Positions 1-64,000 of a stretch of DNA of 64,000 bases are shown here, one piece after another. Every line of letters begins with the position of its first letter. Positions within the stretch are counted from its first letter, which is position 1. Source of the stretch: Escherichia phage PHB12; sequence record MK524178.1; one strand, written 5' to 3'. The notes beneath the pieces are model-generated. The model worked only from the letters and a program-made list of their open reading frames with translations. It ran no database searches and had not been told where the DNA came from. The position numbers were made by a program, and so were the translations under genes.

Positions 1-153
1 ACAATTCGGCACGAGCATTAATTTCTTCGAGATCTCGTTCACGTCCAGCCCAAAAACTAGGATTTAGATTACATTCGTAAAAATAATAGTCATTACCGAA
101 CATATCAAACCCATTCCAACTCTCTACCACGTACCGCTCAAAACTAATCATAA
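1..153 (-). CDS. partial ORF: the ATG at 153 opens a minus-strand frame that is still open at position 1 (first 51 codons visible)
   Basis: Manual translation MISFERYVVESWNGFDMFGNDYYFYECNLNP...; occupies the position downstream of nrdG. Confidence 0.3.
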
Positions 154-369
154 TTAAGCCTTTTTATCAAGAACAGAATTCAGTTTGTTAGTAATTTTGT
201 CCAAACGTTCATTGAATTCGCTGGAGGATAATCCCTTTTCCGGAGAAATTAAACTAATCACGAAAAATACAACAGTAAAAGGAATAAGAAAAATAGCTCC
301 AACTGCCATAAACAGAAAGAATGTTACAGTTGTAAGAAAATCAGCTAAACCTTTACGAAATTTATACAT
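154..369 (-). CDS. small hydrophobic (membrane) protein, 71 aa
   Basis: ORF track; ATG start; long hydrophobic stretch FLTTVTFFLFMAVGAIFLIPFTVVFFVISLI. Confidence 0.5.
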   Translation of the reverse strand: MYKFRKGLADFLTTVTFFLFMAVGAIFLIPFTVVFFVISLISPEKGLSSSEFNERLDKITNKLNSVLDKKA

Positions 370-483
370 ATTTTACCCTAATTGATTAACCAAGCATTGA
401 TAAGCACTAAACTATACTGCGAATAAAATTCTGGACCAAAATGAAAAATCATATCATTTATAGTATCCATAATATAATTCAAT

Positions 484-954
484 TTAATCATGTTTCCACA
501 CCCCATCGGTATTTGACCAAAGTCGCTGATTATCTGATCCTCGCCACAGTTTTTTGGTCGGAAAATTTTTCTCATACTTCCCATCAATAATAACATCAAC
601 ATATTTAAGCATTTCTAGTTGTTTAATATCTTCAAACTTATATCCTGTCCACAACCAAATGCTTTTATTGGGATAAAGATTTTTTACTGTTTGAGCAATG
701 CAATGAACAACATCTCTGTTATCAGGATAGAGAGGGTCTCCTCCAGTTATAGTTAATCCTTCTATATAATCATTATTCAAACATTCAATTAATTGTTCTA
801 GCGTTTCATCCGTGAATGGAATACCATTTCTAGCATTCCATGTTGATTTATTATAACACCCTTCACATTTATGCAAACAACCTGTAACGAAAAGAACGAC
901 CCTGCATCCAGGGCCATTCACAAAATCGCAGGGATAAAATCTATCATAATTCAT
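484..954 (-). CDS. nrdG: anaerobic ribonucleotide reductase activating protein (radical SAM)
   Basis: 156 aa with cysteine cluster CLHKCEGC; overlaps the end of nrdD as in T4. Confidence 0.9.
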   Translation of the reverse strand: MNYDRFYPCDFVNGPGCRVVLFVTGCLHKCEGCYNKSTWNARNGIPFTDETLEQLIECLNNDYIEGLTITGGDPLYPDNRDVVHCIAQTVKNLYPNKSIWLWTGYKFEDIKQLEMLKYVDVIIDGKYEKNFPTKKLWRGSDNQRLWSNTDGVWKHD

Positions 955-2768
955 TGGTGTTTAACCCTATGCATGATTTCTTTATTTTTACCGAGATTAA
1001 ATCCGCGTTCGTTCGGATTTCCAAGATAACCGCATGTTCTTCTTATGGTGTTCATCTTTTTAGGATCAGTTTCTCCACAAACTGAACAAACAAATCCGTT
1101 TTCAGTAGGAGTCATTTCATGGGTACTTCCGCATGTAAAACATTTATCTACTGGCATGTTAACACCAAAATAATCTAAATGTTGCGCAGCATAATCCCAT
1201 ACGGCCTCAAGTCCTTTTAAGTTATTTTTCATATCAGGAAGTTCAACATAAGAAATGTGTCCGCCGGTCGCAATGAAATGATATGGTGCTTCGCGAGAAA
1301 TCTTTTCAAACGGAGTAATATTTTCTTCTACCGAAACGTGGAAACTATTAGTGTACCAGCCTTTATCAGTAACATCTTTTACACTTCCATATTTCTCAGT
1401 ATCAAGTTTACAGAAGCGATAGCACAGGTTTTCAGCGGGTGTAGAATACAAGCTAAAAGCAAAACCAGTTCTTTCGGTCCACTGCTTAAGACGAGCATTC
1501 ATTTTAGTTAAAATTTCTTGTCCAATATCACGACCGACAAGAATATTCAATTCGTGAATACCAATGTATCCTAAGGACACCGAACTTCTACCGTTTTTAA
1601 ATAACTCAATTATATCATCGTCAGGTTTCAGACGAACCCCAAATGCACCTTCTTGGTAAAGAATAGGAGCAACTGTTGCTTTAACTCCTTTTAATGAACT
1701 AATTCTACACATCAATGCTTCAAAACACAGATCCATTCGTTCATTAAATAGCTCAACAAATTTCTGTTCATTGAATTGTGTTCCAATATAAGAATCTAAC
1801 GCAATACGAGGAAGATTCAGTGTTACAACACCAAGATTATTACGTCCATCAAGAATTTCATTACCAGTCGAATCTTTCCATACACTCAAGAAACTACGAC
1901 AACCCATTGGAGAAACAGGAATAGATGAACCAGTGATAGCTTTATTGTTCTTAACTGAAATAATATCAGGATACATTCTTTTGCTTGCACACTCTAGAGC
2001 AAGCTGCTTAATATCATAGTTCGGGTCGTCTTTATAAAGATTGACACCCTCTTCAACGAACATAACAAGTTTAGGGAAAATAGGAGTTATTCCATCACGA
2101 CCAAGGCCTTTAATGCGGTTTTTAAGAATTGCCTTCTGAATCATTCGTTCAGTCCAATCGGTTCCCGTACCAAATGTAATTGTTACAAAAGGCGTTTGTC
2201 CGTTTGAACTAAAGAGAGTATTTACTTCATATTCATAAGCTTGGAATGCATCGTATACGTCTTTTTCTGTTTTAGATTGGGCATAATTCAACGCATCAGC
2301 GATTTGCCATTTTTCTGCATCCTCAATATGTTTTGCATAGGTGCGTTTAACATAAGGAGAAAGTACTTTATCTACATTCGCAAAAGTCGTTCCGCCATAT
2401 TGATGGGAAGCGACCTGTGCAGTAATTTGTGCCATAATTGCAGTAGCAACACCGATCGATTTAGGCGTTTCAATTTGAGCATTACCTAGCTTAAATCCGT
2501 TCTCAAGCATTCCTTTTAAATCTACTAAACAGCAATTAGTAAACGGAAGAGCAGGAGAATAATCAATATCATGGAAATGGATAATTCCGCTTTCATGTGC
2601 TTTCATAATAAAAGACGGGACCATATTTTTGGCAATGTGCTTAGACACAATACCAGCCATAAGGTCCCGTTGAGTTGGAAAAACACGAGAATCTTTATTA
2701 GCATTCTCGTTCAAAAGATCTTTATTAGTTTTATGAATTAATCCTTCAATTTCTTTTTCAATTTTCAT
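951..2768 (-). CDS. nrdD: anaerobic ribonucleoside-triphosphate reductase (class III)
   Basis: 605 aa; C-terminal glycyl-radical motif RRTCGYLG; uninterrupted reading frame. Confidence 0.92.
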   Translation of the reverse strand: MKIEKEIEGLIHKTNKDLLNENANKDSRVFPTQRDLMAGIVSKHIAKNMVPSFIMKAHESGIIHFHDIDYSPALPFTNCCLVDLKGMLENGFKLGNAQIETPKSIGVATAIMAQITAQVASHQYGGTTFANVDKVLSPYVKRTYAKHIEDAEKWQIADALNYAQSKTEKDVYDAFQAYEYEVNTLFSSNGQTPFVTITFGTGTDWTERMIQKAILKNRIKGLGRDGITPIFPKLVMFVEEGVNLYKDDPNYDIKQLALECASKRMYPDIISVKNNKAITGSSIPVSPMGCRSFLSVWKDSTGNEILDGRNNLGVVTLNLPRIALDSYIGTQFNEQKFVELFNERMDLCFEALMCRISSLKGVKATVAPILYQEGAFGVRLKPDDDIIELFKNGRSSVSLGYIGIHELNILVGRDIGQEILTKMNARLKQWTERTGFAFSLYSTPAENLCYRFCKLDTEKYGSVKDVTDKGWYTNSFHVSVEENITPFEKISREAPYHFIATGGHISYVELPDMKNNLKGLEAVWDYAAQHLDYFGVNMPVDKCFTCGSTHEMTPTENGFVCSVCGETDPKKMNTIRRTCGYLGNPNERGFNLGKNKEIMHRVKHQ

Positions 2769-3238
2769 TTTAAACTCTTTCTAAGCTGCTTTTTGAATGA
2801 AGCTATTAATTGTGTTTTGGTATCAGATTCATTATATTCAAATCCTCTTTGAAGCATCTCAGCCATCATTTCCTCTTTACCTAGTCTTGAGAACTCTTTA
2901 GTTTTGTCTGGAACAAAATTAGGATGGATATTATTATCAGAATAATCTTGTTTCAAATAAGCAAGAAGAGCTTCAAGCCATTCTAAGTAGTCAACGTTTT
3001 GTCCTTTCAAACCGGAACGGTTGAACTTATGCTTCATTTGGCCTTCTGCTGCGTTGCACAGATTACAGAGTAACCCACGAACTCTACCTGCTTTTGGCCC
3101 GTTTAATTCGTGGTCGTGGTCAAGATGGTTACCTTGAACATCAGGGTCTAATTCACGGTGGCAAATAGGACACTTACCATTCTGTGCATCATAAAATTTT
3201 TGTTTTTCTTCTTTATATTTTGCGCCTGATAATAACAT
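2765..3238 (-). CDS. 49: endonuclease VII (Holliday junction resolvase)
   Basis: 157 aa, near-identical to T4 gp49 as recalled (CPICHRELDPDVQGNHLDHDHELNGPKAG...). Confidence 0.93.
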   Translation of the reverse strand: MLLSGAKYKEEKQKFYDAQNGKCPICHRELDPDVQGNHLDHDHELNGPKAGRVRGLLCNLCNAAEGQMKHKFNRSGLKGQNVDYLEWLEALLAYLKQDYSDNNIHPNFVPDKTKEFSRLGKEEMMAEMLQRGFEYNESDTKTQLIASFKKQLRKSLK

Positions 3239-3243
3239 GATAA

Positions 3244-3276
3244 ACCCTTACCTTAAATAGATAAGGGTATTTATAA
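3244..3276 (-). promoter_or_regulatory. late promoter TATAAATA plus a stem-loop that sequesters the gene 49 Shine-Dalgarno
   Basis: Minus-sense TATAAATA sits directly upstream of inverted repeat ACCCTTA/TAAGGGT, whose 3' arm carries the SD (AAGGTAAGGG) before the ATG at 3238. Confidence 0.6.
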
Positions 3277-3277
3277 T

Positions 3278-3448
3278 TTAGTAAACGTTATAAAAGTTAC
3301 GATGAGAACGTTTAGCTTTGCGAAGCTGACGTTTAGTAGGACGAACTGTAAATGGTTGTCCAGAGAAAAAATTCGGATCGGTTTTAATAAGCAAATACCA
3401 ATCATGCTTGCCATTTTTTAATAAACGGTACAATAATTTAACTTGCAT
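3278..3448 (-). CDS. small basic protein (about 56 aa from the first in-frame ATG)
   Basis: ORF track frame (65 aa from TTG); first in-frame ATG gives MQVKLLYRLLK...; basic C-terminal tail. Confidence 0.4.
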   Translation of the reverse strand: MQVKLLYRLLKNGKHDWYLLIKTDPNFFSGQPFTVRPTKRQLRKAKRSHRNFYNVY

Positions 3449-3576
3449 AATAATCTCTTCCCATTTCCATATCAATTAATTCATTTATTGAAGGCTCATC
3501 ATAACATGTTTCTTCGTCGTTGTAAACTGTTTCGACGTCTGGCTCAACAGTCTCCCATCGAGCCGAATACCACGGT

Positions 3577-3912
3577 TTAACCGCGGAGCTTATTGAGCTC
3601 TTCATAATAAATCCAGGATTCTAGCCCAGACGGCAAATCAGATTCAACATTCCACAGAAGCTCTTCGATGGCTTGTAGGCGATTATATTCTTCAACAGTA
3701 ATAGTAACCATTGTTTCAGGCTTTTTAACCATCATGTCATTCATCAGAATGTACAGGTCTTCACAAACAGCCGGGTCGTCCCATGTCCATATTTCAGCAT
3801 CTCGAACCAATGAAGTCGGAATCGAATTTAAAACTTCAAGCTTAGTAGGAGCGTCAGGGCCGAGAAGAGTTGCTACAAATTTATATGCTTTGGCGAAATC
3901 AATATCGTTCAT
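3577..3912 (-). CDS. hypothetical protein, 111 aa
   Basis: ORF track; acidic protein; stop overlaps the next gene. Confidence 0.55.
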   Translation of the reverse strand: MNDIDFAKAYKFVATLLGPDAPTKLEVLNSIPTSLVRDAEIWTWDDPAVCEDLYILMNDMMVKKPETMVTITVEEYNRLQAIEELLWNVESDLPSGLESWIYYEELNKLRG

Positions 3913-4172
3913 TTAAAATATTCTCGCAGTTGGTCGAATCCACCAATATGACTTCCGTCAGGAGCAAACACTTGAGGCATAGTCAATCCGACTTGTGATT
4001 CACGTCCAAGCTTAACCAGAAGCTCAGCAATTTTCTCATCATCAAAAACACCCTTTTCTGGCATAACATTAATGAATTCGAATGGCTGTTTCTTAACAGT
4101 CAGCAATCGTTTCGCATTATCGCAATAAATGCATTTATGAATAGTAGAGTCGTACCCGTACACTTTAAACAT
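3909..4172 (-). CDS. nrdC: phage thioredoxin/glutaredoxin
   Basis: MFKVYGYDSTIHKCIYCDNAKRLL... closely matches T4 NrdC as recalled; CxxC active site; start refined to the internal ATG (87 aa). Confidence 0.9.
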   Translation of the reverse strand: MFKVYGYDSTIHKCIYCDNAKRLLTVKKQPFEFINVMPEKGVFDDEKIAELLVKLGRESQVGLTMPQVFAPDGSHIGGFDQLREYFK

Positions 4173-4578
4173 TATTTTTCCTTTCATCAATTAAATATGC
4201 AACGCCAAATACAATACATGTAATAAAACCTGTGATACAGATAGAAACCAACAACACTGTACCAAAGAACCAAATCAAGTTATCTTTAGTAGTTTGTTTG
4301 ATATCCATCTCACGAATTTCTATAGCTATCGTATCACCTTTATTCAGAAGCGTATAAAACGATGGCGATACACGCCTGTCAAAAACTCGACCTTGTTCAT
4401 CTTTATAAACTGCAATAAATTCCAATTTAGAATATTTTCCTGTAGATTGTCCTGAAATTAATTCCACTACCTCTACAGGAATTACTTTAGTTTCCATGTA
4501 AGTATTCTGGCTGTTCCAAATGAATGGAATGATGGCAAAAACTAAAGCTGCAATAAAACAACGAAGGCTATATCTCAT
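4165..4578 (-). CDS. membrane protein with N- and C-terminal TM segments, 137 aa
   Basis: ORF track; hydrophobic segments at both ends flanking a soluble middle. Confidence 0.55.
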   Translation of the reverse strand: MRYSLRCFIAALVFAIIPFIWNSQNTYMETKVIPVEVVELISGQSTGKYSKLEFIAVYKDEQGRVFDRRVSPSFYTLLNKGDTIAIEIREMDIKQTTKDNLIWFFGTVLLVSICITGFITCIVFGVAYLIDERKNNV

Positions 4579-4883
4579 TATAATGTTCTCTCAAATTTGT
4601 GGAAGCATTTACGGCATTTCAATTTCAAGTTATCAGTGGTCCAGTTAACCAGTTGGACTTGGATAGTTCCACATTCCGGGCATGGATGTTTTGCTGCCGA
4701 TTTGGCAGCATTTTCACGTCGTTCAACCATTTTCATTATTTCGTTCCATGCCGGAGGAACGAACTCTTCTTCACCGTGGATTTTATCTCGCTGAACAAAT
4801 TCAATCTTTGAACTATCGTCAATAAACTTAACCAAGCCATGATTAGTGCTCATATCAATATCCTCTAAAAGACGTAGTTTCAT
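4578..4883 (-). CDS. small protein with C-terminal zinc-ribbon, 101 aa
   Basis: CPECG...CRKC cysteine pairs in the C-terminal 35 residues. Confidence 0.55.
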   Translation of the reverse strand: MKLRLLEDIDMSTNHGLVKFIDDSSKIEFVQRDKIHGEEEFVPPAWNEIMKMVERRENAAKSAAKHPCPECGTIQVQLVNWTTDNLKLKCRKCFHKFERTL

Positions 4884-5833
4884 TATAAAACCTCAATAGC
4901 ATTTCGTAAACCATCAGCTTTTGCATTCAGAGCTTTTAATGATTTAGTTTGTTCTGCAATCTGGGCTTCGACTTCTTTCAGACGAGATTTGAGATATTCG
5001 CGTTCTTCTCTTAAATTATCAACTTTTTCTACTTTAGTCTCTTTAATAGGCTTAGGTTTATACTCGTTAGGGTTCTTCAACTTAATTTGAATGCGAGAAC
5101 TGTATAACATTGAACCATTATCTTCAGTTTCATCATACATTTCTACCACGTCCATAGTCTGTAACATCATACGAAGTTTATAAGACAGCGAACGAACGGT
5201 TTTGTTGCGCTTATTAATTTCTTCGGCTTTCATGGTACCGAGATTACGTGAGTAGTAATAAGGAACCTGGATATCAATTGATAACGATGCAGCGCCATTA
5301 CCGGTTGGTTTGAATACTGCAGTAACCCAATCTTTAACATGAACTTTATTTGTACGACCATCACCGCCTGTGAATAATTTACGTGAATGTTTAAAAAGCA
5401 TATTCACTTGGTTATTGAATTCACAAGCAAATTTATCAGCAAATTTAGTTTCAGGAATGGTAGATAACCAATCAGCCAAATGAGTCTTTTTAACATCGTT
5501 AATAATAGTAAATTCAACCAAATCAGTTTTAGATGTCACAGATTTAATAAAGCTCGGCTTCATAAAGTTTTTAATGTTATCTCGAGCTACAGTAGAAGAT
5601 AATAAACGAGAACGTTTGAACCATTGAAGCAGTGTCCCTAATGAATGAGAATACGCATTCTGAGTATCTTTACAGATATGATTTTCTTGGCCTGTGTATG
5701 TACCAAAATCGCGAAGAATGCCACTTACTACAACTCGGTGTGGAACATCAAATCCTAATAAACCAGAAGCACGTTGGGCATGAACGTTAGCGATAAGACC
5801 TGCAAAATAATCAACATAATGTGAACGTGTCAT
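4883..5833 (-). CDS. hypothetical protein with C-terminal coiled coil, 316 aa
   Basis: ORF track; heptad-like tail (LREEREYLKSRLKEVEAQIAEQTKSLKALNAKADGLRNAIEVL). Confidence 0.6.
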   Translation of the reverse strand: MTRSHYVDYFAGLIANVHAQRASGLLGFDVPHRVVVSGILRDFGTYTGQENHICKDTQNAYSHSLGTLLQWFKRSRLLSSTVARDNIKNFMKPSFIKSVTSKTDLVEFTIINDVKKTHLADWLSTIPETKFADKFACEFNNQVNMLFKHSRKLFTGGDGRTNKVHVKDWVTAVFKPTGNGAASLSIDIQVPYYYSRNLGTMKAEEINKRNKTVRSLSYKLRMMLQTMDVVEMYDETEDNGSMLYSSRIQIKLKNPNEYKPKPIKETKVEKVDNLREEREYLKSRLKEVEAQIAEQTKSLKALNAKADGLRNAIEVL

Positions 5834-5895
5834 AATATTTTCCTCTCGTTAAGATAGAAAGATTATACTCCAACCATCCTTGGTTGTAAACTGAT

Positions 5896-6825
5896 TTATG
5901 ATTTTAATGCATTCATTGCATTAAAAAGTTTAGAGTATTGCAACTGGAGTTTGGTAACTACTTGTTGAGCATCACGAAGCTTAGCTTGTGCTTTGTCAAG
6001 TTCAACAGACAGTTGGTCCACAGTGGCTTTGATTTGATTATAATAGTAATCTTCGGCAGGAAGAAGACCGTTAGAGATTTCCAGTTTAGTCGACGGTGTG
6101 CCGTTAAACATAACAGGTTGTGCTGAAGCTGCATTAATCTTACCGATAGTCGGGGCGACAATAATTGACGCTTCGAACGTTGCATTTTCCTTTTTAAGAT
6201 TTTGATAGTATTCAGAGTCTTTGTGCCACCATGGCGCAGGAACCTTTTTACCAATAGATACACGAGCCTGGATAGCGATATGGCCCTTATTCTTGATAAC
6301 GTCGATAATATTAAGCTCACGAGAATAAATTGCTTTAATCTGGTGGATATTATCACCTAACACTTCCAACGCTTGGTGGAATACACGAGCAACGTTATCA
6401 TTCTTAGGTTTATACGTAAGAGTGAACTCGTTCTCACTGATAACCATGATTTCTAACTTATCGTAAGTATATTTCAAATGTTTCATGTTAATTGCTTGAG
6501 GACGAATACGAGAAGCAATGGCCATCAGATTGTTAAGGTTATTCCGGAACTGCTTAGCGAAATATTGTCCTTCACCGCCAATACAAAAATTACGAAGTTT
6601 CTGTTTGGCTAATAAACGGCTGAACTCACCATTTTTAATGAACTCTTTAACGGGTGTGTTAGTAACGCATTCAAATTGAGTAAACTTACGAGAAGTAATC
6701 CCATAATATGAACAGATTTCCTCAATCTCTTCAGGAGTCTTTACAGGCATACGGATAGGATTAGGACCTGGGGTATATGCGTTAGAGGTAAATTCTTTGA
6801 TAAGTTCTCTACGTGTAATAGCCAT
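5896..6825 (-). CDS. hypothetical protein with C-terminal coiled coil, 309 aa
   Basis: ORF track; own upstream promoter cassette; possibly a distant paralog of the 316-aa neighbour (shared YYY patch). Confidence 0.6.
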   Translation of the reverse strand: MAITRRELIKEFTSNAYTPGPNPIRMPVKTPEEIEEICSYYGITSRKFTQFECVTNTPVKEFIKNGEFSRLLAKQKLRNFCIGGEGQYFAKQFRNNLNNLMAIASRIRPQAINMKHLKYTYDKLEIMVISENEFTLTYKPKNDNVARVFHQALEVLGDNIHQIKAIYSRELNIIDVIKNKGHIAIQARVSIGKKVPAPWWHKDSEYYQNLKKENATFEASIIVAPTIGKINAASAQPVMFNGTPSTKLEISNGLLPAEDYYYNQIKATVDQLSVELDKAQAKLRDAQQVVTKLQLQYSKLFNAMNALKS

Positions 6826-6880
6826 TTTATATTCCTCATGTTGAAAAATTTATTATACTCCAACCATCCTTGGTTGTACA

Positions 6881-7876
6881 TCATTCCTTAAGAAGTTTTA
6901 CTACTTGAATAAGATTAGCTCGTTCTGTTTTATTTTTACTGTTTAAGCCTGCTAATCGTGAGATTTCATCATCAGTCTGTTGAATAGTTACATTAAGTTC
7001 GCTAATCAAAGCTTCAAAGTATTTGATTTGCTCAGCATGTTTTGATTCAAATTTCTGAACCGGAATAACGTCCTGGTTTAGTTCATCAATAAGGTCTTTA
7101 AGAGCATCTTCTTGATTGATATCATATTCAACTTCTTTTATTTCTTCAACGAGCTCGTCTTTATATCTAACGTCTTTTAGTCCTGGTGATGGTCCTGAAA
7201 TCTCTTCTTTAAGAGTACAAACATATCCAATACGGTATCCAATGCCGTCTCGCTTGATATCAACTTCGTCAATAAATCCACAATGTTTAAGACCAGAGCC
7301 GATTAGGTCAAAATATCCTTGACGTCGTCCTTCAAACGTTACACGAACTACTAAGACAGTTTTACCTGCAACCTTTTGAAGCTCACATTTATAAAAGTCT
7401 GTTGAACCTGAATAACGTGGATGAGTTTTAAAGTTCATCTGACGATCTAGGCCCATTTGTAAGCGTGCTGATACGGCCATAAAACGTGTTTGGTTCTCGT
7501 TAAGATGAGCAACAATCCATTTCAAAGGCATTTTACACTGTTCACGACCGAACAAATCAGTACGTCCTAGATTACGCAGGATGTTGTTAGAGTTAATCAT
7601 CGACAGAACGTTAAGTTTATTCAGCGCGCTGAAGATTCCATCGGCCATTGATTTTCCGTAACCTTTACACGCTTTAATAAGCGCTCGCGGTAGATTAGTA
7701 TAAATTTCAGACGGCATATGAAAATCAAATTTACTAGTCAGTAATTGATGAACTTGGATAGCAATTTGCTCATAATTAAGTGCTCTGCGATCATTATGGT
7801 CTTTAAACCACACTTTAATCTGTGAAGCACATAAACCGTTAATTTCATGTTTTACCGCATCAGATGTAATGCTCAT
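6881..7876 (-). CDS. hypothetical protein with C-terminal coiled coil, 331 aa
   Basis: ORF track; acidic linker followed by a coiled-coil tail. Confidence 0.6.
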   Translation of the reverse strand: MSITSDAVKHEINGLCASQIKVWFKDHNDRRALNYEQIAIQVHQLLTSKFDFHMPSEIYTNLPRALIKACKGYGKSMADGIFSALNKLNVLSMINSNNILRNLGRTDLFGREQCKMPLKWIVAHLNENQTRFMAVSARLQMGLDRQMNFKTHPRYSGSTDFYKCELQKVAGKTVLVVRVTFEGRRQGYFDLIGSGLKHCGFIDEVDIKRDGIGYRIGYVCTLKEEISGPSPGLKDVRYKDELVEEIKEVEYDINQEDALKDLIDELNQDVIPVQKFESKHAEQIKYFEALISELNVTIQQTDDEISRLAGLNSKNKTERANLIQVVKLLKE

Positions 7877-7938
7877 AACTATTTCCTCAGATTGAATTGG
7901 AACTCAAAACCATTATAACCCGTCCTTGGGTAAAGCGT

Positions 7939-8466
7939 TTATGCGTGAACCGTCTTTAAACGTTCTTCAAATTTCCGAAGAGTACTAATACGTTCTGCTT
8001 TCTGTTTTGTATAGTTTGCAATACGTTCTGAAGTGAGAGCGTATCGTTCGTTTACTGTTTCTTTCATGAAGTCAGGGATTTCACGAGAAGCTTTAATTTC
8101 ATCAAACTTATCGAGTACTGCCTGGTCTTCAGCGATTAAATTTTCGTACATCTCGATATCTTTCTTGATAAACTCGATATCTTCCTGGGTTACTTTGGAT
8201 AAACGAGATGCTTTATCCTTTTTGTACTGCTCGTTAGTTTCACGAGACCAGAATAATGTACGTTTTTTGTTAGTGTTTTTGTAGACTTCCACAATTCCAA
8301 CTGAATCGATGATAGCAATCCAATTCCAGTGAGATTTGAAAATCTGACCTCCGTCCACGGTAATCTCGTTACCATAAGCAACGTCATTAAAGAACTTGCT
8401 TTGTGCTTCAGATTTAAATTTACCGTCGTTATAATTTACCAGGTTGAAAATATCTTTAGCGTTCAT
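7939..8466 (-). CDS. hypothetical protein, 175 aa
   Basis: ORF track; charged helical C-terminal half. Confidence 0.55.
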   Translation of the reverse strand: MNAKDIFNLVNYNDGKFKSEAQSKFFNDVAYGNEITVDGGQIFKSHWNWIAIIDSVGIVEVYKNTNKKRTLFWSRETNEQYKKDKASRLSKVTQEDIEFIKKDIEMYENLIAEDQAVLDKFDEIKASREIPDFMKETVNERYALTSERIANYTKQKAERISTLRKFEERLKTVHA

Positions 8467-8484
8467 GTTTTACCTCCAGTAGTT

Positions 8485-8522
8485 GATAGGTCTATAATAA
8501 CATAACCATAGACCTTGTAAAC
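8485..8522 (-). promoter_or_regulatory. early promoter with embedded palindrome (PeSL-type cassette)
   Basis: Minus-sense GTTTAC, 17-nt spacer, TATTAT; inverted repeat GGTCTAT/ATAGACC spans the -10 region. Confidence 0.6.
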
Positions 8523-8524
8523 AA

Positions 8525-8866
8525 CTAAAAGAAACTTTTTTCGGTATTTTTTCCACTGAACCAAGCGGATTGGGTAGTATTTTTCCGTTGGTGTTCGATA
8601 CGAATGCGATATTCATTCCTGATGGCGCAGAGTTCACCTCGGAAGTCGCCTGCCAACTTTACCTGCTTTCGGTCTAGATTTATTAAGGCCTGAGTCTTCG
8701 CGGCCAAGAGCAGTCTCTTGTAGTCTCCTTCTTCACAATCGGTTTTATAAACTCTATTGGTATATCCGTTGATAACTTCTTTATCATAGTCCTCGACGGA
8801 TTGTTTCATAGCTTTGGAAAAAGTCTGACCTGCGTTATAAAGATTGTAAATAAATTGTTCAAACAT
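8525..8866 (-). CDS. hypothetical protein, 113 aa
   Basis: ORF track. Confidence 0.5.
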   Translation of the reverse strand: MFEQFIYNLYNAGQTFSKAMKQSVEDYDKEVINGYTNRVYKTDCEEGDYKRLLLAAKTQALINLDRKQVKLAGDFRGELCAIRNEYRIRIEHQRKNTTQSAWFSGKNTEKSFF

Positions 8867-8876
8867 AATTTCACCT

Positions 8877-9878
8877 TTATTTCAGAAGTGTAACTTCAGA
8901 GATTTCCTCCCAACCGTCTTTATCAGTTGAAATAAAATCTGCTACATAAAGAGCCGTACGTAATGATACATTGCGAAGACGAGATACGTTAGCCTTCATC
9001 CAGGACAATGCTTTATACGTTTCTGCATCTGTCAGACCACGTTTCTGCATCATGTCAGTAGATAATATTACATCTTCAACTCGAACCATAATCTCTTCAT
9101 TAGAGTGTACTCCAAGGTCGAGATACACTGAACGAGATACTAAAGCTTGAAGGTGCGGGGCAAGCTTCGAACCGCGTTCTAACTCTTTATCGATATCAAC
9201 GTTTGTAATGAAAACGATAGTACCTTCAAACACAAATTCTTTATCAATACCCTTATCATCGAGATAAGACGACGCAGTGCTCCAGCAAACTTTGCGTTTA
9301 TCTCCAGTATCTAATGCTGCTTTAAGAAGGTTCAAGATGTCCATATCCGAGAATACGTCAACGTCGTCGATTAAGAGAACGCTGTCTGCATCACGGTTGA
9401 GCCAAAGTTGTTCGTAAAGGCCTATACCAGAGATTTTACCATTAATGCTTTTGTATTTGATGAAACCGTTATCATTAGCATTATTAAGCGCTTTATCCAG
9501 AGAATACGTCTTACCAATACCTGCTGCACCTGAAATAATGAGTGAACGAATTTTGCCATCGATAATGCCATTCGTCATCATGTTCATTACTTTAAAGCGT
9601 TTGTTGATACGAGTTTTCATATCTTCACTGCTTTCAACAACTGCAACTGGTGATGTCTCAGCTCCTTCCATTACGATGTCTGATTTGAAGACCCATACTC
9701 CACGTTCAGAACCATCAATCATAACGAAAATTTTACCATCACCTAAGTGGGAACATTCAGGATTAAGCTTTGCCGGGAACCATGTCTTTGTGGCAACATA
9801 AGAACCAGAGATTTCGTTATTACGATAGATACCTTTTTTGATTTGAACGTTGAACATTTTATTCTCCAATTTACTCAT
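8877..9878 (-). CDS. P-loop ATPase (AAA+-like core) with a 100-aa N-terminal extension, 333 aa
   Basis: Walker A ISGAAGIGKTYS, Walker B VLLIDDVD, sensor-1-like VFITNVD. Confidence 0.7.
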   Translation of the reverse strand: MSKLENKMFNVQIKKGIYRNNEISGSYVATKTWFPAKLNPECSHLGDGKIFVMIDGSERGVWVFKSDIVMEGAETSPVAVVESSEDMKTRINKRFKVMNMMTNGIIDGKIRSLIISGAAGIGKTYSLDKALNNANDNGFIKYKSINGKISGIGLYEQLWLNRDADSVLLIDDVDVFSDMDILNLLKAALDTGDKRKVCWSTASSYLDDKGIDKEFVFEGTIVFITNVDIDKELERGSKLAPHLQALVSRSVYLDLGVHSNEEIMVRVEDVILSTDMMQKRGLTDAETYKALSWMKANVSRLRNVSLRTALYVADFISTDKDGWEEISEVTLLK

Positions 9879-9926
9879 TTCGTTTCGATAGGTCTATAAT
9901 AACATGTTTAAAGCAAAAGTAAACAA

Positions 9927-10145
9927 TTATTTGCGACGAGATTTTTTGGTAAGAGGTTGAAAGAACACTGCTTTACCTGCAGGAGTCAAAGTAACTCGTA
10001 ATGCATTACCGATTCCCAAGGATGCTTTAACAAGACCTTTAGATTTCAGTTCACCGAATGCTTGACGTTGGTCTGCATCACGAGTGTTAACCATAAGACC
10101 TTTATCACCAGCTTCACGAATCATTTCTAACATTTTGGTTTTCAT
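9927..10145 (-). CDS. small winged-helix-like protein (about 72 aa from the internal ATG)
   Basis: Internal ATG preceded by SD GAGGAG; helix-turn-helix-like MLEMIREAGDKGLMVNTRDADQRQAFGELKSKGLV. Confidence 0.5.
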   Translation of the reverse strand: MKTKMLEMIREAGDKGLMVNTRDADQRQAFGELKSKGLVKASLGIGNALRVTLTPAGKAVFFQPLTKKSRRK

Positions 10146-10230
10146 TTTGTTCTCCTCTTGTTTTGATAGGTCTATAATAACATATCCTAAAAGCATGTAC
10201 ACCACTTTTTAAAAATATTTTGACCCCCTA

Positions 10231-10248
10231 AAGGGCCCGAAGGCCCTT
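10231..10248 (-). terminator. GC-rich hairpin just downstream of the nucleotidyltransferase gene
   Basis: AAGGGCC-cgaa-GGCCCTT perfect 7-bp stem with tetraloop, followed by a U-containing tract on the minus transcript. Confidence 0.5.
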
Positions 10249-10249
10249 A

Positions 10250-11239
10250 TCATTTATAGTACGAATTGTGGTTTTCTAAGTAGACTTGCTCAAGGAAATC
10301 ATCCCAGAAACTCATATCTACTTTTTGTTGCATACCGTTCTTGGCAGCTTGTTCTGATGCTTGTTCAACTTTGTCAACGATATCTTCTAGGAATTCTTGT
10401 ACAGTTTTAAACGTATGTTTACCAAGCTTAACATCTAGAATAAATGGAGCATCCCGAAGTGGGTAAACCAGGTCGCCGGTTTTATAAATTTCTAATAGTT
10501 GAAGTCCACCACGACATGCATGACTCAATGCTTTCCAGTCAATACCTTCGTTAGCTTCTGCCTTACGAGCACGTTCGCCATAGTTCTCTTCCAGTTTAAC
10601 CAGGATGGCATTGAACTCTTTATTGGTTAATGTGTCTTGGAATTTACGGTCTAACAGATTATAGAACGTTTGCTTACCTGTTTTCTCGTTTTCGGTTTCA
10701 ACCCACGAAGCAAATTCACCTACGGGCAGAACATTCTTCATATGTGATAAACGAATTACTGCACCATTATCAAAGTATTGTCCCCATTCGTTAGAACGTT
10801 TAAGGGCTTGTCGAAGAACAGCCAGTCGAGAACCCTTGACACCATATTTAGAAGCTTGCTTACGGACATACCCTAAATAAGATTTCATGTTAGTAGTATA
10901 GAAACGAGACCTGTTGTCTTGAATATACTTCCACACGTCAGGCAAATCAGATTTAACTACTAGACTTTGCGGAGTGTGAAGCATATCTAATGCGACAGTT
11001 TCACCATCCATAGCTAGTTTAAAGAAATATTTGAGACTATACAACTCGTGGTCCACGTCGTCTTTTGTGTTCTTAGAAGATGTGTTATTCGTGTTCTTGC
11101 TCATGTGTTCTTTAACGTTACCAGTCAAGATATCACGAGCATGAGGGACATAAATTTCTTTAAAATCGACGTCAGATTCAGGAGTAGACGTTCCATAAAG
11201 GTGACTACCAAAGTAGCCTTTCATAATTGTTTTCATCAT
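10250..11239 (-). CDS. Pol-beta-superfamily nucleotidyltransferase, 329 aa
   Basis: N-terminal GS-x9-SDVDF motif (YFGSHLYGTSTPESDVDF) typical of minimal nucleotidyltransferases. Confidence 0.65.
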   Translation of the reverse strand: MMKTIMKGYFGSHLYGTSTPESDVDFKEIYVPHARDILTGNVKEHMSKNTNNTSSKNTKDDVDHELYSLKYFFKLAMDGETVALDMLHTPQSLVVKSDLPDVWKYIQDNRSRFYTTNMKSYLGYVRKQASKYGVKGSRLAVLRQALKRSNEWGQYFDNGAVIRLSHMKNVLPVGEFASWVETENEKTGKQTFYNLLDRKFQDTLTNKEFNAILVKLEENYGERARKAEANEGIDWKALSHACRGGLQLLEIYKTGDLVYPLRDAPFILDVKLGKHTFKTVQEFLEDIVDKVEQASEQAAKNGMQQKVDMSFWDDFLEQVYLENHNSYYK

Positions 11240-11709
11240 TTAGCCTTATATTCAAGAGTAGGACAGACTTTTTCTTTACGAGCTTTAAGGTATTCACCTA
11301 TTAATGATTTCTTACGTTCAATAGGCTCAAGTCCATTTTTAATTCGTTCTTGGTTTTTCGCAATGAGCTCGATTTCTTTATAATATTTTCTGTCGTTATA
11401 TTTGTCTAACAACCAAGACGGACCAATTATCAACCCGGCAGCAATAAAAGCCATGACTGCTACTATTAAAATGCCTACGCCAATTGAGGCTGGAACTAAT
11501 GTCCATAGACTGCTAAAAACAAAGAATTTAGTTAAAATTTCCTGGCCAATGATTACGACTGCTGCTAAAATCGCAAATCCGATAATTGAAACAGACAATA
11601 CCGGGATTAACGTTTTCCAAAAATAAGCACACAACGTTTTCGGGCGATTCCATGTACTATTGAACGCGGCATAAATTTTAAAGTGCCAAGAGTTTTCATT
11701 GATAATCAT
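11236..11709 (-). CDS. multi-pass membrane protein, 157 aa
   Basis: Three hydrophobic segments, then a charged C-terminus. Confidence 0.55.
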   Translation of the reverse strand: MIINENSWHFKIYAAFNSTWNRPKTLCAYFWKTLIPVLSVSIIGFAILAAVVIIGQEILTKFFVFSSLWTLVPASIGVGILIVAVMAFIAAGLIIGPSWLLDKYNDRKYYKEIELIAKNQERIKNGLEPIERKKSLIGEYLKARKEKVCPTLEYKAK

Positions 11710-11718
11710 AATAATTCC

Positions 11719-12249
11719 TTATTTCAAAGTCGGGATAATAGAATCAAGATAAGCTTTAAGAGCAACTGCTTCATCTTTGTCTAATGTAATGATATGTTGA
11801 CGAAGGTCATCAATTTGACGAATAACTACGACATCACCATCTTCATAAGAAGGATTAACGCCTAAGACCGTTGTAGAGTCAGAGTTGGCCGGATTTGTAA
11901 TAAAAGCATTACGGCATTTAGCCCATTGAAGTTTGGCCTTTTTGGCTGTTTCAGATTCCACGAATTCTTTCACCTTAGTGACGAATGTTTTCCAATTATT
12001 AATAGAAAAACATTCGTCTTCAGTTTCGATATTAACCCCACTATAAAGTCCATGATAAAAACGAACTTGAAGGTCTTCGTCAATGTTAATTACAGATGCA
12101 TGGCCCGGTGGATTGAGTTTCAAAATCTTGTCCAGTTCCATAGGAAGAATAGTAACCGCATCATCTTCTTGTGTCAGAACGTAAGCACAACCACGTTTTT
12201 CTATACATAAATCACCAAACAACTCAGTCGTTTCAATTACCGTTTTCAT
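11719..12249 (-). CDS. hypothetical protein (about 176 aa from the ATG at 12249)
   Basis: ORF track frame; ORF-track start is TTG, first ATG gives MKTVIETTELF.... Confidence 0.55.
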   Translation of the reverse strand: MKTVIETTELFGDLCIEKRGCAYVLTQEDDAVTILPMELDKILKLNPPGHASVINIDEDLQVRFYHGLYSGVNIETEDECFSINNWKTFVTKVKEFVESETAKKAKLQWAKCRNAFITNPANSDSTTVLGVNPSYEDGDVVVIRQIDDLRQHIITLDKDEAVALKAYLDSIIPTLK

Positions 12250-12250
12250 A

Positions 12251-12432
12251 TTATTCACCAATTAAAGTTTCAACAAAATTCACTAAATCATTCTGACAAG
12301 CATCAACCTGATTTTCATAAAAATCTCCGTTATCATTTACCGCGTGATAAGCTACATCATTCAAATCTGAATCGGCTTCACGTAAGTCACGGATAAGGTC
12401 CATCAATTTATTAGCTTGTTCACGGGTCATTT
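12251..12432 (-). CDS. small ORF, about 59 aa, below the ORF-track cutoff
   Basis: Manual translation MTREQANKLMDLIRDLREADSDLNDVAYHAVNDNGDFYENQVDACQNDLVNFVETLIGE; stop abuts the downstream start. Confidence 0.4.
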
Positions 12433-12594
12433 TACCATACTCGTTTCAATAAGATTCACTATGCCGTTTACCATGTTATAAGTAAACATCGGATAATTGT
12501 ATTGTACTACAACATAAGCGATAAGCAAAAGTTTCATTTTGTTCTCCATTTGTTTTGGTAGGATTACTATATCATAGTCCTACCAAGACGTAAA

Positions 12595-12801
12595 CTACCG
12601 ATTGTGTTTTAAATGTTGATAAAGCTCTTCAACTTGTTTAGGGTCCAAAACAATTAAGTCATTTTCTTGGCGAAGATAAATCCATCCCTTATCCCCAGGA
12701 CCATTTTTACAAAACATCACCACCGTATCATCATCTTCAGCGCTTTCAGGTAAAAGTTCAAGTACACCGTCTTCAGATTTTCCAGTATAATCGTAAAGCA
12801 T
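12595..12801 (-). CDS. hypothetical small acidic protein (about 68 aa)
   Basis: ORF track frame; ATG at 12801 preceded by SD GAGGT. Confidence 0.5.
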   Translation of the reverse strand: MLYDYTGKSEDGVLELLPESAEDDDTVVMFCKNGPGDKGWIYLRQENDLIVLDPKQVEELYQHLKHNR

Positions 12802-12808
12802 AATGACC

Positions 12809-12988
12809 TCACATAATCTCGTTAACATACATTTGCAATTCGGTGTGGGCAGATGCCATCTTTTTCATTGCCTTATTGATATCGATATCACCGTCTTCAC
12901 ACCCGTGGGCATTTTCCCAATCGGATACAGCGTTAGCGTACTCTTCAATCAAAAACATTAACTTAGAAATTTTTTCTTTACGTGACAT
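12809..12988 (-). CDS. hypothetical small protein (about 59 aa)
   Basis: ATG at 12988 preceded by SD GAGGAG and an early-promoter cassette. Confidence 0.5.
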   Translation of the reverse strand: MSRKEKISKLMFLIEEYANAVSDWENAHGCEDGDIDINKAMKKMASAHTELQMYVNEIM

Positions 12989-13060
12989 AACGTTCTCCTC
13001 TAGTAAGTAAGGTCTACTATAACACAACCTGAGGAGAAGTAAACTGCTAAATGCAAAAAA

Positions 13061-13086
13061 AGCCCCAACCTTTCGGAAGGGGCTTT
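13061..13086 (-). terminator. hairpin terminator (copy 1 of a 28-nt direct repeat)
   Basis: AGCCCC...GGGGCT stem with U-tract on the minus transcript (and a T-tract on plus). Confidence 0.55.
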
Positions 13087-13088
13087 GA

Positions 13089-13646
13089 TTAGTTTTTGTA
13101 ATATCGTAAAGGGTTGATATGGAATGAAAGCATTGCGCGTGGAATAGGACGACTCAAAAGACTCTTAAGTTTCCAACCACAATAAACACGCAGATAAAAT
13201 GTAATACCACCAACCTTAAGATAAGGTATAGCAGCGAATAATCCCCATGCAGACTCGTTCCAAACTAAAAGATATCCATGATGTGCCGGATCAGGAGATC
13301 CAGATTTAGTTTCGGCGTTGCCTTTATAGTGCCATTCTGATGAAGCTTCGCGACCTAAAACATGATACGAAAAATTATATGCTTTGTTGCGCCATAGCCA
13401 AGCTACGCGTTGAGCATATTTACCTATAACAGGAATTTTACGTATTTTAGACCAACGTTCAACATGGCCGCGGTCACCATCGATAGGATTATCGTAAGTC
13501 ATCATCCAGTCAAAGCCATAAGGTAGTTTACCGGTTTTTTCACTATGGAATGGAACTACAAATGGTGCTAGAATAATTGCTAAAATCGCTGCGATCCAAT
13601 CTATAGGAACAAGAACAACCCAACTTATATATTTTAAAAATTTCAT
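13089..13646 (-). CDS. membrane-anchored protein at the rI.-1 position, 185 aa
   Basis: N-terminal TM segment; minus-sense TATAAATA (late promoter consensus) and SD GAGAGGA immediately upstream. Confidence 0.6.
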   Translation of the reverse strand: MKFLKYISWVVLVPIDWIAAILAIILAPFVVPFHSEKTGKLPYGFDWMMTYDNPIDGDRGHVERWSKIRKIPVIGKYAQRVAWLWRNKAYNFSYHVLGREASSEWHYKGNAETKSGSPDPAHHGYLLVWNESAWGLFAAIPYLKVGGITFYLRVYCGWKLKSLLSRPIPRAMLSFHINPLRYYKN

Positions 13647-13683
13647 ATATCCTCTCTTAGTTTACAAGGATATTTATACAAAA

Positions 13684-13706
13684 AGCCCCAACCTTTCGGA
13701 AGGGGC
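13684..13706 (-). terminator. hairpin terminator downstream of rI (copy 2 of the 28-nt repeat)
   Basis: Same CAAAAAGCCCCAACCTTTCGGAAGGGGC sequence as at 13055-13082. Confidence 0.55.
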
Positions 13707-13713
13707 AGGTAAA

Positions 13714-14016
13714 TTAGATAGATGTAGGCTCTAATTTTATTTTCATGAACTCGGCAAATTGTCTGGCAGTTTTTATGCCTTGTTCATGACATTCAAATGC
13801 ATCATCACAGGGGCTATTTTTGTAATGCTTTACCATATACTTATAGAATTTTTCAGAATTCTCGACATTTTGAATTTCAAACAAAGTATATACGTTTTTA
13901 ATCCCTGATTCCATAAAGTTATCAAAATATGGGTCGGTATACGCAGTGCCAACGATAGGAGTTGTTGCTGCAAAAAACCCCAGCATCGCCACAATGGCTA
14001 TCGCTCTTAAGGCCAT
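13714..14016 (-). CDS. rI: lysis inhibition regulator (antiholin)
   Basis: 100 aa; signal-anchor N-terminus and FMESGI...YKN.PC motifs resemble T4 RI as recalled. Confidence 0.85.
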   Translation of the reverse strand: MALRAIAIVAMLGFFAATTPIVGTAYTDPYFDNFMESGIKNVYTLFEIQNVENSEKFYKYMVKHYKNSPCDDAFECHEQGIKTARQFAEFMKIKLEPTSI

Positions 14017-14028
14017 ATAGGCCTCCTG

Positions 14029-14241
14029 TTAATTTTGGCCAGTATTTATTTTTCGCCTTTGGACGGCCTTAACATCTGCGAGGTATTTTTCCAGCTTACG
14101 CTTACGAGTATAATCTGCTTTAGAACCGGTTTGACGGATATCCTCATTTAAATGAGAAATAGAATGTCCTAATTCTCTTCGGATTTCATCCAATTGGGTT
14201 ACAGTAAGATTACGAAGTTGTCTTTCGTTTAATTGCTGCAT
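14029..14241 (-). CDS. hypothetical protein at the rI.1 position, 70 aa
   Basis: ORF track; sits between rI and tk. Confidence 0.5.
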
Positions 14242-14268
14242 ATATACCTCTTGGTTAGATATTAGTAT

Positions 14269-14850
14269 TTATAACAACCCTGTCAAATCATTCCAATGCT
14301 TCCGGCATAATGACACATATCTATCGGTGTCACCAATTTCAATTTGACTGCCATCTGTAATTGGAAGTCCGTCTTCAGTGACTCTAGCTACCATTGTGGC
14401 CTTTTTACCACAATGACAGACACCTTTAAGTTCAACAAGCTTATCGGCAATAGCCATTAATGCTTGAGAACCTTCAAATAGATTACCTTTAAAATCTGTT
14501 CGTAGTCCATATGCCATTACCGGCACATTGTATACGTCAACAATACGACTAAGTTGATACACCTTTTCAGTAGTTAAGAACTGAGCTTCGTCAACAAATA
14601 CACAATGAATATCCTTTTGTGCTGCAGCCCATTTATAGAATTCAAAGATATCCATGTCTTTTGTAATTATATTGGCGTCCTGACGAATACCAATACGAGA
14701 GACTATTTCACCTTTTGAATCGCGAGTATCAATAGCCGGTTTAAGAACTAATACACCCATGCCACGTTCTTTATAGTTATGTGCGGCAGTAAGTAATGAA
14801 GCAGACTTACCAGCGTTCATAGCGGCATATGTAAAAATTAAACTAGCCAT
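14269..14850 (-). CDS. tk: thymidine kinase
   Basis: 193 aa; P-loop MNAGKSASLL and C-terminal zinc cysteines (CHCGKKAT...CRKH). Confidence 0.92.
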   Translation of the reverse strand: MASLIFTYAAMNAGKSASLLTAAHNYKERGMGVLVLKPAIDTRDSKGEIVSRIGIRQDANIITKDMDIFEFYKWAAAQKDIHCVFVDEAQFLTTEKVYQLSRIVDVYNVPVMAYGLRTDFKGNLFEGSQALMAIADKLVELKGVCHCGKKATMVARVTEDGLPITDGSQIEIGDTDRYVSLCRKHWNDLTGLL

Positions 14851-15040
14851 AAGAGTCCTTAGTTAAATTTTCTAAATATGTTTCTAAATCATTTTCAGCT
14901 TTATCGATAGATTTTACTAATTCGTAGTATGTTTCAGCATCTCCATAATCCGAAGCCAATTCAAAAGATAAATCTCGTTCTAAACCAATAATTTCGCTGA
15001 TTAAAAATCGTATTTCATTCTTTTGTTCGCGAGTAATCAT
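14843..15040 (-). CDS. small acidic protein, 65 aa
   Basis: ORF track; translationally overlapped with its neighbours. Confidence 0.5.
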   Translation of the reverse strand: MITREQKNEIRFLISEIIGLERDLSFELASDYGDAETYYELVKSIDKAENDLETYLENLTKDSYG

Positions 15041-15228
15041 AAGGAATTTATATAATCAATAAGTTCTTGTTCTTTATCGTCGAAATCTTTACACAGTTCT
15101 TCATATTCATCGGTATTAAAAGGACCGCATTCATCACAAACTTTTTCCAATTCATTGTTTTTATCCATAACTTCATGAATAAGAGAAAACAGTCTGTCTT
15201 TTTGTTCTTTGCTTAAACTCATAACCAT
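15037..15228 (-). CDS. small acidic protein, 63 aa
   Basis: ORF track; overlapping start and stop with neighbours. Confidence 0.5.
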   Translation of the reverse strand: MVMSLSKEQKDRLFSLIHEVMDKNNELEKVCDECGPFNTDEYEELCKDFDDKEQELIDYINSL

Positions 15229-15446
15229 GTCACCTTTAAGCAGTATTCTTCTACATGTTGTTTACGACCTTTCTTATCAATAAAGGTATATTCAACGAAT
15301 GTTCCAATGTAGTCTTTATCTACATCATGTGGACTATTAATTGGGCATTTAGTACGACAAATGCGTTCCCATTGACGAATAATTACTGCCTTATTCTTTG
15401 GGTCGTATGGATGTGGATAATGTATATTCATAATAATGGTTCCCAA
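15219..15446 (-). CDS. small protein, 75 aa
   Basis: ORF track. Confidence 0.5.
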   Translation of the reverse strand: MGTIIMNIHYPHPYDPKNKAVIIRQWERICRTKCPINSPHDVDKDYIGTFVEYTFIDKKGRKQHVEEYCLKVTWL

Positions 15447-15925
15447 TCAACAATCACAATTTCTAGTTTAGTGGAATACGTATCTAAAATCTCTTCGATG
15501 ACAACCCAGTTTCCACCACCGATACCTGCACCAATTCTTGGCATATAAATTACAGGCTTTGTTATCTTATTCTTTCCGAATTCATTTAATTCTATTATAC
15601 AATTCATTAAAGCAAAGTACTCAAAATTAGGTCCCGGCTCAAACTGTGTATAAAGATTAAAGCAATAAGCTTTATGGGTCTTAAAATATTTTTCATAAAC
15701 CGAATAAGTCCCGAGTTTAGACTCGTCTCCGAATTCGGTTTGAAGTTTATCGGCTTCTAAAATTTTTGGATAAGCCTTTGCTAATTGTCCTGCCACACCA
15801 GCGCCCATTGTATGAAAACAATTACACCCATGAGCAATATTATTACCTTTAGAAAACAGGGCGACAATATCGCCCTTGATATAGTTTTTAATCACTTGCT
15901 GCAAGTCCTCTAGTATAAGAGTCAA
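15428..15925 (-). CDS. macro-domain-like protein (possible ADP-ribose binding or hydrolase), 165 aa
   Basis: Glycine-rich loops GNNIAHGCNC...MGAGVAGQLAKA and PRIGAGIGGGNW resemble macro-domain signatures; motif-level only. Confidence 0.4.
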   Translation of the reverse strand: MTLILEDLQQVIKNYIKGDIVALFSKGNNIAHGCNCFHTMGAGVAGQLAKAYPKILEADKLQTEFGDESKLGTYSVYEKYFKTHKAYCFNLYTQFEPGPNFEYFALMNCIIELNEFGKNKITKPVIYMPRIGAGIGGGNWVVIEEILDTYSTKLEIVIVDWEPLL

Positions 15926-16235
15926 CTAGACGGTCCACCATAGAATTGCATGCTGCCTTATCTTTAGGTTCCGCCACCGAGCATTCTAATATTTGCCATT
16001 TTTTATGATATCGTTTAATTAAGGTAGACGCCTTGAACCTACTAGACGCCCCATCTTTTTCTCCGTCTTTATATGCGTATAACAATTTTTGTGAAAAATC
16101 TACTTTACACTCTTGACTTTTACCACAATAATCAGATGCCGTTCTGTTTGTATACTCCGTTACATCAGTATATGTAGTATTAGCAAGAGCGTTAAATGAA
16201 ACCAAGCCAACTATTAAAGCCAACATTTTGGTCAT
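15888..16235 (-). CDS. secreted protein with signal peptide, 115 aa
   Basis: N-terminal signal-like MTKMLALIVGLVSFNALA. Confidence 0.5.
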   Translation of the reverse strand: MTKMLALIVGLVSFNALANTTYTDVTEYTNRTASDYCGKSQECKVDFSQKLLYAYKDGEKDGASSRFKASTLIKRYHKKWQILECSVAEPKDKAACNSMVDRLVDSYTRGLAASD

Positions 16236-16774
16236 TCTTTTATTTCCAGTAGTTTATTTGATTTAAGGTAATTAGCCTTTTCTAGGACTTCAGAAGCATA
16301 TTTACTTCCAGCACTTGTCTTCCATCCCGCATTATATGAGGATATAGCTTTTCTTATATCCCCGTTATGTATATTTAACCAATAAGAAAATTCGATATAA
16401 GCCCATCTGGCTGAATTAGACCGCTTAGATAGCATTTTCTTAATTTGGGCATCAGTCATATTATAACCAAGCTGGTTAATTCTTGCCCTCATTGTCGGTA
16501 GATAATTTTGGAACATTCCATACGCATGGTGACCTTTCTTATCTTTAAGATTAATACCGGCAGATGATTCCTGCCATAGTATTGCGGCCATTATGTATCC
16601 AAGTCCTTTCTTATGCATATTTTCATGCGTTTTAAATTTTCCATCCTTAGAAAACTGTTCCCCAAACTGATAAGCATAATTCAAGTTATCGAGTTGGACA
16701 TTACTAAAAGTATGCTCGGAGCTATGTGCTGATAACGAAAGAGCAAATAGACCAGCGAGTAGTGCTTTTCTCAT
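16232..16774 (-). CDS. secreted lytic-transglycosylase-like protein, 180 aa
   Basis: Signal peptide plus SLT-type catalytic motif AILWQESSAG. Confidence 0.6.
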   Translation of the reverse strand: MRKALLAGLFALSLSAHSSEHTFSNVQLDNLNYAYQFGEQFSKDGKFKTHENMHKKGLGYIMAAILWQESSAGINLKDKKGHHAYGMFQNYLPTMRARINQLGYNMTDAQIKKMLSKRSNSARWAYIEFSYWLNIHNGDIRKAISSYNAGWKTSAGSKYASEVLEKANYLKSNKLLEIKE

Positions 16775-16782
16775 GTTTACCT

Positions 16783-17241
16783 CTAGATTTTAATCACTGC
16801 TTTAGAAGCTTTTCCTGGTAGTCGTTTATTGTTAATAATAGCCATTCTGCATTGAAGAGTCTTCATTTTGAATGCTGGATTTTCACGACAAACTGTAAGT
16901 CCTAACCAAAGATTTCCATCAGTTATTTCTAAACGGCCTGGGCGATATTCGACACCTTCGACAAAATCTTCATCAACATCTGGACGGGCCGGCATTGATA
17001 AAAATTCTGCAACTTCTTTAACATGATTTTTTACTTTACGAAATAATTCAAAAACGTAGTTCTCATCTATTTCTCTCTGGATGGCACGATCTAAGAGATG
17101 TTGAGAATACTTGATATGAAAGCCTGGTAGTCCAAGAGACTTTGCAGCATCTTTTATACCGGCATTTATTTTGCGGAACTCCGTTTCAAAGATTCGACGG
17201 AGTTTATTACGGCGGATAAAAACGTCTGAATTGATAGTCAT
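16783..17241 (-). CDS. regB: RegB site-specific endoribonuclease
   Basis: 152 aa; MTINSDVFIRRNKLRR...LQCRMAIINNKRLPGKASKAVIKI closely matches T4 RegB as recalled. Confidence 0.9.
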   Translation of the reverse strand: MTINSDVFIRRNKLRRIFETEFRKINAGIKDAAKSLGLPGFHIKYSQHLLDRAIQREIDENYVFELFRKVKNHVKEVAEFLSMPARPDVDEDFVEGVEYRPGRLEITDGNLWLGLTVCRENPAFKMKTLQCRMAIINNKRLPGKASKAVIKI

Positions 17242-17302
17242 TTTGATTTCTCCTCTAGTTGACAGGTCTATAGTAACACAACTAGAGGAGAAGTAAACTA
17301 CT

Positions 17303-17518
17303 TTATTGATAAAATGGAGTTAAAGCCCAAGATTCTTTAGATACCATGTTGGCGAAATGCCTCATCTCTTCGATTTGGCGACGACGCTGGTCAGCATAGT
17401 CTTCTTCGCCTTCTTCCTTACAATCTTCAAGGTCTTCTTCAAGATACTTTAAGTATTCACTACAAATTTTGTTGACCTTTTCTTGAAAGTCCAATAACCC
17501 AGTAATAGTAGAAGCCAT
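17303..17518 (-). CDS. small acidic protein, 71 aa
   Basis: ORF track; own early-promoter cassette upstream. Confidence 0.5.
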   Translation of the reverse strand: MASTITGLLDFQEKVNKICSEYLKYLEEDLEDCKEEGEEDYADQRRRQIEEMRHFANMVSKESWALTPFYQ

Positions 17519-17784
17519 TAGTATTTTTCCTCAGGTCGAAATACTGCACGACATGCCCACATGCTGGCTTCTTTTAGATGTTGCTTAGCATACTTAAGAG
17601 CCTGCACTGCATCCATATCTTCTTTGGTTTGTTGCTCTGATTCATTTTCTTTCAAGATATATGCTTCTTCAATCAGAGCATCAAACATCAATCCAAGACG
17701 GACTTCTGCATCTTTAATAGCGTTCACTTTACTGATTTTATCATCGGTATGCGGCTTGTAGCCTTTGATGTCTTCAATCGACAT
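17518..17784 (-). CDS. vs.4: Vs.4-like protein (Acb2 cyclic-nucleotide sponge family), 88 aa
   Basis: Internal ATG with SD GAGGAAAT; MSIEDIKGYKPHTDDKISKVNAIKDAEVRLG...KEASMWACRAVFRPEEKY resembles T4 Vs.4 as recalled; position between regB and the YfiD-like gene. Confidence 0.7.
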   Translation of the reverse strand: MSIEDIKGYKPHTDDKISKVNAIKDAEVRLGLMFDALIEEAYILKENESEQQTKEDMDAVQALKYAKQHLKEASMWACRAVFRPEEKY

Positions 17785-17998
17785 AAGGAATTTCCTCATC
17801 GGTGGCAAGGTCATATTCGACCAATTGGATAGGCTCGTTAATACCATATCCACGTACAGTGATATCGGTTGTCGGATATTTTCCAGTAATATCACCCATT
17901 CTAAATGCTTCAGTGAATGATTGCTCGCCTGAGCAACTAAACCAGGCGGCAAAACATTTTAAAACATCTTCAGACCCTTCTATAATCAATTTAGCCAT
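17774..17998 (-). CDS. small protein, 74 aa
   Basis: ORF track; stop overlaps the vs.4 start. Confidence 0.5.
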   Translation of the reverse strand: MAKLIIEGSEDVLKCFAAWFSCSGEQSFTEAFRMGDITGKYPTTDITVRGYGINEPIQLVEYDLATDEEIPYVD

Positions 17999-18360
17999 TA
18001 TAGACTCTCAGTAAAGGTACGAGCGATAACGTCGCGTTGCTGTTCTGGAGTCAGAGAGTTAAAGCGAACTGCATAACCGGATACACGGATGGTCAGCTGT
18101 GGATATTTTTCCGGATGCTTAACTGCATCTTCCAGAGTTTCACGACGCAGAACGTTAACGTTCAGATGTTGACCACCTTCAATTTTAACTTTAGGTTGAT
18201 GTTCAATTTCAATTTCACGGGCATTCAAACCGTAGAAAATTTCCGGGTCTACAATAGCGTCTTCTTTAAAAGTCTTAGAGACGATAATCCGGGCTTGAGT
18301 ACCGTCTTCAAAATAAATAGTGCCTTTATGTGCACCTTCAAGAATTTGATATGCTTTCAT
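17998..18360 (-). CDS. glycyl-radical spare-part protein (YfiD/GrcA-like)
   Basis: C-terminal two thirds match E. coli YfiD as recalled, including RVSGYAVRF. Confidence 0.85.
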
Positions 18361-18366
18361 ATAACC

Positions 18367-18675
18367 TCAATTAGAAAATAAATTTATCCAAGATTTTTCT
18401 TTAATCAAAAATGGGTCGGAATTAAACGCCATTAAACTTTGAGTGATTAATCCCTTAAATGGCCCATCAATAAATTCCATTTTGAAATGTGGAATACTAG
18501 TCATCAACCGTGCATTAGGAGCAGTACAAAGAACGTGCTGCCCTGCGAACGGACCTTTAGTCAAACGATATCGTTTAGGTTTAAAATGGTAAATCTCGTA
18601 ATTTTCTACAAGAGCCCTTTTATTGCATACTGGGCTGTTATAACAATACTCAAAAACTTCAATAGTGGTCATCAT
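18367..18675 (-). CDS. hypothetical protein (about 102 aa from the internal ATG)
   Basis: ORF track frame; likely start MMTTIEVFEY. Confidence 0.45.
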   Translation of the reverse strand: MMTTIEVFEYCYNSPVCNKRALVENYEIYHFKPKRYRLTKGPFAGQHVLCTAPNARLMTSIPHFKMEFIDGPFKGLITQSLMAFNSDPFLIKEKSWINLFSN

Positions 18676-19211
18676 TGCATTCCAATCACAAAAAATTGAG
18701 GACGAGCAATACCGCCGATGCAATATTTGCTTTTGCAGCAGTGCTGTACTGATTTAATATGGACATTGTAAATCTTATCCATATCAGGAGCTTTAATAGG
18801 CTCGTCAATTATATACAGAATACGAGAAAGCGTTAATCCACGGAATTTAGAACCTTCATTGCCAATAAAACTACGGACAGAATCAGTAAATAAACGGAAT
18901 CGAATATCATCGCTAGAATAACGAGAAAATTCTTTTTTAATGTTGCCAACAGAAATTTTAGCATAAGCTGAAGTATTAGAAAGAACAATAACTGTTCCAC
19001 CGTCGTACAGCCAATTAACAGCAAAATTAGTTACTGCGGTCGATTTACCTGATTGTCTGCCGCCGTCTAAACGAAGTGTACAGTACTGCTTGAGTACGTC
19101 TTCAAATGGCGGGATATAACCATTCTTACAAATTTCTTCTACTCTAGCATCAGAATGGTGTGTAAAAGCATTCATCAGGGATAGATAAGGTCCGGTTAAA
19201 AATGTTCTCAT
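18672..19211 (-). CDS. small P-loop NTPase, 179 aa
   Basis: Walker A GGRQSGKST and Walker-B-like ILYIIDEP. Confidence 0.6.
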   Translation of the reverse strand: MRTFLTGPYLSLMNAFTHHSDARVEEICKNGYIPPFEDVLKQYCTLRLDGGRQSGKSTAVTNFAVNWLYDGGTVIVLSNTSAYAKISVGNIKKEFSRYSSDDIRFRLFTDSVRSFIGNEGSKFRGLTLSRILYIIDEPIKAPDMDKIYNVHIKSVQHCCKSKYCIGGIARPQFFVIGMQ

Positions 19212-19484
19212 TTAGTTTCTCTTTTAGGTTGGGCTGTTCCGTGGCACATGAATTGTCCATTTCTGTATTTACCCATTACCGCACTTGGGCTCGACCTTAT
19301 TACAGGTTGGCGGGAATCCCTCATAGAATCATGAGGTCCAGGTTGTTCCCATGTTATTTGAATGTAAATATTTTTGCCTTAATACTTATACCAGTGTGGC
19401 TTCATTAAAATTTTTTCATCGAGTCATTTTACCTCTCCAAGTAATTATGAATATACTATCACAATTTTAGGAGAAAGTAAACTG

Positions 19485-19787
19485 TTATTTACCTTTAATT
19501 ACTTTAGCTGCTTCGATAGCCGCTTGCTGAAGGTCGTCCATAGACATACCGAATTTAGAAGCAAAGTTATCAATTTTCTTTTCGACAGCATTCAAAGGCT
19601 TGGCCTGTTTACCTTCATTAGCGCCAGGAAGAGCGAGAATACGCTCTTTGTCAATATAAAGGCTTACAAGTTTCTTACGGTCTTTATCGGATAAATCATG
19701 AAATGAATGGGCCTTTTTATTTATAGCGGCTTCTAATTTACCTGCACTCACTCGCGCTTCAGTAATAAATTCTTGATATGTTTTCAT
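19485..19787 (-). CDS. internal-protein-like head protein with capsid-targeting leader, 100 aa
   Basis: Begins MKTYQEFITEA, the T4 internal-protein targeting sequence, ending in an LxE-type protease site. Confidence 0.7.
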   Translation of the reverse strand: MKTYQEFITEARVSAGKLEAAINKKAHSFHDLSDKDRKKLVSLYIDKERILALPGANEGKQAKPLNAVEKKIDNFASKFGMSMDDLQQAAIEAAKVIKGK

Positions 19788-19828
19788 ATGTTTCCTTTAA
19801 ATGTAAATAGGCCTAAGTATCGGCCTTA

Positions 19829-20407
19829 TTAATTACCACGGGCTGCATTAGCAACGGCATAAGCGTACTGAACATTAGCGTCTTTAAACGTACCTTTAGA
19901 GGTGTCTATTTCTGCCTTAAAGCCGCCTTTAGCCATAACATCGGCAAATTCTTTACGGAAGGCCATTGCATCAAGACCCTTCCATGATGATTTATGCTTG
20001 GCAAATTCAAGACCTGCGAAGTTGACAGCTTTAGCCAATTTATTATCAATGACCCATTTACCGGCTTTAGGCACAAACTTCGGGCCTTTTTGTTTAGAGA
20101 ACAGTTTTAAATTCCAGCGACGAAGATCACTGTCGGCTTTAACAAAAGCTGCGTCTAAGTTACTAGCAACAACATCTTCAATATGAGCAAATTTAAGTCC
20201 GTCAACTTCAATATTTAGATCGTTACGCCAGCGAAGTCCTTCCCAAGCGAAGGCTTTAAAATCAGAAGCTTTTGTGGCTAGATATCGTTCAAGTGGAGCA
20301 GTTTTAGGGTCGAAGCCGTTTCCACCACGATAAGTCCACTCGTCCTTATTAATGCCTTGAGCTTTTCCTGCAAAGGCCTCGGCGATAAATTCTTTATATG
20401 TTTTCAT
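19829..20407 (-). CDS. internal protein (IPIII-like), 192 aa
   Basis: Begins MKTYKEFIAEA; length close to T4 IPIII. Confidence 0.7.
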   Translation of the reverse strand: MKTYKEFIAEAFAGKAQGINKDEWTYRGGNGFDPKTAPLERYLATKASDFKAFAWEGLRWRNDLNIEVDGLKFAHIEDVVASNLDAAFVKADSDLRRWNLKLFSKQKGPKFVPKAGKWVIDNKLAKAVNFAGLEFAKHKSSWKGLDAMAFRKEFADVMAKGGFKAEIDTSKGTFKDANVQYAYAVANAARGN

Positions 20408-20470
20408 TTTTGTTTCCTTGTTTGTTTTGATAGAGTAATTATACCATATTAATACTTAAGCGTAAACTGT

Positions 20471-20731
20471 TTAAGCTTTACCGCCGGAAATAATTCCGAA
20501 GTTGTTAAAATCGTATCCAATATCGTCGACATCTACTTTAGGGCTTGCTACAACATAAGCAATTTCACTACGTTTTGCATAGGTGTTGATTTCTTTACCA
20601 TCGCCACCTAAGAAAGAATACCCATTACGTTTTAATGAGCCAAAGTCTTCCGCATCACCAATGAAAGCTTTAACTTTAAATTTGGGGTCTTTGGCATCTG
20701 CTTCAATGATAAATTCTTGATACATTTTCAT
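20471..20731 (-). CDS. internal-protein-like protein, 86 aa
   Basis: Begins MKMYQEFIIEA. Confidence 0.65.
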   Translation of the reverse strand: MKMYQEFIIEADAKDPKFKVKAFIGDAEDFGSLKRNGYSFLGGDGKEINTYAKRSEIAYVVASPKVDVDDIGYDFNNFGIISGGKA

Positions 20732-20739
20732 TTTTTTCC

Positions 20740-21153
20740 TTAGTAAATTGATTTACCATAGTATTTGTACCAAGTCGGACGTTGAGCAATTTTTTCATCT
20801 AAGCGTGCTTGACTTATCGCAATGGACGCTTCGGACGGGACGTAATTATTACGAAATTCTACAGGAATGTCGGAAATATCCTGGACTGTCGTGTCCTTGA
20901 TTTTGAAACCACGTTTCAAACATTCGGTGATTAGCTCGATTTGACGTAAACGTAAAAATTCGAGTTTGTCGTAAAAGAATGTTACGTGACCTGTGCCTAA
21001 GATAAATGTTGGAGAGATTTTAAAATCTTTTACACGTTTACCGTTTTGAACATGTTTACGGACTGCACCAAATACGCGTGGTAATTCACGATACTCAGCC
21101 ATAAGATGTTGGTCGGTCAGTTCGGAAACGAGTGTTAAATTGATACGAGTCAT
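20740..21153 (-). CDS. denV: endonuclease V (pyrimidine-dimer DNA glycosylase)
   Basis: [12 protein letters not shown]...[10 protein letters not shown] closely matches T4 DenV as recalled; start refined to the internal ATG. Confidence 0.92.
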
Positions 21154-21211
21154 AATTTCCTCCAAGTAGTTGATGAATGTATAGTATCAAAGTCCTTGGA
21201 GGAAGTAAACA

Positions 21212-21493
21212 CTATTTTTCTGAAGCGCCCGAAATATATTTTTCAAGACGTTGTTTCATCAGCGAGCCGTTCTTAGCGATTTCTTCCGGTTTATCGCACA
21301 TACGCAACAAGGCTTCAAGCTTAACGATATCACTGGTACGTTCAAATTTGCGAGTATCTATCTTACTAGCAAGTTCAGAAATACGTGCTAATAGACTTTC
21401 AGCTTCAACCAAAGCTGCACCTAGCTTAGTTGCAAATGTGTCAGTAGCTTCGTTAAGAATAGATTCTGATAAAAATTCACTATATGTTTTCAT
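21212..21493 (-). CDS. internal-protein-like protein (about 93 aa)
   Basis: From the internal ATG begins [11 protein letters not shown]. Confidence 0.6.
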
Positions 21494-21978
21494 ATATACG
21501 CTTTCCAAGTTCCTGTTTTAAATGTTGAGATTACGCGTTTCGCGCGATTAGGTGTCTGACGATACCATTTAGATTGGGCTAGATTTACTGCCGCTTCGTC
21601 CCAACGTTTCTGTTGAAGCATACGAAGAGAATTAGTAAAACCAGCGACGCCTGCTACACCCATTTGGAAGACCATATTGACCAATGCACATCGACGAACT
21701 GCATCTAAAGAATCATATACCGGTTTAAGTTTAGCATTACCCAAGATTCCGCGAACGGCTTTATCAACGTCTTCATTAAATAGCTTTTCAGCCTCATCAA
21801 GGGTAATTGTACCGTTGCATTTACGTCCGATCATTCTGTCAAGTTCAGCTTTAGCTACGGCTAAAGACGGGTTCTTTGTTACTAAATGGCCTATGCCAAT
21901 CGTCCAAAAGCCTTCAGTGTCTTTGTATAAAGACAGTCTAAGACCTTCGTCATTACGAAGCATTTCAAATATATTCAT
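21490..21978 (-). CDS. e: lysozyme (endolysin)
   Basis: [15 protein letters not shown]...[12 protein letters not shown] closely matches T4 lysozyme as recalled; SD sits in a hairpin (ATACCTCC/GGAGGTAT) at 21980-22005. Confidence 0.93.
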
Positions 21979-22012
21979 AATACCTCCCACGTTTATAGGA
22001 GGTATTTATTAC

Positions 22013-22471
22013 TTATAAGAGGGTAGTGAGCACCTTATATAATGATTTGCCCATTACATATTCCCATTGAGAAGGTTTAATTAAAGCGAATGCATCAAAT
22101 TCAGGAATCTGTCGTCCATCCGGGAACGTATGATAGGAATTACAAACACTGTTTCTGAATTGCTCGTGCTCTACAGGGATGGTATATAAGAACAGATGAA
22201 TATTCTTATTGTCTGAGTAATGATGTTCACCTAGGTCTTTCAGGAAGGCAGGGTCATATTGTGTAAACCCAGTTTCTTCTTCGCATTCACGAATAGCGGC
22301 TTCGATAGGAGATTCACCGGGCTCGACACGACCTTTAGGAATATCCCACCGATGAGCTAATGCACCTTTAGGACGAGAACCAGTTACACGGCCCATGAAT
22401 AACTCTTTATCTTCGGTAAGGAAAATAATACCGGCTGATAGTTCTTTCACTTTATTTTTCTTACTCATCAT
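22013..22471 (-). CDS. nudE: Nudix hydrolase
   Basis: Nudix box GRVEPGESPIEAAIRECEEETGF. Confidence 0.85.
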   Translation of the reverse strand: MMSKKNKVKELSAGIIFLTEDKELFMGRVTGSRPKGALAHRWDIPKGRVEPGESPIEAAIRECEEETGFTQYDPAFLKDLGEHHYSDNKNIHLFLYTIPVEHEQFRNSVCNSYHTFPDGRQIPEFDAFALIKPSQWEYVMGKSLYKVLTTLL

Positions 22472-22712
22472 CTCGGTCCCATGATTTGGCCATTAATTCG
22501 GACATAAATTCTTCAATGCGCGTTTCTTTAGATGGACTTTCACTATTAGAGACCGCAAGTTTGTAATCTGCAATAGGACAGAACATATCAAGGTCCATAT
22601 TAAGGTCGTCTTTGATTTTTTCTTCTGACACATCTTTATCGTATGTGTACAGATAACTATCACATGATTCTGATTTAATGTAAATTGCTATACTCATCTC
22701 AAATTCCTGCAT
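22461..22712 (-). CDS. small acidic protein, 83 aa
   Basis: ORF track. Confidence 0.5.
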   Translation of the reverse strand: MQEFEMSIAIYIKSESCDSYLYTYDKDVSEEKIKDDLNMDLDMFCPIADYKLAVSNSESPSKETRIEEFMSELMAKSWDRDDE

Positions 22713-23173
22713 TCGGTAATAAAACGTTCAACTTCATTATTCTTGGCTTTTATCTTGTCTTTATGTTCTTGTAAACTACTTTTAATAAGATTAATAATGA
22801 TGGCGGCGGTACCGCCGCCAATGATGCCACCAACAACGCTTATGATACTAGATGCTAATAAGATAGCAATAATATCAACAAAACCGAAAGAACTCACCTT
22901 AGTACTGAAAAACCATATAGATGGTACAAATATAATCCATCCTGTTATCCATTGGCACTTATTGAAAAACTTTTCAAGCTCAGCTTGAGTTGTTCGTATT
23001 ACTTCATCGATAGGTTGATATCCATTAATGTATCTGTTCACGATAATACCTGCTGGCTGGTCGATTTTAAATTCTTGGCAAATATGTTTCACTAAGTAGG
23101 ATGGACATCCTGTCCAATCTACTGAATAGTATGAAATACCTTCATTGCCATCGTCTATATTATTGTTAATCAT
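22694..23173 (-). CDS. membrane protein with C-terminal RFITECR tail, 159 aa
   Basis: Two hydrophobic segments; tail shared with four other ORFs in this block. Confidence 0.55.
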   Translation of the reverse strand: MINNNIDDGNEGISYYSVDWTGCPSYLVKHICQEFKIDQPAGIIVNRYINGYQPIDEVIRTTQAELEKFFNKCQWITGWIIFVPSIWFFSTKVSSFGFVDIIAILLASSIISVVGGIIGGGTAAIIINLIKSSLQEHKDKIKAKNNEVERFITECRNLR

Positions 23174-23859
23174 TACCAGCCTTCCATAGGGAATTCCAGA
23201 TAAACTTGAGCATTGACACGAATTTCATTGGTAATCTTTTTAACTCGGTCTGTATTACGAGATACACGTCCGAACCAACGCCATCCATTACTAATTGCAC
23301 GAGAACCAGTGTGCCATGTTTGCCAATCAAACTGAAGAAGAGTACGATCTGGAGCTTCCCATTTCTCTAGTTCACCTTTTTCAATTTTTTCGAGGACTTC
23401 TTTGTGCCACTGACGATAGATAAGTTCGCCATCAGGAATCTGACTGAACTCTGCAGTTCCTGTTGCAAAATGAGTAGGACACACGTCAGCGTTAACAAGA
23501 CCAAGAATATGTTCAGACAAATAGCGAGGATTGTCATAATCAGGTTGTCCTGCAGTAATAAAATGTTGTCCTGTTGGAATATCTGGGCGTGGTACGTCAT
23601 CATGGTGATATCCAGGAATAGCAGGGTACCAACCAGGCATCAGCATGTGGACTCGTGAATCAAATACTACATCCGAGTCTTTCCAATCGTCAGGAAGATT
23701 TTGGATAAAGCTACGAGTAATTGGGCCGCCATTATCAAAAGCAAAATTCAAATCGCAGTTAAAGAACATAGGCTCGTTTTTAATCTGGTCGTTTTTAATC
23801 GCATGAGCAAAACCGCCTACTGCACGAGCTTGACTATTAAACACTTTAGAACTATTCAT
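23173..23859 (-). CDS. hypothetical protein, 228 aa (possible Fe/2OG-oxygenase-like, very tentative)
   Basis: ORF track; His/Asp-rich patch GYHHDDVP; no firm family assignment. Confidence 0.5.
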   Translation of the reverse strand: MNSSKVFNSQARAVGGFAHAIKNDQIKNEPMFFNCDLNFAFDNGGPITRSFIQNLPDDWKDSDVVFDSRVHMLMPGWYPAIPGYHHDDVPRPDIPTGQHFITAGQPDYDNPRYLSEHILGLVNADVCPTHFATGTAEFSQIPDGELIYRQWHKEVLEKIEKGELEKWEAPDRTLLQFDWQTWHTGSRAISNGWRWFGRVSRNTDRVKKITNEIRVNAQVYLEFPMEGW

Positions 23860-23860
23860 A

Positions 23861-24166
23861 TTATTTTCCTCGACATTCTTTAATGAAATTTTCTAGATTG
23901 GTAGATTCAATAGCTTTTTTACGAGCTTCTGCGTGTTCTTCTTCGGACAATTTACATTTATAATTGACCCAGACATTATGGTCGAAACTAGTCGTAGCAT
24001 ATAATAACAATGCTCCAACGAATAGCAAAAACGGCGATAAGAATACAAAACCAGGAACACCATCCATATCGTAAGCCTTTTGTAATACTGCAACAGAAAG
24101 GGCTGCGTAAAAAGGTGATGCAAATATTGTTAAAAGACCAATTCGGTTGGTTTCGCCTAATTTCAT
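23861..24166 (-). CDS. two-TM membrane protein with C-terminal ENFIKECR tail, 101 aa
   Basis: Hydrophobic helices LLTIFASPFYAALSVAVL and FVFLSPFLLFVGALLLY. Confidence 0.55.
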   Translation of the reverse strand: MKLGETNRIGLLTIFASPFYAALSVAVLQKAYDMDGVPGFVFLSPFLLFVGALLLYATTSFDHNVWVNYKCKLSEEEHAEARKKAIESTNLENFIKECRGK

Positions 24167-24185
24167 AATATTCTCCTCATGTTTT

Positions 24186-24226
24186 AATAGGACTACTATA
24201 ACATAGTCCCTATAATTGTGTAAACA
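24186..24226 (-). promoter_or_regulatory. early promoter with palindrome (PeSL-type cassette)
   Basis: Minus-sense GTTTAC; inverted repeat TAGGACTA/TAGTCC over the -10 region. Confidence 0.55.
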
Positions 24227-24237
24227 GTTTTGTGAAG

Positions 24238-25194
24238 TTATTTGAAAGGTTTTACCATATGGAAATTTTGTTTGAAACGTTTGACGTAATCATCATGTCC
24301 TAAGCTTTGGTACATACTTACTACTTTGCTGTAGTTTTCCCAGGCGTATTCACGGAACCAACCGGAGGTGATGCTTGTACAGACTTTTTCCAATGCCATC
24401 ATGAAACTGGCTTCAGGGTTAATTTTAAAGTCATTAGGAATCTGAGAACGTTCTAATGCTAGTACACATGATTCTTCGTATACACCGGCCAACTTGACCA
24501 TTTCTGGTAATGATTCGAACTTCTCGCGTGAGGTCATGACTTCAGAACCATCTTTCATATAAAATGTATACGCTGGACGGTCTGTTAGCGCAATGGCTTC
24601 ATGAATAGTATCATGGTCATATGTATAGATGCCATCTTTAAAGAACGCACTTTTAGAAGTGTCAAGAACTGGGTGAACATAGTTCAAGGTTTCTTTCTGG
24701 CGTTTCAGCATAATTTCAGTAAGTTCATCGTTCAGTGTAACACCTTTACCACGAAGATACTGAATATGGTTCATAGTCTTTAAAAAGAACGGATTATTTT
24801 TCTTGAAACGATGAGACATCTTAATTGCAAGACATATCTCAGGAGTCGCCCAGTAAAACCCGTTCAAACGGTCTTTAGTCAAATTTTTCTTGGCGTATTT
24901 TAAAAGGTCATAAGAAGACGTGAAATCTTCAGGAGTGAGTTCACCGACTAATTCACGGGCATTAGTGATTGCCGGAACAATATATGCTTCAAAATGAGTT
25001 TCGCGTCCATTATGGAAGCATTTGAAAACTTGGACATCAGGGTTATCTTGATGAACATATACACCCATCATTTGATTTTTGAACGCATTCCAAGAACATT
25101 GGTCTGCAATAAAGTCCCAATCACTATTTTTGATAGCGCTAGAATCAATAAGACCGTGATAGTGAAGTGCACGAGAACCAATAACTAACATCAT
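24238..25194 (-). CDS. hypothetical protein, 318 aa (possible nucleotidyltransferase-like N-terminus)
   Basis: N-terminal IGSRAL...SDWDF; spacing is atypical for a Pol-beta motif. Confidence 0.5.
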   Translation of the reverse strand: MMLVIGSRALHYHGLIDSSAIKNSDWDFIADQCSWNAFKNQMMGVYVHQDNPDVQVFKCFHNGRETHFEAYIVPAITNARELVGELTPEDFTSSYDLLKYAKKNLTKDRLNGFYWATPEICLAIKMSHRFKKNNPFFLKTMNHIQYLRGKGVTLNDELTEIMLKRQKETLNYVHPVLDTSKSAFFKDGIYTYDHDTIHEAIALTDRPAYTFYMKDGSEVMTSREKFESLPEMVKLAGVYEESCVLALERSQIPNDFKINPEASFMMALEKVCTSITSGWFREYAWENYSKVVSMYQSLGHDDYVKRFKQNFHMVKPFK

Positions 25195-25222
25195 AATATT
25201 TTCCTCGGATTAATTCATTAAC

Positions 25223-25462
25223 TTAAATTTCACGACATGCGATATCATATTCATCCCAGAGGTCATCGTGTGAAGCCTCTACTAATGGAACGATTGTACC
25301 ATTTATGTCTTCATTATAAGGGCAAATTGTACAGTGCGCATCTTCGAATCGGATGCCTTTGTGTTCAGATTTTTTATAACGCATATCGAATATCTTTGCA
25401 AACTTTTCACGAGTAATGGTTTTAGCAACCACTTTGGTTCCAATACTTTCATAATAAATCAT
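25223..25462 (-). CDS. small Cys/His-containing protein, 79 aa
   Basis: ORF track; HCTICPY motif. Confidence 0.5.
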   Translation of the reverse strand: MIYYESIGTKVVAKTITREKFAKIFDMRYKKSEHKGIRFEDAHCTICPYNEDINGTIVPLVEASHDDLWDEYDIACREI

Positions 25463-25480
25463 TGTGGACTCCGTTTAATT

Positions 25481-25521
25481 TGATAGGACTACTATAACAT
25501 AGCCCTATCTTGTTGTAAACT
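25481..25521 (-). promoter_or_regulatory. early promoter with palindrome (PeSL-type cassette)
   Basis: Minus-sense GTTTAC plus near-copy of the TAGGACTACTATAACATAG element. Confidence 0.55.
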
Positions 25522-25524
25522 GTT

Positions 25525-25722
25525 TTAGCAAGAATAACTAGATGATACCCAGCCTTGAACAGTGATACTATTGTGGGATAATGAGATCGCGTCCTGGAGA
25601 TTCAGACCTGCGTTATCTTCAATCCATAACGTAACTTCTTCGCTTTCTTCTGTTGCAATTTGGAACAGGTTTTCCAGAGCAGCTACTGCCGTACGTACAG
25701 CACAATCTAATTCACGAGACAT
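25525..25722 (-). CDS. Cys-tail family member (ends WVSSSYSC), 65 aa
   Basis: C-terminal G-W-V-S-S-S-x-x-C shared with two adjacent paralogs. Confidence 0.6.
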   Translation of the reverse strand: MSRELDCAVRTAVAALENLFQIATEESEEVTLWIEDNAGLNLQDAISLSHNSITVQGWVSSSYSC

Positions 25723-25731
25723 ATGGTTTCC

Positions 25732-26004
25732 TTAGCAAGTGTGAGAAGATGCGATCCAACCACCAGTTTCGAGGCTTAGGTTGTAGTCGTATTGGTAAAC
25801 GTCGGCCCATTCAGCATAGCCGTTTTTTGTACAACGTTCAAGGTCGGCTTTAAGCTGTCCGGGTGAATGATATGTTCCACCCATACCATAAGCTGGATAC
25901 AAGTCGAATGTTGTGTTTTGTTTATCAGCAATTTCTTTGGCAGCCTCAATAGCTGCATAGATTTTTGCTACAGCTTCAGCCAGTTCGGTTTGTTCTTTAG
26001 ACAT
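25732..26004 (-). CDS. Cys-tail family member (ends WIASSHTC), 90 aa
   Basis: Same C-terminal motif; the stop codon is followed directly by the SD of the next gene. Confidence 0.6.
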   Translation of the reverse strand: MSKEQTELAEAVAKIYAAIEAAKEIADKQNTTFDLYPAYGMGGTYHSPGQLKADLERCTKNGYAEWADVYQYDYNLSLETGGWIASSHTC

Positions 26005-26013
26005 AATGATTCC

Positions 26014-26319
26014 TTAGCACAACGCAGAAGACGAAACCCAAGCACCTTCAGTAATAACGTAACCATTACCTTCACGCTTAACATCGCCACCATTATTTTC
26101 AATTTCATCTTTCATCCACTGGGATACGATTTCACCCTTAGGATAATAAGTACGACCGCTACCATAATCACCTACAGAAAATGATACGGCATATTGGTCT
26201 GCGATCTTTGTTGCTTCTTCTTCGATACGTTCAGCTTGGTTCAGAAGTTTATAAATTGCATCTGAAGCGGATTTGGCATCATTAAACTCTGGTACTTTAA
26301 TTTCAATAATCTTACTCAT
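26014..26319 (-). CDS. Cys-tail family member (ends WVSSSALC), 101 aa
   Basis: Same C-terminal motif; N-terminal amphipathic helix. Confidence 0.6.
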   Translation of the reverse strand: MSKIIEIKVPEFNDAKSASDAIYKLLNQAERIEEEATKIADQYAVSFSVGDYGSGRTYYPKGEIVSQWMKDEIENNGGDVKREGNGYVITEGAWVSSSALC

Positions 26320-26675
26320 TTTCTACATTCCTTAATAAAGTTTTCTATTGTTTCATTTTCACGTCTAGCTAGGAGTTCATTATAACTAATCATTTGAGAA
26401 GCGTAAACTTTTTTATTTTTCTTGTTATGGTTTATAAAATCGTAGTAAAAATAGACTACAGTACAAAAGGATGCGATGGATGCAAAGGCTTGGGTATACC
26501 GTAAGTCCTGCCATTGGTCTGTGAATCCACCAGAGTTCCCTATAAATCCTAACACAACGCCGTCAATAAGAAATCCAACTAATCCAAAGGCAAATCCCAT
26601 GCCAATACTCATAATAAAAATTAGAATGTTCTCACCAAGAGAAGGCCATACGGTTAAGAGTTGAGGCTTTTGCAT
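26316..26675 (-). CDS. membrane protein with C-terminal ENFIKECR tail, 119 aa
   Basis: Hydrophobic segments ILIFIMSIGMGFAFGLVGFLIDGVVLGFI and FASIASFCTVVYFYY. Confidence 0.55.
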   Translation of the reverse strand: MQKPQLLTVWPSLGENILIFIMSIGMGFAFGLVGFLIDGVVLGFIGNSGGFTDQWQDLRYTQAFASIASFCTVVYFYYDFINHNKKNKKVYASQMISYNELLARRENETIENFIKECRK

Positions 26676-27079
26676 CTTATTTCCTTAACGAATTCCATAG
26701 CTTCTTCATATTCATACTTTTTAACAGCTTCATCATACTGAGCTTGGGCTTTTGCGCACTGAACTTTCCACTCACGAACTCGAGCTCTGTGATGACGGCC
26801 TTGGTGCCAATATCCTACCCAGTTAATAGGCATTAATAAAAATGGTACAATAAGTGGTGCGACGAACATTAATGAAAATGCTGCATCAGACGATATAACT
26901 TCACTAGAATCTAAAACAGCTCCTATAATCATAAAGATTAAAAATGCTAAAGCTAAAATAGGGCCAAATAGTACTTCGTTTGGGATTAATTTACGTTTGT
27001 ATTCATACGCCCAAGGCTTAATTGGCATGTATAGGGTTGGCTTTGACATATTCTCTACATTCCATAATAAATTGCTCAA
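26654..27079 (-). CDS. membrane protein with C-terminal EFVKEIR tail, 141 aa
   Basis: Two TM segments; likely start at the internal ATG (MSKPTLY). Confidence 0.55.
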   Translation of the reverse strand: MSNLLWNVENMSKPTLYMPIKPWAYEYKRKLIPNEVLFGPILALAFLIFMIIGAVLDSSEVISSDAAFSLMFVAPLIVPFLLMPINWVGYWHQGRHHRARVREWKVQCAKAQAQYDEAVKKYEYEEAMEFVKEIRCKSLNS

Positions 27080-27635
27080 GGATTAAATTGTTAGTGAAAT
27101 TAGGACTAACAACCATAGTTTCATAAAGCGCATCAATAGCACTTAAAGCATCAACTCTTTTAAGCAAAGGCTTGCCTTCATACATAGTTTCAGAATCGAC
27201 GATTAACGTAAAGTAGTATTTTTTATTATCGACTAGAACTTCTGTATCGATATAAAACATATTAGACCTCAGAAGCTTATCTCTAAAACCATAATAATCT
27301 TCAGAGCGTTCGCTGATATATTCCAATTCAGTGTTTAAACAACAAACAGACCACGTAGGAGCAACGAAATCAGTGAATCTAATATCATGGTCTGCAACTA
27401 GTTTAGCAATAGCTCCGATATCATTAATCATGATACCTGGGGCTAATAAAGATTTTCGGTTATTTGCATATTCAGTTGTCTCATAAGAAGCTGACCAGTA
27501 CCATTTACGTCCGGTTGCAACATATCGTAATGAATCGACTAAAGACGTAGGTGGATTTACCTTATCTCGGAACTCTTCGAACATTGAGTCAATATCATTA
27601 TTTTGGTTTCGCATGTTAACTCCTTTATTATCCAA
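27018..27635 (-). CDS. soluble protein carrying an EQFIMECR motif near its C-terminus, 205 aa
   Basis: ORF track; probable start at the internal ATG (MRNQNN). Confidence 0.5.
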   Translation of the reverse strand: MDNKGVNMRNQNNDIDSMFEEFRDKVNPPTSLVDSLRYVATGRKWYWSASYETTEYANNRKSLLAPGIMINDIGAIAKLVADHDIRFTDFVAPTWSVCCLNTELEYISERSEDYYGFRDKLLRSNMFYIDTEVLVDNKKYYFTLIVDSETMYEGKPLLKRVDALSAIDALYETMVVSPNFTNNLILEQFIMECREYVKANPIHAN

Positions 27636-27663
27636 AAGGAGGACCGGAGTCCTCCGTATTATT

Positions 27664-28272
27664 TTATTTCAAAGAGTTAATATATTCTTGTACATCAGCA
27701 GAAGTGGTTTCGACACCGGCTGGAGTGCCGTTGAACGTTTCAACACGAGTCAGAGTGTCTTCGATATCAACCTTAGTCAGTGCAGCAATTTCAATCACAT
27801 CATCAGCCGTAGAGATACCAAGAGCATTGGCTGCTCGAGTTTCACGAATGTATTCGAGTTTGATTGCCAGATTCTGACGAGCGTCATCAAGTTCAACCAC
27901 CTTACGAGCAATTTCAATTCGCATAGCGGCGTACCCGTCAGCTTTTGTATTAAGTTGTTCGGCAGTTCGACGATACAGAAGACCAAGCTTAGCATGCATG
28001 GTAACATCTTGTCCTTCAGCCAAGAGCTTACGAATTTCACGTTCCTTAGAAGCGGCTTGCTTGTTCTTTTCATTAACAAGTTCGCGAATACGTTTTTCTT
28101 CATTAATAGATTTAATAGAAGCCGTTTTTAGTTCTTTGATTTGGGTAATCAACTTATCTGCAGCTGCGTTATACTGTTCTTCGACAGTCAGATTTTTAGC
28201 CATAGCAGTACCCAGTTTAGTGCGGATGAATTCAACAAGTTTCTTCAGTGTGTTCATATTATTACCTTTCAA
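27664..28272 (-). CDS. coiled-coil protein, possibly PspA/IM30-like, 202 aa
   Basis: Heptad-rich and charged throughout, with the length and composition of PspA-family proteins; no motif-level proof. Confidence 0.45.
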
Positions 28273-28327
28273 TTGGTGGTTTATTATCCAATGAGAGCAT
28301 TATACTCTGCTCTCAAGAGTTTGTAAA

Positions 28328-28555
28328 TTATTTTTTAATCAAATTGACATAAAATTCTGCATCTTCAGGGTGCATGCCTTCGCAGTATTCTTCAACCATG
28401 AACTTCTTAACAGCTTCATAAGGGCCACTCAGATTAAGCTTGGTTGTCCAGAACTTGGAATCTTGGGCTGAATCGATACGAACTTCAGGGTGACGGTTGC
28501 GAATAACTTCTTCAGTGTATTCATAATCAACGACATCAATACTAACTGTAGCCAT
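28328..28555 (-). CDS. small acidic protein, 75 aa
   Basis: ORF track. Confidence 0.5.
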   Translation of the reverse strand: MATVSIDVVDYEYTEEVIRNRHPEVRIDSAQDSKFWTTKLNLSGPYEAVKKFMVEEYCEGMHPEDAEFYVNLIKK

Positions 28556-28601
28556 TTTGTTTTCCTCTTGATTTGATGTGATTACTATAACATAAACTTA
28601 C

Positions 28602-28766
28602 TTAGATGTAAATTATTTCAACGTCACCTTTAGCTGCTTTATAACCTTCAGCCCAAGATACAACAGAGTTTTTATCCGAGGATTCAAATTCAGGCATTGG
28701 ACTTTCACCGATATTCACACAGTATGTTTCTTCATTTTCATCGAACCAAATAATTAAAGTAGTCAT
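28602..28766 (-). CDS. small ORF, 54 aa, below the ORF-track cutoff
   Basis: Manual translation MTTLIIWFDENEETYCVNIGESPMPEFESSDKNSVVSWAEGYKAAKGDVEIIYI; SD GAGGAG and a promoter cassette upstream. Confidence 0.45.
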   Translation of the reverse strand: MTTLIIWFDENEETYCVNIGESPMPEFESSDKNSVVSWAEGYKAAKGDVEIIYI

Positions 28767-28937
28767 TTTGTTTACTCCTCTGTAGTTGATAAGTCTATAG
28801 TATCATGTCCTTAGAAGAAGTAAACATCTTTATGAAATATTTTTATGCCCTAGATACCAAAAGGCCCCAACCATAAGGAAGGGGCTAAGCCTTGCGGCAA
28901 CCTTGTCGGGGTTCCACCTGCTAAGGCAAGTGTTTGT

Positions 28938-29095
28938 ACGAAACGCCGGGATTCGAACCCGGTTATTAAGCAGTTGACGCTACTCAATATTTTTAAAAGG
29001 CCATATCTCGACCATATCCGAACGTTCCGTCAAAAACGCTACTCGGCTTATAGCAAAGATATTTCCTCGAATCGATAATTCGGTGCGCCGTTTCT
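28938..29095 (-). ncRNA. candidate stable RNA with a tRNA-like T-arm and acceptor 3' end (possibly related to T4 species 1/2 RNAs)
   Basis: Minus-sense CCGGGTTCGAATCCCGG followed by CGTTTCG, with complementary GAAACG about 150 nt upstream; too long for a tRNA; no long ORF. Confidence 0.3.
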
Positions 29096-29197
29096 GCTGT
29101 GATGTAAGGGGATATTAACGAATCATAAAGATTTATTAAGACCAGTCCTTACACAGGGAACATCAGTCCGACGACTTGCCGGTAGCGACCCGGCTTC

Positions 29198-29542
29198 TTA
29201 TTTTGGCATATTATCAATTTGCTCTCGACGCCGACGCCATAGATTAATCGCTTCATTAACACATTCGGCGTTTAGTATATGACGGCAATAATATAATGAT
29301 TCGCGTTTCTGAAACCGATGTTGCAATGGGATTTCGTTTAAAAGGTCTTTGCGATCAAAGTATTCAAAACTAGTTAACCCGGAACGGTTTTTAATGAACT
29401 TCCAATGACCAAATTCATTTTGGAAATAAACGTAATCAGCGTGTTGATATAACGAATTAATCAACCGGTCGGAAATAACTGTATCCTGTTCGTTAAAATA
29501 AAACGTTAAATCATGAACTACCAGATAAACATTGCCTTTCAT
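29198..29542 (-). CDS. hypothetical protein (about 114 aa from the internal ATG) between the tRNAs and the RNA region
   Basis: ORF track frame; the alternative-start extension would overlap tRNA-Arg, so the internal ATG (MKGNVYLVVHD) is preferred. Confidence 0.45.
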   Translation of the reverse strand: MKGNVYLVVHDLTFYFNEQDTVISDRLINSLYQHADYVYFQNEFGHWKFIKNRSGLTSFEYFDRKDLLNEIPLQHRFQKRESLYYCRHILNAECVNEAINLWRRRREQIDNMPK

Positions 29543-29560
29543 ATTTTCCTCACTTAAAAT

Positions 29561-29637
<77 letters not shown>

Positions 29638-29643
29638 AATATA

Positions 29644-29717
29644 TGACCCAGACCAGATTCGAACTGGTAACCTTTCCCTTATGAGGGGACTGCTGCTAAC
29701 CGTTGAGCTACAGGGCC
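29644..29717 (-). tRNA. tRNA with anticodon CAT (Ile-lysidine or Met type)
   Basis: T-arm ACCAG-TTCGAAT-CTGGT and anticodon loop CTCATAA; acceptor and D stems each carry one mismatch in my hand fold. Confidence 0.5.
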
Positions 29718-29796
29718 TAAATAACTTTCTATTATGAAAGGCACTTTAGAGCACCTTTGGTAATAGAGGGTATGAATTAATAATAACACATAATTC

Positions 29797-30312
29797 TTAA
29801 AGCAAATCAACCATTTTAACGGTTGGCAAAACAATTTCTTTTTCAATATAAGCAAATTCGACACGTTCAACTACACGCAAGAAATCGTAATCATAGTATT
29901 CAGAAGCATAGCCAAGAATATCAATAAGTCCTTGAGATATCTCATCGCCTTTCACAAAGAACAGGTCGAATACGCGGGCTTCGTCTTCTTCAGATTTATC
30001 ACCAAGGTCGACTTCAATATCAAAGACCTTTTTAATAAATTCCGGTTGGAGTTGGTCTGAGAACAGTCCTTCAACCAGATATTCGTAGATAATAAGCGAG
30101 CAACGTCCGAATGGTGTATTACCGCAATAACGTTCGGCTTTAGTGCTAGAATGACGGCTCTTAAATTTCTTAAAGAGATATTTAAACTGTTGGAGCTCAT
30201 GCTCTTCCACTTCAAACAATGTTTTGGTTTTATAGTTGTCACCATCACTTTCATATGTAGTGACATCAATTACGTAGCCCTTAGGAATTGTACTGCCTAA
30301 ACGAATATTCAT
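29797..30312 (-). CDS. hypothetical protein, 171 aa
   Basis: ORF track. Confidence 0.55.
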   Translation of the reverse strand: MNIRLGSTIPKGYVIDVTTYESDGDNYKTKTLFEVEEHELQQFKYLFKKFKSRHSSTKAERYCGNTPFGRCSLIIYEYLVEGLFSDQLQPEFIKKVFDIEVDLGDKSEEDEARVFDLFFVKGDEISQGLIDILGYASEYYDYDFLRVVERVEFAYIEKEIVLPTVKMVDLL

Positions 30313-30316
30313 TTAA

Positions 30317-30607
30317 TCACCATACCATATTAATGTAAGTATACTCAATACATTCAAGATTTAAAGGATTCTTGAAAATATCATATTCAAGAGGGCCTTT
30401 TTCTGTTTCAATAAAGAAATCAAAGTTAACTGTGTTAAATTTATCGTCTTCGCAGAGTAATTTAACCTGTGAAGACGAACGGTCGATATAAACCTTTTCA
30501 ACCTCAAAGTTAGTCAGAATACCGTAGTCATCGACTAGTGCTTTAGCTGCACGTTGGTCGCTTTCATATCCATTCTCAACGGATTTTACCTTAGCATAAA
30601 GAATCAT
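30317..30607 (-). CDS. hypothetical protein, 96 aa
   Basis: ORF track. Confidence 0.5.
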   Translation of the reverse strand: MILYAKVKSVENGYESDQRAAKALVDDYGILTNFEVEKVYIDRSSSQVKLLCEDDKFNTVNFDFFIETEKGPLEYDIFKNPLNLECIEYTYINMVW

Positions 30608-30984
30608 GAATGTTCCACCACTTCAAAGGTATGAGCATCAACAATATGGTACCAGTCAAAATTTTCTTCTGCGTTTTTATAAATTTCGCGAAGAGCTTCA
30701 ACAGTTTTTCCTGTAGCAACAAGATCATCAATACCACCAAGAGGATAACAGTCATAACCAGCAAACAGAAGGAAATTAATAGTTTCTGTAGGTTCTGGAT
30801 GCAGAACACCGTTATCATCTACCACTTCAAAGAAAGTGTAAGAAGGAGTACAAGTTTTAATCCAAGCCCATGCTTGAGCCGCTGAATCAAATGGTCTGCG
30901 TATCAAACGACAATCCGGGTCTTTAGAAGGATTTGCTTCAAAATCCGCATATACGTGATATTTCATTTTACTCACCTTTTGCAA
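30604..30984 (-). CDS. hypothetical protein, 126 aa
   Basis: ORF track; likely start MKYHVYADF. Confidence 0.5.
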   Translation of the reverse strand: MQKVSKMKYHVYADFEANPSKDPDCRLIRRPFDSAAQAWAWIKTCTPSYTFFEVVDDNGVLHPEPTETINFLLFAGYDCYPLGGIDDLVATGKTVEALREIYKNAEENFDWYHIVDAHTFEVVEHS

Positions 30985-31165
30985 TTTTATCCATAACGAT
31001 AGCGATTAAGCCGATTAGAAATGCTACTACCAATGAGATAGAGTTTTCGGTTGTTGTCAGTAGTCCACAAATGAATCCTACAAACATCGAAAAACTAAAA
31101 GCCATTGAAGCAATTACTACAGCAACATTACGAATCAGTTCAGCGCGTTTCATTTTATTCTCCAT
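30968..31165 (-). CDS. small two-TM membrane protein, 65 aa
   Basis: Hydrophobic segments VAVVIASMAFSFSMFVGFICGLL and LVVAFLIGLIAIVM. Confidence 0.5.
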   Translation of the reverse strand: MENKMKRAELIRNVAVVIASMAFSFSMFVGFICGLLTTTENSISLVVAFLIGLIAIVMDKIAKGE

Positions 31166-31180
31166 TTACTCATTTGTTTT

Positions 31181-31219
31181 GATAGGACTACTATAACATA
31201 GTCCTATAGGCTTGTATAC
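31181..31219 (-). promoter_or_regulatory. early promoter with palindrome (PeSL-type cassette, copy A)
   Basis: TTGATAGGACTACTATAACATAGTCCTAT element with a GTATAC -35-like hexamer. Confidence 0.55.
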
Positions 31220-31221
31220 CT

Positions 31222-31485
31222 TTATTTCAAATATATTGCGTATTTTTTATAGCCACCAGGCTCGTGTCGAAGACCTTTATCATTCGCAAAACGTTGAATG
31301 TTATTGAACTGGTTTTCATCAAGTTCGGATGTGTCAAATACGAAAAAGTTTCGTTTGTTACCAAGCGTGATATGCGGAGTTAAGTCAATGTTATACAAAT
31401 TAAGAATATCAGCAATAACCTGATTAACCGCTTTGTTAATTTTCACACCAGATGATTCTGAGATGAATTCGTTGAAAGTTTTCAT
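31222..31485 (-). CDS. internal-protein-like protein (about 87 aa)
   Basis: From the internal ATG begins MKTFNEFISES. Confidence 0.6.
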   Translation of the reverse strand: MKTFNEFISESSGVKINKAVNQVIADILNLYNIDLTPHITLGNKRNFFVFDTSELDENQFNNIQRFANDKGLRHEPGGYKKYAIYLK

Positions 31486-31506
31486 TTTAGGTTCCATTTG
31501 GTTGTT

Positions 31507-31547
31507 TTGATAGGACTACTATAACATAGTCCTATCATGTTGTAAAT
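31507..31547 (-). promoter_or_regulatory. early promoter with palindrome (PeSL-type cassette, copy B)
   Basis: Same TTGATAGGACTACTATAACATAGTCCTAT element as at 31178; -35-like GTAAAT on plus. Confidence 0.55.
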
Positions 31548-31858
31548 TATTTTATGCCTTTAGAAGAAATGGTATTTTGGCGTTTGACCCCTGTTTGTGA
31601 AAAATCGTGGTTATCGATTTGGTCAACTCGCATAACACCAAATGCGGATTTAATTTTGGCTTTTGAACCTTTTTTGATACTAATTACCATATAAGTATCA
31701 TTTTTCTTATATTCGAAATTTGTTACTTCAACGCCTTGATTAGAAATTGACTTAATAATAGCATTAGCGTATTCATCATCTAACGGACCGTTAGTGTTAA
31801 TAATAAAATTTTTATCCGCTTTAGTAGCTTCCGCGATGAATTCTTGATAGGTTTTCAT
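31547..31858 (-). CDS. internal protein (IPI position), 103 aa
   Basis: Begins MKTYQEFIAEA; lies immediately before 57B as ipI does in T4. Confidence 0.65.
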   Translation of the reverse strand: MKTYQEFIAEATKADKNFIINTNGPLDDEYANAIIKSISNQGVEVTNFEYKKNDTYMVISIKKGSKAKIKSAFGVMRVDQIDNHDFSQTGVKRQNTISSKGIK

Positions 31859-31884
31859 TTTATTTCCTTGAGGTTGTTTATTTG

Positions 31885-31922
31885 ATAGGATGATAGTAAC
31901 ACACCATCATCCTTATGTAAAC
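31885..31922 (-). promoter_or_regulatory. early promoter with palindrome upstream of 57B
   Basis: Minus-sense GTTTAC, 17-nt spacer, TACTAT; inverted repeat AGGATGAT/ATCATCCT. Confidence 0.55.
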
Positions 31923-31935
31923 TGTTTTGTGAAAA

Positions 31936-32621
<686 letters not shown>

Positions 32622-32625
32622 TTTA

Positions 32626-33360
32626 TCACCTTAAGATTTTTTCAATTTTAGAATAAAGCTCTTCTAACGAGCCGTCGTTTGTAATAACTAAGTCGCCTTC
32701 TTCAATAGGCAACCCAGCTTCTGTAATATGTTTATCAGTGGATTCCGTACCAGAACGAACCACATGAATAACTGTAGCACCCATCGCTCTAGCGGTTTCC
32801 ATTTCATGGACTTGGCGTGTATCGGTCACAACGTAGTAATCGAAATCACTTCCAATATAATCCATATAGTTTAATGCAAAAAGCTTAACCCAATACATAC
32901 GGTCAAATAAATTAACGACAACATCCGTACCGAGGGCTTGCATAAGACGGCGGATTGACCATGTGTCGTTGATATTATTTATAGCTTCACGCAGGGCTTC
33001 ATATGGTTTAATATCTAGATACGAATATCCACCTTCTAACGATGATAACACTTTAACATTATTAATCGGTAAATATTGACTTTGCAAATAAATTAGCGCT
33101 TCTTCCATTAATTCAATAACATCCAATTTATTGAGATTTAATGGTGTTTCACGGTCGTATCCAATGCCTTCAAAGTATTCATATTTCAACTTGGTGAATA
33201 CATCCGGGTTTTCGGCGTGTTTACGCTCCCAAGCTATTGCTAGAGCGTCTTTAATTGGATATGCTAATTGATATTTTATGGATTTAAAGTTTGAATTGAT
33301 GTAATCAGCAGTAGTGTCTTTACCACTACGTTTGATGCCGCTTAAAAAGATTAGCTCCAT
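32626..33360 (-). CDS. 1: deoxynucleoside monophosphate kinase
   Basis: 244 aa; P-loop LSGIKRSGKDT. Confidence 0.88.
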   Translation of the reverse strand: MELIFLSGIKRSGKDTTADYINSNFKSIKYQLAYPIKDALAIAWERKHAENPDVFTKLKYEYFEGIGYDRETPLNLNKLDVIELMEEALIYLQSQYLPINNVKVLSSLEGGYSYLDIKPYEALREAINNINDTWSIRRLMQALGTDVVVNLFDRMYWVKLFALNYMDYIGSDFDYYVVTDTRQVHEMETARAMGATVIHVVRSGTESTDKHITEAGLPIEEGDLVITNDGSLEELYSKIEKILR

Positions 33361-33414
33361 AGGTTTTTCCTCATATAATTTATGAACGATTATAACATAT
33401 GGAGCTAGAAGCGA

Positions 33415-34005
33415 TTAGCGCAAGGAAGGGTGTCTAGAAATGGATTTAGATTCGGCAGCCTGACGTGGTTGTTGAGATACAATGACTTCGCCATCCTTTT
33501 CTATCGTCATATACGCGTAATGAATAGTTGCTACGCAAGTAACGGCAGGGTCAGAGTCTTCAGTGTAACTAAATTCAATTTCGCTCAAATCGGAAATCCA
33601 TGGTTTATAGAAATTTGCCGTCAAAACCACTTCAGTCTTATTGTTGTTTAAAATGTGCAAAGTAACAAACTCAGGACCATCGGAGTGGGCCGTATTATGT
33701 CCGGTTATATAGTTATTAGTGCTGAGCATCCATTTATACATGTTCATCCAGGACGTCATGTCTTCATCAACTATAAATCGTACAATAAAGGGGTCATATT
33801 CAAATGTAGTGCCTGCACGCATTGCACGCCCTAACCCCATTGTGCCTGTCACAGTTTCAACAACAGGAATTCTCACACCTGGCAACGGCGCTGTTTGGGC
33901 ATTGAGCACAAAACCTGAAGTTCGTGTACTATCCGGGATATCCACAACAAAGTTTGTTATATTTGTTTGATTAAAAATCTGTCTCGCTGGACGAGTCATA
34001 AGCAC
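33415..34005 (-). CDS. 3: tail completion / sheath stabiliser
   Basis: Position between gene 1 and gene 2 and size match T4 gp3; no distinctive motif. Confidence 0.6.
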   Translation of the reverse strand: MLMTRPARQIFNQTNITNFVVDIPDSTRTSGFVLNAQTAPLPGVRIPVVETVTGTMGLGRAMRAGTTFEYDPFIVRFIVDEDMTSWMNMYKWMLSTNNYITGHNTAHSDGPEFVTLHILNNNKTEVVLTANFYKPWISDLSEIEFSYTEDSDPAVTCVATIHYAYMTIEKDGEVIVSQQPRQAAESKSISRHPSLR

Positions 34006-34101
34006 CTCAAAAACGCTTTAATAAAAATGCAGTATAATGGTTTTAGGTCTCTTCCATTAATCCGGTTCAACAGAATATCAGAAGAACGGAAGAGAATAGA
34101 A

Positions 34102-34923
34102 TTAAGATTTCCAAACAGTATTCGCAGAGAAACGTTTTCCTTTTGACATAAATTGCTGAGTAGGTAACATGATTATGTTAGCCCAGTCTTTAGGAGCTAT
34201 TTCTGTTATTGTTCCTATAATGTGGCCTGGCAGGTATGCTTTAATCATTTTGTCAGCACCTTGAAATCCTTTCACCTTGCTCCAGTCTATCTTCAACTTT
34301 GTGTTATTAGTAATAGTAGTTGTGCTAGCATATTGCTTCAGCAATTCTTCAAGAAACTGTTGACGTGCTTTAGGTGGGATATAGTGCAAGTTTAGCCCAT
34401 ACATCAAATTATGTTTACCTAATCCCAAATAAATAATCAAAGGATATCGGTCCCAATACGGCAGAGTATCTTTATGTTTAGCATCATACACGTAAGTATA
34501 AATTTTGCCTGGCGTAGGCTTGACTACTTTATGACCTTTTACACTTTTCTTAATTGTTTCAACAAACCACTTAGATGATTTGTTGTTTACTGCTGCGCCT
34601 TCATTTCTAATCTTTTCTCGTATTGAACTGCGAAACGAGTTTATCATCAGAAGTTGACGTTCTTGCTTATTGAGTTTATTTTTAGGTTTAGATTCAAGCG
34701 TTTCAATTTTCTGTGCAGTCTTAATAGATGATGCATATCTAGACATTGCAGATGTAAACGACGAGTATTTTATTCCTTTTGATTCTGCAAATGCTTTTGC
34801 AGTGATTCCTTTCTCTTTAGCTTTCTTGTATTCTAATCCTATCTCAATCCATTTTCTTTCATTCATAGACTGAGCAATCTTAGGGGCTTGTACGCCTTCA
34901 GATATAATTTGGAATATGCTCAT
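34102..34923 (-). CDS. 2: DNA end protector protein
   Basis: 273 aa; position and length match T4 gp2. Confidence 0.8.
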
Positions 34924-34925
34924 AA

Positions 34926-35519
34926 TTACCCCTTGTATCCGAGTTTTCTAAGACCATCTTCGGTTAGAACTCGAAATTTTATATTTCTCTTTTCAGCAAC
35001 AGCTGACGCCGCTTTCCATTTATCACAGTTCACAGACCAGGTATATATTTCATTCATATAACGTTTCTTTGCTGCAGTAGTAAGATTTGCAGGCTTAATA
35101 GGTGGTTGAGTTTCTTTCTTTGGTTTTATTTCTACAAAGAACTCTTGACCTGATGCATCTTTCATCCATATGTCCATATAGTATCGACGTTTCTTACCTT
35201 CAGCATTACAAAAATATGGAATTACTGCCGTTTCGCTGCCCCACGCAATAATTTCTGGATTTTTATCCAACCATTCGAAAAAGAATTTTTCCCAGTTTGA
35301 ACGATACGTTATTTTGGTATGGTCTCCACGGTATTTTTTTAAATTTTTTGGGACCCATTTACCAGAGTAGGCCATGTTGTCCTCCTTATAAATAGTATTA
35401 TTATTTATACCAATTTCATATTGGAAGGAGACTATCTTGTTATTTACATTCTTCGACCCAATAGGATATAGTGCTAAAACAGTTAATAAGAACGCACCTA
35501 CTATTCCTATGACAGACAT
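34926..35519 (-). CDS. 4: head completion protein
   Basis: C-terminal about 149 aa begin [11 protein letters not shown]... as in T4 gp4; the ORF-track N-terminal extension is probably untranslated. Confidence 0.8.
35388..35395 (+). promoter_or_regulatory. late promoter TATAAATA upstream of gene 53
   Basis: Exact T4 late-promoter consensus about 45 nt before the gene 53 start. Confidence 0.6.
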
Positions 35520-36012
35520 ATTTCGTAACTATAAAGAGTACTTTAAGCGTGTTGCTGCCAATTATAGATTACGTTCTTATTATATTAAAGGCTCTCCACG
35601 TCCTGAAGAACTAGCAAACATAATTTATGGCAACCCTCAATTATACTGGGTCCTTTTGATGTGTAATGACAACTATGATCCGTATTATGGTTGGATTACA
35701 TCTCAGGAAGCAGCGTATCAAGCTTCTATTCAGAAATATGCTAATGCTGGCGGCGACCAAATTCTTTATCATATTAACGAAAAACGCGAGAAATTTTATA
35801 ACTTAGTTTCATATCCAGATGAGCCATTAGTATGGTATGATAAAGGCGATAAAGCTCGTAAGTATCCACAATATAAAGGACCTTTAGCTGCAGTAGATAC
35901 TTATGAAGCGGCAGTATTAGATAATGAAAAACTTCGTAAAATAAAAATTGTTGCAAAAGAAGATATAAACTCGTTTATCACAGATTTGATTCGTGAGATG
36001 GAGATTGCATAA
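35437..36012 (+). CDS. 53: baseplate wedge protein
   Basis: 191 aa; [27 protein letters not shown]... closely matches T4 gp53 as recalled; TTG start. Confidence 0.88.
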   Translation: MLFTFFDPIGYSAKTVNKNAPTIPMTDIFRNYKEYFKRVAANYRLRSYYIKGSPRPEELANIIYGNPQLYWVLLMCNDNYDPYYGWITSQEAAYQASIQKYANAGGDQILYHINEKREKFYNLVSYPDEPLVWYDKGDKARKYPQYKGPLAAVDTYEAAVLDNEKLRKIKIVAKEDINSFITDLIREMEIA

Positions 36013-37745
36013 TGGAAATGATTAGCAGTAGCCTTAATTGGTTCGTGGGTGTTGTCGAGGACAGAATGGACCCATTAAAACAAGGGCGAGTTCGAGTTCG
36101 AGTCGTTGGTCTTCATCCGGCGCAGAGAACACAAGGTGATGTACAAGGTATTCCTACAGAAAAACTTCCATGGATGACTGTTATTCAGCCTATTACGTCT
36201 GCATCAATGTCAGGTATTGGTGGTTCTGTTACAGGTCCTGTTGAAGGAACTCGAGTATATGGTCATTTCTTAGACAAATGGAAAACAAACGGGATTGTAC
36301 TTGGTACATATGGCGGAATAGTACGTGAAAAGCCTAATAGACTTGAAGGTTTTTCAGACCCGACAGGCCAGTATCCGCGACGTTTAGGTAATGATACGAA
36401 CGTATTAAACCAAGGTGGTGAAGCTGGTTATTATTCGAACTCTAACGTAATTCAAGATAACAACTTGGATTACGGTATAAACCCAGACGATACAGATTTA
36501 GCAAATATCCCAGAAGATGATGACCCTAATTTTACAATAACAGAAATGTTACGTCGTGATGAAGGTCTTCGTGATAAAGTGTATTGGGACCATCTCGGAT
36601 ATCCTACAGTAGGTATTGGACACCTTATCGTAATGGAAAAGACCCGAGATATGTCTCGAATTAATAAATTGTTATCTGATCAAGTAGGGCGTGAAGTAAC
36701 AGGAAATCCCGGGACTATTACATTAGAAGAAGCAACAGCTCTATTTGAGAAGGACCTTGCTAAGATGCAGAAAGACATTCGTTCTAATTCTAAAGTAGGT
36801 CCTGTTTATGCTAAAATGAACAGATCTCGCCAAATGGCATTAGAAAACATGTGCTTCCAGATGGGCGTTGGTGGTGTAGCAAAATTCAATACTATGCTTA
36901 AAGCAATGGCCACAGGCGATTGGAAAACCGCATACAAATCCGGACGCGATTCGTTATGGTTCCAACAGACTAAAGGGCGTGCTTCACGTGTAACAACAAT
37001 TATTTTAACCGGTAACATGGAATCATACGGTGTTCCTGTTAAAACACCGCCTTCGCCTGGTGTTGGTGCCGATTTAGTTACTAGAAATACCGATCCAGAA
37101 GACCCGGCTGGTCCTCCTGTTCCGTTAGATTCACGTATCCTTTTTAAAGAACCAGAATCAAGTTATCGTGGTGAGTATCCATACGTTCATGCTATGGAAA
37201 CAGAAAGCGGTCATATCCAAGAATTTGACGATACTCCAGGTAATGAACGTTATCGCTTAGTTCATCCAACAGGGTCATATGAGGAAGTTTCTCCGTCTGG
37301 GCGTCGTACTCGTAAAACTGTAGAAGACCTTTTTGACATCACTAACGGCGATGGGAATTTCCTGGTTTCTGGTGATAAACTTGTTAACGTTGGTGCTAAC
37401 GAAATATATTATAACATGGCAGACCGCCTCCATCAAATAGACGGCAACGACACAATCTTTATTCGTGGCAACCAAGTTAAAACTGTTGAAGGTGATGGAA
37501 CTCTTTACGTTAAGGGCAATATCAAAATAGTCGTTGACGGGAATGCAGATATTCTTGTTAAAGGTGATGCTAAAACTCAGGTCGAAGGGAATCATGATTA
37601 CACCGTCAACGGAAACGTTAAATGGACTGTTAATGGTAATGTTGATATGACTGTTGCCGGGGATTGGGCAGAAACAATGTCTACAATGAGCTCGGTAGCT
37701 TCAGGACAATACACTGTTGACGGATCTCGTATTGATATTGGGTAA
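36012..37745 (+). CDS. 5: baseplate hub and tail lysozyme (cell-puncturing device)
   Basis: 577 aa; central lysozyme domain and C-terminal VxGxxxxx beta-helix repeats. Confidence 0.93.
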   Translation: MEMISSSLNWFVGVVEDRMDPLKQGRVRVRVVGLHPAQRTQGDVQGIPTEKLPWMTVIQPITSASMSGIGGSVTGPVEGTRVYGHFLDKWKTNGIVLGTYGGIVREKPNRLEGFSDPTGQYPRRLGNDTNVLNQGGEAGYYSNSNVIQDNNLDYGINPDDTDLANIPEDDDPNFTITEMLRRDEGLRDKVYWDHLGYPTVGIGHLIVMEKTRDMSRINKLLSDQVGREVTGNPGTITLEEATALFEKDLAKMQKDIRSNSKVGPVYAKMNRSRQMALENMCFQMGVGGVAKFNTMLKAMATGDWKTAYKSGRDSLWFQQTKGRASRVTTIILTGNMESYGVPVKTPPSPGVGADLVTRNTDPEDPAGPPVPLDSRILFKEPESSYRGEYPYVHAMETESGHIQEFDDTPGNERYRLVHPTGSYEEVSPSGRRTRKTVEDLFDITNGDGNFLVSGDKLVNVGANEIYYNMADRLHQIDGNDTIFIRGNQVKTVEGDGTLYVKGNIKIVVDGNADILVKGDAKTQVEGNHDYTVNGNVKWTVNGNVDMTVAGDWAETMSTMSSVASGQYTVDGSRIDIG

Positions 37746-37748
37746 TAT

Positions 37749-38264
37749 ATGGCACAAATACTTCCTTTAAATACCGACTTAGGAGAAGACATGGAAGGGG
37801 CGTCTATTGACGTCCTTTTTACTCCACAGTTAGAAACAACCGAAACTTTAGTGTCAATAAATATAACAGATTATGAACCAACACAAGGCATTACAGTTGA
37901 CGGTAATCACTTATATGGAATATACGAAAGCGTATTTAGCTTTTCTTCAGATGCATTGAAATACCGATTAAATGATGATTTTGAAACCGCATCTTCATGG
38001 GATGATTTACCGAAAGATGAATCCACACAGTTATATTTGTGGAGAGCTCCTCAGAATCTTCGTAAAGTGTTTAGTTATACGGTTGAAATGATTTATAACC
38101 ACCAAGAAGAAAGTTCATCAGGCGGTTCTAGAAGTGACTCTGCTACAGAACCTCCACCGGCTCCAGTACAAAAAACTCTTACTAAGGTTTATACAAAAAC
38201 TATAGTAGGAAATTGGAGCAAATGGGCTCAACAATTACGAAACTATGTTTATGCGAGGCCATAA
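37749..38264 (+). CDS. 5.1: gp5.1-position protein, 171 aa
   Basis: Position between genes 5 and 5.4. Confidence 0.6.
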
Positions 38265-38266
38265 AA

Positions 38267-38560
38267 ATGTCTGGATTAAGTTACGACCAGTGCGTTACAA
38301 CAGGTCATGAAGCATGGCCTCCTACAGTAATTAATGCTTCTCAATCTAAAGTATTCACTGGCGGTATTCCTGTTCTTGTGGCAGGAGACCAAATAACACC
38401 TCATACAGAAATTAAAAAACCGTACGAGACTCATGGTGGTGTTACTGAACCTCGTACATCTAAAGTATATGTCACCGGTAAAAAGGCCGTTCAAATGGCT
38501 GACCCAATTTCATGCGGGGATACTGTTTCTCAGGCCTCGTCAAAAGTCTTTATAAAATAG
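38267..38560 (+). CDS. 5.4: PAAR-repeat spike tip protein
   Basis: 97 aa from the ATG at 38267; PAAR-like size and position. Confidence 0.8.
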
Positions 38561-38568
38561 GAATTAAA

Positions 38569-40539
38569 ATGGCAAACACTCCTGTAAATTATCAGTTAGT
38601 CAGAACGGCGAATGCTATTCCCGAAATTTTTATCGGGGGCACATTTGCCGAAATCAAACAGAACATTATCGAATGGCTCAATGGGCAGAATGAATTTCTT
38701 GATTATGATTTTGAAGGTTCGCGTTTAAACGTATTGTGTGACCTTTTAGCATATAACACTCTTTACATCCAACAGTTCAGTAATAGTGCAGTGTATGAAA
38801 GTTTTATGCGTACTGCAAACTTGCGTAGTTCTGTTGTACAAGCGGCTCAAGATAACGGATATCTGCCTTCATCTAAATCAGCAGCACAAACAGAAATTAT
38901 GCTCACATGCACGGATGCATTAAATAGAAACTATATCACCATTCCACGTGGCACTCGTTTCTTAGCATACGCTAAAGATACTTCTGTTAACCCGTATAAC
39001 TTTGTTTCTACTGAAGATGTCATTGTAGTTAAAGATAAAAATAATCAATATTTCCCACGTCTTAGGTTAGCTCAGGGACGTATTGTTCGCACTGAATTAA
39101 CATTTGATAAATTAAAACCTATCATTATTCGCGATAAGAACATCGATCGTAATTTGGTTAAATTGTATGTTGACGGAGCAGAATGGATTAACTGGACTCG
39201 CAAATCGATGGTTCATGCTGGTTCTACTTCAACCATTTATTATATGCGAGAAACTGTTGACGGGAACACTGAATTTTATTTTGGTGAAGGTGAAATCTCT
39301 ATTAACACATCAGAAGGTGCTTTAACATCCAACTACATTGGTGGCCTTAAACCTGTCCAGGGTTCTAAAATCGTAATTGAATATATTTCTACTAATGGTG
39401 CTGAAGCAAATGGTGCAGTAGGATTCTCTTATGCTGATACATTAGCTAATATCACAGTTATTGGAATTAATGAAAACCCGAGTAATAACCCTGACTTCGT
39501 TGGTGCGGATGGCGGTGGCGACCCTGAAGATATTGAACGTATCCGTGAATTAGGTACAATTAAACGCGAAACTCAACAACGATGTGTGACCGCGACTGAT
39601 TACGACACATTCGTCTCTGAGCGATTTGGTTCTATTATTCAAGCGGTTCAGACATTTACGGATTCATCTAAGCCTGGGTACGCATTTATTGCTGCTAAAC
39701 CTAAGTCTGGGTTATATTTGACTTCCGTCCAACGAGACGATATTAAAAATTATCTTAATGAGTATAACTTAGGGACGATAACTCCTGTTGTTATTTCTCC
39801 TGATTATTTGTTTATTAAAATGAATATTCGTGTTACGTATGCATTGAACAAATTACAGGAATCTGAACAATGGTTAGAAGGCCAAATTATTAATAAAATC
39901 GACCGTTATTATATTGAAGACGTGGAAATTTTTAACTCGTCATTCGCAAAATCTAAAATGTTAACGTATGTCGATGACGCAGATATTTCTATCATTGGTT
40001 CGTCTGCGACTATTCAAATGGTTCGCGAGGTACAGAACTTCTACAAAACACCTGAAACAGGTATTAAATACAATAACCAGATTAAAGATAGAACATTAGA
40101 ATCTAACGTGTTTTCATTTGATAGTTTACGCGTTGACCCTGAAACGGAAGTTACTATTAAATACGACGTTCGCATTGTAGGTTCAGATAGAAATGACCGA
40201 GGCATTGGACAAGTTATTATTGGCCCGTTTGCGGATGGCGACGTTATAGAAAACGCTTATATTCAACCATATACTGGTGACGATTTTAATAAACTTAATG
40301 TTAAGGACGGAAGAAACAAATATTACTCTATAGGTGAAGTAAATTATCCGGCTGATTCAATTTATTGGAATATAGCTAAAATTGATTTAACTTCTGATAG
40401 GTTTGAAGTTCAAACTATTGAACTCTATTCGGACCCAGCTGATGATGTTATCTTTACTAAAGACGGGTCGTTAATTGTATTTGAAAATGACTTACGTCCG
40501 CAATATTTAACCATAGATTTGGAGCCTATTTCACAATGA
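38569..40539 (+). CDS. 6: baseplate wedge protein gp6
   Basis: 656 aa from the ATG at 38569; canonical position. Confidence 0.88.
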   Translation: MANTPVNYQLVRTANAIPEIFIGGTFAEIKQNIIEWLNGQNEFLDYDFEGSRLNVLCDLLAYNTLYIQQFSNSAVYESFMRTANLRSSVVQAAQDNGYLPSSKSAAQTEIMLTCTDALNRNYITIPRGTRFLAYAKDTSVNPYNFVSTEDVIVVKDKNNQYFPRLRLAQGRIVRTELTFDKLKPIIIRDKNIDRNLVKLYVDGAEWINWTRKSMVHAGSTSTIYYMRETVDGNTEFYFGEGEISINTSEGALTSNYIGGLKPVQGSKIVIEYISTNGAEANGAVGFSYADTLANITVIGINENPSNNPDFVGADGGGDPEDIERIRELGTIKRETQQRCVTATDYDTFVSERFGSIIQAVQTFTDSSKPGYAFIAAKPKSGLYLTSVQRDDIKNYLNEYNLGTITPVVISPDYLFIKMNIRVTYALNKLQESEQWLEGQIINKIDRYYIEDVEIFNSSFAKSKMLTYVDDADISIIGSSATIQMVREVQNFYKTPETGIKYNNQIKDRTLESNVFSFDSLRVDPETEVTIKYDVRIVGSDRNDRGIGQVIIGPFADGDVIENAYIQPYTGDDFNKLNVKDGRNKYYSIGEVNYPADSIYWNIAKIDLTSDRFEVQTIELYSDPADDVIFTKDGSLIVFENDLRPQYLTIDLEPISQ

Positions 40540-43500
40540 CAGTAAAAGCGCCAGCAGTCACGAGTCTCAGATTATCTAAATTGTCCGCAAACCAAGTTCA
40601 AATTCGCTGGGATGAGGTTGGCGCTAATTTCTACTATTTTGTGGAAATAGCTGAGACCAAAACAGCTAATGGGGAAGCAATTCCCCGTAATAGCTATAGA
40701 TGGACTAATTTAGGATATACCGCTGATAACAATTTCTTTGAGTCTGGTTTAAATTCATTAACAACATATATGATGCGTGTGGCTACAGCAGCGGAGGGAT
40801 TTGAGCAGTCTGATTGGAGATACACCGAAGAGTTTGAAACATTTGAAATAAACGCTTATACATTCCAACATATGATTGAAATGCAATTAGCTAATGAGTT
40901 TATTTCTGAAAAATTTACAAAAAATAATACCAACTACGTTGATTTTAATAATGACACGATCATGGCAGCACTGATGAGCGAGTCGTTCCAATTTAGTCCT
41001 GCATACACCGATGTGTCATCGATTAGAAATTTTATAATTGGCGAAAATCAGTATCATGAAATCCAGGGGCATATCCAGGACGTATGTAAAGATATAAATC
41101 GAGTATATCTAATGGAATCTGAAGGAATTCTTTACCTTTTTGAAAGATTCCAACCTATTGTAAAAGTGTCTAATGATAAAGGCCAAACATGGAAAGCGGT
41201 TAAATTGCTTAATGACCGTGTAGGATATCCACTTTCACGAACCGTATATTACCAATCAGAATATACGACGTATTTGCTCGGCTATGATAAGATTTTTTAC
41301 GGGCGTAAATCATCCGATATTCGTTGGTCTGCTGATGATGTTCGTTTCAGTTCACAAGATGTAACATTTGCTAAAATCGGGGACCGATTAAATTTAGGTT
41401 TTGATGTAGAGATTTTCGGTACATACGCGTCATTACCAGGAAACGTATCACGTATTGCAGAAGCTATTACTTGTAATGATGACTATGTTTATATTGCGGC
41501 CAGAGATAAAGTTCGCTTCGTTAAAACCAGTAACGCTCCTATTGATTCAGATCCATTATCTCCGACCTATTCCGAACGATTGTTTGAACCTGAGACGTTT
41601 ACAATAACAGGCAACCCTAAAGCAGTTTGTTATAAAATGGATTCTGTTGGTGGAAGAATATTCGCTCTTATTATTGGTGAAGTCGAAAACGTTAATGACG
41701 ACCCAAGAACAAAGCCTATTTTGGATTCCGTTGATAAAGGTGTATACGTTTTAGACCATGACGCTGGAACATTTAAAAGGATATTTGGTAATACCGAAGA
41801 AGAACGCCGTCGTATAGAACCGGCTTTCACCAATATGTCTACTGATGGTGTTGAGCTTTATATCTCTTCTAGTAATTTTAAATTTTTAGAATCTGATATT
41901 GTTGACGACCCAGAAACGCAATCTAAGTATGGACTTTTAGGAGCAGTTAAGTATGAATATCCTAGAGAATGGCTCGCAGATAAACATTACCATATGATGA
42001 TTTTCGCATCAAACGAAGAAAGTAATTGGGAAACTTTTTCACCAACTCCTATGCAGTATTATGCAGAACCTTTCTTTAGTTATTCTAGAAAATCAGGCAC
42101 ACGTTCTTGGATTAATAACTCTGATAGAGCGGTAGTGATTTATTCTGATTTGCTTTACACAAAGGTAGTGGAAGGCCACCCTAGCACTTCACCTGATCGT
42201 AAAGTTCATGAATACTGGAACGATGGTGATTGTAAGATTGTTATGCCGAATATAGAATTCACTGGATTTAAAAAATACGCATCTGGTATGTTGTTTTATA
42301 AATCATCAGGTGAAATAATTTCATATTACGATTTTAGTTATCGTGTTAGAGATAACGTTTCTATAATTTGGAAGCCCACTAACGTATTTTTGACCTCCTC
42401 ATTACAAAACCAAGAAAAAGAAACTTCTTGGGTTCCTGTTGAAGAGACAGGTCTAGCTGACCCGGATTTACGCCCATTACTCACTACAATGATGCCAGAG
42501 TCTTATCTGTTGGATAATACAAACTTTGAAGCATTTTGTGAAGCGTATATTCAATATCTTTCTGATGGATACGGGACTCATTATAATAACTTATTGAATT
42601 TGATTAAAAATAAATACCCACGAGAAGAACACGCATGGGAATATCTTTGGTCTGAAATTTATAAACGGAACATTTATTTGAATGCTGAGAAACGTGATCT
42701 AGTTTCTAGGTTCTTTGAGTCCAGAAGTTACGATTTTTATTCTACTAAAGGAACTGAAGCGTCGTATAAGTTTTTGTTTAAAGTTCTTTATAACGAAGAC
42801 GTTGAAGTGGAAATTGAGTCATCTGCTGGAACAGAGTACGATATCATAATTCAATCTGATTCTATAAGTGAAGATTTGGTTGGACAAACTATATACACCG
42901 CTACAGGTAGATGTAATGTTACATATTTAGAAAGAAGCTATTCTAAAGGTAAATTACAATGGACTGTGACTATTCATAACCTTTTAGGTAGGCTTTTAGT
43001 CGGTCAAGAAGTAAAAGCCGAAAGACTAGCAGATTTTGAAGGTGAAATAGTTCGCGGTATTAAAGGTAAAGAACTTGCCCAAAACACTATTGATTATTTT
43101 AATCGTGGTAGAGCTTATTACGTCATGAAAATAAAGTCAAATCTTCCATCCTCTCGTTGGAAATCTGACGTACTACGTTTTGTACATCCGGTAGGATTTG
43201 GATTTATTGCAATAACCTTATTAACAATGTTTATTAATACAGGATTAACGCTTAAACATGTTGAAACTATTATTAATAAATATAAAAATTATAAGTGGGA
43301 TTCCGGACTGCCTACGGAATATGCAGACCGCGTCGCTCGTTTAGACCCTCAAGGTAATGTAGAATTCAATCCTGTTACAGGTGAAGTAATTTATGATGCC
43401 GGTCCTTATGCCGGTATCGAATACCCTTTACCTGCAAATTATAACGAAGAAAATGATAACTCTATTTTCCAAGGACAATTACCGTCCGAACGACGCAAGC

Positions 43501-43634
43501 CAATGAGCCCATTATTTGATGCATCAGGTACAACGTTCTCTAGATTTAGAGAGCTTGTTAATGAAAGATTGTTAGATAACGTGGGAAATCCTAGAGACCC
43601 GATTAATCCACCACAGGTTAAATTAGATGAATGA
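40536..43634 (+). CDS. 7: baseplate wedge initiator gp7
   Basis: 1032 aa, the same length as T4 gp7. Confidence 0.9.
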   Translation: MTVKAPAVTSLRLSKLSANQVQIRWDEVGANFYYFVEIAETKTANGEAIPRNSYRWTNLGYTADNNFFESGLNSLTTYMMRVATAAEGFEQSDWRYTEEFETFEINAYTFQHMIEMQLANEFISEKFTKNNTNYVDFNNDTIMAALMSESFQFSPAYTDVSSIRNFIIGENQYHEIQGHIQDVCKDINRVYLMESEGILYLFERFQPIVKVSNDKGQTWKAVKLLNDRVGYPLSRTVYYQSEYTTYLLGYDKIFYGRKSSDIRWSADDVRFSSQDVTFAKIGDRLNLGFDVEIFGTYASLPGNVSRIAEAITCNDDYVYIAARDKVRFVKTSNAPIDSDPLSPTYSERLFEPETFTITGNPKAVCYKMDSVGGRIFALIIGEVENVNDDPRTKPILDSVDKGVYVLDHDAGTFKRIFGNTEEERRRIEPAFTNMSTDGVELYISSSNFKFLESDIVDDPETQSKYGLLGAVKYEYPREWLADKHYHMMIFASNEESNWETFSPTPMQYYAEPFFSYSRKSGTRSWINNSDRAVVIYSDLLYTKVVEGHPSTSPDRKVHEYWNDGDCKIVMPNIEFTGFKKYASGMLFYKSSGEIISYYDFSYRVRDNVSIIWKPTNVFLTSSLQNQEKETSWVPVEETGLADPDLRPLLTTMMPESYLLDNTNFEAFCEAYIQYLSDGYGTHYNNLLNLIKNKYPREEHAWEYLWSEIYKRNIYLNAEKRDLVSRFFESRSYDFYSTKGTEASYKFLFKVLYNEDVEVEIESSAGTEYDIIIQSDSISEDLVGQTIYTATGRCNVTYLERSYSKGKLQWTVTIHNLLGRLLVGQEVKAERLADFEGEIVRGIKGKELAQNTIDYFNRGRAYYVMKIKSNLPSSRWKSDVLRFVHPVGFGFIAITLLTMFINTGLTLKHVETIINKYKNYKWDSGLPTEYADRVARLDPQGNVEFNPVTGEVIYDAGPYAGIEYPLPANYNEENDNSIFQGQLPSERRKPMSPLFDASGTTFSRFRELVNERLLDNVGNPRDPINPPQVKLDE

Positions 43635-44631
43635 TTCAAGTGTTGTCTATCGTGCGATAGTTACTTCAAAATTTAGAACTGAAAAAATGTTGAATTTCTA
43701 CAATTCAATAGGTGATGGTGATAATAAAAACACCATCTTTATAACGTTTGGTCGGTCTGAACCATGGGCTGCTAATGAAAATGAGGTGGGCTTCGCCCCA
43801 CCATATCCAACAGACTCTGTTTTAGGTGTAACAGATATGTGGACTAACATGATGGGTTTAGTTAAAGTTATCCCATCTATGTTAGACTCGGTTATTCCTA
43901 GACGTGACTGGGGAGATATTCGTTATCCAGACCCTTATACATTCAAAATAAATGATATAGTCGTATGTAATACAGCCCCATATAATGCCACTGAAGTCGG
44001 GGCCGGATGGTTAGTATATCGTTGCGTAGATGTTCCTGATGTTGGGATGTGTTCTATTGAGTCTCTCGACAACAAAGAAGAATGTCTTAAATTAGGTGGT
44101 AAATGGACTCCGTCTGTTAGGTCTTTAACCCCTCCTGAAGGCCGTGGAGATGCTGAAGGGATTATCGAAGTTGGTGATGGATATATATGGGAGTATCTTT
44201 ATGAGATTCCGCCTGATGTGTCTATAAACCGATGTACTAATGAATATATAGTCGTTCCATGGCCGGAAGAAGTTAAAGAAGACCCTGCTCGTTGGGGATA
44301 TGAAAACAATCTAACCTGGCAGCAAGATGATTTTGGCCTTGTTTATAGAGTTAAAGCAAACATAATTCGTTTTAAAGCCTATTTAGACTCAGTTTATTTC
44401 CCTAATGCAGCACTGCCAGGTAATAAAGGATTTAGACAAATTTCTATTATCACAAACCCCTTGGAAGCTAAACTCCGTCCTAATGACCCTAATATAAAGG
44501 CTGAAAAGGATTATTATGACCCCAGAGATTTACAGCGTCATTCTGGTGAAATGATTTATATGGAAAACCGTCCACCTATTATTATGGCAATGGATCAAAC
44601 CGAAGAGATCAATATTTTGTTTATGTTCTAA
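43627..44631 (+). CDS. 8: baseplate wedge protein gp8
   Basis: 334 aa; canonical position. Confidence 0.9.
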   Translation: MNDSSVVYRAIVTSKFRTEKMLNFYNSIGDGDNKNTIFITFGRSEPWAANENEVGFAPPYPTDSVLGVTDMWTNMMGLVKVIPSMLDSVIPRRDWGDIRYPDPYTFKINDIVVCNTAPYNATEVGAGWLVYRCVDVPDVGMCSIESLDNKEECLKLGGKWTPSVRSLTPPEGRGDAEGIIEVGDGYIWEYLYEIPPDVSINRCTNEYIVVPWPEEVKEDPARWGYENNLTWQQDDFGLVYRVKANIIRFKAYLDSVYFPNAALPGNKGFRQISIITNPLEAKLRPNDPNIKAEKDYYDPRDLQRHSGEMIYMENRPPIIMAMDQTEEINILFMF

Positions 44632-44635
44632 TTTA

Positions 44636-44660
44636 GGGAGACTTCGGTCTCCCTTTCGTG
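44636..44660 (+). terminator. intrinsic terminator after gene 8
   Basis: GGGAGAC-ttcg-GTCTCCC hairpin followed by TTTCGTG; identical hairpin recurs after gene 23. Confidence 0.7.
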
Positions 44661-44668
44661 TATAAATA
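44661..44668 (+). promoter_or_regulatory. late promoter TATAAATA for gene 9
   Basis: Exact consensus about 25 nt upstream of the gene 9 ATG. Confidence 0.7.
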
Positions 44669-44693
44669 GTATAAACTATTAAGGATTAGCCAC

Positions 44694-45557
44694 ATGTATA
44701 TTCAAACTCCAAAACAATTGATTGACGTTGGCGAAATTGGTAACGCTTCTACAGGCGATATCCTTTTTGACGGCGGTGTTAAAATAAACAATGATATAAA
44801 TGCTATTTACAATGCGTTTGGTGACCAACGAAAAATGGCAACTGCTAATGGGACAGGACCAAATGGACAAATAATCCATGCCACTGGATACTACCAAAAA
44901 GGAGGCCCTACTGATTATTTCACCCCTGTTCCAGTAGGAAGTAGACACGACATAGATGCTTCTACCGGTGGTGTTATTGTTACTGTTGCTAGAGGTGAAC
45001 TCGGCGATTCCGTGGAATTTATAAATTCAAACGGGTCAATTTCTGTAAACAACCCATTAAGTATCCAAGCATTAGATTCTATTAAAGGTGTTGCAGGTAA
45101 TTTAGTTATAACTACACCTTATACTAAAGTTACTCTTCGTTGTATTTCTTCTGGTGCAGGCGGTTCAATATGGGATTATTCTACAGAAAGTATGTTTAGT
45201 CATACCGAAATTCCTGTAGACGGGACATGGAATATTATTTCAGACTATGTCAATATTCCTCTATTTTATAAAACTGAATATAATGCTGCTAAACTTTTGG
45301 TTACATGCCAATCTGCCAACGGCAGAAAAATTAAATCATGCGAAATAAATATTCTAATAGATACAATTAATTCAAGAGTTATTTCAACCGAATACGCAGT
45401 GATGCGCGTTGGTAATGATAACGAAGAAGATGAAATTGCGAATATTAGTTTTTCGATAATTAACAATTTTGCCACTATGACAGTTTCTTCACATATAAAT
45501 GGTCTTCGAGTGGCAGCTAAAGTTATTTCAACTCAGAAAATTAGGGTCGCTCAATAA
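44694..45557 (+). CDS. 9: baseplate protein gp9 (long tail fibre socket)
   Basis: 287 aa; canonical position. Confidence 0.9.
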   Translation: MYIQTPKQLIDVGEIGNASTGDILFDGGVKINNDINAIYNAFGDQRKMATANGTGPNGQIIHATGYYQKGGPTDYFTPVPVGSRHDIDASTGGVIVTVARGELGDSVEFINSNGSISVNNPLSIQALDSIKGVAGNLVITTPYTKVTLRCISSGAGGSIWDYSTESMFSHTEIPVDGTWNIISDYVNIPLFYKTEYNAAKLLVTCQSANGRKIKSCEINILIDTINSRVISTEYAVMRVGNDNEEDEIANISFSIINNFATMTVSSHINGLRVAAKVISTQKIRVAQ

Positions 45558-47371
45558 TGAAACAAAATATTAAAATTGGGAACGTCGTTGATGACGGACA
45601 AGGCGATTACCTTCGTCGTGGTGGTGCAAAAATTAATGAAAACTTTGATGAGTTGTATTATGAATTAGGCGATGGCGAAGTTCCGTATTCCGCTGGTGCC
45701 TGGAAAACATACCATTCTTCAGATGGACTTAATTTAGCTGCTGAATGGGGTAAATCATACGCAATTGATACTTCAACAGGGCGTGTTTCTATAAATTTAC
45801 CTAAAGGAACAGTGGAAGATTATAATAAAGTAATTAGAGCCCGTGATGTATTCGCCACATGGAATATTAACCCTGTAACATTAATTGCTGCCAGTGGTGA
45901 TACTATTAAAGGTTCTTCTAGCCCAGTAGAAATCAATGTGCAGTTTTCAGACTTAGAATTAGTTTACTGCTCTCCTGGGCGCTGGGAATACGTTAAAAAT
46001 AAACAAATAGACAAAATTACTAGTTCTGATATTAGTAGTGTAGCTCGTAAAGAATTTTTAGTCGAAGTTCAAGGTCAAACTGATTTTCTTGATGTATTTG
46101 GGTCTGTTTCTTATAATGTGAATAATATCCGTGTAAAACATCGTGGTAACGAATTATACTACGGTGATGCGTTCAGTGACAATAGTGACTTTGGTTCTCC
46201 AGGAGCTAATCCTGGAGAAATCGTTGCATTAGATGGTAAAAACATCCGTTTAAGACAACCATGTAATATTGGCGACACCGTACAAATTGAAACCTTTTTG
46301 GATGGGATTACACAATTACGCAGTTCTTATTCTCGCCGCCAAATACGTATTTTAGATTCGAAATTAACAACCCGTCCTTCCTTAGAAGGAAGTGTATATG
46401 TCGCTGATTTGTCAACTTTGAAATCTATTCCTTTTTCGGCATTTGGAGTTAATCCTTCAGAACCGGTCAATACCAATTCTTTAGAAGTTCGTTTTAATGG
46501 TATTCTTCAAGAATTAGCTGGTACTGTTGGTTTACCTATGTTCAGATGTGAAGGTGCTGATGCAGAAACTTCTACCGAGTGTTCAGCTTTAGGTGGGACT
46601 TGGGTTACATCTAACACCGATTATTCTATTGAATATGATGATAACGATGCAACTATTGCACGTGCTTTAGTCTTTGACCGTAAGTTTGAAGACCAAGACA
46701 TTATTGATATTACATGGTTTAATAACGATTTAGGCACTTTATTAAGTATCGATGACATTTTAGATACAACTGATGAAAAGTATGTCGCACAAGGTGCAAC
46801 CGTAAATGTGACCGGCGATGTGGCTTTGACCGATTTCAATAATATCGGATGGCCTAATGTAGAATCTGTTCCGGCATATAGCAGGGAATTCTCATCTATT
46901 GCAAATATTTTTAACACTATTTACCCTGTCGGTACTATTTACGAAAATGCAGTGAACCCTAATAACCCAGCCACGTATTTAGGATTTGGTTCTTGGAAAT
47001 TATGGGGACAAGGAAAAGTATTAGTTGGATGGAACGACGATATTAGCGATCCTAATTTTGCATTAAATAATAACGACCTTGATTCTAGCGGGAATCCTAC
47101 ACATACCGCCGGTGGAACAGTCGGAACAACGTCTAACACACTAACTAATTCTGATTTACCTCCTACTCAAACTGACGAGAAAGTTCTTATTTCCGATGAG
47201 AACGGTACAATTATTATTGGTGGATGTCAATACGACCCTGATGCAGAAGGTCCTATATACACCAAATACCGTGAAGGCCACGCCACAACGAATAGTACAC
47301 ACATACCGCCTCAAGCCGTAAATAATATTCAACCGTCAATTACCGTATACCGTTGGGTAAGGATTGCATAA
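45557..47371 (+). CDS. 10: baseplate wedge protein gp10
   Basis: 604 aa; canonical position. Confidence 0.9.
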
Positions 47372-48030
47372 TGACAATACTTAATACTAAAGCGGGAGTA
47401 ATATCCCGCGAAGCAGATTTTTTAGGATTTAGAAAAAATCCTACTCAAATTGATATTTTAAACAACCAAGGCGTAGGTTCTGTAACCATTTCTCAATTGG
47501 CAAAAGGATTCTACGATGATAACGTAGAATCTGCAATAAACGATGTTCATAATATTGCTAGAGCAGATGTAGGAACAGTTACAATTAACACCTCAGGTGT
47601 ATCTCCTGAAGGAACTTCACAGGTAGATTATTGGTCCTTTAGTGGAAGTGTAACTGACCCTAGTTTGCCCGATGGAAGCCCTGTTATTGTAAAAGTTTAC
47701 GGGCTTCCTGTTAATGCTACTGTAGGTATGACAGCCGACGAATTTGTTGTACAATTACGTACTACTCTCCAGAATGCGATTTCCGACCAATTGGCTATTG
47801 CAGAGTATAAAGATGACCCTACTGTTGGGACTAAATTACAAATAACATATTTAGATAACCAAAGACACGTACTCCCAACGTATTCCGCTTATGGTATCAC
47901 GGTTTCTCAAGAAATAGTGTCTCAGGCTAAGTCCGGGTACGGCACTTGGAATTTACTAGGTGCGCAAACCCTTACTCTTGACAACCATAATTCACCTACA
48001 ACCTTTTATTATTTTGTGAGAACCGCATGA
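47371..48030 (+). CDS. 11: baseplate wedge protein gp11
   Basis: 219 aa from the ATG overlapping the gene 10 stop (TAATG); matches T4 gp11 as recalled. Confidence 0.9.
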
Positions 48031-49577
48031 GTAACAATACATATCAACACGTTTCAAACGAATCTGTATATGTTGAATTTGACCCTACCGGGTCAAATTT
48101 TGATAGTTCAATAACCAATGTCCAGGCAGCCTTAGCCTCAATTAGCGCATACGGTGTTAAAGGTGTTCCGGACGCAAGCGAAGCAGAAAAAGGTGTAATT
48201 CAATTAGCGTCAGAACAAGAAGTTCTTGATGGATTTAATAGTACTAAAGCCGTTACACCAGCCACATTAAATGCAAGACTTCAGTATCCGAACGCGTCAG
48301 AAACACAGTACGGCGTAACTAAATATGCAACACAAGAGGAGGCCATTGCTGGCACTTTAGACACTGTTTCTATTACTCCGCTTAAATTAAACCAAACTAT
48401 TGATAACACTTTCTCTACTCGTTATTCAACAGAAACAACTAACGGTGTTATTAAAATTGCAACTCAAACCGCTGCACTTGCTGGGTCTGATGACACCACA
48501 GCAATGACTCCGCTTAAAACGCAACAATTAACAATAAAATTAATTTCTCAAATAGCTCCTAATAACGACCCGGCTTCAGAATCTATTACCGGTGTTGTGC
48601 GTTTAGCTACGGTGGCTCAAACACGTCAAGGAACTCTTCGCGAAGGATATGCAATTTCCCCGTATACCTTTATGAATTCTGTTGCAACACAAGAATATAA
48701 AGGTGTTATACGTCTAGGAACACAAGCGGAAATTAATAGCAATTTGGGAGATGTTGCTGTAACAGGTGAAACGCTAAATGGTAGAGGAGCTACCGGTTCT
48801 ATGCGTGGAGTCGTAAAATTAACGACGCAGGCTGGTATTGCCCCTGAAGGCGATAGCTCTGGAGCATTAGCATGGAACGCAGATGTAATTAATACACGCG
48901 GTGGGCAAACTATTAATGGTTCTTTAAATTTAGATCACCTCACAGCAAATGGAATTTGGTCGCGTGGCGGAATGTGGAAAAACGGTGACCAGCCAGTTGC
49001 AACAGAGAGATATGCATCTGAACGTGTTCCTGTTGGAACAATTCAAATGTTCGCAGGTGATAGCGCTCCTCCAGGTTGGGTTTTATGTCATGGTGGGACC
49101 ATTTCTGGAGACCAATTTCCGGACTATCGAAATGTGGTTGGAACAAGATTTGGCGGTGATTGGAATAATCCTGGAATTCCGGATATGCGCGGTCTTTTTG
49201 TTAGAGGAGCTGGTACTGGCAGTCATATTTTAAATAATCGGGGCCAAGACGGCTATGGAAAGGATAGATTAGGTGTAGGATGTGACGGCATGCATGTTGG
49301 TGGTGTCCAAGCACAACAAATGTCATATCATAAACATGCCGGTGGATGGGGCGAATATCAACGTCATGAGGCACCGTTCGGAGCATCCGTATATCAAGGT
49401 TATTTGGGTACTAGAAAATACTCTGATTGGGATAACGCATCATATTTCACAAATGACGGCTTCGAATTAGGTGGTCACCGCGACGCAACAGGCACTCTTA
49501 ACCGTGAAGGACTTATCGGATATGAGACTCGTCCATGGAATATATCTTTAAATTATATTATTAAAGTCCATTACTAA
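48027..49577 (+). CDS. 12: short tail fibre protein gp12
   Basis: 516 aa; canonical position. Confidence 0.9.
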
Positions 49578-49586
49578 GGGTAAAAA

Positions 49587-51029
49587 ATGATCGAATTAAA
49601 AAGTCTACCATATGTTGATGGCCCTCCTGATGAGGGTCAAAAACGTTTAAACTGGATTAAAAATTCAGAAGAAATAACTGGCGCTGATACGTTATACGGT
49701 TCTGAAGGAGTAATGAACCGTCCAATAACAGAAGTTCAACGAAATGTAGAAACAATTAACGATAACGTTAAGACTATCGCAGAATCTTTAGATACCGCTA
49801 ATGCTGATATTGTCACAATTAAAAGTATCTTGGATGTTTCTGGTGACGTAGATGCTTTAGCACAAATTGGACATAACACTGATGATATTGAAGTATTAAA
49901 ACACACTGTAAATTCACACGGTGTTGATATTTTAAACACTGAAGAAAAACTAGATGATACTATTGCTAATATCGGAGTAGTTAATCCAGAAACAGATTCG
50001 GTGTATCGTACGGTGCGTAACGACCTTCTTTGGATTAAAACCGAATTAGGGCAATATACTGGACAAGATATTAATGGTGTCCCAACCGAAGGTAATGAAA
50101 GCACCGGGATGAAACGACGTATTATTACTAACAGTTCAGTGTTGGTTGACCAAGGCGTTCGTTTAACCGAGTTAGAAAATAAATTTGCCGATTCTGATGT
50201 TGGGGCTCTGACAACTGAAGTTGAAAACCTCCGTCAAGAAATAGGTCCTAGACCATCGTTAACAGTACCGGTTTACACTCGTTTATCTGGTATTGATTCA
50301 TCCATTTCTATCCAAACCAGAGATATTGCGGCATTAAAAGATTTTGTTGGATATCCTAATTCAACCGCTATTAAAACTCAAGTCGAGGCCAATCGTCTTT
50401 CTATATCAGCAATAAATTCAGACATTAACTCGCCTGGTGGTATTAAACCACGTTTGACAACGTTAGAAACTACTGTAGGCTCTCCAGATTTACCGACTAC
50501 TCTTCAGGGTAAGATCAAATTAAATACCGATTCCATTTCAGGTATTAACACAGTTTTAGGTGTTGATTCTTCTAGTGGTTTACGTTTTAACGTAGCATGG
50601 CTTAATCAGGTGGTTGGCGTTGATTCAAATGGTGGACAACCTGAACCGGCTGGTTCACTTTTATATAGGACTCGTATTCTTGAAACGGGTGTTACTGACC
50701 TAGGCAATAACATTCAAAACGTTCAAACCGAATTGGGAACTAATTCGTCCGGTATTAAAGGACAAGTGACTAGTTTAAATAAACTTATAAGCGGCACTAA
50801 CCCAAACGGTCAAACCATAGAAGAACGTGGTATATTGCCAACAGTTAAAAACCATGACACGACAATTATGGCTTTAACTACGCGTGTTACCACTTTAGAA
50901 ACAGACCTTGCTGCAGCAGAAGCAGAAATTCAGGCCCTTAAAGAGGCTGGATATATCGAAGATGCTCCTTCAGACGGTAAATTCTATGTTCGTAAAGATG
51001 GTGCTTGGGTTGAACTTCCTACAGCTTAA
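49587..51029 (+). CDS. wac: fibritin (whisker antigen control)
   Basis: 480 aa coiled-coil-rich with C-terminal foldon-like GYIEDAPSDGKFYVRKDGAWVELP. Confidence 0.9.
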   Translation: MIELKSLPYVDGPPDEGQKRLNWIKNSEEITGADTLYGSEGVMNRPITEVQRNVETINDNVKTIAESLDTANADIVTIKSILDVSGDVDALAQIGHNTDDIEVLKHTVNSHGVDILNTEEKLDDTIANIGVVNPETDSVYRTVRNDLLWIKTELGQYTGQDINGVPTEGNESTGMKRRIITNSSVLVDQGVRLTELENKFADSDVGALTTEVENLRQEIGPRPSLTVPVYTRLSGIDSSISIQTRDIAALKDFVGYPNSTAIKTQVEANRLSISAINSDINSPGGIKPRLTTLETTVGSPDLPTTLQGKIKLNTDSISGINTVLGVDSSSGLRFNVAWLNQVVGVDSNGGQPEPAGSLLYRTRILETGVTDLGNNIQNVQTELGTNSSGIKGQVTSLNKLISGTNPNGQTIEERGILPTVKNHDTTIMALTTRVTTLETDLAAAEAEIQALKEAGYIEDAPSDGKFYVRKDGAWVELPTA

Positions 51030-51035
51030 TGAAAA

Positions 51036-51049
51036 GGGCCTTCGGGCCC
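51036..51049 (+). terminator. hairpin after wac
   Basis: GGGCC-ttcg-GGCCC stem-loop; weak T-tract, so possibly an RNA-stability element. Confidence 0.45.
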
Positions 51050-51061
51050 TAAAGGATTTAT

Positions 51062-51988
51062 ATGTCAGGTTATAATGCACAAAACCCTAAAGAATTAAAG
51101 GATGTAATATTACGTCGTTTAGGCGCTCCTATTGTAAATGTTGAATTAACTACAGATCAAATTTATGATTGTATTTCACGAGCGTTAGAACTTTATGGTG
51201 AATACCATTTTGACGGGTTGAATAAAGGTTTCCATGTATTTTTTGTTGATGACGAAGAAAAATACCGTCACGGCGTATTTGATATGCGTGGTTCTAACGT
51301 ATTTGCTGTAACAAGAATTATAAGAACAAACATTGGCTCTATTACTTCAATGGATGGTAATGCAACTTATCCTTGGTTCACTGATTTCCTTTTAGGAATG
51401 GCCGGTGTTTCAGGTGGTATGGGTAGTAATTGTGGTAAATTCTATGGACCGAACGCTTTTGGCGCTGACCTTGGGTATTATTCTCAATTAGTATCTTATA
51501 TGGGTATGCTTCAAGATATGATTGCTCCTCTTCCAGATTTTTGGTTTAACTCTGCAAACGAGCAATTAAAAGTAATGGGTAACTTTAGACAGAAAGATGT
51601 CATTATTGTTGAATCGTATGTTCGTTCTTATATTGAGACCCATAAGATGGTAGGAAATACAGTAGGTTATGGGCAGGTCGGTCCTCGTGATTCATGGTCT
51701 ATTTCTGAACGTTATGATAATCCAGACCATAATTTGGTCGGACGACGAGTTGGTGAAGATCCTGCAACTAAACAAGGCGCATATAACAACCGCTGGGTTA
51801 AAGATTATGCAACTGCATTAGCTAAAGAGCTTAATGGGCAAATTCTTGCTAAACATCAAGGTATGATGTTACCGGGTGGCGTCACTGTTGATGGGGTTCG
51901 ATTAATTGAAGAAGCTCGTTTAGAGAAAGAAGCTTTACGAGAAGAGTTATATTTACTGGACCCTCCTGCTGGTATTTTGGTAGGTTAA
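51062..51988 (+). CDS. 13: neck protein gp13
   Basis: 308 aa; canonical position. Confidence 0.88.
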
Positions 51989-51989
51989 T

Positions 51990-52754
51990 ATGGCAACTTA
52001 TGATAAAAATCTTTTCGCCAAACTAGAAAATCGCGGTGGGTATTCTCAGACAAATGAGACCGAAATCCTCAATCCATTTGTCAATTTTAATAACTACGAG
52101 AATAGTCAGACATTAGCCGATGTTCTAGTGGCAGAAAGCATACAGATGCGCGGTATTGAATGTTTTTATGTTCCACGTGAATATGTTGCTGTGGACCTTA
52201 TCTTTGGTGAGGACCTTAAAAATAAATTTACTAAAGCATGGAAATTTGCTGCATATCTGAACTCATTTGAAGGTTATGAAGGAGCGAAATCGTTCTTCAG
52301 CAACTTCGGAATGCAAGTTCAAGACGAAGTTACATTATCTATTAACCCAGGTCTTTTCAAACACCAGGTCAACAATCAGGAGCCCAAGGAAGGTGATTTA
52401 ATATACTTCCCAATGGACAACAGTTTGTTTGAGATTAACTGGGTTGAACCATATGACCCATTCTATCAAGTAGGTAAAAATGCGATTCGTAAAATTACTG
52501 CAGGCAAGTTTATTTACTCTGGTGAAGAAATCAATCCGGTGCTTCAGAAAAATGAAGGTATCAATATACCTGAATTTAGTGACTTGGAACTTAACCCTGT
52601 TAGAAATCTTGACGGTATCCATGACATTAATATCGATGAATATTCTGAAGTTGAGCAAATCAATTCAGAGGCAAGTGAATACGTTGAGCCGTATGTAGTA
52701 GTTAACAACCGTGGTAGACAAAATTCACCCTTTGATGACGGATTTATGAATTAA
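51990..52754 (+). CDS. 14: neck protein gp14
   Basis: 254 aa; canonical position. Confidence 0.88.
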
Positions 52755-52803
52755 TAAATAGATAAGATAAAGCAAACACCGGTCGAAAGGCCGGTTAGGA
52801 GAA

Positions 52804-53628
52804 ATGATGTTTGGCTATTTTTACAACTCGTCGTTCAGGCGATATATCACAATGATGGGCGATTTGTTTTCAAATATCCAAGTTAACCGTCAATTGTCTA
52901 CAGGCAATAAATTAATTAGGGTTCCTATTACGTATGCATCTAAAGAGCACTTTATGATGAAACTTAATAAATGGACCTCTATAAACTCACAAGAAGATGT
53001 GGCTAAAGTCGAAACTATTCTACCACGTATAAATCTCCAAATGGTAGATTTCGTTTATAACCCAACGTTTAAAACGAATATATTGAATAACTCTCTTTTG
53101 AGTAAATCGACTAAGGATATTGTAGACCAATACAACCCATCACCAATTAAAATGATTTTTGAACTGAGCATCTTTACTCGTTATGAAGATGATATGTTCC
53201 AAATCGTTGAGCAAATTATTCCATATTTTCAGCCGCATTTTAATACGACTATGATTGAGCAATATGGGCAGGATATTCCATTTGAAAGGGATATTAAAGT
53301 CGTATGGATGTCAGCAGCAATGGATGAACAAATAGACGGTGATAATTTATCCCGTCGACGTTTAGAGTGGTCATTAACATTTGAAGTAAATGGATGGATG
53401 TATCCTCCGGTAGGCGCAGCAGAAGGCCTTATTAAAACGACTTATCTTGATTTTCATGCTAATGAACGAGACCTTCAAACAGCCGCCAGCGTTTTTGAAT
53501 CAGTTGATACAGAAATTAAACCGAGAGACGTTGAAGCACAAGATTGGAATGGCGAAGTTGAACAAACTTATACTCATGATATTCCAATCCCGACTCCACC
53601 AACCCCTCCTGGTCCTAGAAAACAATAA
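52804..53628 (+). CDS. 15: tail sheath stabiliser / tail terminator gp15
   Basis: 274 aa beginning MMFGYFYNSSFRRY as in T4 gp15. Confidence 0.9.
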   Translation: MMFGYFYNSSFRRYITMMGDLFSNIQVNRQLSTGNKLIRVPITYASKEHFMMKLNKWTSINSQEDVAKVETILPRINLQMVDFVYNPTFKTNILNNSLLSKSTKDIVDQYNPSPIKMIFELSIFTRYEDDMFQIVEQIIPYFQPHFNTTMIEQYGQDIPFERDIKVVWMSAAMDEQIDGDNLSRRRLEWSLTFEVNGWMYPPVGAAEGLIKTTYLDFHANERDLQTAASVFESVDTEIKPRDVEAQDWNGEVEQTYTHDIPIPTPPTPPGPRKQ

Positions 53629-55954
<2,326 letters not shown>

Positions 55955-55981
55955 AAATAAAGCAAATTAAGAGGAATTAAA

Positions 55982-57964
55982 ATGGCACTTCTCTCTCCGG
56001 GCGTTGAGCTCAAAGAAACTACCGTACAGAGTACTGTAGTTAATAACTCCACTGGTACTGCTGCCCTGGCTGGAAAATTCCAATGGGGACCGGCATTCCA
56101 GATTAAACAAATCACTGATGAAGTTGCATTAGTTGATATGTTTGGTACTCCTAATACGGATACAGCAGATTATTTCATGTCTGCTATGAACTTCCTTCAA
56201 TATGGTAATGACCTTCGTGTTGTGCGCGCAGTTGATCGTGATACTGCTAAGAACTCATCTCCTGTAGCAGGTAATATTGAATTCACAATCTCTGCTGCTG
56301 GTAGTAACTATGCAGTTGGTGATAAAATTATCGTTAAGTATTTGACCGAAACTGTTGAAGCAGATGGTTATGTCACTTCAGTTGATGTCGATGGTAAAAT
56401 TCTTAACATTTATATCCCAACCGGTAAAATTATTGCTCGTGCAAAAGAAATTAATGAATATCCGGCATTGGGTTCTAACTGGACCGCCGAAGTTGCCAGT
56501 TCTTCTTCTGGACTTTCTGGCGTTATTACAATTGGTTCTATCGTAACCGATTCGGGTATTCTGTTAACTGAAGTTGAAACTTCTGAAGAAGCTATTACTT
56601 CTCTAACTTTCCAAGAATCTATTAAAAAATATGGTGTCCCAGGCGTAGTTGCTCTTTATCCTGGTGAACTTGGCGACCAGCTTGAAATCGAAATCGTATC
56701 TAAAGCAGACTATGACAAAGGTGCTTCAGCCCAGTTAAAAATTTATCCTGATGGTGGTACTCGTGCATCTACGGCTAAAGCAGTGTTTGGATATGGCCCA
56801 CAAACTGATGACCAATATGCAATTATCGTTCGTCGTAACGATGCTGTAGTTCAGAGCGTAATTCTTTCTACTAAACGCGGTGAACGCGATATTTATGGTA
56901 GTAATATCTTTATTGATGATTTCTTTGCTAAAGGCGCAAGCAATTATATTTTCGCTACGGCACAAGGTTGGCCAAAAGGTTTCTCTGGCGTAATCAAACT
57001 GAACGGTGGCTTATCATCTAATGAAACGGTTGACGCTGGTGATTTAATGGAAGCTTGGGATTTGTTTGCTGACCGCGAATCTGTTAATGCGCAGTTGTTT
57101 ATTGCCGGTTCTTGTGCAGGTGAATCTTTAGAAGTTGCTTCTACAGTTCAGAAACATGTTGTAGCAATTGGTGATTCTCGCCAAGATTGTTTGGTTCTTT
57201 GCTCACCGCCACGTGCAACTATAGTCGGTATTCCTGTTAATCGTGCAGTTGATAATCTAGTTGATTGGCGTACTGCGTCAGGAACTTACACTGATAATAA
57301 CTTTAATATAAGTTCTACTTATGCTGCTATTGACGGTAACTATAAATATCAATATGACAAATATAATGACGTGAATCGTTGGGTTCCATTAGCTGCTGAT
57401 ATTGCTGGTCTTTGTGCTCGCACAGACAATATTTCTCAGCCTTGGATGTCTCCTGCCGGTTATAACCGTGGACAAATTCTTAACGTTATTAAGCTTGCAA
57501 TTGAAACTCGCCAACCACAGCGTGATCGTTTGTATCAGGAAGCTATTAACCCTGTTACTGGTACCGGTGGTGATGGGTATGTTCTGTATGGTGATAAAAC
57601 TGCCACTTCTGTTCCTTCGCCATTTGACCGTATTAACGTTCGTCGTTTGTTCAATATGGTTAAAACGAACATTGGTTCAGCATCTAAATATCGTCTGTTT
57701 GAATTGAACAACGCATTTACCCGTTCTTCTTTCCGTACAGAGACTTCTCAATATCTACAGGGTATTAAAGCTCTTGGTGGTGTATATAACTTTAAAGTTG
57801 TTTGTGATACTACCAATAACACCCCAGCAGTTATCGACCGTAATGAATTTGTAGCTACTTTCTACTTACAACCTGCCCGCTCGATAAATTATATTACGTT
57901 GAACTTTGTAGCAACAGCAACTGGTGCCGATTTCGACGAACTAATTGGTACTGTAAGCGGCTAA
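55982..57964 (+). CDS. 18: tail sheath protein
   Basis: 660 aa; canonical position. Confidence 0.93.
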   Translation: MALLSPGVELKETTVQSTVVNNSTGTAALAGKFQWGPAFQIKQITDEVALVDMFGTPNTDTADYFMSAMNFLQYGNDLRVVRAVDRDTAKNSSPVAGNIEFTISAAGSNYAVGDKIIVKYLTETVEADGYVTSVDVDGKILNIYIPTGKIIARAKEINEYPALGSNWTAEVASSSSGLSGVITIGSIVTDSGILLTEVETSEEAITSLTFQESIKKYGVPGVVALYPGELGDQLEIEIVSKADYDKGASAQLKIYPDGGTRASTAKAVFGYGPQTDDQYAIIVRRNDAVVQSVILSTKRGERDIYGSNIFIDDFFAKGASNYIFATAQGWPKGFSGVIKLNGGLSSNETVDAGDLMEAWDLFADRESVNAQLFIAGSCAGESLEVASTVQKHVVAIGDSRQDCLVLCSPPRATIVGIPVNRAVDNLVDWRTASGTYTDNNFNISSTYAAIDGNYKYQYDKYNDVNRWVPLAADIAGLCARTDNISQPWMSPAGYNRGQILNVIKLAIETRQPQRDRLYQEAINPVTGTGGDGYVLYGDKTATSVPSPFDRINVRRLFNMVKTNIGSASKYRLFELNNAFTRSSFRTETSQYLQGIKALGGVYNFKVVCDTTNNTPAVIDRNEFVATFYLQPARSINYITLNFVATATGADFDELIGTVSG

Positions 57965-57977
57965 TAAGACGCCTGAT

Positions 57978-58004
57978 GGGCTATTTCGGTAGCCCATATA
58001 AATA
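57978..58004 (+). promoter_or_regulatory. hairpin followed by late promoter TATAAATA upstream of gene 19
   Basis: GGGCTA-tttcg-GTAGCCC stem-loop at 57978-57995, then TATAAATA at 57997-58004. Confidence 0.65.
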
Positions 58005-58077
58005 TAACTATATCGTTTAAAAATTAATTCTATGGGCATCTGGTTAATCCTAAGCCCATATTACTACAGAGGCTAAT

Positions 58078-58569
58078 ATGTTTGTAGATGACGTAACTCG
58101 TGCCTTCGAATCAGGTGATTTCGCTCGCCCTAACCTGTTTGAAGTAGAAATCTCTTATCTTGGGCAAAACTTTAGCTTCCAGTGTCGTGCTACTGCTCTT
58201 CCTGCTGCGATCGTTGAAAAGGTTCCTGTTTCTTATATGAACCGTAAAATTAACGTGGCCGGTGACCGTACATTCGATGATTGGACTATTACAGTAATGA
58301 ACGATGATGCTCATAGCATTCGTCAGAAATTTGTTGATTGGCAAGGTATTGCAGCAGGACAAGGTAATGAAATTACCGGTGGTAAACCTGCTGAATATAA
58401 AAAGACTGCTATCGTTCGTCAATTTGCTCGTGATGCTAAAACTGTCACTAAAGAAGTTGAAATTGTTGGCTTGTGGCCTACTAACGTTGGCGAAGTATCT
58501 CTTGACTGGGACAGCAATAACGAGATTGAAACGTTCGAAGTAACTCTTGCTCTTGATTGGTGGGAATAA
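58078..58569 (+). CDS. 19: tail tube protein
   Basis: 163 aa; canonical position. Confidence 0.92.
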   Translation: MFVDDVTRAFESGDFARPNLFEVEISYLGQNFSFQCRATALPAAIVEKVPVSYMNRKINVAGDRTFDDWTITVMNDDAHSIRQKFVDWQGIAAGQGNEITGGKPAEYKKTAIVRQFARDAKTVTKEVEIVGLWPTNVGEVSLDWDSNNEIETFEVTLALDWWE

Positions 58570-58616
58570 TCTGGTTGGGGAGAAATCCCCAGCTTCCCGT
58601 GATGACGGAGAAGTCC

Positions 58617-58624
58617 ATATAAAT
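58617..58624 (+). promoter_or_regulatory. late promoter TATAAATA for gene 20
   Basis: Exact consensus about 30 nt upstream of the gene 20 ATG. Confidence 0.7.
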
Positions 58625-58653
58625 ATAACTATAATTCCCATTCGGAGAATACA

Positions 58654-60225
58654 ATGAAATTTAATATCTTAAGTTTGTTTGCTCCATGGGCAAAAATGGA
58701 CGAACGTGATTACAAAGACCAAGAAAAAGAAAATTTAGAATCTATCACCACACCAAAATTAGACGACGGCGCTAAAGAATATGAAGTATCTGAAAATGAA
58801 GCACAGCAAACATATAATGCTATGTTTCAGAGAATGTTCGGTAGCCAAGAACCAGGGCTCAAATCAACCCGTGAATTAATCGATACGTATCGAAATTTGA
58901 TGACGAACTATGAAGTGGATAATGCAGTCTCTGAAATAGTTTCTGATGCTATCGTATATGAAGATGATACAGAAGTCGTTTCTATAAATTTAGACAACAC
59001 AAAATTTAGTCCAAATATCAAATCAATGATGTTGGATGAATTTAACGAAGTGTTAAATCATTTATCTTTCCAACGTAAAGGTTCAGATCATTTTAGACGT
59101 TGGTATGTGGATTCTCGAATTTTCTTCCATAAAATTATTGACCCTAAACGCCCTAAAGAAGGTATTAAAGAGCTTCGTCGTTTAGACCCACGCCAAGTTC
59201 AATATGTCCGTGAAGTTATTACAACCACTGAAGCCGGTGTTAAAATAGTCAAGGGTTATAAAGAATATTTCATTTATGACACATCACACGAATCTTATGC
59301 TTGTGATGGTCGCATATATGAAGCTGGCACAAAAATAAAAATCCCTAAAGCCGCGATTGTTTATGCCCATTCTGGTTTAGTTGATTGTTGTGGTAAAAAT
59401 ATCATTGGTTATTTGCATCGGGCTATTAAGCCGGCGAACCAATTAAAACTTCTCGAAGATGCCGTCGTAATTTATCGTATTACTCGTGCTCCCGATCGTC
59501 GTGTATGGTATGTTGATACAGGTAATATGCCCTCAAGAAAAGCAGCAGAACATATGCAACATGTTATGAATACGATGAAAAACCGTATTGCATATGATGC
59601 TACTACAGGCAAGATTAAAAACCAGCAGCATATTATGTCGATGACCGAAGATTATTGGTTACAACGACGTGATGGTAAAGCGGTAACAGAAGTTGATACA
59701 TTGCCGGGTGCAGATAATACTGGAAATATGGAAGATGTACGTTGGTTCCGTAATGCGCTTTATATGGCTTTACGTATTCCTATTACCCGTATTCCAAGTG
59801 ACCAAGGTGGTATACAGTTTGATGCTGGTACTTCTATTACACGAGATGAATTGTCATTTGGTAAATTTATTCGTGAGCTGCAACATAAATTTGAAGAGAT
59901 ATTCCTAGACCCGCTTAAAACTAATTTAATTCTTAAAGGAATTATTACAGAAGATGAGTGGAATGATGAAATAAATAATATTAAGATAAAATTTCATCGG
60001 GATAGTTATTTCTCGGAATTAAAGGATGCTGAGATTCTGGAGCGTCGCATTAATATGCTTCAGATGGCCGAACCATTTATTGGTAAATATATTTCTCACA
60101 GAACAGCTATGAAAGATATTCTTCAGATGTCTGACGAGGAAATTGAACAAGAGGCTAAGCAAATTGAAGAAGAGTCGAAAGAGGCTCGTTTCCAAGACCC
60201 CGACCAAGAACAAGAGGATTTTTAA
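58654..60225 (+). CDS. 20: portal vertex protein
   Basis: 523 aa; canonical position. Confidence 0.93.
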
Positions 60226-60452
60226 TGGACGATTTAATTCAAGCTATTAAATCAAACGACCTCGTTGCTACTCGAAAGTTTTTTGAAAGTGCAATGGCAG
60301 AAAAAACGGTTCGTTTGATTGAAGCACGCAAAGCAGAAATCGCTTCTCAATTTTTGATTGAAGGCGAAGAACCCGAAGAAGAGAAAGCTTCGGAAGACGA
60401 CGCTGATGAAGGCGATGACGACGAAGACGAAGATGATGAGGACGATGAATAA
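60225..60452 (+). CDS. 67: prohead core protein gp67
   Basis: 75 aa with poly-acidic C-terminus. Confidence 0.85.
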
Positions 60453-60877
60453 TGTATCTTATCCCTGAATCTTATGAATTGGTACTCGAAAATGTCGAAG
60501 CACTTATTCCTGAAGCACAGGGCCGAATCGATGCATTGTCTTCTGCTCTCGATATTGACGATATAAATACTATTATCGAGAACATGCTTGAAACTGAAAC
60601 GGATTTAGCTGTTGCAATGGCTTCCATTATTAATGAAGAACAGTTAAATGAGTTTATCGTTAAACATGTTTCTTCTCGTGGTGAAGTCACTCGCACTAAA
60701 GACCGTAAAACTCGTGAACGTAACGCGTTCCAAACAACCGGTCTTTCTAAAGCAAAACGTAGACAAATCGCTCGTAAGGTCGTTAAAGCTAAAAAAGCTA
60801 ACCCTTCAGGCCAAGTTAAAGGCTTGCGTAAGCGTAAAAAAGCTCTTAAACGTCGTAAAGCATTAGGATTAAGCTAA
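60452..60877 (+). CDS. 68: prohead core protein gp68
   Basis: 141 aa with basic C-terminus. Confidence 0.85.
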
Positions 60878-61518
60878 TGAATAAACCCGAGTTACTTATT
60901 GAAACTTGGGGTCAACCCGGTGAGATTATTGATGGCGTTCCAATGTTGGAATCTCATGATGGAAAAGATTCTGGCTTAAAACCAGGGCTTTATATAGAAG
61001 GTATTTTTCTTCAGGCAGAGGTTGTTAACCGAAATAAACGTTTATATCCTAAACGCGTTTTGGAAAAAGCAGTAAGTGACTATATTAAAGAACAAGTCGC
61101 AACCAAACAAGCCCTTGGAGAATTAAACCATCCACCTCGTGCAAATGTTGACCCTATGCAAGCCGCTATCATTATTGAAGATATGTGGTGGAAAGGAAAC
61201 GATGTATATGGACGTGCTAGAATTATTGAAGGCGACCATGGTCCCGGCGATAAATTAGCTGCTAATATACGAGCTGGTTGGATTCCAGGTGTTTCCTCTC
61301 GTGGTCTTGGTTCTTTAACCGACACCAATAAAGGGTACCGTATCGTGAACGAAGGATTTAAATTAACCGTCGGCGTAGATGCCGTATGGGGACCTTCTGC
61401 TCCAGATGCTTGGGTTACTCCTAAACAAATATCAGAATCAGAAAATTCGGTGGAAATCACCAAAAACAGTGCTGACGAAGCATTTAAAGCTCTCGCAGAG
61501 AGTTTAAAAGCATTATAA
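60877..61518 (+). CDS. 21: prohead core protease
   Basis: 213 aa; canonical position. Confidence 0.9.
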   Translation: MNKPELLIETWGQPGEIIDGVPMLESHDGKDSGLKPGLYIEGIFLQAEVVNRNKRLYPKRVLEKAVSDYIKEQVATKQALGELNHPPRANVDPMQAAIIIEDMWWKGNDVYGRARIIEGDHGPGDKLAANIRAGWIPGVSSRGLGSLTDTNKGYRIVNEGFKLTVGVDAVWGPSAPDAWVTPKQISESENSVEITKNSADEAFKALAESLKAL

Positions 61519-61521
61519 ATA
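61514..61521 (+). promoter_or_regulatory. late promoter TATAAATA for gene 22
   Basis: Exact consensus about 30 nt upstream of the gene 22 ATG. Confidence 0.65.
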
Positions 61522-61551
61522 ATAATGTAATCTAAACCACAGGACACTAAA

Positions 61552-62364
61552 ATGATCAAAGAACAACTTTTGAAAGAAGCTCAGAACATCGAGACTTCAG
61601 TTGCTCTTAATAGTGTTTTCGAATCAGTAGAACTGTCTCCGGACGTTAAAGCTAATTTCAGCACTGTATTCGAAGCCACCGTTAAGCAGGAAGCAGTCAA
61701 ACTGGCTGAATCTCATATCAAAGCCATCGCCGAAAAGGCTGAAGAAGAAGTTGAAAAGGCTAAAGAAGATGCTGAAGAGAAAGCTGATAAAAAATTGGCT
61801 GAACAAGCTTCTAAATTCCTAGACCATCTTGCAAAAGAATGGCTCGCAGAAAACCAAATCGCAGTTGATAAAGGCATTAAAGCTGATTTGTTCGAATCCA
61901 TGCTTGGTGGTCTGAAAGAACTGTTTGTTGAACATAACGTTGTTGTTCCAGAAGAATCTGTAGATGTTGTAGCAGAAATGGAAGAAGAGCTGGCCGAACA
62001 TAAAGAAGAAACCGCTCGTTTGTTCGAAGAAGTTACCAAACGTGATGCATATATCAATTACGTTCAGCGTGAAACCGCTATTAATGAAAGCGTAAAAGAC
62101 CTGACTGAATCTCAGAAAGAAAAAGTTATTGGCCTGGTTGAAGGTATGGATTATTCTGACGCATTTGGTACTAAGTTAACTGCTATTGTAGAAATGGTTA
62201 AAGGTTCTACTAAAGAAGAAGCCGCTATTACCGAAAATATAAATACAGTTGACAATGACGCTGCCGGTCTTAATTTTGTTGCCGAAGCAGTTGACACTAC
62301 CACAACTCAGGTAGAACAGAATTCTAATGTAAGTTTATATGCGAAAGTCGCATCTCGTTTCTAA
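61552..62364 (+). CDS. 22: prohead scaffolding core protein
   Basis: 270 aa, highly acidic and helical. Confidence 0.9.
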   Translation: MIKEQLLKEAQNIETSVALNSVFESVELSPDVKANFSTVFEATVKQEAVKLAESHIKAIAEKAEEEVEKAKEDAEEKADKKLAEQASKFLDHLAKEWLAENQIAVDKGIKADLFESMLGGLKELFVEHNVVVPEESVDVVAEMEEELAEHKEETARLFEEVTKRDAYINYVQRETAINESVKDLTESQKEKVIGLVEGMDYSDAFGTKLTAIVEMVKGSTKEEAAITENINTVDNDAAGLNFVAEAVDTTTTQVEQNSNVSLYAKVASRF

Positions 62365-62381
62365 TTTAAAGGTTAACACAA

Positions 62382-63950
62382 ATGACTACTATCAAAACTA
62401 AAGCTCAGCTCGTAGACAAATGGAAAGAACTGCTGGAAGGTGAAGGCCTGCCGGAAATCGCTAATAGCAAGCAGGCTATTATCGCTAAAATCTTCGAAAA
62501 CCAGGAAAAAGATTTCGAAGTATCCCCTGAATATAAAGACGAGAAAATCGCTCAGGCATTTGGTTCTTTCTTGACCGAAGCTGAAATTGGTGGTGACCAT
62601 GGTTATAATGCTCAGAACATCGCAGCAGGTCAAACCTCTGGTGCAGTAACCCAGATTGGGCCAGCAGTTATGGGTATGGTTCGTCGTGCTATTCCTAATC
62701 TGATCGCTTTTGATATTTGTGGTGTTCAGCCTATGAACAGCCCTACCGGTCAGGTATTTGCTCTCCGTGCAGTATATGGTAAAGACCCTATCGCTGCTGA
62801 CGCTAAAGAAGCTTTCCATCCGATGTATGCCCCAGACGCGATGTTCTCTGGTCAGGGTGCTGCTAAGAAATTCCCAGCTCTGGCTGCTAGCACACAAACC
62901 GTTGTAGGTGATATCTATACTCACTTCTTCCAGGAAACTGGTACTGTGTATCTGCAAGCTTCCGCTGTAGTAACAATCGATGCTAGTGCTAACGATGCAA
63001 CTAAACTGGATGCTGAAATTAAGAAACAAATGGAAGCTGGTGCACTGGTAGAAATCGCTGAAGGTATGGCTACTTCTATCGCTGAACTTCAGGAAGGCTT
63101 CAATGGTTCTACCGACAACCCGTGGAACGAAATGGGCTTCCGTATCGACAAACAAGTTATTGAAGCTAAATCTCGTCAGCTGAAAGCAGCTTACTCCATC
63201 GAATTGGCACAAGACCTCCGTGCAGTACACGGTATGGATGCTGATGCTGAACTGAGCGGTATTCTTGCTACTGAAATTATGCTGGAAATCAACCGTGAAG
63301 TTGTTGACTGGATTAACTACTCCGCTCAGGTTGGTAAATCTGGTATGACTAATATCGTTGGTTCTAAAGCTGGTGTATTTGACTTCCAGGACCCGATTGA
63401 TATCCGTGGTGCTCGTTGGGCCGGTGAAAGCTTTAAAGCTCTGTTGTTCCAGATTGATAAAGAAGCAGTTGAAATTGCTCGTCAAACCGGTCGTGGTGAA
63501 GGTAACTTCATTATCGCTTCCCGTAACGTAGTTAACGTACTGGCTTCAGTTGATACTGGTATTTCTTACGCTGCACAGGGTCTGGCTTCTGGTTTTAATA
63601 CCGACACTACTAAGTCTGTATTTGCCGGTGTACTTGGTGGTAAATACCGCGTATACATAGACCAGTATGCTAAACAGGATTACTTCACCGTTGGTTACAA
63701 AGGCGCTAACGAAATGGACGCAGGTATCTACTATGCTCCGTACGTTGCACTTACCCCACTGCGTGGTTCCGATCCTAAGAACTTCCAGCCGGTAATGGGC
63801 TTTAAAACTCGTTACGGTATCGGTGTTAACCCGTTTGCTGAAAGTTCCCTGCAGGCTCCAGGTGCTCGCATCCAGTCCGGTATGCCGTCTATCCTGAACA
63901 GCCTTGGTAAGAACGCTTACTTCCGCCGTGTATATGTAAAAGGCATCTAA
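62382..63950 (+). CDS. 23: major capsid protein
   Basis: 522 aa; closely matches T4 gp23 as recalled (MTTIKTKAQLVDKWKELLEGEGLPEIANSKQAIIAKIFENQEKDF...). Confidence 0.96.
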   Translation: MTTIKTKAQLVDKWKELLEGEGLPEIANSKQAIIAKIFENQEKDFEVSPEYKDEKIAQAFGSFLTEAEIGGDHGYNAQNIAAGQTSGAVTQIGPAVMGMVRRAIPNLIAFDICGVQPMNSPTGQVFALRAVYGKDPIAADAKEAFHPMYAPDAMFSGQGAAKKFPALAASTQTVVGDIYTHFFQETGTVYLQASAVVTIDASANDATKLDAEIKKQMEAGALVEIAEGMATSIAELQEGFNGSTDNPWNEMGFRIDKQVIEAKSRQLKAAYSIELAQDLRAVHGMDADAELSGILATEIMLEINREVVDWINYSAQVGKSGMTNIVGSKAGVFDFQDPIDIRGARWAGESFKALLFQIDKEAVEIARQTGRGEGNFIIASRNVVNVLASVDTGISYAAQGLASGFNTDTTKSVFAGVLGGKYRVYIDQYAKQDYFTVGYKGANEMDAGIYYAPYVALTPLRGSDPKNFQPVMGFKTRYGIGVNPFAESSLQAPGARIQSGMPSILNSLGKNAYFRRVYVKGI

Positions 63951-63974
63951 TCTTAATTGATTAAATCTTATTTT

Positions 63975-63999
63975 GGGAGACTTCGGTCTCCCATTTTTG
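63975..63999 (+). terminator. intrinsic terminator after gene 23
   Basis: GGGAGAC-ttcg-GTCTCCC hairpin followed by ATTTTTGG. Confidence 0.75.
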
Positions 64000-64000
64000 G

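Follow-up and report, generated by a model that had tools for sequence, protein, structure and literature searches.

Diverged tandem genes with predicted coiled-coil tails in Escherichia phage PHB12 and their possible role in countering host defence

Three genes at the nrdC.3-nrdC.6 position

Within the window analysed here, a 64,000-nucleotide stretch of Escherichia phage PHB12 (MK524178.1), three adjacent ORFs of 309-331 aa, denoted wA, wB and wC, lie consecutively on the minus strand (Table 1). An ORF check of the window placed them exactly where a preliminary description, made from the sequence alone, had located them, and a GAGG Shine-Dalgarno sequence precedes each ATG by 6-8 nt. Comparison with the T4 nrdC.x proteins, which that description had proposed, returned a match for each: by BLASTP, wA is 56% identical to T4 NrdC.3 over its full length of 316 residues (E = 5e-120), wB is 24% identical to NrdC.5 (E = 7e-10) and wC is 29% identical to NrdC.6 (E = 2e-18). 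Family profiles assign wA to PHROG_1435 (E = 9e-104, positions 1-333 of 334), wB to Pfam DUF7235 (PF23882; E = 6e-112, 374.5 bits, gathering cutoff 30, positions 1-307 of 307) and wC to PHROG_2257 (E = 3e-127), while homologues of wA and wC carry the Pfam assignments PF26897 (precomputed) and PF26899, respectively. The cluster that contains wB, found in about 130 Mosigvirus records, is separate from that of T4 NrdC.5, and family-level hhalign relates the wB family to the T4 nrdC.5 cluster with 96% probability. Gene order between nrdC.8 and nrdC.2 is conserved, and wA, like T4 nrdC.3, lies immediately upstream of nrdC.2, whose homologue in the window begins at 4883, the end of wA. By sequence and gene order, wA, wB and wC are thus identified as the Mosigvirus (RB69-like) counterparts of T4 nrdC.3, nrdC.5 and nrdC.6. 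T4 has four paralogs, whereas the window phage has three and is without a copy of nrdC.4; conversely, the reference nrdC.6 of T4 carries a frameshift and is without the tail that wC keeps. The gene family is a known one; what had not been recorded before is the superfamily link described below.

Table 1. Positions of the genes, protein segments and upstream elements discussed in the text.
Feature	Position	Strand	Extent	Description
wA	4883..5833	(-)	316 aa	T4 nrdC.3 ortholog; branch S1 (nrdC.3 + nrdC.4)
wA tail	4886..5041	(-)	residues 265-316	predicted coiled coil; heptad z 4.5; AlphaFold2 helix 275-315; ends ...KADGLRNAIEVL
wA head motif	5357..5629	(-)	residues 69-159	LQWFKRSRLLSSTVARDNIKNF ... 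KFADKFACEFNNQVNMLFKHSRKLFTGGD
wA-upstream PeSL-like cassette	5862..5890	(-)		predicted -35 TTTACA, 17-nt spacer, -10 TATAAT; hairpin 5871-5886
wB	5896..6825	(-)	309 aa	DUF7235 protein; distant T4 nrdC.5 counterpart; branch S2
wB tail	5899..6057	(-)	residues 257-309	predicted coiled coil; heptad z 3.9; AlphaFold2 helix 258-308; ends ...QYSKLFNAMNALKS
wB head motif	6490..6651	(-)	residues 59-112	VKEFIKNGEFSRLLAKQKLRNF...YFAKQFRNNLNNLMAIASRIRPQ
wB-upstream PeSL-like cassette	6852..6880	(-)		predicted -35 TGTACA, hairpin as for wA (6861-6876), -10 TATAAT
wC	6881..7876	(-)	331 aa	T4 nrdC.6 counterpart; branch S3
wC tail	6884..7036	(-)	residues 281-331	predicted coiled coil; heptad z 3.1 over 281-318; ends ...ERANLIQVVKLLKE
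wC head motif	7445..7633	(-)	residues 82-144	FSALNKLNVLSMINSNNILRNL...WIVAHLNENQTRFMAVSARLQMGLD
wC-upstream promoter-like element	7912..7938	(-)		CGCTTTA, hairpin ACCC-AAGGAC-GGGT (7918-7931), -10 TATAAT
nrdC glutaredoxin homologue	3909-4190		93 aa	
nrdC.11 homologue	10250-11239			
fibritin (wac)	49587-51029			positive control for the heptad score

The preliminary description had placed these genes where mobD lies in T4. This was imprecise, as the ORFs occupy the position of T4 nrdC.3, nrdC.5 and nrdC.6, and T4 mobD lies beyond nrdC.11 on the T4 map. A scan of ORFs of at least 90 aa between the nrdC.11 homologue of the window and tk found no endonuclease domain. The presence of mob genes in this region of T4 could still suggest that the three are homing-endonuclease remnants of the nrdC-mobD region, and orthologs are labelled 'thioredoxin' in many phage records, which would make them thioredoxin-like redox proteins. 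On sequence evidence, neither identity is credible. Consistent with the earlier description, the three have no HNH or GIY-YIG match in Pfam at E <=0.1, and an endonuclease identity was rejected. A thioredoxin identity was likewise rejected since Pfam gave no thioredoxin-fold or glutaredoxin match and a CxxC motif occurs in 0/3 proteins; moreover, the true nrdC glutaredoxin homologue is a separate small ORF (Table 1) whose position and order are those of T4 nrdC and of the glutaredoxin CDS of phage S143_2. The 'thioredoxin' label has evidently spread from the gene names nrdC.x, a widespread misannotation of these genes that the present comparison exposes.

Kinship of the three proteins

When wA, wB and wC were compared with each other by BLASTP, no match was returned. 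Pairwise Smith-Waterman scores of heads and tails were not above those of shuffled sequences, and pairwise comparison of the tails did not exceed heptad-preserving shuffles (p = 0.2-0.5). As pairwise methods are unable to decide the question, paralogy, which the preliminary description had put forward, is visible at the profile level only. Family profiles were drawn from 37 T4-like genomes and compared with hhalign, which linked S1 (nrdC.3/nrdC.4) to S2 (nrdC.5-like) with 97% probability (E = 1e-10), S2 to S3 (nrdC.6-like) with 97.7% (E = 2e-12, 221 columns) and S1 to S3 directly with 87.5% when full profiles were used. These links stem from a motif common to the heads and from a signature at the C-terminus, both described below. 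Reversed-profile controls for these comparisons all scored <1%. The neighbouring families nrdC.8, whose C-terminus is also helical, nrdC.9 and nrdC.2 scored <=2.2% and were rejected as members.

The pairwise results, together with the fact that Pfam and the PHROGs keep wA, wB and wC as three separate families, could mean that these are unrelated ORFans of similar size, alike in nothing beyond a heptad pattern, with convergent low-complexity coiled-coil tails and with profile links that are artefacts of composition. We consider this improbable, since profiles of the heads, from which the coiled coil was excluded, still match (S1-S2, 95%; S2-S3, 92%), and the best S1-S2 and S1-S3 alignments fall wholly within the heads. 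Reversed profiles and the helical-tailed nrdC.8 score at most 6%, and intermediate clusters bridge the families. Plain HMMER also yields matches across branches (nrdC.4 against the S2 HMM, 2e-7; cluster C8 against S2, 9e-15), and the paralogy of nrdC.3 and nrdC.4 is clear (98%). Tail-only profiles match at 95% for S2-S3 and 80% for S1-S2. The direct head-only match between S1 and S3 is weak (27%), so that the kinship of these two heads rests on transitivity via S2. As links of 59-99% probability were used to merge the superfamily profiles, some cross-contamination between them is possible. On this profile evidence we group nrdC.3 to nrdC.6 into one superfamily, found only in T4-like (Tevenvirinae) phages; the link is derived here, and the databases list unrelated families.

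Head and tail architecture

The three proteins are read as having a common layout in which a head of about 220-260 residues, containing a conserved two-helix motif, is followed by a short hypervariable P/K-rich linker and a coiled coil. The heads had been described as unique, a view contradicted by the motif common to all three: in the S1-S2 hhalign alignment the motif of wA is matched to that of wB, and in the alignment of cluster C2 with S2 (82.7%) the motif of wC is matched to the same wB residues (Table 1). The motif of wA differs in that about 40 inserted, wA-specific residues separate its two conserved helices. The N-terminus of the head is probably helical, its centre alpha/beta and the protein soluble. 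Structure prediction of the heads gave no fold. AlphaFold2 models of wA, built on an alignment of its own family (mean pLDDT 56), and of wB, built on a joint three-family alignment (mean pLDDT 37), were usable for the C-terminal helix only, and the common head fold is accordingly one that we infer from profiles. The alignments behind these models were too shallow; for the wC family, an exhaustive HMMER search of 1.84 billion proteins found only 6 representatives, and this search therefore offered no deeper alignment. A Foldseek search of BFVD with the low-confidence wA model returned several proteins of 318-374 aa, among them three named phage proteins (Serratia PS2 and CBH8; Erwinia Cronus), with E values of about 1e-4 to 6e-3 and TM-scores of 0.15-0.3 that make the matches suggestive only. 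No relatives emerged when PDB sequences were searched with profiles, and PADLOC and NCBIfam gave nothing significant.

The coiled-coil tails noted earlier are supported by heptad scores and by the AlphaFold2 helices in wA and wB. Heptad periodicity was measured with a crude home-made score (28-residue windows in the best register, against 200 shuffles per protein). The window contains 59 non-overlapping ORFs of >=120 aa, of which 4 have a C-terminal heptad score >=20, namely wA, wB, wC and fibritin, a known trimeric coiled coil that served as positive control; the chance of three adjacent ORFs all falling within the top four is about 0.007. In the heptad registers the a/d positions are hydrophobic or small at 12/14 sites in wA and 14/14 in wB, and the C-terminus of each is modelled as a single long helix (pLDDT about 65-80 in wA, about 47-76 in wB). 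The tail of wC matches that of wB column for column in hhalign. Heptad periodicity, a hydrophobic a/d core and a long uninterrupted helix are thus all found, through the score and the low-confidence AlphaFold2 helices, and each protein is predicted to end in a coiled coil of about 45-55 residues.

At the very C-terminus, within about the last 14 residues of the tail, wA, wB and wC share a superfamily signature, [QE]RxKLxxA[LIMV]xxL[KN], which is present in 11/13 clusters of S1, S2 and S3 (absent in C7 and C17) and in the unassigned C13, in a form that is at times degenerate or extended by 1-3 residues. In T4 NrdC.5 it reads QRSKLNNALNALN, the equivalent of QYSKLFNAMNALKS in wB. In the tail that the preliminary description called conserved, it is the type of structure and the terminal motif that are conserved, and not the overall sequence. 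An intact tail is missing from the T4 reference nrdC.6 and from RB69 NrdC.5, so that, in laboratory hosts at least, the tail is not essential. A YYY patch reported as shared by two of the proteins is indeed present at residues 192-194 of wA and 260-262 of wB, but in wA it belongs to the central domain and in wB it opens the coiled coil, outside aligned columns. Since it is not conserved in either family either, with YHY variants and HEIY in T4-type nrdC.3, we regard it as coincidental and rejected it as a shared motif. The earlier interpretation as a whole holds for paralogy, the tails and the lack of endonuclease motifs, and fails for the unique heads, the YYY patch and the mobD location.

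Upstream cassettes, divergence and a possible anti-defence role

Each gene is preceded by a predicted promoter of its own, two of which look like sigma-70-type early promoters and one MotA-type. Upstream of wA, the promoter scan gave 11/12 matches, and a hairpin, CAACCA-AGGA-TGGTTG, lies inside the 17-nt spacer (folding energy of the element as RNA, -6.9 kcal/mol). A 27-mer is identical in the wA and wB cassettes (second copy, 6852-6878), where none is expected by chance. The CGCTTTA upstream of wC is one mismatch from a MotA box, which suggests a middle promoter, and the arrangement recurs upstream of the JS98 nrdC.6 homologue. The hairpin stems show compensatory changes between genera.

PeSL (promoter-early stem-loop) cassettes are the elements through which T4-type phages shuffle genes (Arbiol et al. 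2010, PMC2839356; Comeau et al. 2014, PMC4122927). As in the published PeSLs, the window cassettes are intergenic, lie around non-essential variable genes, among which they are repeated, and join a sigma-70-like promoter to a stem-loop. The order of elements is also that of PeSL: stop codon, promoter (TTTACW-N17-TAYWAT type), stem-loop between -35 and -10, Shine-Dalgarno and ATG. The loop (AAGGAT) and stems, in contrast, differ from the published RB49/phi1, PST and nt-1 types. Read as predicted promoters and hairpins, the window cassettes resemble PeSL, and the presence of one at each copy offers a natural example of accessory-gene duplication and exchange in T4-type phages.

The three proteins are far more diverged from their T4 counterparts than do the products of the flanking genes nrdC.8 (82% identity) and nrdC.10 (77%). 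Copy number also varies, with 1 in Enterobacter-/Citrobacter-type T4-likes, 3 in Mosigvirus and JS98 and 4 in T4-type phages, which points to tandem expansion, and otherwise T4-type backgrounds carry different nrdC.3 alleles.

The early T4 gene nrdC.5 allows a T4 deletion mutant to plate again on E. coli with ECOR17 dsr1 (PMC9391042), and the sensor of Dsr1 is a TPR domain that recognises the phage capsid protein (PMC12803255). The literature searched held functional data for T4 nrdC.5 only, with none for nrdC.3, nrdC.4, nrdC.6 or the window proteins; as its action against Dsr1 is the sole functional datum, an anti-defence role for wA, wB and wC is proposed by extension. wB is like T4 NrdC.5 (Y05A) in gene-order position, head-linker-coiled-coil layout and C-terminal signature. 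Dsr1 neutralisation is known for T4 nrdC.5 only (PMC9391042), and at 24% identity to it wB may differ in activity and target. On balance, we lean towards reading the three genes as strongly diverged tandem paralogs with coiled-coil tails that serve host range or anti-defence. The tail would oligomerise the protein, and each of the diverged heads would have its own host immune protein to bind and neutralise, much as T4 NrdC.5 counteracts the sirtuin NADase Dsr1. Duplication in tandem, with rapid divergence afterwards, would then have widened the target set in genera that infect E. coli. DSAD1, from Bacillus phages, binds the sensor part of DSR2. It provides a functional analogy only, as a phage protein that counters a Sir2-type NADase defence protein, DSR2 (PMC10973363, PMC11087589), and no relationship is claimed.

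A less probable, though realistic, alternative is that true coiled-coil paralogs act here as early host-takeover or regulatory proteins, for example as oligomeric adaptors that act on the nucleic-acid or nucleotide metabolism of the host or the phage, and that the anti-Dsr1 effect of NrdC.5 is lineage-specific or indirect. Functional data exist for one member, from a single complementation experiment; the neighbours are nucleotide-metabolism or early genes (nrdC, the AAA ATPase nrdC.10 and the nucleotidyltransferase nrdC.11); and a single copy kept at a fixed position in many genera suits a housekeeping-like accessory role. However, the extreme divergence relative to flanking genes speaks against such a role. 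So do the varying copy number, the exchange of alleles and the naturally truncated or fused versions, which are typical features of arms-race genes and not of conserved regulators. Nor did Pfam, PADLOC or NCBIfam detect a nucleic-acid-binding or enzymatic domain.

Under the anti-defence reading, the link of nrdC.3, nrdC.4 and nrdC.6, whose products are listed as hypothetical early proteins, to the anti-Dsr1 gene nrdC.5 yields a cheap and concrete hypothesis, namely that these are further counter-defence genes with other targets. A more speculative proposal, which we hold to be rather unlikely, is that nrdC.3-nrdC.6 form a tandemly expanding anti-defence array between PeSL cassettes, whose products would assemble through the conserved coiled-coil tail into homo- or hetero-oligomers, with every fast-evolving head directed at a different host immune sensor. 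If so, the targets could be, for example, members of the TPR-sensor family common to Dsr1, Avs7 and other effectors, and copy number (1, 3 or 4) would follow the set of defences that the host genus carries. The division into head, hypervariable linker and signature-ended coiled coil suggests that the proteins could be dissected by tail deletion or head swaps.

The nrdC.3-nrdC.6 slot in the window phage

The window belongs to a T4-type phage of the RB69-like group; over the nrdC region it has 97-98% identity to Mosigvirus genomes such as Escherichia phage SF, phi25-307 and S143_2. The three ORFs reported by the preliminary description, referred to as wA, wB and wC herein, were present on the minus strand at the reported positions and lengths, each preceded by a GAGG ribosome-binding site. 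On the coding strand the order is nrdC.10-like, nrdC.9-like, nrdC.8, wC, wB, wA, nrdC.2, nrdC.7-like, nrdC and endonuclease VII. The ORFs had been placed where mobD lies in T4; comparison with the T4 genes assigned them instead to a slot that in T4 holds nrdC.3, nrdC.4, nrdC.5 and nrdC.6, and nrdC.4 is absent from the window phage. The T4 stretch used for this comparison stops within nrdC.11; on the T4 map, mobD lies past that gene. A scan of the ORFs of at least 90 aa at 9900-14016 of the window (nrdC.11 homologue to rI/tk) gave no homing endonuclease domain of the mobD type; a y05I-like gene and a DUF7338 gene lie in the nrdC.11-rI stretch. The nrdC.7-like gene lies between nrdC and nrdC.2 in the window, whereas T4 nrdC.7 lies between nrdC.6 and nrdC.8, a local relocation of the gene; the counterpart of the window gene in L003, a locus almost identical to this one, has ~41% identity to T4 NrdC.7.

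Features of the nrdC region in the window
Feature	Position	Strand	Details
endonuclease VII	2765-3238	-
nrdC glutaredoxin	3909-4190	-
nrdC.7-like membrane protein	4165-4578	-	137 aa, membrane location predicted
nrdC.2	4578-4883	-
wA	4883-5833	-	316 aa; T4 NrdC.3, 56% identity; PHROG 1435
27-mer upstream of wA	5862-5888	-	TACAACCAAGGATGGTTGGAGTATAAT
wB	5896-6825	-	309 aa; T4 NrdC.5, 24% identity, E = 7e-10; Pfam DUF7235, E = 6e-112
27-mer upstream of wB	6852-6878	-	TACAACCAAGGATGGTTGGAGTATAAT
wC	6881-7876	-	331 aa; T4 NrdC.6, 29% identity, E = 2e-18; PHROG 2257
element upstream of wC	7912-7938	-	CGCTTTA, 13-nt stretch with hairpin ACCC-AAGGAC-GGGT, TATAAT
nrdC.8	7939-8466	-
nrdC.9-like	8525-8866	-
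nrdC.10-like AAA ATPase	8877-9878	-
nrdC.11 homologue	10250-11239
y05I-like putative transcription factor	11719-12261
DUF7338 protein	13089-13646
rI	13714-14016
Macro-like ORF	15428-15925	-	165 aa

In agreement with the preliminary description, Pfam searches revealed no HNH or GIY-YIG domain in the three proteins. A thioredoxin identity was also rejected, as none has a thioredoxin domain (Pfam) or a CxxC motif; 'thioredoxin' is nevertheless a common GenBank label on their orthologs and neighbours (e.g. OR352942, OM982647, MW630116), and appears to derive from the nrdC.x gene names. The three are ordinary members of known, functionally obscure T4 families; what is new here is the superfamily link, the common architecture and the C-terminal signature.

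Relationship among wA, wB and wC

A crude scoring of heptads, in which the best register of 28-residue windows was compared with 200 shuffles of each protein, flagged heptad-periodic C-terminal stretches in wA (residues 265-316, z 4.5), wB (257-309, z 3.9) and wC (281-318, z 3.1), with an a/d core almost without breaks. Since only four of the 59 window ORFs of at least 120 aa had a C-terminal score of at least 20, namely wA, wB, wC and the positive control fibritin, whose coiled coil is established, the tails are real and non-random. AlphaFold2 gave no reliable fold for wA or wB and placed one long helix at 275-315 and 258-308, respectively, which together with the heptad score bears out the coiled-coil tails originally described. 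The P/K-rich linker directly N-terminal to the tail is the least conserved stretch within each family.

BLASTP found no match among the three proteins, local alignment of heads (the parts N-terminal to linker and tail) or tails gave no pair scoring above shuffles, and tail-tail scores did not exceed heptad-preserving shuffles. As pairwise comparison was uninformative, we assembled loci from T4-like phages, 37 in all, with the conserved nrdC.10 gene as the anchor; all ORFs of at least 200 aa in the region were clustered and the cluster profiles compared. Links were found between nrdC.3 and nrdC.4 (98%), the wB and T4 nrdC.5 clusters (96%) and the wC cluster and cluster C8 (76%), with further links forming a web via intermediate clusters. 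Merging linked clusters gave branches S1 (nrdC.3 and nrdC.4, with wA), S2 (nrdC.5-like, with wB) and S3 (nrdC.6-like, with wC). By hhalign, S1 matched S2 (97.0%, E = 1e-10), S2 matched S3 (97.7%, E = 2e-12, 221 columns) and S1 matched S3 (87.5%), while reversed-profile controls all stayed below 1%. Single clusters also matched the foreign branch S2 (C0 94%, C2 83%, C4 96.5%, C8 97.5%), cross-branch matches were obtained with plain HMMER, and the neighbouring nrdC.8, nrdC.9 and nrdC.2 families reached at most 2.2% against the superfamily profiles.

The heads had been thought unique; head-only profiles instead matched between S1 and S2 (95%) and S2 and S3 (92%), the direct S1-S3 match being weak (27%), and the branches have in common a two-helix motif, ~L-S-x3-A-x3-L-[KR]-N-F ... 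F-x3-[FL]-x2-N-x3-[LM]-x3-[AS]-R-[KR]-L-x2-G-D. The proposed conserved tail held at the profile level (tail-only S2-S3 95%, S1-S2 80%) and in a common terminal signature, [QE]R-x-K-L-x2-A-[LIMV]-x2-L-[KN], but not in the pairwise scores. This signature occurs in 11 of the 13 S1-S3 clusters (absent from C7 and C17) and in the unassigned cluster C13, and in some clusters is degenerate or has 1-3 further residues after it. The YYY patch proposed as a common feature lies at non-homologous, non-conserved positions (wA 192-194, wB 260-262). The profile links, head motif and C-terminal signature argue that wA, wB and wC are diverged paralogs with homologous heads, a relationship suspected from the outset and invisible to pairwise methods.

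Copy number, variants and promoter-hairpin elements

A single member is present in T4-likes of the Enterobacter and Citrobacter types (relatives of IME523, CF1 and myPSH1140), and in most of these it immediately precedes nrdC.2. There are three members in JS98 and Mosigvirus and four in T4-type phages, with the order nrdC.6-type, nrdC.5-type, nrdC.4/.3-type kept. In the single-copy genomes a conserved gene (cluster C3, 256-284 aa, C-terminus ...THSFFKRPSSVVI; L010-L021 and L028-L035, ~12.3-13.8 kb) lies directly upstream of the superfamily gene; its profile showed no similarity to the superfamily.

All the same, the three genes have diverged much more than their surroundings: identity between window and T4 is 24-56% for wA, wB and wC and 77-82% for flanking genes. 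The wC family is a very narrow one, as a search of 1.84 billion proteins yielded 6 representatives. T4-type genomes carry discrete nrdC.3 allele classes (~55%, 76% and >90% identity to wA), a distribution consistent with cassette exchange between genera; allele class was independent of genome background (L022/L023 versus L024/L025, and further phage records). Annotated T4 nrdC.6 (275 aa) is frameshifted within the coiled coil after ...KQIEEL (locus L001, NC_000866, ~11997-12140, minus strand); an intact remainder, ISIQQYDDEIFRLSGLSSKAKSEREKLIKIVDLLKS, can be read in another frame, and close T4 relatives (L022-L025) have 295-aa versions that include it in frame. In the RB69 NrdC.5 reference (P0051, 300 aa), the last ~60 residues are unlike all other wB-family members and lack the coiled-coil tail, likely through a frameshift or sequencing error. 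P0033 (299 aa; three contigs, the longest 167 kb) is a natural fusion of T4-type NrdC.5 146-272 to NrdC.3-type 141-316, which implies a deletion that took out the tail of nrdC.5, the whole of nrdC.4 and the N-terminus of nrdC.3.

One 27-mer, TACAACCAAGGATGGTTGGAGTATAAT, occurs unchanged in the gaps preceding wA and wB, with no such repeat expected by chance. It reads as a sigma-70 promoter close to consensus, whose spacer holds a perfect 6-bp hairpin. The same layout precedes paralogs in other genera with compensatory stem changes (CAACC/GGTTG in the window, CATCC/GGATG in the JS98 group, CCACA/TGTGG in T4), the loop AAGGA(T/C) being kept while the stem covaries. In T4 (L001) the element lies upstream of nrdC.4, and in L005-L012 upstream of an nrdC.4-like gene. 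In T4-type phages, modules are shuffled by way of promoter-early stem-loop (PeSL) cassettes (PMC2839356, PMC4122927); the window elements match their published description, and TACAACCAAGGATGGTTGGAGTATAAT looks like such a cassette. Upstream of wC, CGCTTTA is one mismatch from a MotA box, and this element may be a middle promoter, a PmSL version; JS98 nrdC.6 has the same layout (MotA-like box, hairpin, TATAAT).

Possible anti-defence role

When E. coli expresses Dsr1, a sirtuin defence protein from ECOR17, a T4 deletion mutant regains infectivity through nrdC.5, an uncharacterised early T4 gene (PMC9391042); this is the only experimental result on these genes in the literature searched. Dsr1 is reported in a 2026 preprint to detect phage capsid protein via a TPR domain common to Avs7 and other defence proteins (PMC12803255). 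No relatives of wA, wB or wC were found in PDB sequences, PADLOC or NCBIfam. From homology, fast divergence, variable copy number and early expression, we infer that the three are anti-defence or host-range factors, with heads that would bind immune proteins of the host and tails that would oligomerise the proteins. The superfamily link plausibly carries the anti-defence role from nrdC.5 over to the neighbouring genes. Downstream of tk, the Macro-like ORF matched the Pfam Macro domain weakly (E = 4.6e-5) and may be relevant to ADP-ribosylation-based conflicts.

Follow-up and report, generated by a model that had tools for sequence, protein, structure and literature searches.

The 64,000-nucleotide stretch of Escherichia phage PHB12 analysed here (MK524178.1; hereafter the window) raises the question of what stands in the gaps before its early genes. 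An earlier note had described at least 15 minus-strand gaps between 5850 and 31922 in which a promoter is overlapped by an inverted repeat, and had proposed that these are promoter-early stem-loop (PeSL) elements. We asked how many of the promoters and repeats are real, whether the repeats act in DNA or in RNA, and what they might do there.

Promoter cassettes in the early region of an RB69-like phage

The source of the window is an RB69-like (Mosigvirus) T4-type phage: Mosigvirus phages are 95–98% identical to it by sequence comparison, and the gene content of the region is that of the T4 nrdC-tk-regB-denV-ip-e-tRNA-ipI early region. Between 4851 and 31922 the minus strand carries 20 promoter cassettes, of which 19 fall within 5850-31922. 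Eighteen came from a relaxed scan anchored at gene starts; the 24225 copy (19-nt spacer) and the 6881 copy (weak -35) complete the set. Read in order, a cassette consists of an AT-rich upstream region, GTTTAC, 17–19 nt, TGn, a TAnnnT -10, a short leader, a GGAG-type SD and ATG. The extended -10 (TGn) is present in 16 of the 20, and upstream A+T content is 72% as against 62% window-wide. Indeed, the motif scan that had been suggested as a check recovered the promoter, with four exact matches to GTTTAC-N16-18-TATAAT where 0.04 are expected. Promoter activity and start sites are predicted from sigma70 geometry and T4 early-promoter homology. The further statement that cassettes precede most accessory genes was too strong, since roughly a quarter of the approximately 75 genes on the minus strand have one in front, and about one in two true intergenic gaps contains one. 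The region also uses classical terminators, GC-rich hairpins with a tetraloop and a T-run.

The cassettes, each named in the text by its upper coordinate, are as follows (p, shuffle test of the stem; fold, RNA folding energy in kcal/mol; z, folding z-score; the stem classes are described below).

31856-31922, minus: before the internal-protein-like gene 31547-31858; -35 at 31917-31922, -10 at 31893-31898; class A, arms 31902-31913 / 31887-31898, core AGGATGAT/ATCATCCT, -10 in the loop or stem top; p=0.003; fold -16.8, z -3.9
31483-31547, minus: before an internal-protein gene (ATG at 31485); class A, TGATAGGACTAT/GTAGTCCTATCA, arms 31526-31537 / 31508-31519; fold -17.8, z -4.95
31151-31219, minus: before a 61-aa gene (ATG 31153); class A, ATAGGACTAT/GTAGTCCTAT, arms 31198-31207 / 31182-31191
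28764-28825, minus: before a 54-aa gene (ATG 28766); weak class B pairing TTCTTCT/AGAGGAG, including two G·T pairs, joins bases just 3' of the -35 to the SD; individually not significant against shuffles; fold -14.5, z -3.1
28553-28613, minus: before a 75-aa gene (ATG 28555); promoter without stem; p=1.0, z +0.9
28270-28328, minus: before a 202-aa gene; class A, TGAGAGCA/TGCTCTCA, arms 28308-28315 / 28292-28299, loop holding the -10 TATAAT; p=0.017, z -3.5
25460-25520, minus: before a 79-aa gene; class A, GATAGGGCTAT/GTAGTCCTATC with G·T wobbles; fold -17.1, z -3.9
24164-24225, minus: before a 101-aa gene; 19-nt spacer; class A, GGGACTAT/GTAGTCCT; z -2.1
21151-21210, minus: before denV (endonuclease V); class B, TTCCTCCAAG/CTTGGAGGAA; p=0.001; fold -17.8, z -5.2
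20405-20467, minus: before a 192-aa gene; perfect GTTTAC/TATAAT promoter without stem; p=0.96, z -0.5
19437-19482, minus: promoter, then SD and a 3-codon mini-ORF; stem AATTGTGA/TCATAATT around the -10; p=0.04
17239-17298, minus: before regB (endoribonuclease); class B, 14-bp helix TTCTCCTCTAGTTG/CAACTAGAGGAGAA; p=0; fold -21.6, z -4.9
12986-13044, minus: before a 59-aa gene; class B, TTCTCCTC/GAGGAGAA, arms 13031-13038 / 12993-13000; p=0.049; canonical terminator immediately upstream
12535-12595, minus: before a 36-aa gene; class A, TTGGTAGGA/TCCTACCAA, arms 12578-12586 / 12555-12563; p=0.004; fold -15.7, z -3.6
10143-10202, minus: before a 72-aa gene; canonical terminator immediately upstream; no significant stem by shuffle test or RNA folding
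9855-9924, minus: before a 326-aa gene; 3'-arm-like AGACCTAT kept, with no 5' partner and no stem; z +0.9
8464-8522, minus: before a 175-aa gene; class A, AGGTCTATGGT/ATTATAGACCT, arms 8505-8515 / 8488-8498; p=0.003
6823-6881, minus: weak -35 (ATGTAC); small spacer hairpin AACCA-agga-TGGTT
5831-5891, minus: before a 316-aa gene; perfect GTTTAC/TATAAT; spacer hairpin AACCA/TGGTT as in 6881
4851-4911, minus: just beyond the range of the earlier note; perfect hexamers, no stem

Inverted repeats in the window

The summed best-stem score of the 18 cassettes tested was 146.5, compared with 102.5 ± 4.5 in 1000 shuffles (maximum 116.5), and 11 of the 18 were individually beyond shuffles (p<0.05). RNA folding gave z of -1.9 or below in 10–11 of 19 window cassettes. 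A real inverted repeat is thus present in about 11–12 window cassettes, and the original count of gaps with promoter and palindrome stands for the promoters but not for the repeats. Five cassettes (28613, 20467, 10202, 9924 and 4911) lack a stem. Since about 40% of window cassettes, and more than half across phages, are without one, the hairpin is optional.

The four stems quoted previously were all located: GGTCTAT/ATAGACC at 8488-8515, TAGGACTA/TAGTCCTA at four sites, AGGATGAT/ATCATCCT at 31887-31913 and GGTAGGA/TCCTACC at 12555-12586. The recurrent 30-nt version likewise exists as two exact copies (31178-31207 in the 31219 cassette, 31506-31535 in the 31547 cassette) and two near-exact ones, with one mismatch at 25479-25508 (25520 cassette) and a 1-nt insertion at about 24189-24220 (24225 cassette). 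The repeat does not overlap the -10 in every case. In five cassettes (17298, 21210, 13044, 28825 and partly 19482) the two arms stand on either side of the whole -10/start region, with the SD as 3' arm, and in 5891 and 6881 a small hairpin lies within the spacer.

Stem pairing across T4-like phages

The comparison covered 354 non-redundant cassettes, drawn from 89 T4-like sources. In a set of 267 non-redundant cassettes, 28% contain a perfect stem of 8 bp or longer, as against 2% in shuffles; among the 354, folding z is below -2 in 45%. Over 40 unrelated stem sequences are found, and unrelated arms occur even before orthologous genes. For instance, orthologues of the 28328 cassette carry GGGAAC/GTTCCC, GAGGAC/GTCCTC or GTGTAGGAG/CTCCTACAC at the same place, and T4-like orthologues of the 8522 cassette have a class B helix, CTGTTCCTC/GAGGAACAG, instead of its class A stem.

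Covariance analysis, another check proposed at the outset, showed that the arms change together in class A, in class B and in an unselected set. Class B helices extend 4.25 bp past CTCC/GGAG, compared with 1.01 ± 0.29 when partners are permuted, a value reached by none of 2000 permutations. In class A, complementarity of at least 8 bp is found with the own partner in 18% and with permuted partners in 0.8%. The unselected alignment comprised 59 cassettes chosen solely for a TATAGT -10 and anchored on it; 65% of its cells were paired against 57% in shuffles, and its covariation score was 0.307 against 0.207 (0.08–0.17 in slid registers), each value being reached by none of 500 shuffles. Compensatory double changes separate near-identical relatives, and in L047 the 31219 cassette has the compensatory variant GTAGGACTA/TAGTCCTAC before an identical protein.

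The pairing is also strand-specific. Single mismatches in stems are G·T in 14 cases versus A·C in 4 (p=0.015); within classes the counts are small (7:2 in A, 4:0 in B/D) and neither is significant. Sense strands fold with an excess stability of -4.37 kcal/mol, antisense strands with -3.58 (Wilcoxon p=8e-7).

Stems that take in the SD

The stems follow two main designs. In class A, the majority of stems, the -10 lies in the loop, the 3' arm ends at about +1 and the SD is untouched. In class B, an anti-SD arm just 3' of the -35 pairs with the gene's own SD, as in regB and denV; class B or D, in which the 3' arm is the gene's own SD, makes up about 30% of strong stems. Both designs place the 5' arm upstream of the predicted start site, and the hairpin should therefore form only in read-through RNA.

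The denV cassette has its 5' arm (21195-21204) directly after the -35 and its 3' arm (21157-21166) at the SD, with the -10 and predicted start site in a 28-nt loop. The transcript predicted from its own promoter is unstructured, folding at -2.1 kcal/mol with the SD free, and in the predicted fold of read-through RNA the 10-bp helix is retained. Similarly, in regB the arms 17279-17292 / 17248-17261 sequester the SD around a loop holding the -10 (17270-17275) and predicted start; its predicted own-promoter transcript is likewise unstructured (-2.5 kcal/mol, SD free), and the read-through RNA is predicted to have the 14-bp SD helix. This helix is kept in regB orthologues with unrelated extension sequences, and denV orthologue cassettes alternate between classes B and D. 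Overall, 28 stems of at least 8 bp cover the SD with a 5' arm upstream of the predicted start, compared with 1.1 expected. A looser measure, which counts any minimum-free-energy fold that pairs three or more bases of the SD with bases preceding the start, showed no enrichment (139 versus 136 ± 9), so that the SD claim rests on strong helices only.

Cassettes and gene shuffling

The suggested link to gene shuffling is borne out. Of the 24 points at which synteny with close relatives breaks, about 12 are no more than 50 nt from a cassette, an excess whether judged against sequence length (p=1e-6) or against gene junctions (p=0.012). The 31922 cassette is a deletion end-point in L047 and L049, and the 31219 cassette a recombination end-point in L047, L049 and L006; breakpoint 28577 falls within the 28613 cassette, and the 28825 cassette adjoins a module replaced in SF and L048. 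Some relatives have chimeric cassettes exactly at the site of a missing gene. Thus, in L005 the 10202 and 9924 cassettes have recombined and gene 9927-10145 is missing. The 24225 cassette of L006 is also a chimera, its 5' half matching the 31219 cassette. Because cassettes share 30–60 nt of near-identical sequence they are substrates for homologous recombination, which would delete, insert or swap the genes between them.

A probable role for the stem in read-through RNA

We consider it probable that PeSL elements are strong early promoters combined with a hairpin that acts in read-through RNA, and that the cassettes are recombination sites. Each would provide a strong host-sigma70 promoter (UP region, -35, TGn and -10), a leader of about 25 nt and a GGAG SD. 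The hairpin most likely acts at the level of RNA and not of DNA, a role that the sequence comparisons favour, and would be limited to transcripts from an upstream promoter, because the 5' arm, which precedes the predicted start site, would be missing from the cassette's own transcript. As the 3' arm in classes B and D is the SD, read-through RNA should be poorly translated; its GGAG would probably also be shielded from RegB cleavage, and RNA from the cassette's own promoter would have its SD free. Consequently regB, denV and three small ORFs might be made essentially only while their own early promoter fires. Class A stems are most likely a weak attenuator and/or the 3'-end hairpin of the upstream message, occupying the only positions that a very compact promoter leaves free.

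The authors who defined PeSL proposed that the stems stop transcription arriving from upstream, as terminators or attenuators, which seems to us possible but rather doubtful. Like intrinsic (Rho-independent) terminators, the stems are intergenic RNA hairpins that precede the next gene, and the two come close to mutual exclusion: of the 30 cassettes with a canonical terminator within 90 nt upstream, 4 (13%) have an embedded stem of 7 bp or more, compared with 125 of the 324 (39%) lacking such a terminator (Fisher p=0.005), as expected if both share one job. Moreover, one phi1/RB49 stem placed between promoter and lacZ cut expression about as much as rrnB T1 (PMC2839356), a terminator-like activity that fits an attenuator role at least as well. 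However, a terminator scan picked up none of the cassette stems, and no U-tract or T-run was found 3' of them, where A/C-rich leaders of the ATCAAAACAA type follow instead. The stems are AT-rich and of 7–12 bp, and the long class B and D loops (17–37 nt) end in the SD, a translational layout. The region has classical T-run terminators where termination is evidently wanted.

It is unlikely, in our view, that the stems serve RNA processing or stability, the hairpin capping a message end once the leader or SD has been cleaved by RegB or RNase E, as a protected 3' end of the upstream message or 5' end of the downstream one. Such a role would suit an RNA-level, strand-specific structure with GGAG RegB sites 10–25 nt downstream of class A stems, dispensable where a terminator hairpin already ends the upstream message. 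Yet it leaves unexplained why class B/D arms specifically take in the SD, and by sequence alone it is inseparable from attenuation.

A function in duplex DNA is very improbable, whether as operators for a dimeric regulator (for example an unknown shut-off factor, there being no known mechanism for early-promoter shut-off) or as cruciforms attracting recombination or junction-cutting enzymes. Palindromes centred on the -10 would be well placed for a repressor, and recombination end-points do fall inside cassettes. However, dozens of unrelated arms occur even before orthologous genes; since they share no sequence, a sequence-specific binder is excluded, and the operators suggested in the earlier note are disfavoured by this diversity together with the strand asymmetry. 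A duplex or cruciform would be symmetric, whereas G·T mismatches predominate and the sense strand folds better. Arms of 7–12 bp with loops of 6–30 nt extrude poorly as cruciforms, and dependence on the absence of an upstream terminator has no DNA-level rationale. Finally, that the palindromes are a functionless by-product of conserved promoter sequence or whole-cassette copying is scarcely credible, for although the window holds four near-identical paralogous copies and cassettes move by recombination, the pairing is not reproduced by partner permutations that keep the conserved motifs, each of many distinct arm sequences has a perfect partner, and near-identical relatives differ by compensatory double changes.

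Relation to known systems

The cassettes are of the already described PeSL kind, as the earlier note recognised and as layout and T-even consensus agree; only the reading of the stem's role is refined here. Work by Repoila and colleagues in 1994 on T-even IP loci is said to have been the forerunner of these studies. PeSL elements are defined by an AT-rich region, a sigma70-like early promoter, a stem-loop and SD+ATG, the stem lying mostly between the boxes or overlapping the -10 (Arbiol et al, 2010, PMC2839356), and T-even members have TTTACW-N17-TAYWAT with AGNA-loop-TCNT stems (Comeau et al, 2014, PMC4122927). The composite layout here is identical, the T-even consensus is accompanied by AGNA...TCNT-type AT-rich stems, and here too the stems are found between the two boxes or across the -10. 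The cassettes are likewise concentrated among small variable genes, including internal-protein genes, and at indel/replacement boundaries between close relatives. In contrast, the published stem function is that of a terminator/attenuator, and the stems here are without any U-tract; the subclass pairing bases after the -35 with the SD is sizeable here but absent from the descriptions in PMC2839356 and PMC4122927; and the PST figure legend places stems just upstream of the promoter, whereas here they are mostly inside or around it. The present genome, a Mosigvirus, is outside the pairs analysed in the PeSL papers.

The promoters share with T4 early promoters the GTTTAC -35, TGn, TAnnnT -10 and AT-rich upstream region, and serve the same genes as in T4 (regB, denV, ip genes). 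The extra conserved positions of the T4 'uber' UP/-35/TGn/-10 promoters have been ascribed to optimised RNA polymerase contacts (Hinton, 2010, PMC2988021). In view of the covariation described above, part of this 'extra information' is therefore pairing of the spacer with post-(-10) or SD segments.

The closest parallel to classes B and D is a set of hairpins at T4 e, soc, 49 and I-TevI, and also segB/mobE, that sequester the SD and enclose a late promoter (Uzan & Miller, 2010, PMC3014915); gene e in the window retains its own. In both, the helix that holds the SD has its 5' strand upstream of an internal promoter, and only internal-promoter transcripts are translatable, as we infer for the cassettes. 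However, the internal promoter here is early sigma70 rather than late TATAAATA, and gating would confine expression to the first minutes rather than delay it, a mirror image of the hairpins at e, soc, 49 and I-TevI.

Promoter anatomy of the early region

Mosigvirus (RB69-like) T4-type phages, among them SF and phiE142, match the window at 95-98% identity over long stretches. The minus strand of the window carries the genes from 1 to about 36,000, and comparison with the annotated SF and T4 records identifies this part as the hyperplastic early region nrdC - tk - vs - regB - denV - ipII - e - nudE - tRNA - ipI - 57B. A search of 1-36500 against Rfam 15 returned no cassette at gathering score, the sole matches being two tRNA genes (29564-29637 and 29644-29717, minus strand), whereas T4 has eight tRNAs and segB at the equivalent position. 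The T4 GenBank and RefSeq records hold no promoter features, and we found no genome-wide map of T4 start sites or 3' ends in the literature.

GTTTAC-N16-18-TATAAT in its exact form is found 4 times in the window, against 0.04 expected. In contrast, a generic sigma70 consensus scan gave no enrichment in this AT-rich DNA (69 vs 65), so that it is the T4-specific form that is enriched. A relaxed scan tied to gene starts yielded 18 cassettes, each named here by its -35-side coordinate on the minus strand, and 20 are present in 4851-31922 once a copy with a 19-nt spacer and one with a weak -35 are counted. Their -35 is GTTTAC with at most one change (two in the weak copy, 6881), followed by a 17-19-nt spacer that ends in TGn in 16 of the 20, a TAnnnT -10, a conserved leader of the AGACCTATCAAAACAA or ...CAACTAC type, and a GGAG-type SD with an ATG 26-38 nt from the -10. 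All 20 therefore have the sigma70-type early promoter with boxes about 17 nt apart (T-even TTTACW-N17-TAYWAT) that is expected of promoter-early stem-loops (PeSLs; Arbiol et al, 2010, PMC2839356; Comeau et al, 2014, PMC4122927), together with the SD and start codon of these elements and their A+T-rich upstream flank (72% at -60 to -37 vs 62% in the window). The combination of UP element, GTTTAC -35, TGn and -10 within one promoter is likewise that of T4 early promoters. Orthology to T4 promoters, for example that of regB, suggests that unmodified host sigma70 RNA polymerase would initiate at the cassettes immediately after infection.

Across all cassettes the first ~10 transcribed bases (examined over +1 to +12) show strong conservation (ATCAAAACAA or ATCAACTAC) that does not depend on the stems described below; promoter escape, 5'-end stability and recognition by S1/RegB are possible reasons. 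Two further promoter-like sites were noted:

26379-26408, minus strand: perfect GTTTAC-N18-TATAAT within a coding region; in an alignment with the related locus L048, a ~250-bp indel has one of its ends exactly here.
19428-19482, minus strand: promoter 19482, then a mini-ORF of 3 codons (ATG ACT CGA TGA) behind a strong SD, with ~200 nt lacking a long ORF before the next gene; the mini-ORF could be a leader peptide or the remnant of a deleted gene.

Inverted repeats accompany a subset of the promoters

An earlier note on this DNA had described at least 15 promoter-plus-palindrome cassettes lying in front of most accessory genes. Its core observation was right, and all four stems that it gave as examples are present, as are the four copies of a 30-nt version. 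However, only about 11-12 cassettes carry a real inverted repeat and five carry none, and about a quarter of the genes, rather than most, have a cassette in front of them. The summed best-stem score was 146.5, compared with 102.5 +/- 4.5 in shuffles that preserved the -10 and the composition of every segment, and RNA folding gave z at or below about -2 in 10-11 of 19 cassettes (-12.6 to -21.6 kcal/mol). A stem-loop inside or beside the promoter, as in PeSLs, is thus present beyond the shuffled expectation in 11-12 of 19-20 cassettes; the five without a stem are plain early promoters.

The stems take three layouts in the window, classes A to C, and a fourth, class D, is found additionally in relatives.

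Stem layouts relative to the -35, -10 and SD (cassette coordinates, minus strand)
Class A (31922, 28328, 12595, 8522): 5' arm in the spacer, 3' arm directly after the -10, -10 in the loop; a further example is ATAGGACTA-tgttatag-TAGTCCTAT.
Class B (regB 17298, 14 bp; denV 21210, 10 bp; 13044, 8 bp; weaker at 28825): 5' arm directly after the -35 and forming an anti-SD (TTCTCCTC..., TTCCTCC...), 3' arm the gene's own SD, loop of 17-31 nt containing the -10 and the predicted start site.
Class C (5891, 6881): small hairpin within the spacer.
Class D (relatives): 5' arm from the end of the -10, 3' arm over the SD up to the ATG.

Transcription from sigma70 promoters starts 6-8 nt after the -10. With start sites predicted from this geometry, the 5' arm lies upstream of the start in every class.

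Stem pairing is under selection

The comparison set comprised 84 loci of ~20 kb around tk, 57B and modA from viral contigs, with T4 and SF records in addition (1.77 Mb altogether), in which cassettes were defined by hexamers, spacing and an SD with ORF only. Perfect stems of at least 8 bp were present in 28% of 267 non-redundant cassettes, compared with 2% in shuffles, de-duplication having reduced phylogenetic dependence in statistics that otherwise ignore kinship. In an enlarged set of 354 cassettes, 45% folded with z below -2. Stems of at least 7 bp numbered 99, comprising 48 of class A, 24 of class B and about 10 of class D.

Arm sequences were very diverse, including those of orthologous genes. 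For example, the class B helix is retained across regB cassettes, whose extensions include TCTAGTTG, TCTTTATG, TGTAAG, ATTTG, TTTTAGT and TCTTG, among others, while denV orthologues alternate between classes B and D, and other genes between A and B. MAFFT and RNAalifold returned no structure for 15 regB cassettes, because the arms differ in length and are misaligned, and gave way to tests with CTCC/GGAG or the -10 hexamer as anchor. Beyond the CTCC/GGAG anchors, the class B helix extended for 4.25 bp, compared with 1.01 +/- 0.29 for permuted partners (maximum 2.2 of 2000), and class A arms showed complementarity of at least 8 bp in 18% of cases with their own partner but in 0.8% with permuted partners. 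An unselected alignment of 59 cassettes, chosen solely by a TATAGT -10 and anchored on it in one fixed register, contained 65% paired cells vs 57.2% when shuffled, and scored 0.307 for covariation vs 0.207 (0 of 500 in each case); slid registers scored 0.08-0.17.

Compensatory changes were also evident among near-identical relatives, in which ATAGG...CCTAT has become GTAGG...CCTAC. The stem at 31182-31207 (ATAGGACTA/TAGTCCTAT) and its counterpart in the related locus L047 (GTAGGACTA/TAGTCCTAC) precede an identical 61-aa protein and differ by a double compensation at the stem base. Taken together, the enrichment of stems, the diversity of their arms, the covariation and the compensatory changes show that pairing is under selection.

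The stems point to a function in sense-strand RNA

Three results point to sense-strand RNA as the level at which the stems act. First, single mismatches in otherwise perfect stems were G·T in 14 cases and A·C in 4 (binomial p=0.015; chance background about 0.8 each), counts that are too small for significance when split by class. Second, the sense strand gained more folding stability over shuffles than its complement did (-4.37 vs -3.58 kcal/mol; Wilcoxon p=8e-7). Third, embedded stems of 7 bp or more were found in only 4 of 30 cassettes with a canonical terminator (GC-rich hairpin with T-run) within 90 nt upstream, which is about background, compared with 125 of 324 without one (Fisher p=0.005). 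Stems are therefore rare where a terminator adjoins upstream, and the hairpin appears dispensable when nothing reads through.

A function in duplex DNA or as a cruciform predicts symmetry between G·T and A·C. The earlier suggestion that the stems are operators is accordingly disfavoured by the covariation, the G·T excess and the better folding of the sense strand, and covariation and strand asymmetry were also the grounds for rejecting a cruciform and stems with no function. A pure intrinsic terminator, with a GC-rich stem and a U-tract directly after it, was rejected, since the cassette stems have no U-tract.

Classical GC-rich hairpin-plus-T-run terminators are present in the same region on the minus strand, so the phage uses canonical terminators where it needs them:

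approx. 27618-27650, minus strand: terminator, GGAGGACtccgGTCCTCCtttt
approx. 10215-10250, minus strand: terminator, aagGGCCttcgGGCCctt

Predicted SD sequestration and a possible read-through insulation

Across all phages, 28 stems of 8 bp or more include the SD and place their 5' arm upstream of the predicted start, compared with 1.1 expected. When SD pairing was scored more loosely, from minimum-free-energy folds, there was no enrichment (139 vs 136), so only the strong helices are enriched. In folding of RNA arriving from an upstream promoter, the regB SD lies in a 14-bp helix (-21.6 kcal/mol) and that of denV in a 10-bp helix (-17.8 kcal/mol), whereas RNAs beginning at their own starts are essentially unstructured (-2.5 and -2.1 kcal/mol, respectively).

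This arrangement recalls the T4 genes e, soc, 49 and I-TevI, in which a late promoter lies within an SD-sequestering hairpin; the review of these hairpins gives no early-promoter examples (PMC3014915). Among the cassettes, only class B places the SD or AUG in a stable helix as these hairpins do, and an internal start that leaves the gene's own transcript without the 5' strand fits the geometry provided that transcription begins 6-8 nt after the -10. The internal promoter is of the early sigma70 type in class B but late (TATAAATA, gp55) in the T4 hairpins; by analogy, class B cassettes would work like this family while standing outside it. Because the internal promoter is early, class B and D genes would be expressed only while their own early promoter fires. 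Gene e itself provides an internal positive control for a promoter-inside-hairpin design:

21978-22015, minus strand: gene e, known SD-sequestering hairpin AUACCUCCUAUAAACGUGGGAGGUAU retained, with the late-promoter-like AATAAATA overlapping its 5' arm (71-nt segment, -18.8 kcal/mol, z -2.9).

Class A stems end 15-30 nt before the ATG, short of the SD; none leads into a T-run, and all escaped the terminator scan. The most economical reading, and the least certain, is that they may serve as weak attenuators and/or as the 3'-terminal hairpin of the upstream message, in which case the stem would occupy the sole unconstrained positions of a very compact promoter.

A broader proposal, which we offer tentatively and do not yet favour, is that T-even PeSL stems might constitute a general read-through insulation code rather than terminators. 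Every strong early promoter would carry, upstream of its own start, a 5' half-hairpin that forms only in RNA from upstream, and a gene of the SD-pairing type (typically a nuclease gene, with regB and denV among them) would be translatable only from its own early promoter. If true, such a code would confine SD-pairing genes to the first minutes despite continuing middle and late read-through RNA, an 'early-only' gating that would mirror the classic 'late-only' control of T4 lysozyme, and it would account for some of the additional, so far unexplained conservation of T4 early promoters.

Recombination at cassettes

Alignment of the window to close relatives gave 24 internal breakpoints, and the comparison with cassette boundaries suggested in the earlier note placed 12 of them no more than 50 nt from a cassette. 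With this margin, the cassettes cover some 10% of the sequence (p=1.3e-6) and take in 27% of the gene junctions (p=0.012). In the relatives' locus L005 the gene at 9927-10145 is missing and a chimera of cassettes 10202 and 9924 stands in its place; in L006 the 24225 cassette is fused to a 31219-type 5' half; and L047 and L049 both lack the two internal-protein genes between cassettes 31922 and 31219. The module 28577-28854, bounded by two cassettes, is replaced in SF and L048. Association with indels and replacements, and recombinant cassettes (chimeras in L005, L006 and L047), are thus found here as in PeSLs, and deletions between cassettes are seen, such as would result from the mini-circle excision between neighbouring cassettes described for those elements.

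Not every event uses a cassette. A canonical terminator, repeated directly over 27 nt, stands on either side of the 185-aa gene at 13089-13646, and four close relatives lack this gene and retain a single repeat copy; the gene was therefore gained or lost through terminator-terminator recombination. The repeat is perfect:

13057-13083 and 13680-13706: direct repeat, AAAAAGCCCCAACCTTTCGGAAGGGGC (plus strand), a terminator hairpin on the minus strand.

Comparison with known systems

The kind of element is already known and is ordinary for a T4-like phage. Every sequence-level property of PeSLs, the T-even consensus included, is present in these cassettes, so the identification made in the earlier note is upheld, and they also resemble the elements of the IP locus attributed to Repoila et al (1994). 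Accessory early genes of RB69-like phages are thus also organised and shuffled by PeSL cassettes.

The difference from the published account lies in the function assigned to the stems. The PeSL stem has been described as a transcription terminator or attenuator and translation goes unmentioned in the PeSL papers, whereas the stems of the window lack the U-tract of intrinsic terminators, covary as sense-strand RNA, depend on there being no terminator upstream and, within one defined subclass, take the SD into a helix. These comparative data argue that the built-in hairpins would act in read-through RNA, and that in this subclass the ribosome-binding site of nuclease genes such as regB and denV would be masked unless these genes are transcribed from their own promoter. 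Should this be confirmed, the published view of PeSLs as 'promoter-terminator' units would need revision, T4 gene regulation would gain a simple timing device, and phage engineers would have a compact, portable insulation part.

Follow-up and report, generated by a model that had tools for sequence, protein, structure and literature searches.

The window, that is, the entire 64,000-nt stretch of the genome of Escherichia phage PHB12 (MK524178.1), a Mosigvirus (RB69-like), that was analyzed here, contains a run of small genes transcribed from the minus strand in the order rI.1-like gene, rI antiholin gene, a gene for a 185-aa protein of the DUF7338 family and a DUF7438 gene (Table 1). The DUF7338 gene is bracketed by two copies of a direct repeat, denoted A (downstream) and B (upstream), each of which lies immediately after a coding region: copy B begins 7 nt past the rI stop codon and copy A begins 5 nt past the stop codon of the DUF7338 gene. 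The DUF7438 gene corresponds to mobD.2a in the RB69 annotation; an orthologous relationship with T4 mobD.5 was considered and rejected, similarity being absent.

Table 1. Features of the rI-DUF7338 region and of the rnaC region of the window
Feature	Position	Strand	Comment
DUF7438 gene	12809..12988	-	Downstream, early; Pfam PF24219; SD AGAGGAGAA contains GGAG
Early (sigma-70-like) promoter	13016..13043	-	TTTACT, 16 nt, TG-n-TATAGT; drives the DUF7438 gene
Repeat copy A	13055..13083	-	Hairpin 13083-13062, U7 at 13061-13055
DUF7338 (cargo) gene	13089..13646	-	185 aa; DUF7338 / phrog_2143
Shine-Dalgarno GAGAGG	13651..13656	-	4 nt before the ATG, read from the sequence
TATAAATA, T4-type late promoter -10 element (predicted)	13671..13678	-	One base past the T-run of copy B
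Repeat copy B	13680..13706	-	Hairpin 13706-13685 (GCCCCTTCCGAAAGGTTGGGGC), U5 at 13684-13680
rI antiholin gene	13714..14016	-	Upstream neighbor; Pfam Antiholin PF24205, E 1e-23; GenBank annotations of relatives
rI.1-like gene	14029..14241	-	Upstream of rI
TATAAATA	14266..14273	-	Upstream of the rI.1-like gene and rI
Early promoter (GTTTAC ... TACTAT)	28797..28826	-	Right after the third hairpin
Third hairpin copy (GCCCCTTCCTTATGGTTGGGGC)	28864..28885	-	Ortholog of the T4 terminator after rnaC; 'empty' site
rnaC/rnaD-like stable RNA region	28886..29200	-	Upstream of the third hairpin

The repeat search yields an exact match of 27 nt, AAAAAGCCCCAACCTTTCGGAAGGGGC, at 13057-13083 and 13680-13706, with a spacing of 623. 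The preliminary description of this DNA correctly placed the repeat on both sides of the open reading frame 13089-13646 but gave its exact length as 28 nt; the 28-mer is exact at 13679-13706 and carries one mismatch (A instead of C as the first base) at 13056-13083. A repeat of 27 nt is beyond chance, given that two matches were obtained in 0/100 dinucleotide shuffles. Read on the minus strand, which is the coding one, both copies form a hairpin in which a GC stem of 5 bp is separated by a 2x2 U.U internal loop from a 2-bp stem capped by a GAAA loop; the predicted energies are -15.1 kcal/mol for copy B (with U5) and -17.9 kcal/mol for copy A (with U7), and z is about -3. Stem pair 2-21 is C-G, G-C or U-A depending on the lineage, i.e., the changes are compensatory, and the sequence of copy B is unchanged across six further cassette-bearing Mosigvirus genomes. 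On this strand, both copies combine a GC-rich hairpin and a directly following U-tract with a location 3' of a stop codon, the hallmarks of intrinsic terminators, in agreement with their initial description as terminator-like. A simple terminator scan of the window lists neither of them because the internal loop violates its stem rule. Copies A and B are thus predicted, from folding, conservation and the annotation of orthologous hairpins, to function as intrinsic terminators; with its 2x2 U.U internal loop, the hairpin may only attenuate transcription.

As stated in the preliminary description, the enclosed gene has its own minus-sense TATAAATA and Shine-Dalgarno sequence. The motif (13678-13671) is perfect and located 24 nt upstream of the DUF7338 ATG (13646), and the GAGAGG at 13656-13651 is free of the GGAG (RegB-type) motif. 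The element thereby shows the organization of a T4-type late promoter, namely TATAAATA, no -35 box and a short distance to the SD and the start codon. By itself, the motif is weak evidence because it occurs 15 times in the AT-rich window against 8.3 +/- 3.0 expected, an approximately 2-fold enrichment. Its position and perfect conservation add weight to the late-promoter reading: the motif and the 5'UTR are perfectly kept in the window and in the six cassette-bearing relatives compared with it, seven genomes in all, and the homologous arrangement of Dhakavirus retains the motif. Transcription of the DUF7338 gene from its own gp55-type late promoter is accordingly a prediction from motif and conservation. 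The early promoter at 13043-13016, with 9/12 matches plus the TG, starts 11 nt past the T-run of copy A and is kept in relatives both with and without the cassette. The proposal that the DUF7338 gene is late, unlike its early neighbors, fits the downstream side, where the DUF7438 gene is clearly early (promoter and GGAG-type SD), but not the upstream side: the rI.1-like/rI pair also carries TATAAATA (14273-14266), so the DUF7338 gene is not uniquely late.

Given that IMG/VR provided three rI loci, the comparison with relatives was based on GenBank phage records. The whole 1701-bp query, including the cassette of about 623 bp, is present in 22 of the 155 Mosigvirus records, about 12 of these 22 being sibling LF82-x isolates; the cassette-less records sampled down the ranking are each short by about 624 bp. 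In SF, RB69, Av-05, ST2, KAW3E185, mobillu and AV113, a single hairpin is bordered on the left by the sequence that flanks copy A and on the right by the sequence that flanks copy B. Synteny in relatives therefore bears out the view of the enclosed gene as a recombination cassette: the gene is gained or lost and a single hairpin is kept, and instead of an invariant gene between repeats at the same sites in all relatives, most of the relatives show one hairpin without the gene. Cassette presence is uncoupled from flank similarity (FL18, which has the cassette, is 99.3% identical on the rI side to mobillu, which does not), and cassette diversity, 96.7-99.5% identity, is comparable in order to that of the flanks. 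In KMB38, the repeat is lengthened by TAATCAAA on both copies, with the junction at a CTAA microhomology. The same TAATCAAA, which belongs to the 3' flank of the cassette, precedes the solo hairpin of ESCO47, a divergent cassette-less phage, and this placement suggests a scar of an earlier cassette loss. The GAAA and TTAT loop variants are each found at both the rI locus and the rnaC locus (see below) among different Mosigvirus genomes. Several candidate comparisons were discarded: T4 rI.-1 is not an equivalent of DUF7338, as T4 and phage 212 have an unrelated protein of 127-128 aa that overlaps the rI stop, and a different terminator after rI/rI.-1; the extra 265 bp of TH58 are located in a gene further downstream; and a transposon target-site duplication does not apply to a repeat that is a predicted terminator and recurs both at a further locus and wherever the site is empty.

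The preliminary description also mentioned a third, diverged copy of the hairpin. This copy exists, at 28864-28885, but it is no side detail: it represents the orthologous original, the rnaC terminator. Its stem is identical to that of the rI-site copies, with the loop CCATAAGG in place of CCTTTCGG. The region immediately upstream of it shows 88-98% identity to Tequatrovirus and Mosigvirus records annotated there as rnaC/rnaD; an Rfam search of 28000-30500 found two tRNAs only and matched neither the hairpin nor the rnaC/rnaD region. Orthologs of the hairpin are annotated as 'terminator' in the GenBank records of Aplg8 and fPS-90 and as 'pot. stem-loop structure; pot. terminator' in that of T4 (X03016). 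The window copy occupies the position orthologous to that of the T4 terminator after rnaC (species 1 RNA) and matches its stem apart from the two bases responsible for the U.U internal loop; between the T4 hairpin and the rI-site copies there are two base differences (TT for GA). The T4 copy is single and has a perfect 9-bp stem, and the e.8 early promoter lies about 130 nt downstream of it; in the window, the element has spread to a second locus, where it occurs on both sides of a cargo gene and is coupled to TATAAATA. Position, sequence and annotation together identify the repeat hairpin as the conserved terminator that closes the T4-type tRNA/stable-RNA cluster downstream of rnaC. A homing endonuclease gene is located near the rnaC locus of LF82-4.

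The hairpin is common to Tequatrovirus, Mosigvirus, Dhakavirus and a Gaprivervirus-like contig, and the rnaC site of contig L009 carries the exact Mosigvirus hairpin. In the Dhakavirus phages MX01, JS98 and WG01, rnaC is followed by GGCCCTTCCGAAAGGTTGGGCC, a T-run, GTATAAATA, a homologous 5'UTR, a DUF7338 gene whose product shows 75-77% amino acid identity to the window protein, and the same hairpin again; the early promoter that follows the third hairpin in the window is homologous to the one 3' of the downstream hairpin in this cassette. The Dhakavirus lineage has a variant stem, GGCCC..GGGCC, that is shared by both copies of a genome. A second cargo, 'geneX', absent from the window, is flanked by hairpins in APCEc01 and is located after DUF7338 in JS98 and WG01 but before DUF7338 in L010.

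The 185-aa product matches Pfam DUF7338 (PF24027) with 209 bits (cut-off 27) over residues 1-184 of 185 and PHROG 2143 with E 4e-79. An N-terminal transmembrane helix (residues ~2-33) is followed by an alpha/beta domain, which is probably periplasmic, and the product is predicted to be a late, N-terminally anchored envelope protein. Its invariant residues include D52, H61, R64, W83-N87, R153 and K159. Domain and profile searches detected no nuclease or recombinase signature. No relationship to a known holin, antiholin or lysis protein emerged from Pfam, where DUF7338 is the only match, or from BFVD, where all matches are uncharacterized family members, and the annotation of DUF7338 proteins as 'holin' in a few GenBank records has no support. 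A literature search returned no paper on DUF7338, and the accessible part of the PhageMaP study of Bas63, which covers a Felixounavirus with a DUF7338 homolog, does not discuss the gene. The nearest DUF7338 protein outside Mosigvirus is 77-78% identical, and the searches turned up neither a mini-circle nor a donor whose cassette is near-identical.

The preliminary description derived a role in lysis or lysis inhibition from the location of the gene next to rI, an argument that does not hold, given that this adjacency is confined to the 22 Mosigvirus records. In T4-like phages other than Mosigvirus and in Felixounavirus, the DUF7338 gene is located at or inside the tRNA cluster; the rI neighborhood therefore appears to be simply where a hairpin copy happened to be, and the adjacency, being secondary, lends no support to a lysis role. 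The sole, weak hint of such a role comes from distant homologs (33-37% identity; L057, L059 and L062) that adjoin genes for SAR-type lysozyme/endolysin and Rz/Rz1 spanins.

A precedent for gene exchange of this kind in T4-type phages is modular shuffling by promoter-early stem-loop (PeSL) elements, for which mini-circles were detected experimentally (Arbiol et al., 2010, PMC2839356), with PmSL variants that contain middle promoters (Comeau et al., 2014, PMC4122927). We consider it likely that the locus described here harbors a PeSL-like, repeat-bracketed late-gene unit exchanged by recombination between terminator hairpins that derive from the rnaC terminator. The unit, comprising a terminator, the TATAAATA late promoter, the SD, the DUF7338 gene and another terminator, would be transcriptionally insulated, with copy B halting the transcripts that arrive from rI and copy A ending the DUF7338 transcript just ahead of the early promoter that serves the DUF7438 gene. 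As identical direct repeats, the two copies would allow the recombination or replication machinery of the phage to cross over between them, with the result that the unit would be deleted and one hairpin would remain; by the reverse reaction, the unit would enter any resident hairpin copy. Under this scenario, the unit would have originated at the rnaC terminator, where it is still found in Dhakavirus and the Gaprivervirus-like contig, and would have arrived, together with its hairpin, at the 3' end of rI in early Mosigvirus, and subsequent repeated loss or reassortment would account for the solo hairpin that serves as the putative rI terminator in most Mosigvirus, RB69 included. The cassette may have been gained long ago and then lost repeatedly, or it may have been gained more than once.

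A repeat of 27 bp offers little homology for recombination and lies in the lower range of what T4 recombination is said to require ('<50 bp patches', PMC2839356). Replication slippage between the repeats would yield the same product. Slippage or template switching at the hairpin repeats (copy-choice, independent of UvsX/UvsY), without homologous recombination or mini-circles, would also be in line with the classic status of short palindromic direct repeats as slippage substrates and with the CTAA microhomology at the KMB38 junction. Such a mechanism accounts for loss but not for the occurrence of this unit at another locus, 15 kb distant, and it leaves unexplained the swapped cargo order in Dhakavirus and the exchange of loop variants between loci, for which intermolecular or ectopic exchange is needed; moreover, PeSL mini-circles have been shown experimentally. 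We therefore regard slippage as the full explanation as rather improbable.

The possibility that the 27-nt repeat is the target or attachment site of a site-specific mobile element, with the hairpin recognized by a homing endonuclease, a recombinase or a GGGC/GCCC-binding protein, can be traced to the speculation of Arbiol et al. (PMC2839356) that the GGGG...CCCC stem-loop is a protein target and to the T4 deletions at GGGC/GCCC motifs cited there, such a binding protein having been proposed by Mosig; the homing endonuclease gene near the LF82-4 rnaC locus also speaks for it. Nevertheless, this scenario is very unlikely, given that DUF7338, which has no nuclease or recombinase domain, is the sole ORF of the 623-bp unit, that an endonuclease gene linked to the rI site is absent in the window and in the relatives examined, and that the junctions vary (in T-run length and in the KMB38 extension), as predicted by homology-driven exchange. 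Equally hard to credit are two independent look-alike terminators that converged on GC stems and stable tetraloops and take no part in gene gain and loss: although T4-type phages do reuse GNRA and UUCG loops, and the window contains further GC-rich hairpins, of other sequence, that precede TATAAATA (e.g., at 44661, 57997 and 58618), the identity of the two copies over 27 nt extends to the loop and the unpaired UU/UU, the empty sites (about 130 relatives, as judged from those sampled) consist of one copy fused to the outer flanks, and lineage variants such as the Dhakavirus stem are common to both copies of a genome, which implies common descent or conversion rather than convergence.

Exchange between rnaC-type hairpins resembles the PeSL system in several respects. 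In both cases, small non-essential ORFs in hyperplastic regions are enclosed by repeated composites of a terminator stem-loop and a promoter, the cargo carries its own promoter and terminator, the stem is of the GGGG...CCCC type (a GC run), and the difference between close relatives is exactly the enclosed ORF, with one chimeric element staying in place where it is missing. Copy A with the early promoter at 13043-13016 fits the published description of a PeSL, whereas copy B is coupled to the TATAAATA late promoter, a class not described in PMC2839356 or PMC4122927, so the pair is half PeSL and half late-promoter analogue. In addition, the shared repeat consists here of the stem-loop and T-run only (27 nt) as opposed to the conserved composite of about 100 bp in PeSLs; the element is a conserved rnaC/tRNA-operon terminator rather than a motif specific to a phage pair; and, unlike the PeSLs with their detected mini-circles, the present cassette is known from sequences alone. 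The unit is also similar to the lambdoid morons (Hendrix et al., 2000, as presented in PMC2839356), i.e., single extra genes with their own promoter and terminator that are inserted between resident genes and missing in close relatives. However, morons are thought to be brought in through illegitimate recombination, and their expression from prophages is common, whereas PHB12 is a virulent phage, exchange in the window would draw its homology from the regulatory hairpin itself, and the predicted promoter is late lytic. By analogy only, loss of the cargo by direct-repeat recombination, with one repeat left as a scar, recalls solo LTRs, and varied cargos in different orders at one joint recall integron arrays, but there is no integrase, attC/attI or LTR here, and each repeat is a transcription terminator 22-27 nt in length.

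A far-reaching extension, which we consider doubtful, would be that the rnaC-type hairpin with TATAAATA constitutes a portable, integron-like docking site for late single-gene cassettes in several T-even genera, possibly bound by a phage protein that recognizes GCCCC...GGGGC, and that DUF7338 is an unrecognized envelope or lysis-timing protein. The hints of such a protein function are the single-pass topology of DUF7338 with a large, probably periplasmic domain (the T4 holin T has this architecture), the endolysin and spanin neighbors of distant homologs and, in the window, the adjacency of the gene to rI.

Overall, the DUF7338 cassette is a real but modest variant of an already described mechanism and does not involve a new principle. 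It would extend the PeSL idea, in that stem-loop recombination also covers a late-promoter unit, and would mean that a conserved rnaC/tRNA-operon terminator acts as a shuffling joint in at least four genera and at two loci separated by 15 kb. Exchange at this joint would account for a frequent presence/absence polymorphism among therapeutic and model RB69-like phages. DUF7338 itself is a widespread, well-folded phage membrane protein without known relatives, whose gene lies within tRNA arrays in Felixounavirus and next to lysis genes in other phages, and the isolates with and without the cassette represent a natural experiment that could reveal its function.

The window belongs to an RB69-like T4-type phage (Mosigvirus), and all genes in the interval 12600-14300 lie on the minus strand. 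This interval has matches in 155 phage records (85.5-97.8% identity), and all those with taxonomy inspected are filed as Mosigvirus. The whole 1701-bp query is present in only 22 of the 155. Of the remaining records, nearly all those sampled down the ranking match in two pieces that span 1076-1080 bp, with ~624 bp absent; in the few exceptions, including the divergent genome ESCO47, the cassette (the ~623-bp unit of late promoter motif, Shine-Dalgarno sequence (SD), DUF7338 gene and terminator hairpin) is absent too. At the 3' end of rI, SF, RB69, Av-05, ST2, KAW3E185, mobillu and AV113 carry a single hairpin with the rI stop region on one side and the early promoter on the other, which is exactly the product expected of a crossover between copy A, the hairpin at the 3' end of the DUF7338 gene, and copy B, the one after rI. 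This synteny check, with filled and empty sites in relatives, bears out the earlier reading of the flanking repeats as the borders of a cassette.

Features of the rI and rnaC regions and further promoter and hairpin positions in the window
Feature	Coordinates	Strand	Remark
tk	14269-14850	minus	
Late promoter motif TATAAATA	14273-14266	minus	precedes rI.1-like/rI pair
rI.1-like ORF	14029-14241	minus	
rI	13714-14016	minus	Pfam Antiholin
Copy B, exact repeat	13680-13706		begins 7 nt past rI stop codon
Late promoter motif TATAAATA	13678-13671	minus	one base past copy B T-run
DUF7338 ORF	13089-13646	minus	185 aa
Copy A, exact repeat	13057-13083		begins 5 nt past DUF7338 stop codon
Early-type promoter TTTACT-16-TG-TATAGT	13043-13016	minus	3' of copy A
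DUF7438 ORF	12809-12988	minus	downstream of cassette; SD contains GGAG
Third, diverged hairpin	28864-28885		directly after rnaC/rnaD-like stretch
rnaC/rnaD-like region	28886-29200	minus	highly conserved with T4
130-aa ORF	29198-29590		overlaps 3' part of tRNA-Arg; no Pfam hit
tRNA-Arg (tct), tRNA-Met (cat)	29561-29717		the only two tRNA genes found by ARAGORN in the window
TATAAATA pair, 7 nt apart	35387-35394; 35409-35402	plus; minus	resembles back-to-back divergent late promoters
GC-rich hairpins directly upstream of TATAAATA	44630-44668; 57975-58004; 58600-58625	plus	examples: gggagacttcggtctccc, gggctatttcggtagccc

Among seven cassette-bearing genomes, identity is 96.7-99.5% in the cassette and 95.9-99.4% in the rI-side flank. 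Presence or absence does not track flank similarity: FL18, with the cassette, and mobillu, without it, are 99.3% identical on the rI side, and the left flank nearest to that of the window belongs to the cassette-less SF. It follows that the polymorphism is old compared with these isolates, and either reassorted or recurrent. Given that about 12 of the 22 cassette-bearing records are sibling LF82-x isolates, the independent lineages number nearer a dozen.

Several records show peculiarities of their own. Downstream of the cassette, the DUF7189 gene region of TH58 (locus L002, ~1650-2230) has ~265 additional bases with a small transmembrane (TM) ORF, apparently a partial duplication or insertion; the match span of the cassette-less SA35RD is ~265 bp longer than in other cassette-less genomes. 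The Av-05 record (NC_025830.1; L046, L070; 120,938 bp) combines a Mosigvirus rI locus with an empty site and a DUF7338 copy at 5601-6140, ~57% identical to the window protein and ~100-350 nt from tRNA genes; both loci and the odd genome length suggest a chimeric or mixed assembly. GenBank places ST2 (L081, OM982647.1), a 171-kb record with a T4-type rI-tk region and a cassette-less rI site, in Guernseyvirinae; Kagunavirus, a label that is evidently wrong.

The repeat described previously as an exact 28-mer is real but one base shorter: the 28-mer is exact at 13679-13706 and has one mismatch at 13056-13083, leaving 27 nt common to both copies, a match reproduced in none of 100 shuffles. On the coding strand both copies read GCCCCTTCCGAAAGGTTGGGGC, with U5 after copy B and U7 after copy A, and fold into a 5-bp GC stem that a 2x2 U.U internal loop separates from a 2-bp stem capped by a GAAA loop (-15.1 and -17.9 kcal/mol for copies B and A, respectively). 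A simple terminator scan, whose stem rule does not allow for the internal loop, listed neither copy in the window.

From the late promoter motif after copy B, a 24-nt leader with GAGAGG leads to the ATG of the DUF7338 gene; late expression from this predicted promoter is plausible. The motif occurs 15 times in the window against 8.3 +/- 3.0 expected, only ~2-fold over-represented. Since it also precedes the rI.1-like/rI pair, the DUF7338 gene is not the sole late-looking gene there, and the proposed contrast with early neighbors does not extend to the rI side. Elsewhere in the window, the plus-strand hairpins directly upstream of the motif indicate that the terminator/late-promoter composite recurs in the late-gene region, with differing hairpin sequences.

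The third hairpin of the window follows a stretch 88-98% identical to the stable-RNA region of Tequatrovirus and Mosigvirus (an Rfam cmscan of 28000-30500 detected only two tRNAs and no family for the rnaC/rnaD-like region). At the rnaC-terminator position T4 has GCCCCGACCGAAAGGTTGGGGC plus T5, a 9-bp stem without mismatch, capped by a GAAA loop, and hairpins of this type are annotated as terminators in GenBank records. The 36-mer of hairpin, T-run and TATAAATA occurs at 1047 places in 732 phage records; most Tequatrovirus genomes have a single place, those of Mosigvirus and Dhakavirus two or three. Lineages differ in stem pair 2-21 (C-G, G-C or U-A), a pattern consistent with selection on structure.

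The rnaC site, at the end of the tRNA/stable-RNA cluster, carries varied cargo. In Dhakavirus MX01, rnaC is followed by GGCCCTTCCGAAAGGTTGGGCC, a T-run, GTATAAATA, a homologous leader, DUF7338, the same hairpin and an early promoter; in JS98 and WG01 the second hairpin is followed by a further TATAAATA and a different gene, geneX, and in locus L010 geneX comes before DUF7338. The rnaC site of L009 holds the exact Mosigvirus hairpin. With hairpins on both sides, geneX makes up a second late cassette, which some Mosigvirus, Dhakavirus and Tequatrovirus genomes carry at the rnaC terminator (L075 1494-1958 in APCEc01; L011/L012 from 3561; L074 about 720-1170); its product of ~154 aa starts with MKSYAEFL or MKTYNEFL and has no Pfam hit. 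Mosigvirus APCEc01 has rnaC, hairpin, geneX, a hairpin with TTAT loop and the early promoter, whereas the window has only rnaC, the TTAT-loop hairpin and the early promoter; geneX is absent there (28830-28864) and in T4. In Tequatrovirus Aplg8, with nine tRNA genes in the fetched locus, the order is rnaC, hairpin, TATAAATA, geneX. Across different Mosigvirus genomes, the GAAA and TTAT loops each occur at both the rI and rnaC sites. In KMB38 both hairpin copies are extended 5' by TAATCAAA, and in ESCO47 the cassette-derived TAATCAAA precedes the solo hairpin. In T4 and phage 212, rI is followed by an unrelated gene, rI.-1, and the terminator there is a different one.

Given these rnaC-site arrangements, the loop variants, KMB38, ESCO47 and T4/212, we favor a history in which the unit would have arisen at the rnaC terminator and reached the rI 3' end in an early Mosigvirus together with its own hairpin, the solo hairpins after rI being probable scars of cassette loss. 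Replication slippage could be a source of the deletions but cannot place a copy at a second locus, swap the order of the cargo or let loci exchange variants.

In the DUF7338 protein (phrog_2143), an N-terminal TM helix accompanies an alpha/beta domain predicted with confidence (pLDDT 94.3); judging by the charge distribution, its topology is likely N-in, C-out. Among its strongly conserved motifs are TYDNPIDGDxGHxERW, AWLWRNKAYN and GWK, and no relatives of known structure or function were detectable. Proteins at least 95% identical occur only in 22 Mosigvirus records (next relatives, 75-78%), and only there is the gene next to rI. In unrelated phage groups it lies inside tRNA arrays (L025-L048, L068, L007/L014-L017), with 9-70 nt to the flanking tRNAs in Karamvirus, Felixounavirus and one unrelated contig: between tRNA-Phe and tRNA-Met in Karamvirus PG7, 20 nt past one tRNA and 9 nt ahead of the next in Felixounavirus, and 17 and 10 nt from the flanking tRNAs in the contig (L068); in Pseudotevenvirus it is near two tRNAs. 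Adjacency to rI is therefore uninformative on function, and the lysis role deduced from it in the preliminary description is not supported. Distant homologs (33-37% identity) in 40-60-kb phage contigs are located between tail-fibre genes and lysis genes, a signal-anchored lysozyme with Rz/Rz1 spanins (L062 2968-5899; L057 2995-4085; L059 2968-4859). In L062, DUF7338 is followed by an overlapping 95-aa one-TM protein, a signal-anchored Phage_lysozyme, an HNH gene and an Rz-like spanin gene in which a lipoprotein ORF is embedded; in L057, DUF7338 directly abuts the lysozyme gene. This setting is a weak hint, independent of rI adjacency, of an envelope or lysis role.

Promoter-early stem-loops (PeSLs) are repeated terminator/promoter composites around small ORFs that recombine to delete, insert or permute these ORFs, with a middle-promoter variant, PmSL (Arbiol et al. 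2010, PMC2839356; Comeau et al. 2014, PMC4122927); PeSL mini-circles have been demonstrated experimentally (PMC2839356). The behavior of the hairpin-bounded cassette, within which no nuclease or recombinase gene was found, matches the described shuffling. Of the two copies, only copy A, together with the early promoter, conforms to the PeSL description; copy B is coupled to a predicted late promoter. Further differences are that only the 27-nt stem-loop and T-run are common to the copies and that the element, an operon terminator, is deeply conserved rather than a lineage-specific motif. The feature is a real, modest extension of a known mechanism.

Follow-up and report, generated by a model that had tools for sequence, protein, structure and literature searches.

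A Mosigvirus-type ortholog of T4 tk.4 (adfM) encodes a predicted single macro domain that probably shields phage DNA from DarT2

In this study, a minus-strand gene in a stretch of Escherichia phage PHB12 DNA (MK524178.1; the window, that is, the whole 64,000 nucleotides analyzed) was assigned with high confidence, on sequence identity and gene order, as orthologous to tk.4 of phage T4, for which the name adfM (anti-DarT factor macrodomain) was recently introduced. Its product, Tk.4, is predicted with similarly high confidence, from profile matches and a structural model, to be a single macro domain and nothing else, and it probably shields the phage DNA from the host toxin DarT2 by taking ADP-ribose off its thymidines. 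The macro-domain guess made in the first-pass annotation is correct, although the gene had been described before.

The extent of the gene was determined first from the open reading frame at 15428-15925, to which the first-pass annotation had assigned the whole protein. That frame is real, being confirmed on the minus strand with 165 codons counted from a TTG, but its extent did not hold, as the gene more likely occupies 15428-15895 from a GTG. Because T4 tk.4 has an ATG at the homologous position, immediately preceded by an in-frame TAG, the nearest database homologs of the window protein are 155 aa long, and relatives carry tk.4 annotated as a 468-nt CDS, the GTG at 15895, giving a protein of 155 aa, is most likely the true start, and a start at the TTG at 15925 was rejected. 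The 30-nt extension up to this TTG is missing from T4 and from the nearest database homologs, and its 10 extra codons are the 3′ end of vs read in another frame; the GTG start of tk.4 overlaps the end of vs, the stop codon of which (TAA) lies at 15890-15888. A GAGGA found by inspection 10 nt upstream of the GTG would serve as the ribosome-binding site. The gene and its neighbors are located as follows.

15428..15895, minus strand: tk.4 / adfM coding sequence, 155 codons plus the TGA stop at 15430-15428
15893..15895, minus strand: probable GTG start codon, with the T4 ATG at the homologous position and a 468-nt CDS in relatives
15906..15910, minus strand: GAGGA, Shine-Dalgarno-like, putative ribosome-binding site of tk.4
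15896..15925, minus strand: TTG-started extension of 30 nt, part of the mechanical longest open reading frame and most likely outside tk.4
15219..15431, minus strand: tk.3, downstream neighbor, from the sequence and the annotation of relatives
15888..16235, minus strand: vs (valyl-tRNA synthetase modifier), upstream neighbor, from the open reading frame list and the T4, moskry, and SQ17 annotation
14269..14850, minus strand: tk (thymidine kinase), from the open reading frame list and the annotation of relatives

The orthology to T4 tk.4 was concluded because the two proteins are identical over their full length at 83% and their genes stand in the same order. In detail, the window protein and T4 Tk.4 (NP_049723) share 129 of 155 residues in a gapless alignment (E=2e-102), and the window, T4, moskry, and SQ17 all have the order regB, vs.1, vs, tk.4, tk.3, tk.2, tk.1, tk, rI.1, rI. 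The regB-vs-tk block is transcribed from the minus strand of the window, and the position of tk.4 in the regB-tk block, between vs and tk.3, is conserved with T4. The gene had been described as lying next to tk, which is inaccurate, as tk.3, tk.2, and tk.1 intervene and the end of tk is 578 bp away. The genes of the block lie close together; the tk.3 ATG (15431-15429) shares bases with the tk.4 TGA stop, and because of this stop/start overlap (ATGA at 15431-15428) the two genes are probably translationally coupled. A promoter scan of 14000-19000 returned 13 sigma-70-like sites, fewer than in shuffled sequence (19.0 +/- 4.2), and an Rfam scan of the whole window returned two tRNAs only and nothing close to tk.4.

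The 3.3 kb around tk.4 showed 97-98.5% DNA identity to many Escherichia/Shigella Mosigvirus phages (Straboviridae, Tevenvirinae), including vB_EcoM_SQ17, moskry, HX01, and SF, and by this identity the window belongs to a Mosigvirus-type T-even phage, while T4 is a Tequatrovirus. The window protein was 97% identical to the SQ17 ortholog. Compared with T4 Tk.4, it has the same block position and the same motifs, including Gln84, but differs by 26 substitutions, one of which places Gly127 in loop 2 where T4 has Lys (GIGGGNW vs. GIGKGNW), and its gene starts with GTG where that of T4 starts with ATG. The family of the window protein is common among phages, being present by tblastn in 2,788 of 50,697 phage records. 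The T4 GenBank record describes tk.4 as ‘phosphatase; contains A1pp phosphatase motif’, and several relatives label it ‘macro domain protein’.

Glycine-rich loops resembling the ADP-ribose-binding loops of macro domains were what had originally led to the macro-domain call, and two checks had been named by which the call could fail, a search against macro profiles and a structure prediction. Both bore it out, well above what chance would give. In the profile search, Pfam Macro (PF01661) matched residues 32-141 of the 165-aa query with 23.8 bits (E=4.6e-5), above the curated gathering cut-off of 22 bits, and PHROG 335 was matched with E=4.8e-65. The best PDB sequence matches, BT1257, Poa1p, SCO6735, DarG, and TARG1/OARD1, were all macrodomains, with BT1257 and Poa1p in the lead (E=4.6e-10 and 2.5e-8, respectively), and a profile built from 68 homologs improved the PDB macrodomain matches to E=2e-18 to 1e-11. 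An hhalign comparison of the phage family with a DarG/TARG1 profile gave a probability of 99.5%. The AlphaFold2 model computed on the 68-homolog alignment had a mean pLDDT of 95.2 and a pTM of 0.90; its strands and helices alternate, in a predicted three-layer alpha/beta/alpha macro fold with a central mixed beta-sheet. When this model was compared with the PDB by Foldseek, the TARG1, Poa1p, BT1257, and DarG macrodomains were the top hits, with a probability of 1.00 and TM values of 0.67-0.79, and among the 143 matches at E<=0.001, the best 50 were macrodomains or macro-scaffold designs.

The function of the T4 ortholog has been addressed by genetics. In a T4 transposon library screened on a DarTG2-expressing host (HIDEN-SEQ), tk.4 alone was a significant hit (10.1101/2025.11.20.689424), and a clean T4 tk.4 knock-out was sensitized to DarTG2, upon which the gene was renamed adfM (bioRxiv 10.1101/2025.11.20.689424, November 2025). 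A further anti-DarT factor was to be expected, since T4 lacking adfA and adfN is still resistant to DarTG2 (PMC11825919). Removal of ADP-ribose from DNA was inferred in the T4 preprint, where it is graded ‘seems likely’ (10.1101/2025.11.20.689424). That phage macro proteins are used against DarT2 follows from PhiKZ gp104, also named AdfM, which in vitro frees an oligonucleotide of the ADP-ribose added by DarT2 (PMC13309987). In the mechanism proposed here, host DarT2 of the DarTG2 system attaches ADP-ribose to thymidines in single-stranded phage DNA, Tk.4/AdfM would bind the thymidine-linked ADP-ribose and hydrolyze it off, and with its removal the phage genome could replicate again. That Tk.4/AdfM counters DarTG2 is held with good confidence, and that its protection works through DNA de-ADP-ribosylation with moderate confidence. 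The phenotype of tk.4 loss on DarTG2 was measured in T4 (Tequatrovirus) only (10.1101/2025.11.20.689424), and the 83%-identical ortholog of the window would be expected to do as T4 Tk.4 does. Reversal of a host ADP-ribosylation-based defense, a role suggested in the first-pass annotation, fits well with the DarTG2 sensitivity of the T4 tk.4 knock-out (10.1101/2025.11.20.689424).

To locate the active site, the window protein was aligned with DarG and TARG1, and conservation was counted over 122 aligned family sequences, of which 121 were ungapped at some columns. Two glycine-rich stretches of the 155-aa protein, HTMGAGVAGQ (residues 28-37, with MGAGVA at residues 30-35) and PRIGAGIGGGNW (residues 119-130), aligned column for column with loops 1 and 2 of TARG1 and DarG, so that the resemblance first noted from the letters is upheld. 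For loop 1, the window MGAGVA stands against RMGAGIA in TARG1 and VMGKGVA in DarG, and for loop 2, PRIGAGIGGGNW against PRIGCGLDRLQW and PPLGAGNGGLPW, respectively. The motifs lie at the following positions.

15791..15832, minus strand: H-G-C-N-C motif and loop 1, HGCNCFHTMGAGVA (residues 22-35), aligned with DarG VNTVNTVGVMGKGVA and with TARG1 loop 1
15644..15658, minus strand: NLYTQ (residues 80-84), with Gln84 at the position of the DarG/TARG1 catalytic Lys
15506..15541, minus strand: loop 2 (residues 119-130), aligned with the DarG and TARG1 loops given above

Residues 22-35 are expected from these alignments to form the ADP-ribose pocket and residues 119-130 the diphosphate-binding loop. 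H22 was kept in 119 and N25 in all 121 of the ungapped sequences, G33 and A35 in 122/122 family sequences, and P119, I121, G122, and G124 in 121/121 ungapped sequences, with W130 in 120 of 121. N80, Y82, and Q84 were invariant (122/122). The conserved Asn, N25 here, corresponds to DarG N22 (T. aquaticus) and to PhiKZ N23, mutation of which lowers the activity of PhiKZ AdfM (PMC13309987).

The NLYTQ strand was placed against DarG NFPTK and TARG1 LITK in HMM, profile-profile, and MAFFT alignments, with Gln84 on the catalytic Lys of DarG (T. aquaticus K80) and TARG1 (K84), the T-K motif of which has been defined previously (PMC8120803). The phmmer alignment with Poa1p around this strand breaks at residue 89. 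Because the lysine is an invariant Gln84 throughout the family, the lysine chemistry of DarG and TARG1 is impossible for Tk.4. The TARG1 Asp125 column holds Gly126 in the window protein and Ala in most family members, and a TARG1-type Lys84/Asp125 dyad was rejected on both exchanges (K84 to Gln84, D125 to Gly126). As a precedent for hydrolysis without the Lys/Asp dyad, SCO6735, a TARG1-class macrodomain, lacks it and still hydrolyzes ADP-ribose (PMC8120803).

The missing dyad is also the starting point of a non-catalytic explanation, in which Tk.4 would neutralize DarT2 either by binding and covering ADP-ribosylated DNA or by attaching to DarT2 itself, the latter in the manner of the small inhibitors AdfA and AdfB, which bind DarT (PMC11825919); certain macrodomains are moreover readers only (PMC9503650). 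We consider this highly improbable. H22, N25, N80, Y82, and Q84 are conserved around the distal-ribose site, as is typical of enzymes, SCO6735 shows that the dyad is dispensable for hydrolysis (PMC8120803), and the close relative Adpp is catalytic (10.64898/2026.01.28.702374). Toxin binding is further disfavored in that Tk.4, with 155 aa against the 346-356 aa of DarG, is without the C-terminal DarT-binding domain of the latter. Enzymatic removal of ADP-ribose from the DNA is preferred.

The relationship of Tk.4 to DarG itself was then evaluated. A plasmid search yielded two DarTG2 loci for reference, in both of which a DUF4433 DarT gene precedes a DarG of 346-356 aa, and these two plasmid DarGs in turn led to the DarG macrodomains of T. 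aquaticus and M. tuberculosis; the other matches of the plasmid search were mostly generic macro proteins. With the NCBIfam DarG equivalog model NF048014, the cut-off of which is 250 bits, the two genuine DarGs scored 466 and 392 bits and PhiKZ gp104 (AdfM) 137.8 bits, and the window protein scored 27.8, T4 Tk.4 30.3, and Adpp of Vibrio phage Gary 34.9 bits. Since Adpp, a phosphatase, scores near Tk.4, the DarG model cannot separate the two activities. Similar to the window protein, the DarG macrodomains (T. aquaticus 5M31/5M3E and M. tuberculosis 5M3I) belong to the TARG1/ALC1-like class, have the same fold (TM 0.72-0.78), and keep loops 1 and 2 and the Asn (N22 in T. aquaticus, N25 here), and thymidine-linked ADP-ribose on ssDNA is the presumed common substrate. 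However, the window protein is only 19-21% identical to them and has Gln in place of Lys80. The C-terminal DarT-binding domain is absent from the window protein, which is a single domain of 155 aa, and no DarT (DUF4433) gene lies beside tk.4, the adjoining genes being vs and tk.3. Membership in DarG was rejected on the score (27.8 vs. 250 bits), the C-terminal domain, the neighborhood, and the Lys-to-Gln exchange together.

PhiKZ gp104 resembles the window protein in being a phage single macro domain directed against DarTG2 (Cell Rep 2026, PMC13309987) and in belonging to PHROG 335. It differs in being a true DarG-like macrodomain that retains FPTK with its Lys, and its resemblance to the window protein is barely recognizable, at 24 bits over 23 residues. 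By this comparison, the two proteins named AdfM are separate acquisitions or macro subfamilies. PHROG 335 spans Tk.4, Adpp, and PhiKZ gp104 and does not separate the subfamilies.

Among biochemically characterized proteins, the nearest to the window protein is Vibrio phage Gary Adpp (KNV71_gp137), at about 36-37% identity; the Achelous Adpp ortholog, 98.7% identical to that of Gary, matched the window protein with 37% identity (E=2e-23), and a tblastn search of Gary with the window protein gave E=4.5e-18. Adpp shares with it AHxCNCF, NxYxQ, and GxG(I/L)(A/G)GG(D/N)W, the Gln in place of the DarG Lys, and PHROG 335, and differs in having seven additional residues inserted behind the NxYxQ strand. 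Yeast Poa1p (6LFQ-6LFU) and Bacteroides BT1257 (2FG1/2AFC) also carry the H-x-C-N motif and match with TM 0.75-0.79, and BT1257 has Gln at the DarG Lys position, as the window protein does; they differ in being cellular proteins, 24-26% identical to the window protein. The substrate of Poa1p is a tRNA-splicing by-product, and to our knowledge BT1257 has no known function.

These relatives raise the alternative that Tk.4 is mainly an ADP-ribose-1''-phosphate phosphatase like Poa1p and Adpp, disposing of or recycling a soluble product of NAD+ breakdown, such as that released by RES-type NAD+ phosphorylases, and not acting on DNA. Adpp, with its active-site motifs in common with Tk.4, is a Poa1p-like phosphatase that converts ADPR-1''P to ADPR (10.64898/2026.01.28.702374), Poa1p ranks high in both the sequence and the fold comparisons, the T4 record names a phosphatase with an A1pp motif, and the catalytic Lys of DarG is missing in the Tk.4 family. 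In its own phages, however, the Adpp gene is flanked by Adps and Namat in ‘NARP1-AP’ operons, and its product acts with theirs against the aRES NAD+-phosphorylase defense (10.64898/2026.01.28.702374), and Adpp is useful solely within this three-gene operon. In tblastn searches with the Gary proteins, neither the window nor the whole SQ17 genome (166 kb) showed Adps or Namat of NARP1 (best E>1), and the SQ17 annotation likewise shows no NARP1 genes. A role like that of Adpp in NARP1-AP was therefore rejected for the window phage, since Adpp serves only together with NARP1 and neither the window nor SQ17 has NARP1. No second macro gene or DarG-like paralog was found, the window and SQ17 having one macro gene each. 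The phosphatase explanation also leaves the DarTG2-specific sensitivity of the T4 knock-out unexplained, as DarTG2 makes no ADPR-1''P, and as a main function it is considered unlikely. Phosphatase activity and DNA de-ADP-ribosylation are nevertheless compatible, and phosphatase activity in vitro would leave the preferred explanation, DNA de-ADP-ribosylation, standing.

Tentatively, Tk.4/AdfM and Adpp may form one lysine-less family with a candidate common active site of H22, N25, N80, Y82, and Q84. Its members may be bifunctional, combining ADPR-1''-phosphate phosphatase with thymidine-ADP-ribose DNA glycohydrolase activity, or else the T4-type AdfM may cut the thymidine N-glycosidic bond in a way unlike the Lys80 chemistry of DarG. 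If this is true, a single small protein could give the phage protection from two NAD+-based defenses unrelated to each other, and calling the T-even protein a ‘DarG-like orphan antitoxin’ would misstate its mechanism.

A role inside the phage's own program was weighed as well, namely, that Tk.4 reverses or trims the ADP-ribosylation (or RNAylation) of host proteins by Alt, ModA, and ModB, or erases ADP-ribose from RNA. Removal of arginine-linked ADP-ribose is carried out by DraG/ARH-type enzymes, and we know of no macrodomain with arginine-ADP-ribose as its substrate. SQ17, the closest relative genome, does encode ModA, ModB, and Alt, and macro domains in general can act on protein- or nucleic-acid-linked ADP-ribose (PMC9503650). 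Alt, ModA, and ModB target arginine, however (PMC8120803), which makes such a role chemically unlikely, and alt and mod lie outside the window, unlinked to tk.4. CmdTAC, which ADP-ribosylates mRNA, robustly defends against T-even phages that carry tk.4 (PMC11618068), and therefore Tk.4 is not a general eraser of nucleic-acid ADP-ribosylation. DarTG2 is moreover the only condition reported for tk.4 in the T4 screen (10.1101/2025.11.20.689424). This role is thus regarded as extremely improbable, and the suggestion in the first-pass annotation that the protein processes substrates of the phage's own transferases found no support.

For annotation, these results indicate that the public labels ‘phosphatase’, ‘macro domain protein’, and ‘hypothetical protein’ denote one gene, the correct name for which is tk.4/adfM and the most likely start of which in this phage is the GTG at 15895. 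Slightly beyond the literature, the T-even AdfM, without the DarG lysine, is nearer to Adpp than to DarG or PhiKZ AdfM. With Tk.4/AdfM directed against DarTG2, and AdfA and AdfN against DarTG1, T-even phages would carry stacked counter-defenses against DarTG immunity.

In the literature, the name AdfM has been given to two distinct macro-domain subfamilies, represented by T4 Tk.4 and by PhiKZ gp104, and the pairwise similarity between these two proteins was barely detectable. The T4 member, which is the ortholog of the protein encoded by tk.4 in the window, is encoded at:

L002 (phage T4) 4923-5390, tk.4

Scored against the DarG model (NCBIfam NF048014), T4 Tk.4 reached 30 bits and has a Gln where the catalytic Lys is expected, while PhiKZ gp104 reached 138 bits and retains the catalytic Lys.

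Within tk.4 itself, a terminator-like hairpin was flagged at:

15858-15876, minus strand, terminator-like hairpin within codons 7-13 of tk.4

This element comprises an 8-bp GC-rich hairpin, AGGGCGAtatTGTCGCCCT, followed by a T-rich tail, and GGGCGATATTGTCGCCC is also found in T4 tk.4. The conserved peptide KGDIVAL may be the sole reason for the hairpin sequence in tk.4.

Public labels for the macro-domain gene vary by record among 'phosphatase', 'macro domain protein' and 'hypothetical protein', and those of the genes around it are likewise erratic. In phage moskry, vs.1 carries the label 'endoribonuclease RegB' and tk.3 that of 'putative ABC transporter ATP-binding protein' (annotation coordinates concerned, L001 4220-4432 and 5233-5775). 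In the mechanical ORF list of the window, tk.3 was given as:

15219-15446, minus strand, tk.3 ORF of 75 aa with a TTG start at 15446

In relatives, tk.3 is annotated as 213 nt, from the ATG at window position 15431, and this ATG shares bases with the stop codon of tk.4 in the sequence ATGA.

Elsewhere in the window, nrdD is a single uninterrupted 605-aa ORF (951-2768, minus strand), whereas in SQ17, the closest complete relative, it is annotated as two pieces with a GIY-YIG homing endonuclease gene between them (L007 45842-48704). An Rfam scan of the whole window found no group I intron, and its sole matches were two adjacent tRNA genes; a counterpart of T4 vs.6, which the T4 and moskry records label a GrcA-like autonomous glycyl radical cofactor, is also present:

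29564-29637, minus strand, tRNA gene (Rfam)
29644-29717, minus strand, tRNA gene (Rfam)
17998-18360, minus strand, 120-aa ORF, vs.6 counterpart

The reference DarT-DarG (DarTG2) loci are both plasmid-borne:

L003 (Meiothermus taiwanensis plasmid) 1848-3541, DarT-DarG locus
L004 (Mycobacterium intracellulare plasmid) 2356-3562, DarT-DarG locus

In the annotation of the Mycobacterium plasmid, DarT appears as a remnant of just 126 nt. On the Meiothermus plasmid, DarT-DarG is adjoined by the S subunit gene of a restriction-modification system and by an AAA ATPase/DUF4276 pair, and these surroundings look like a defence island.
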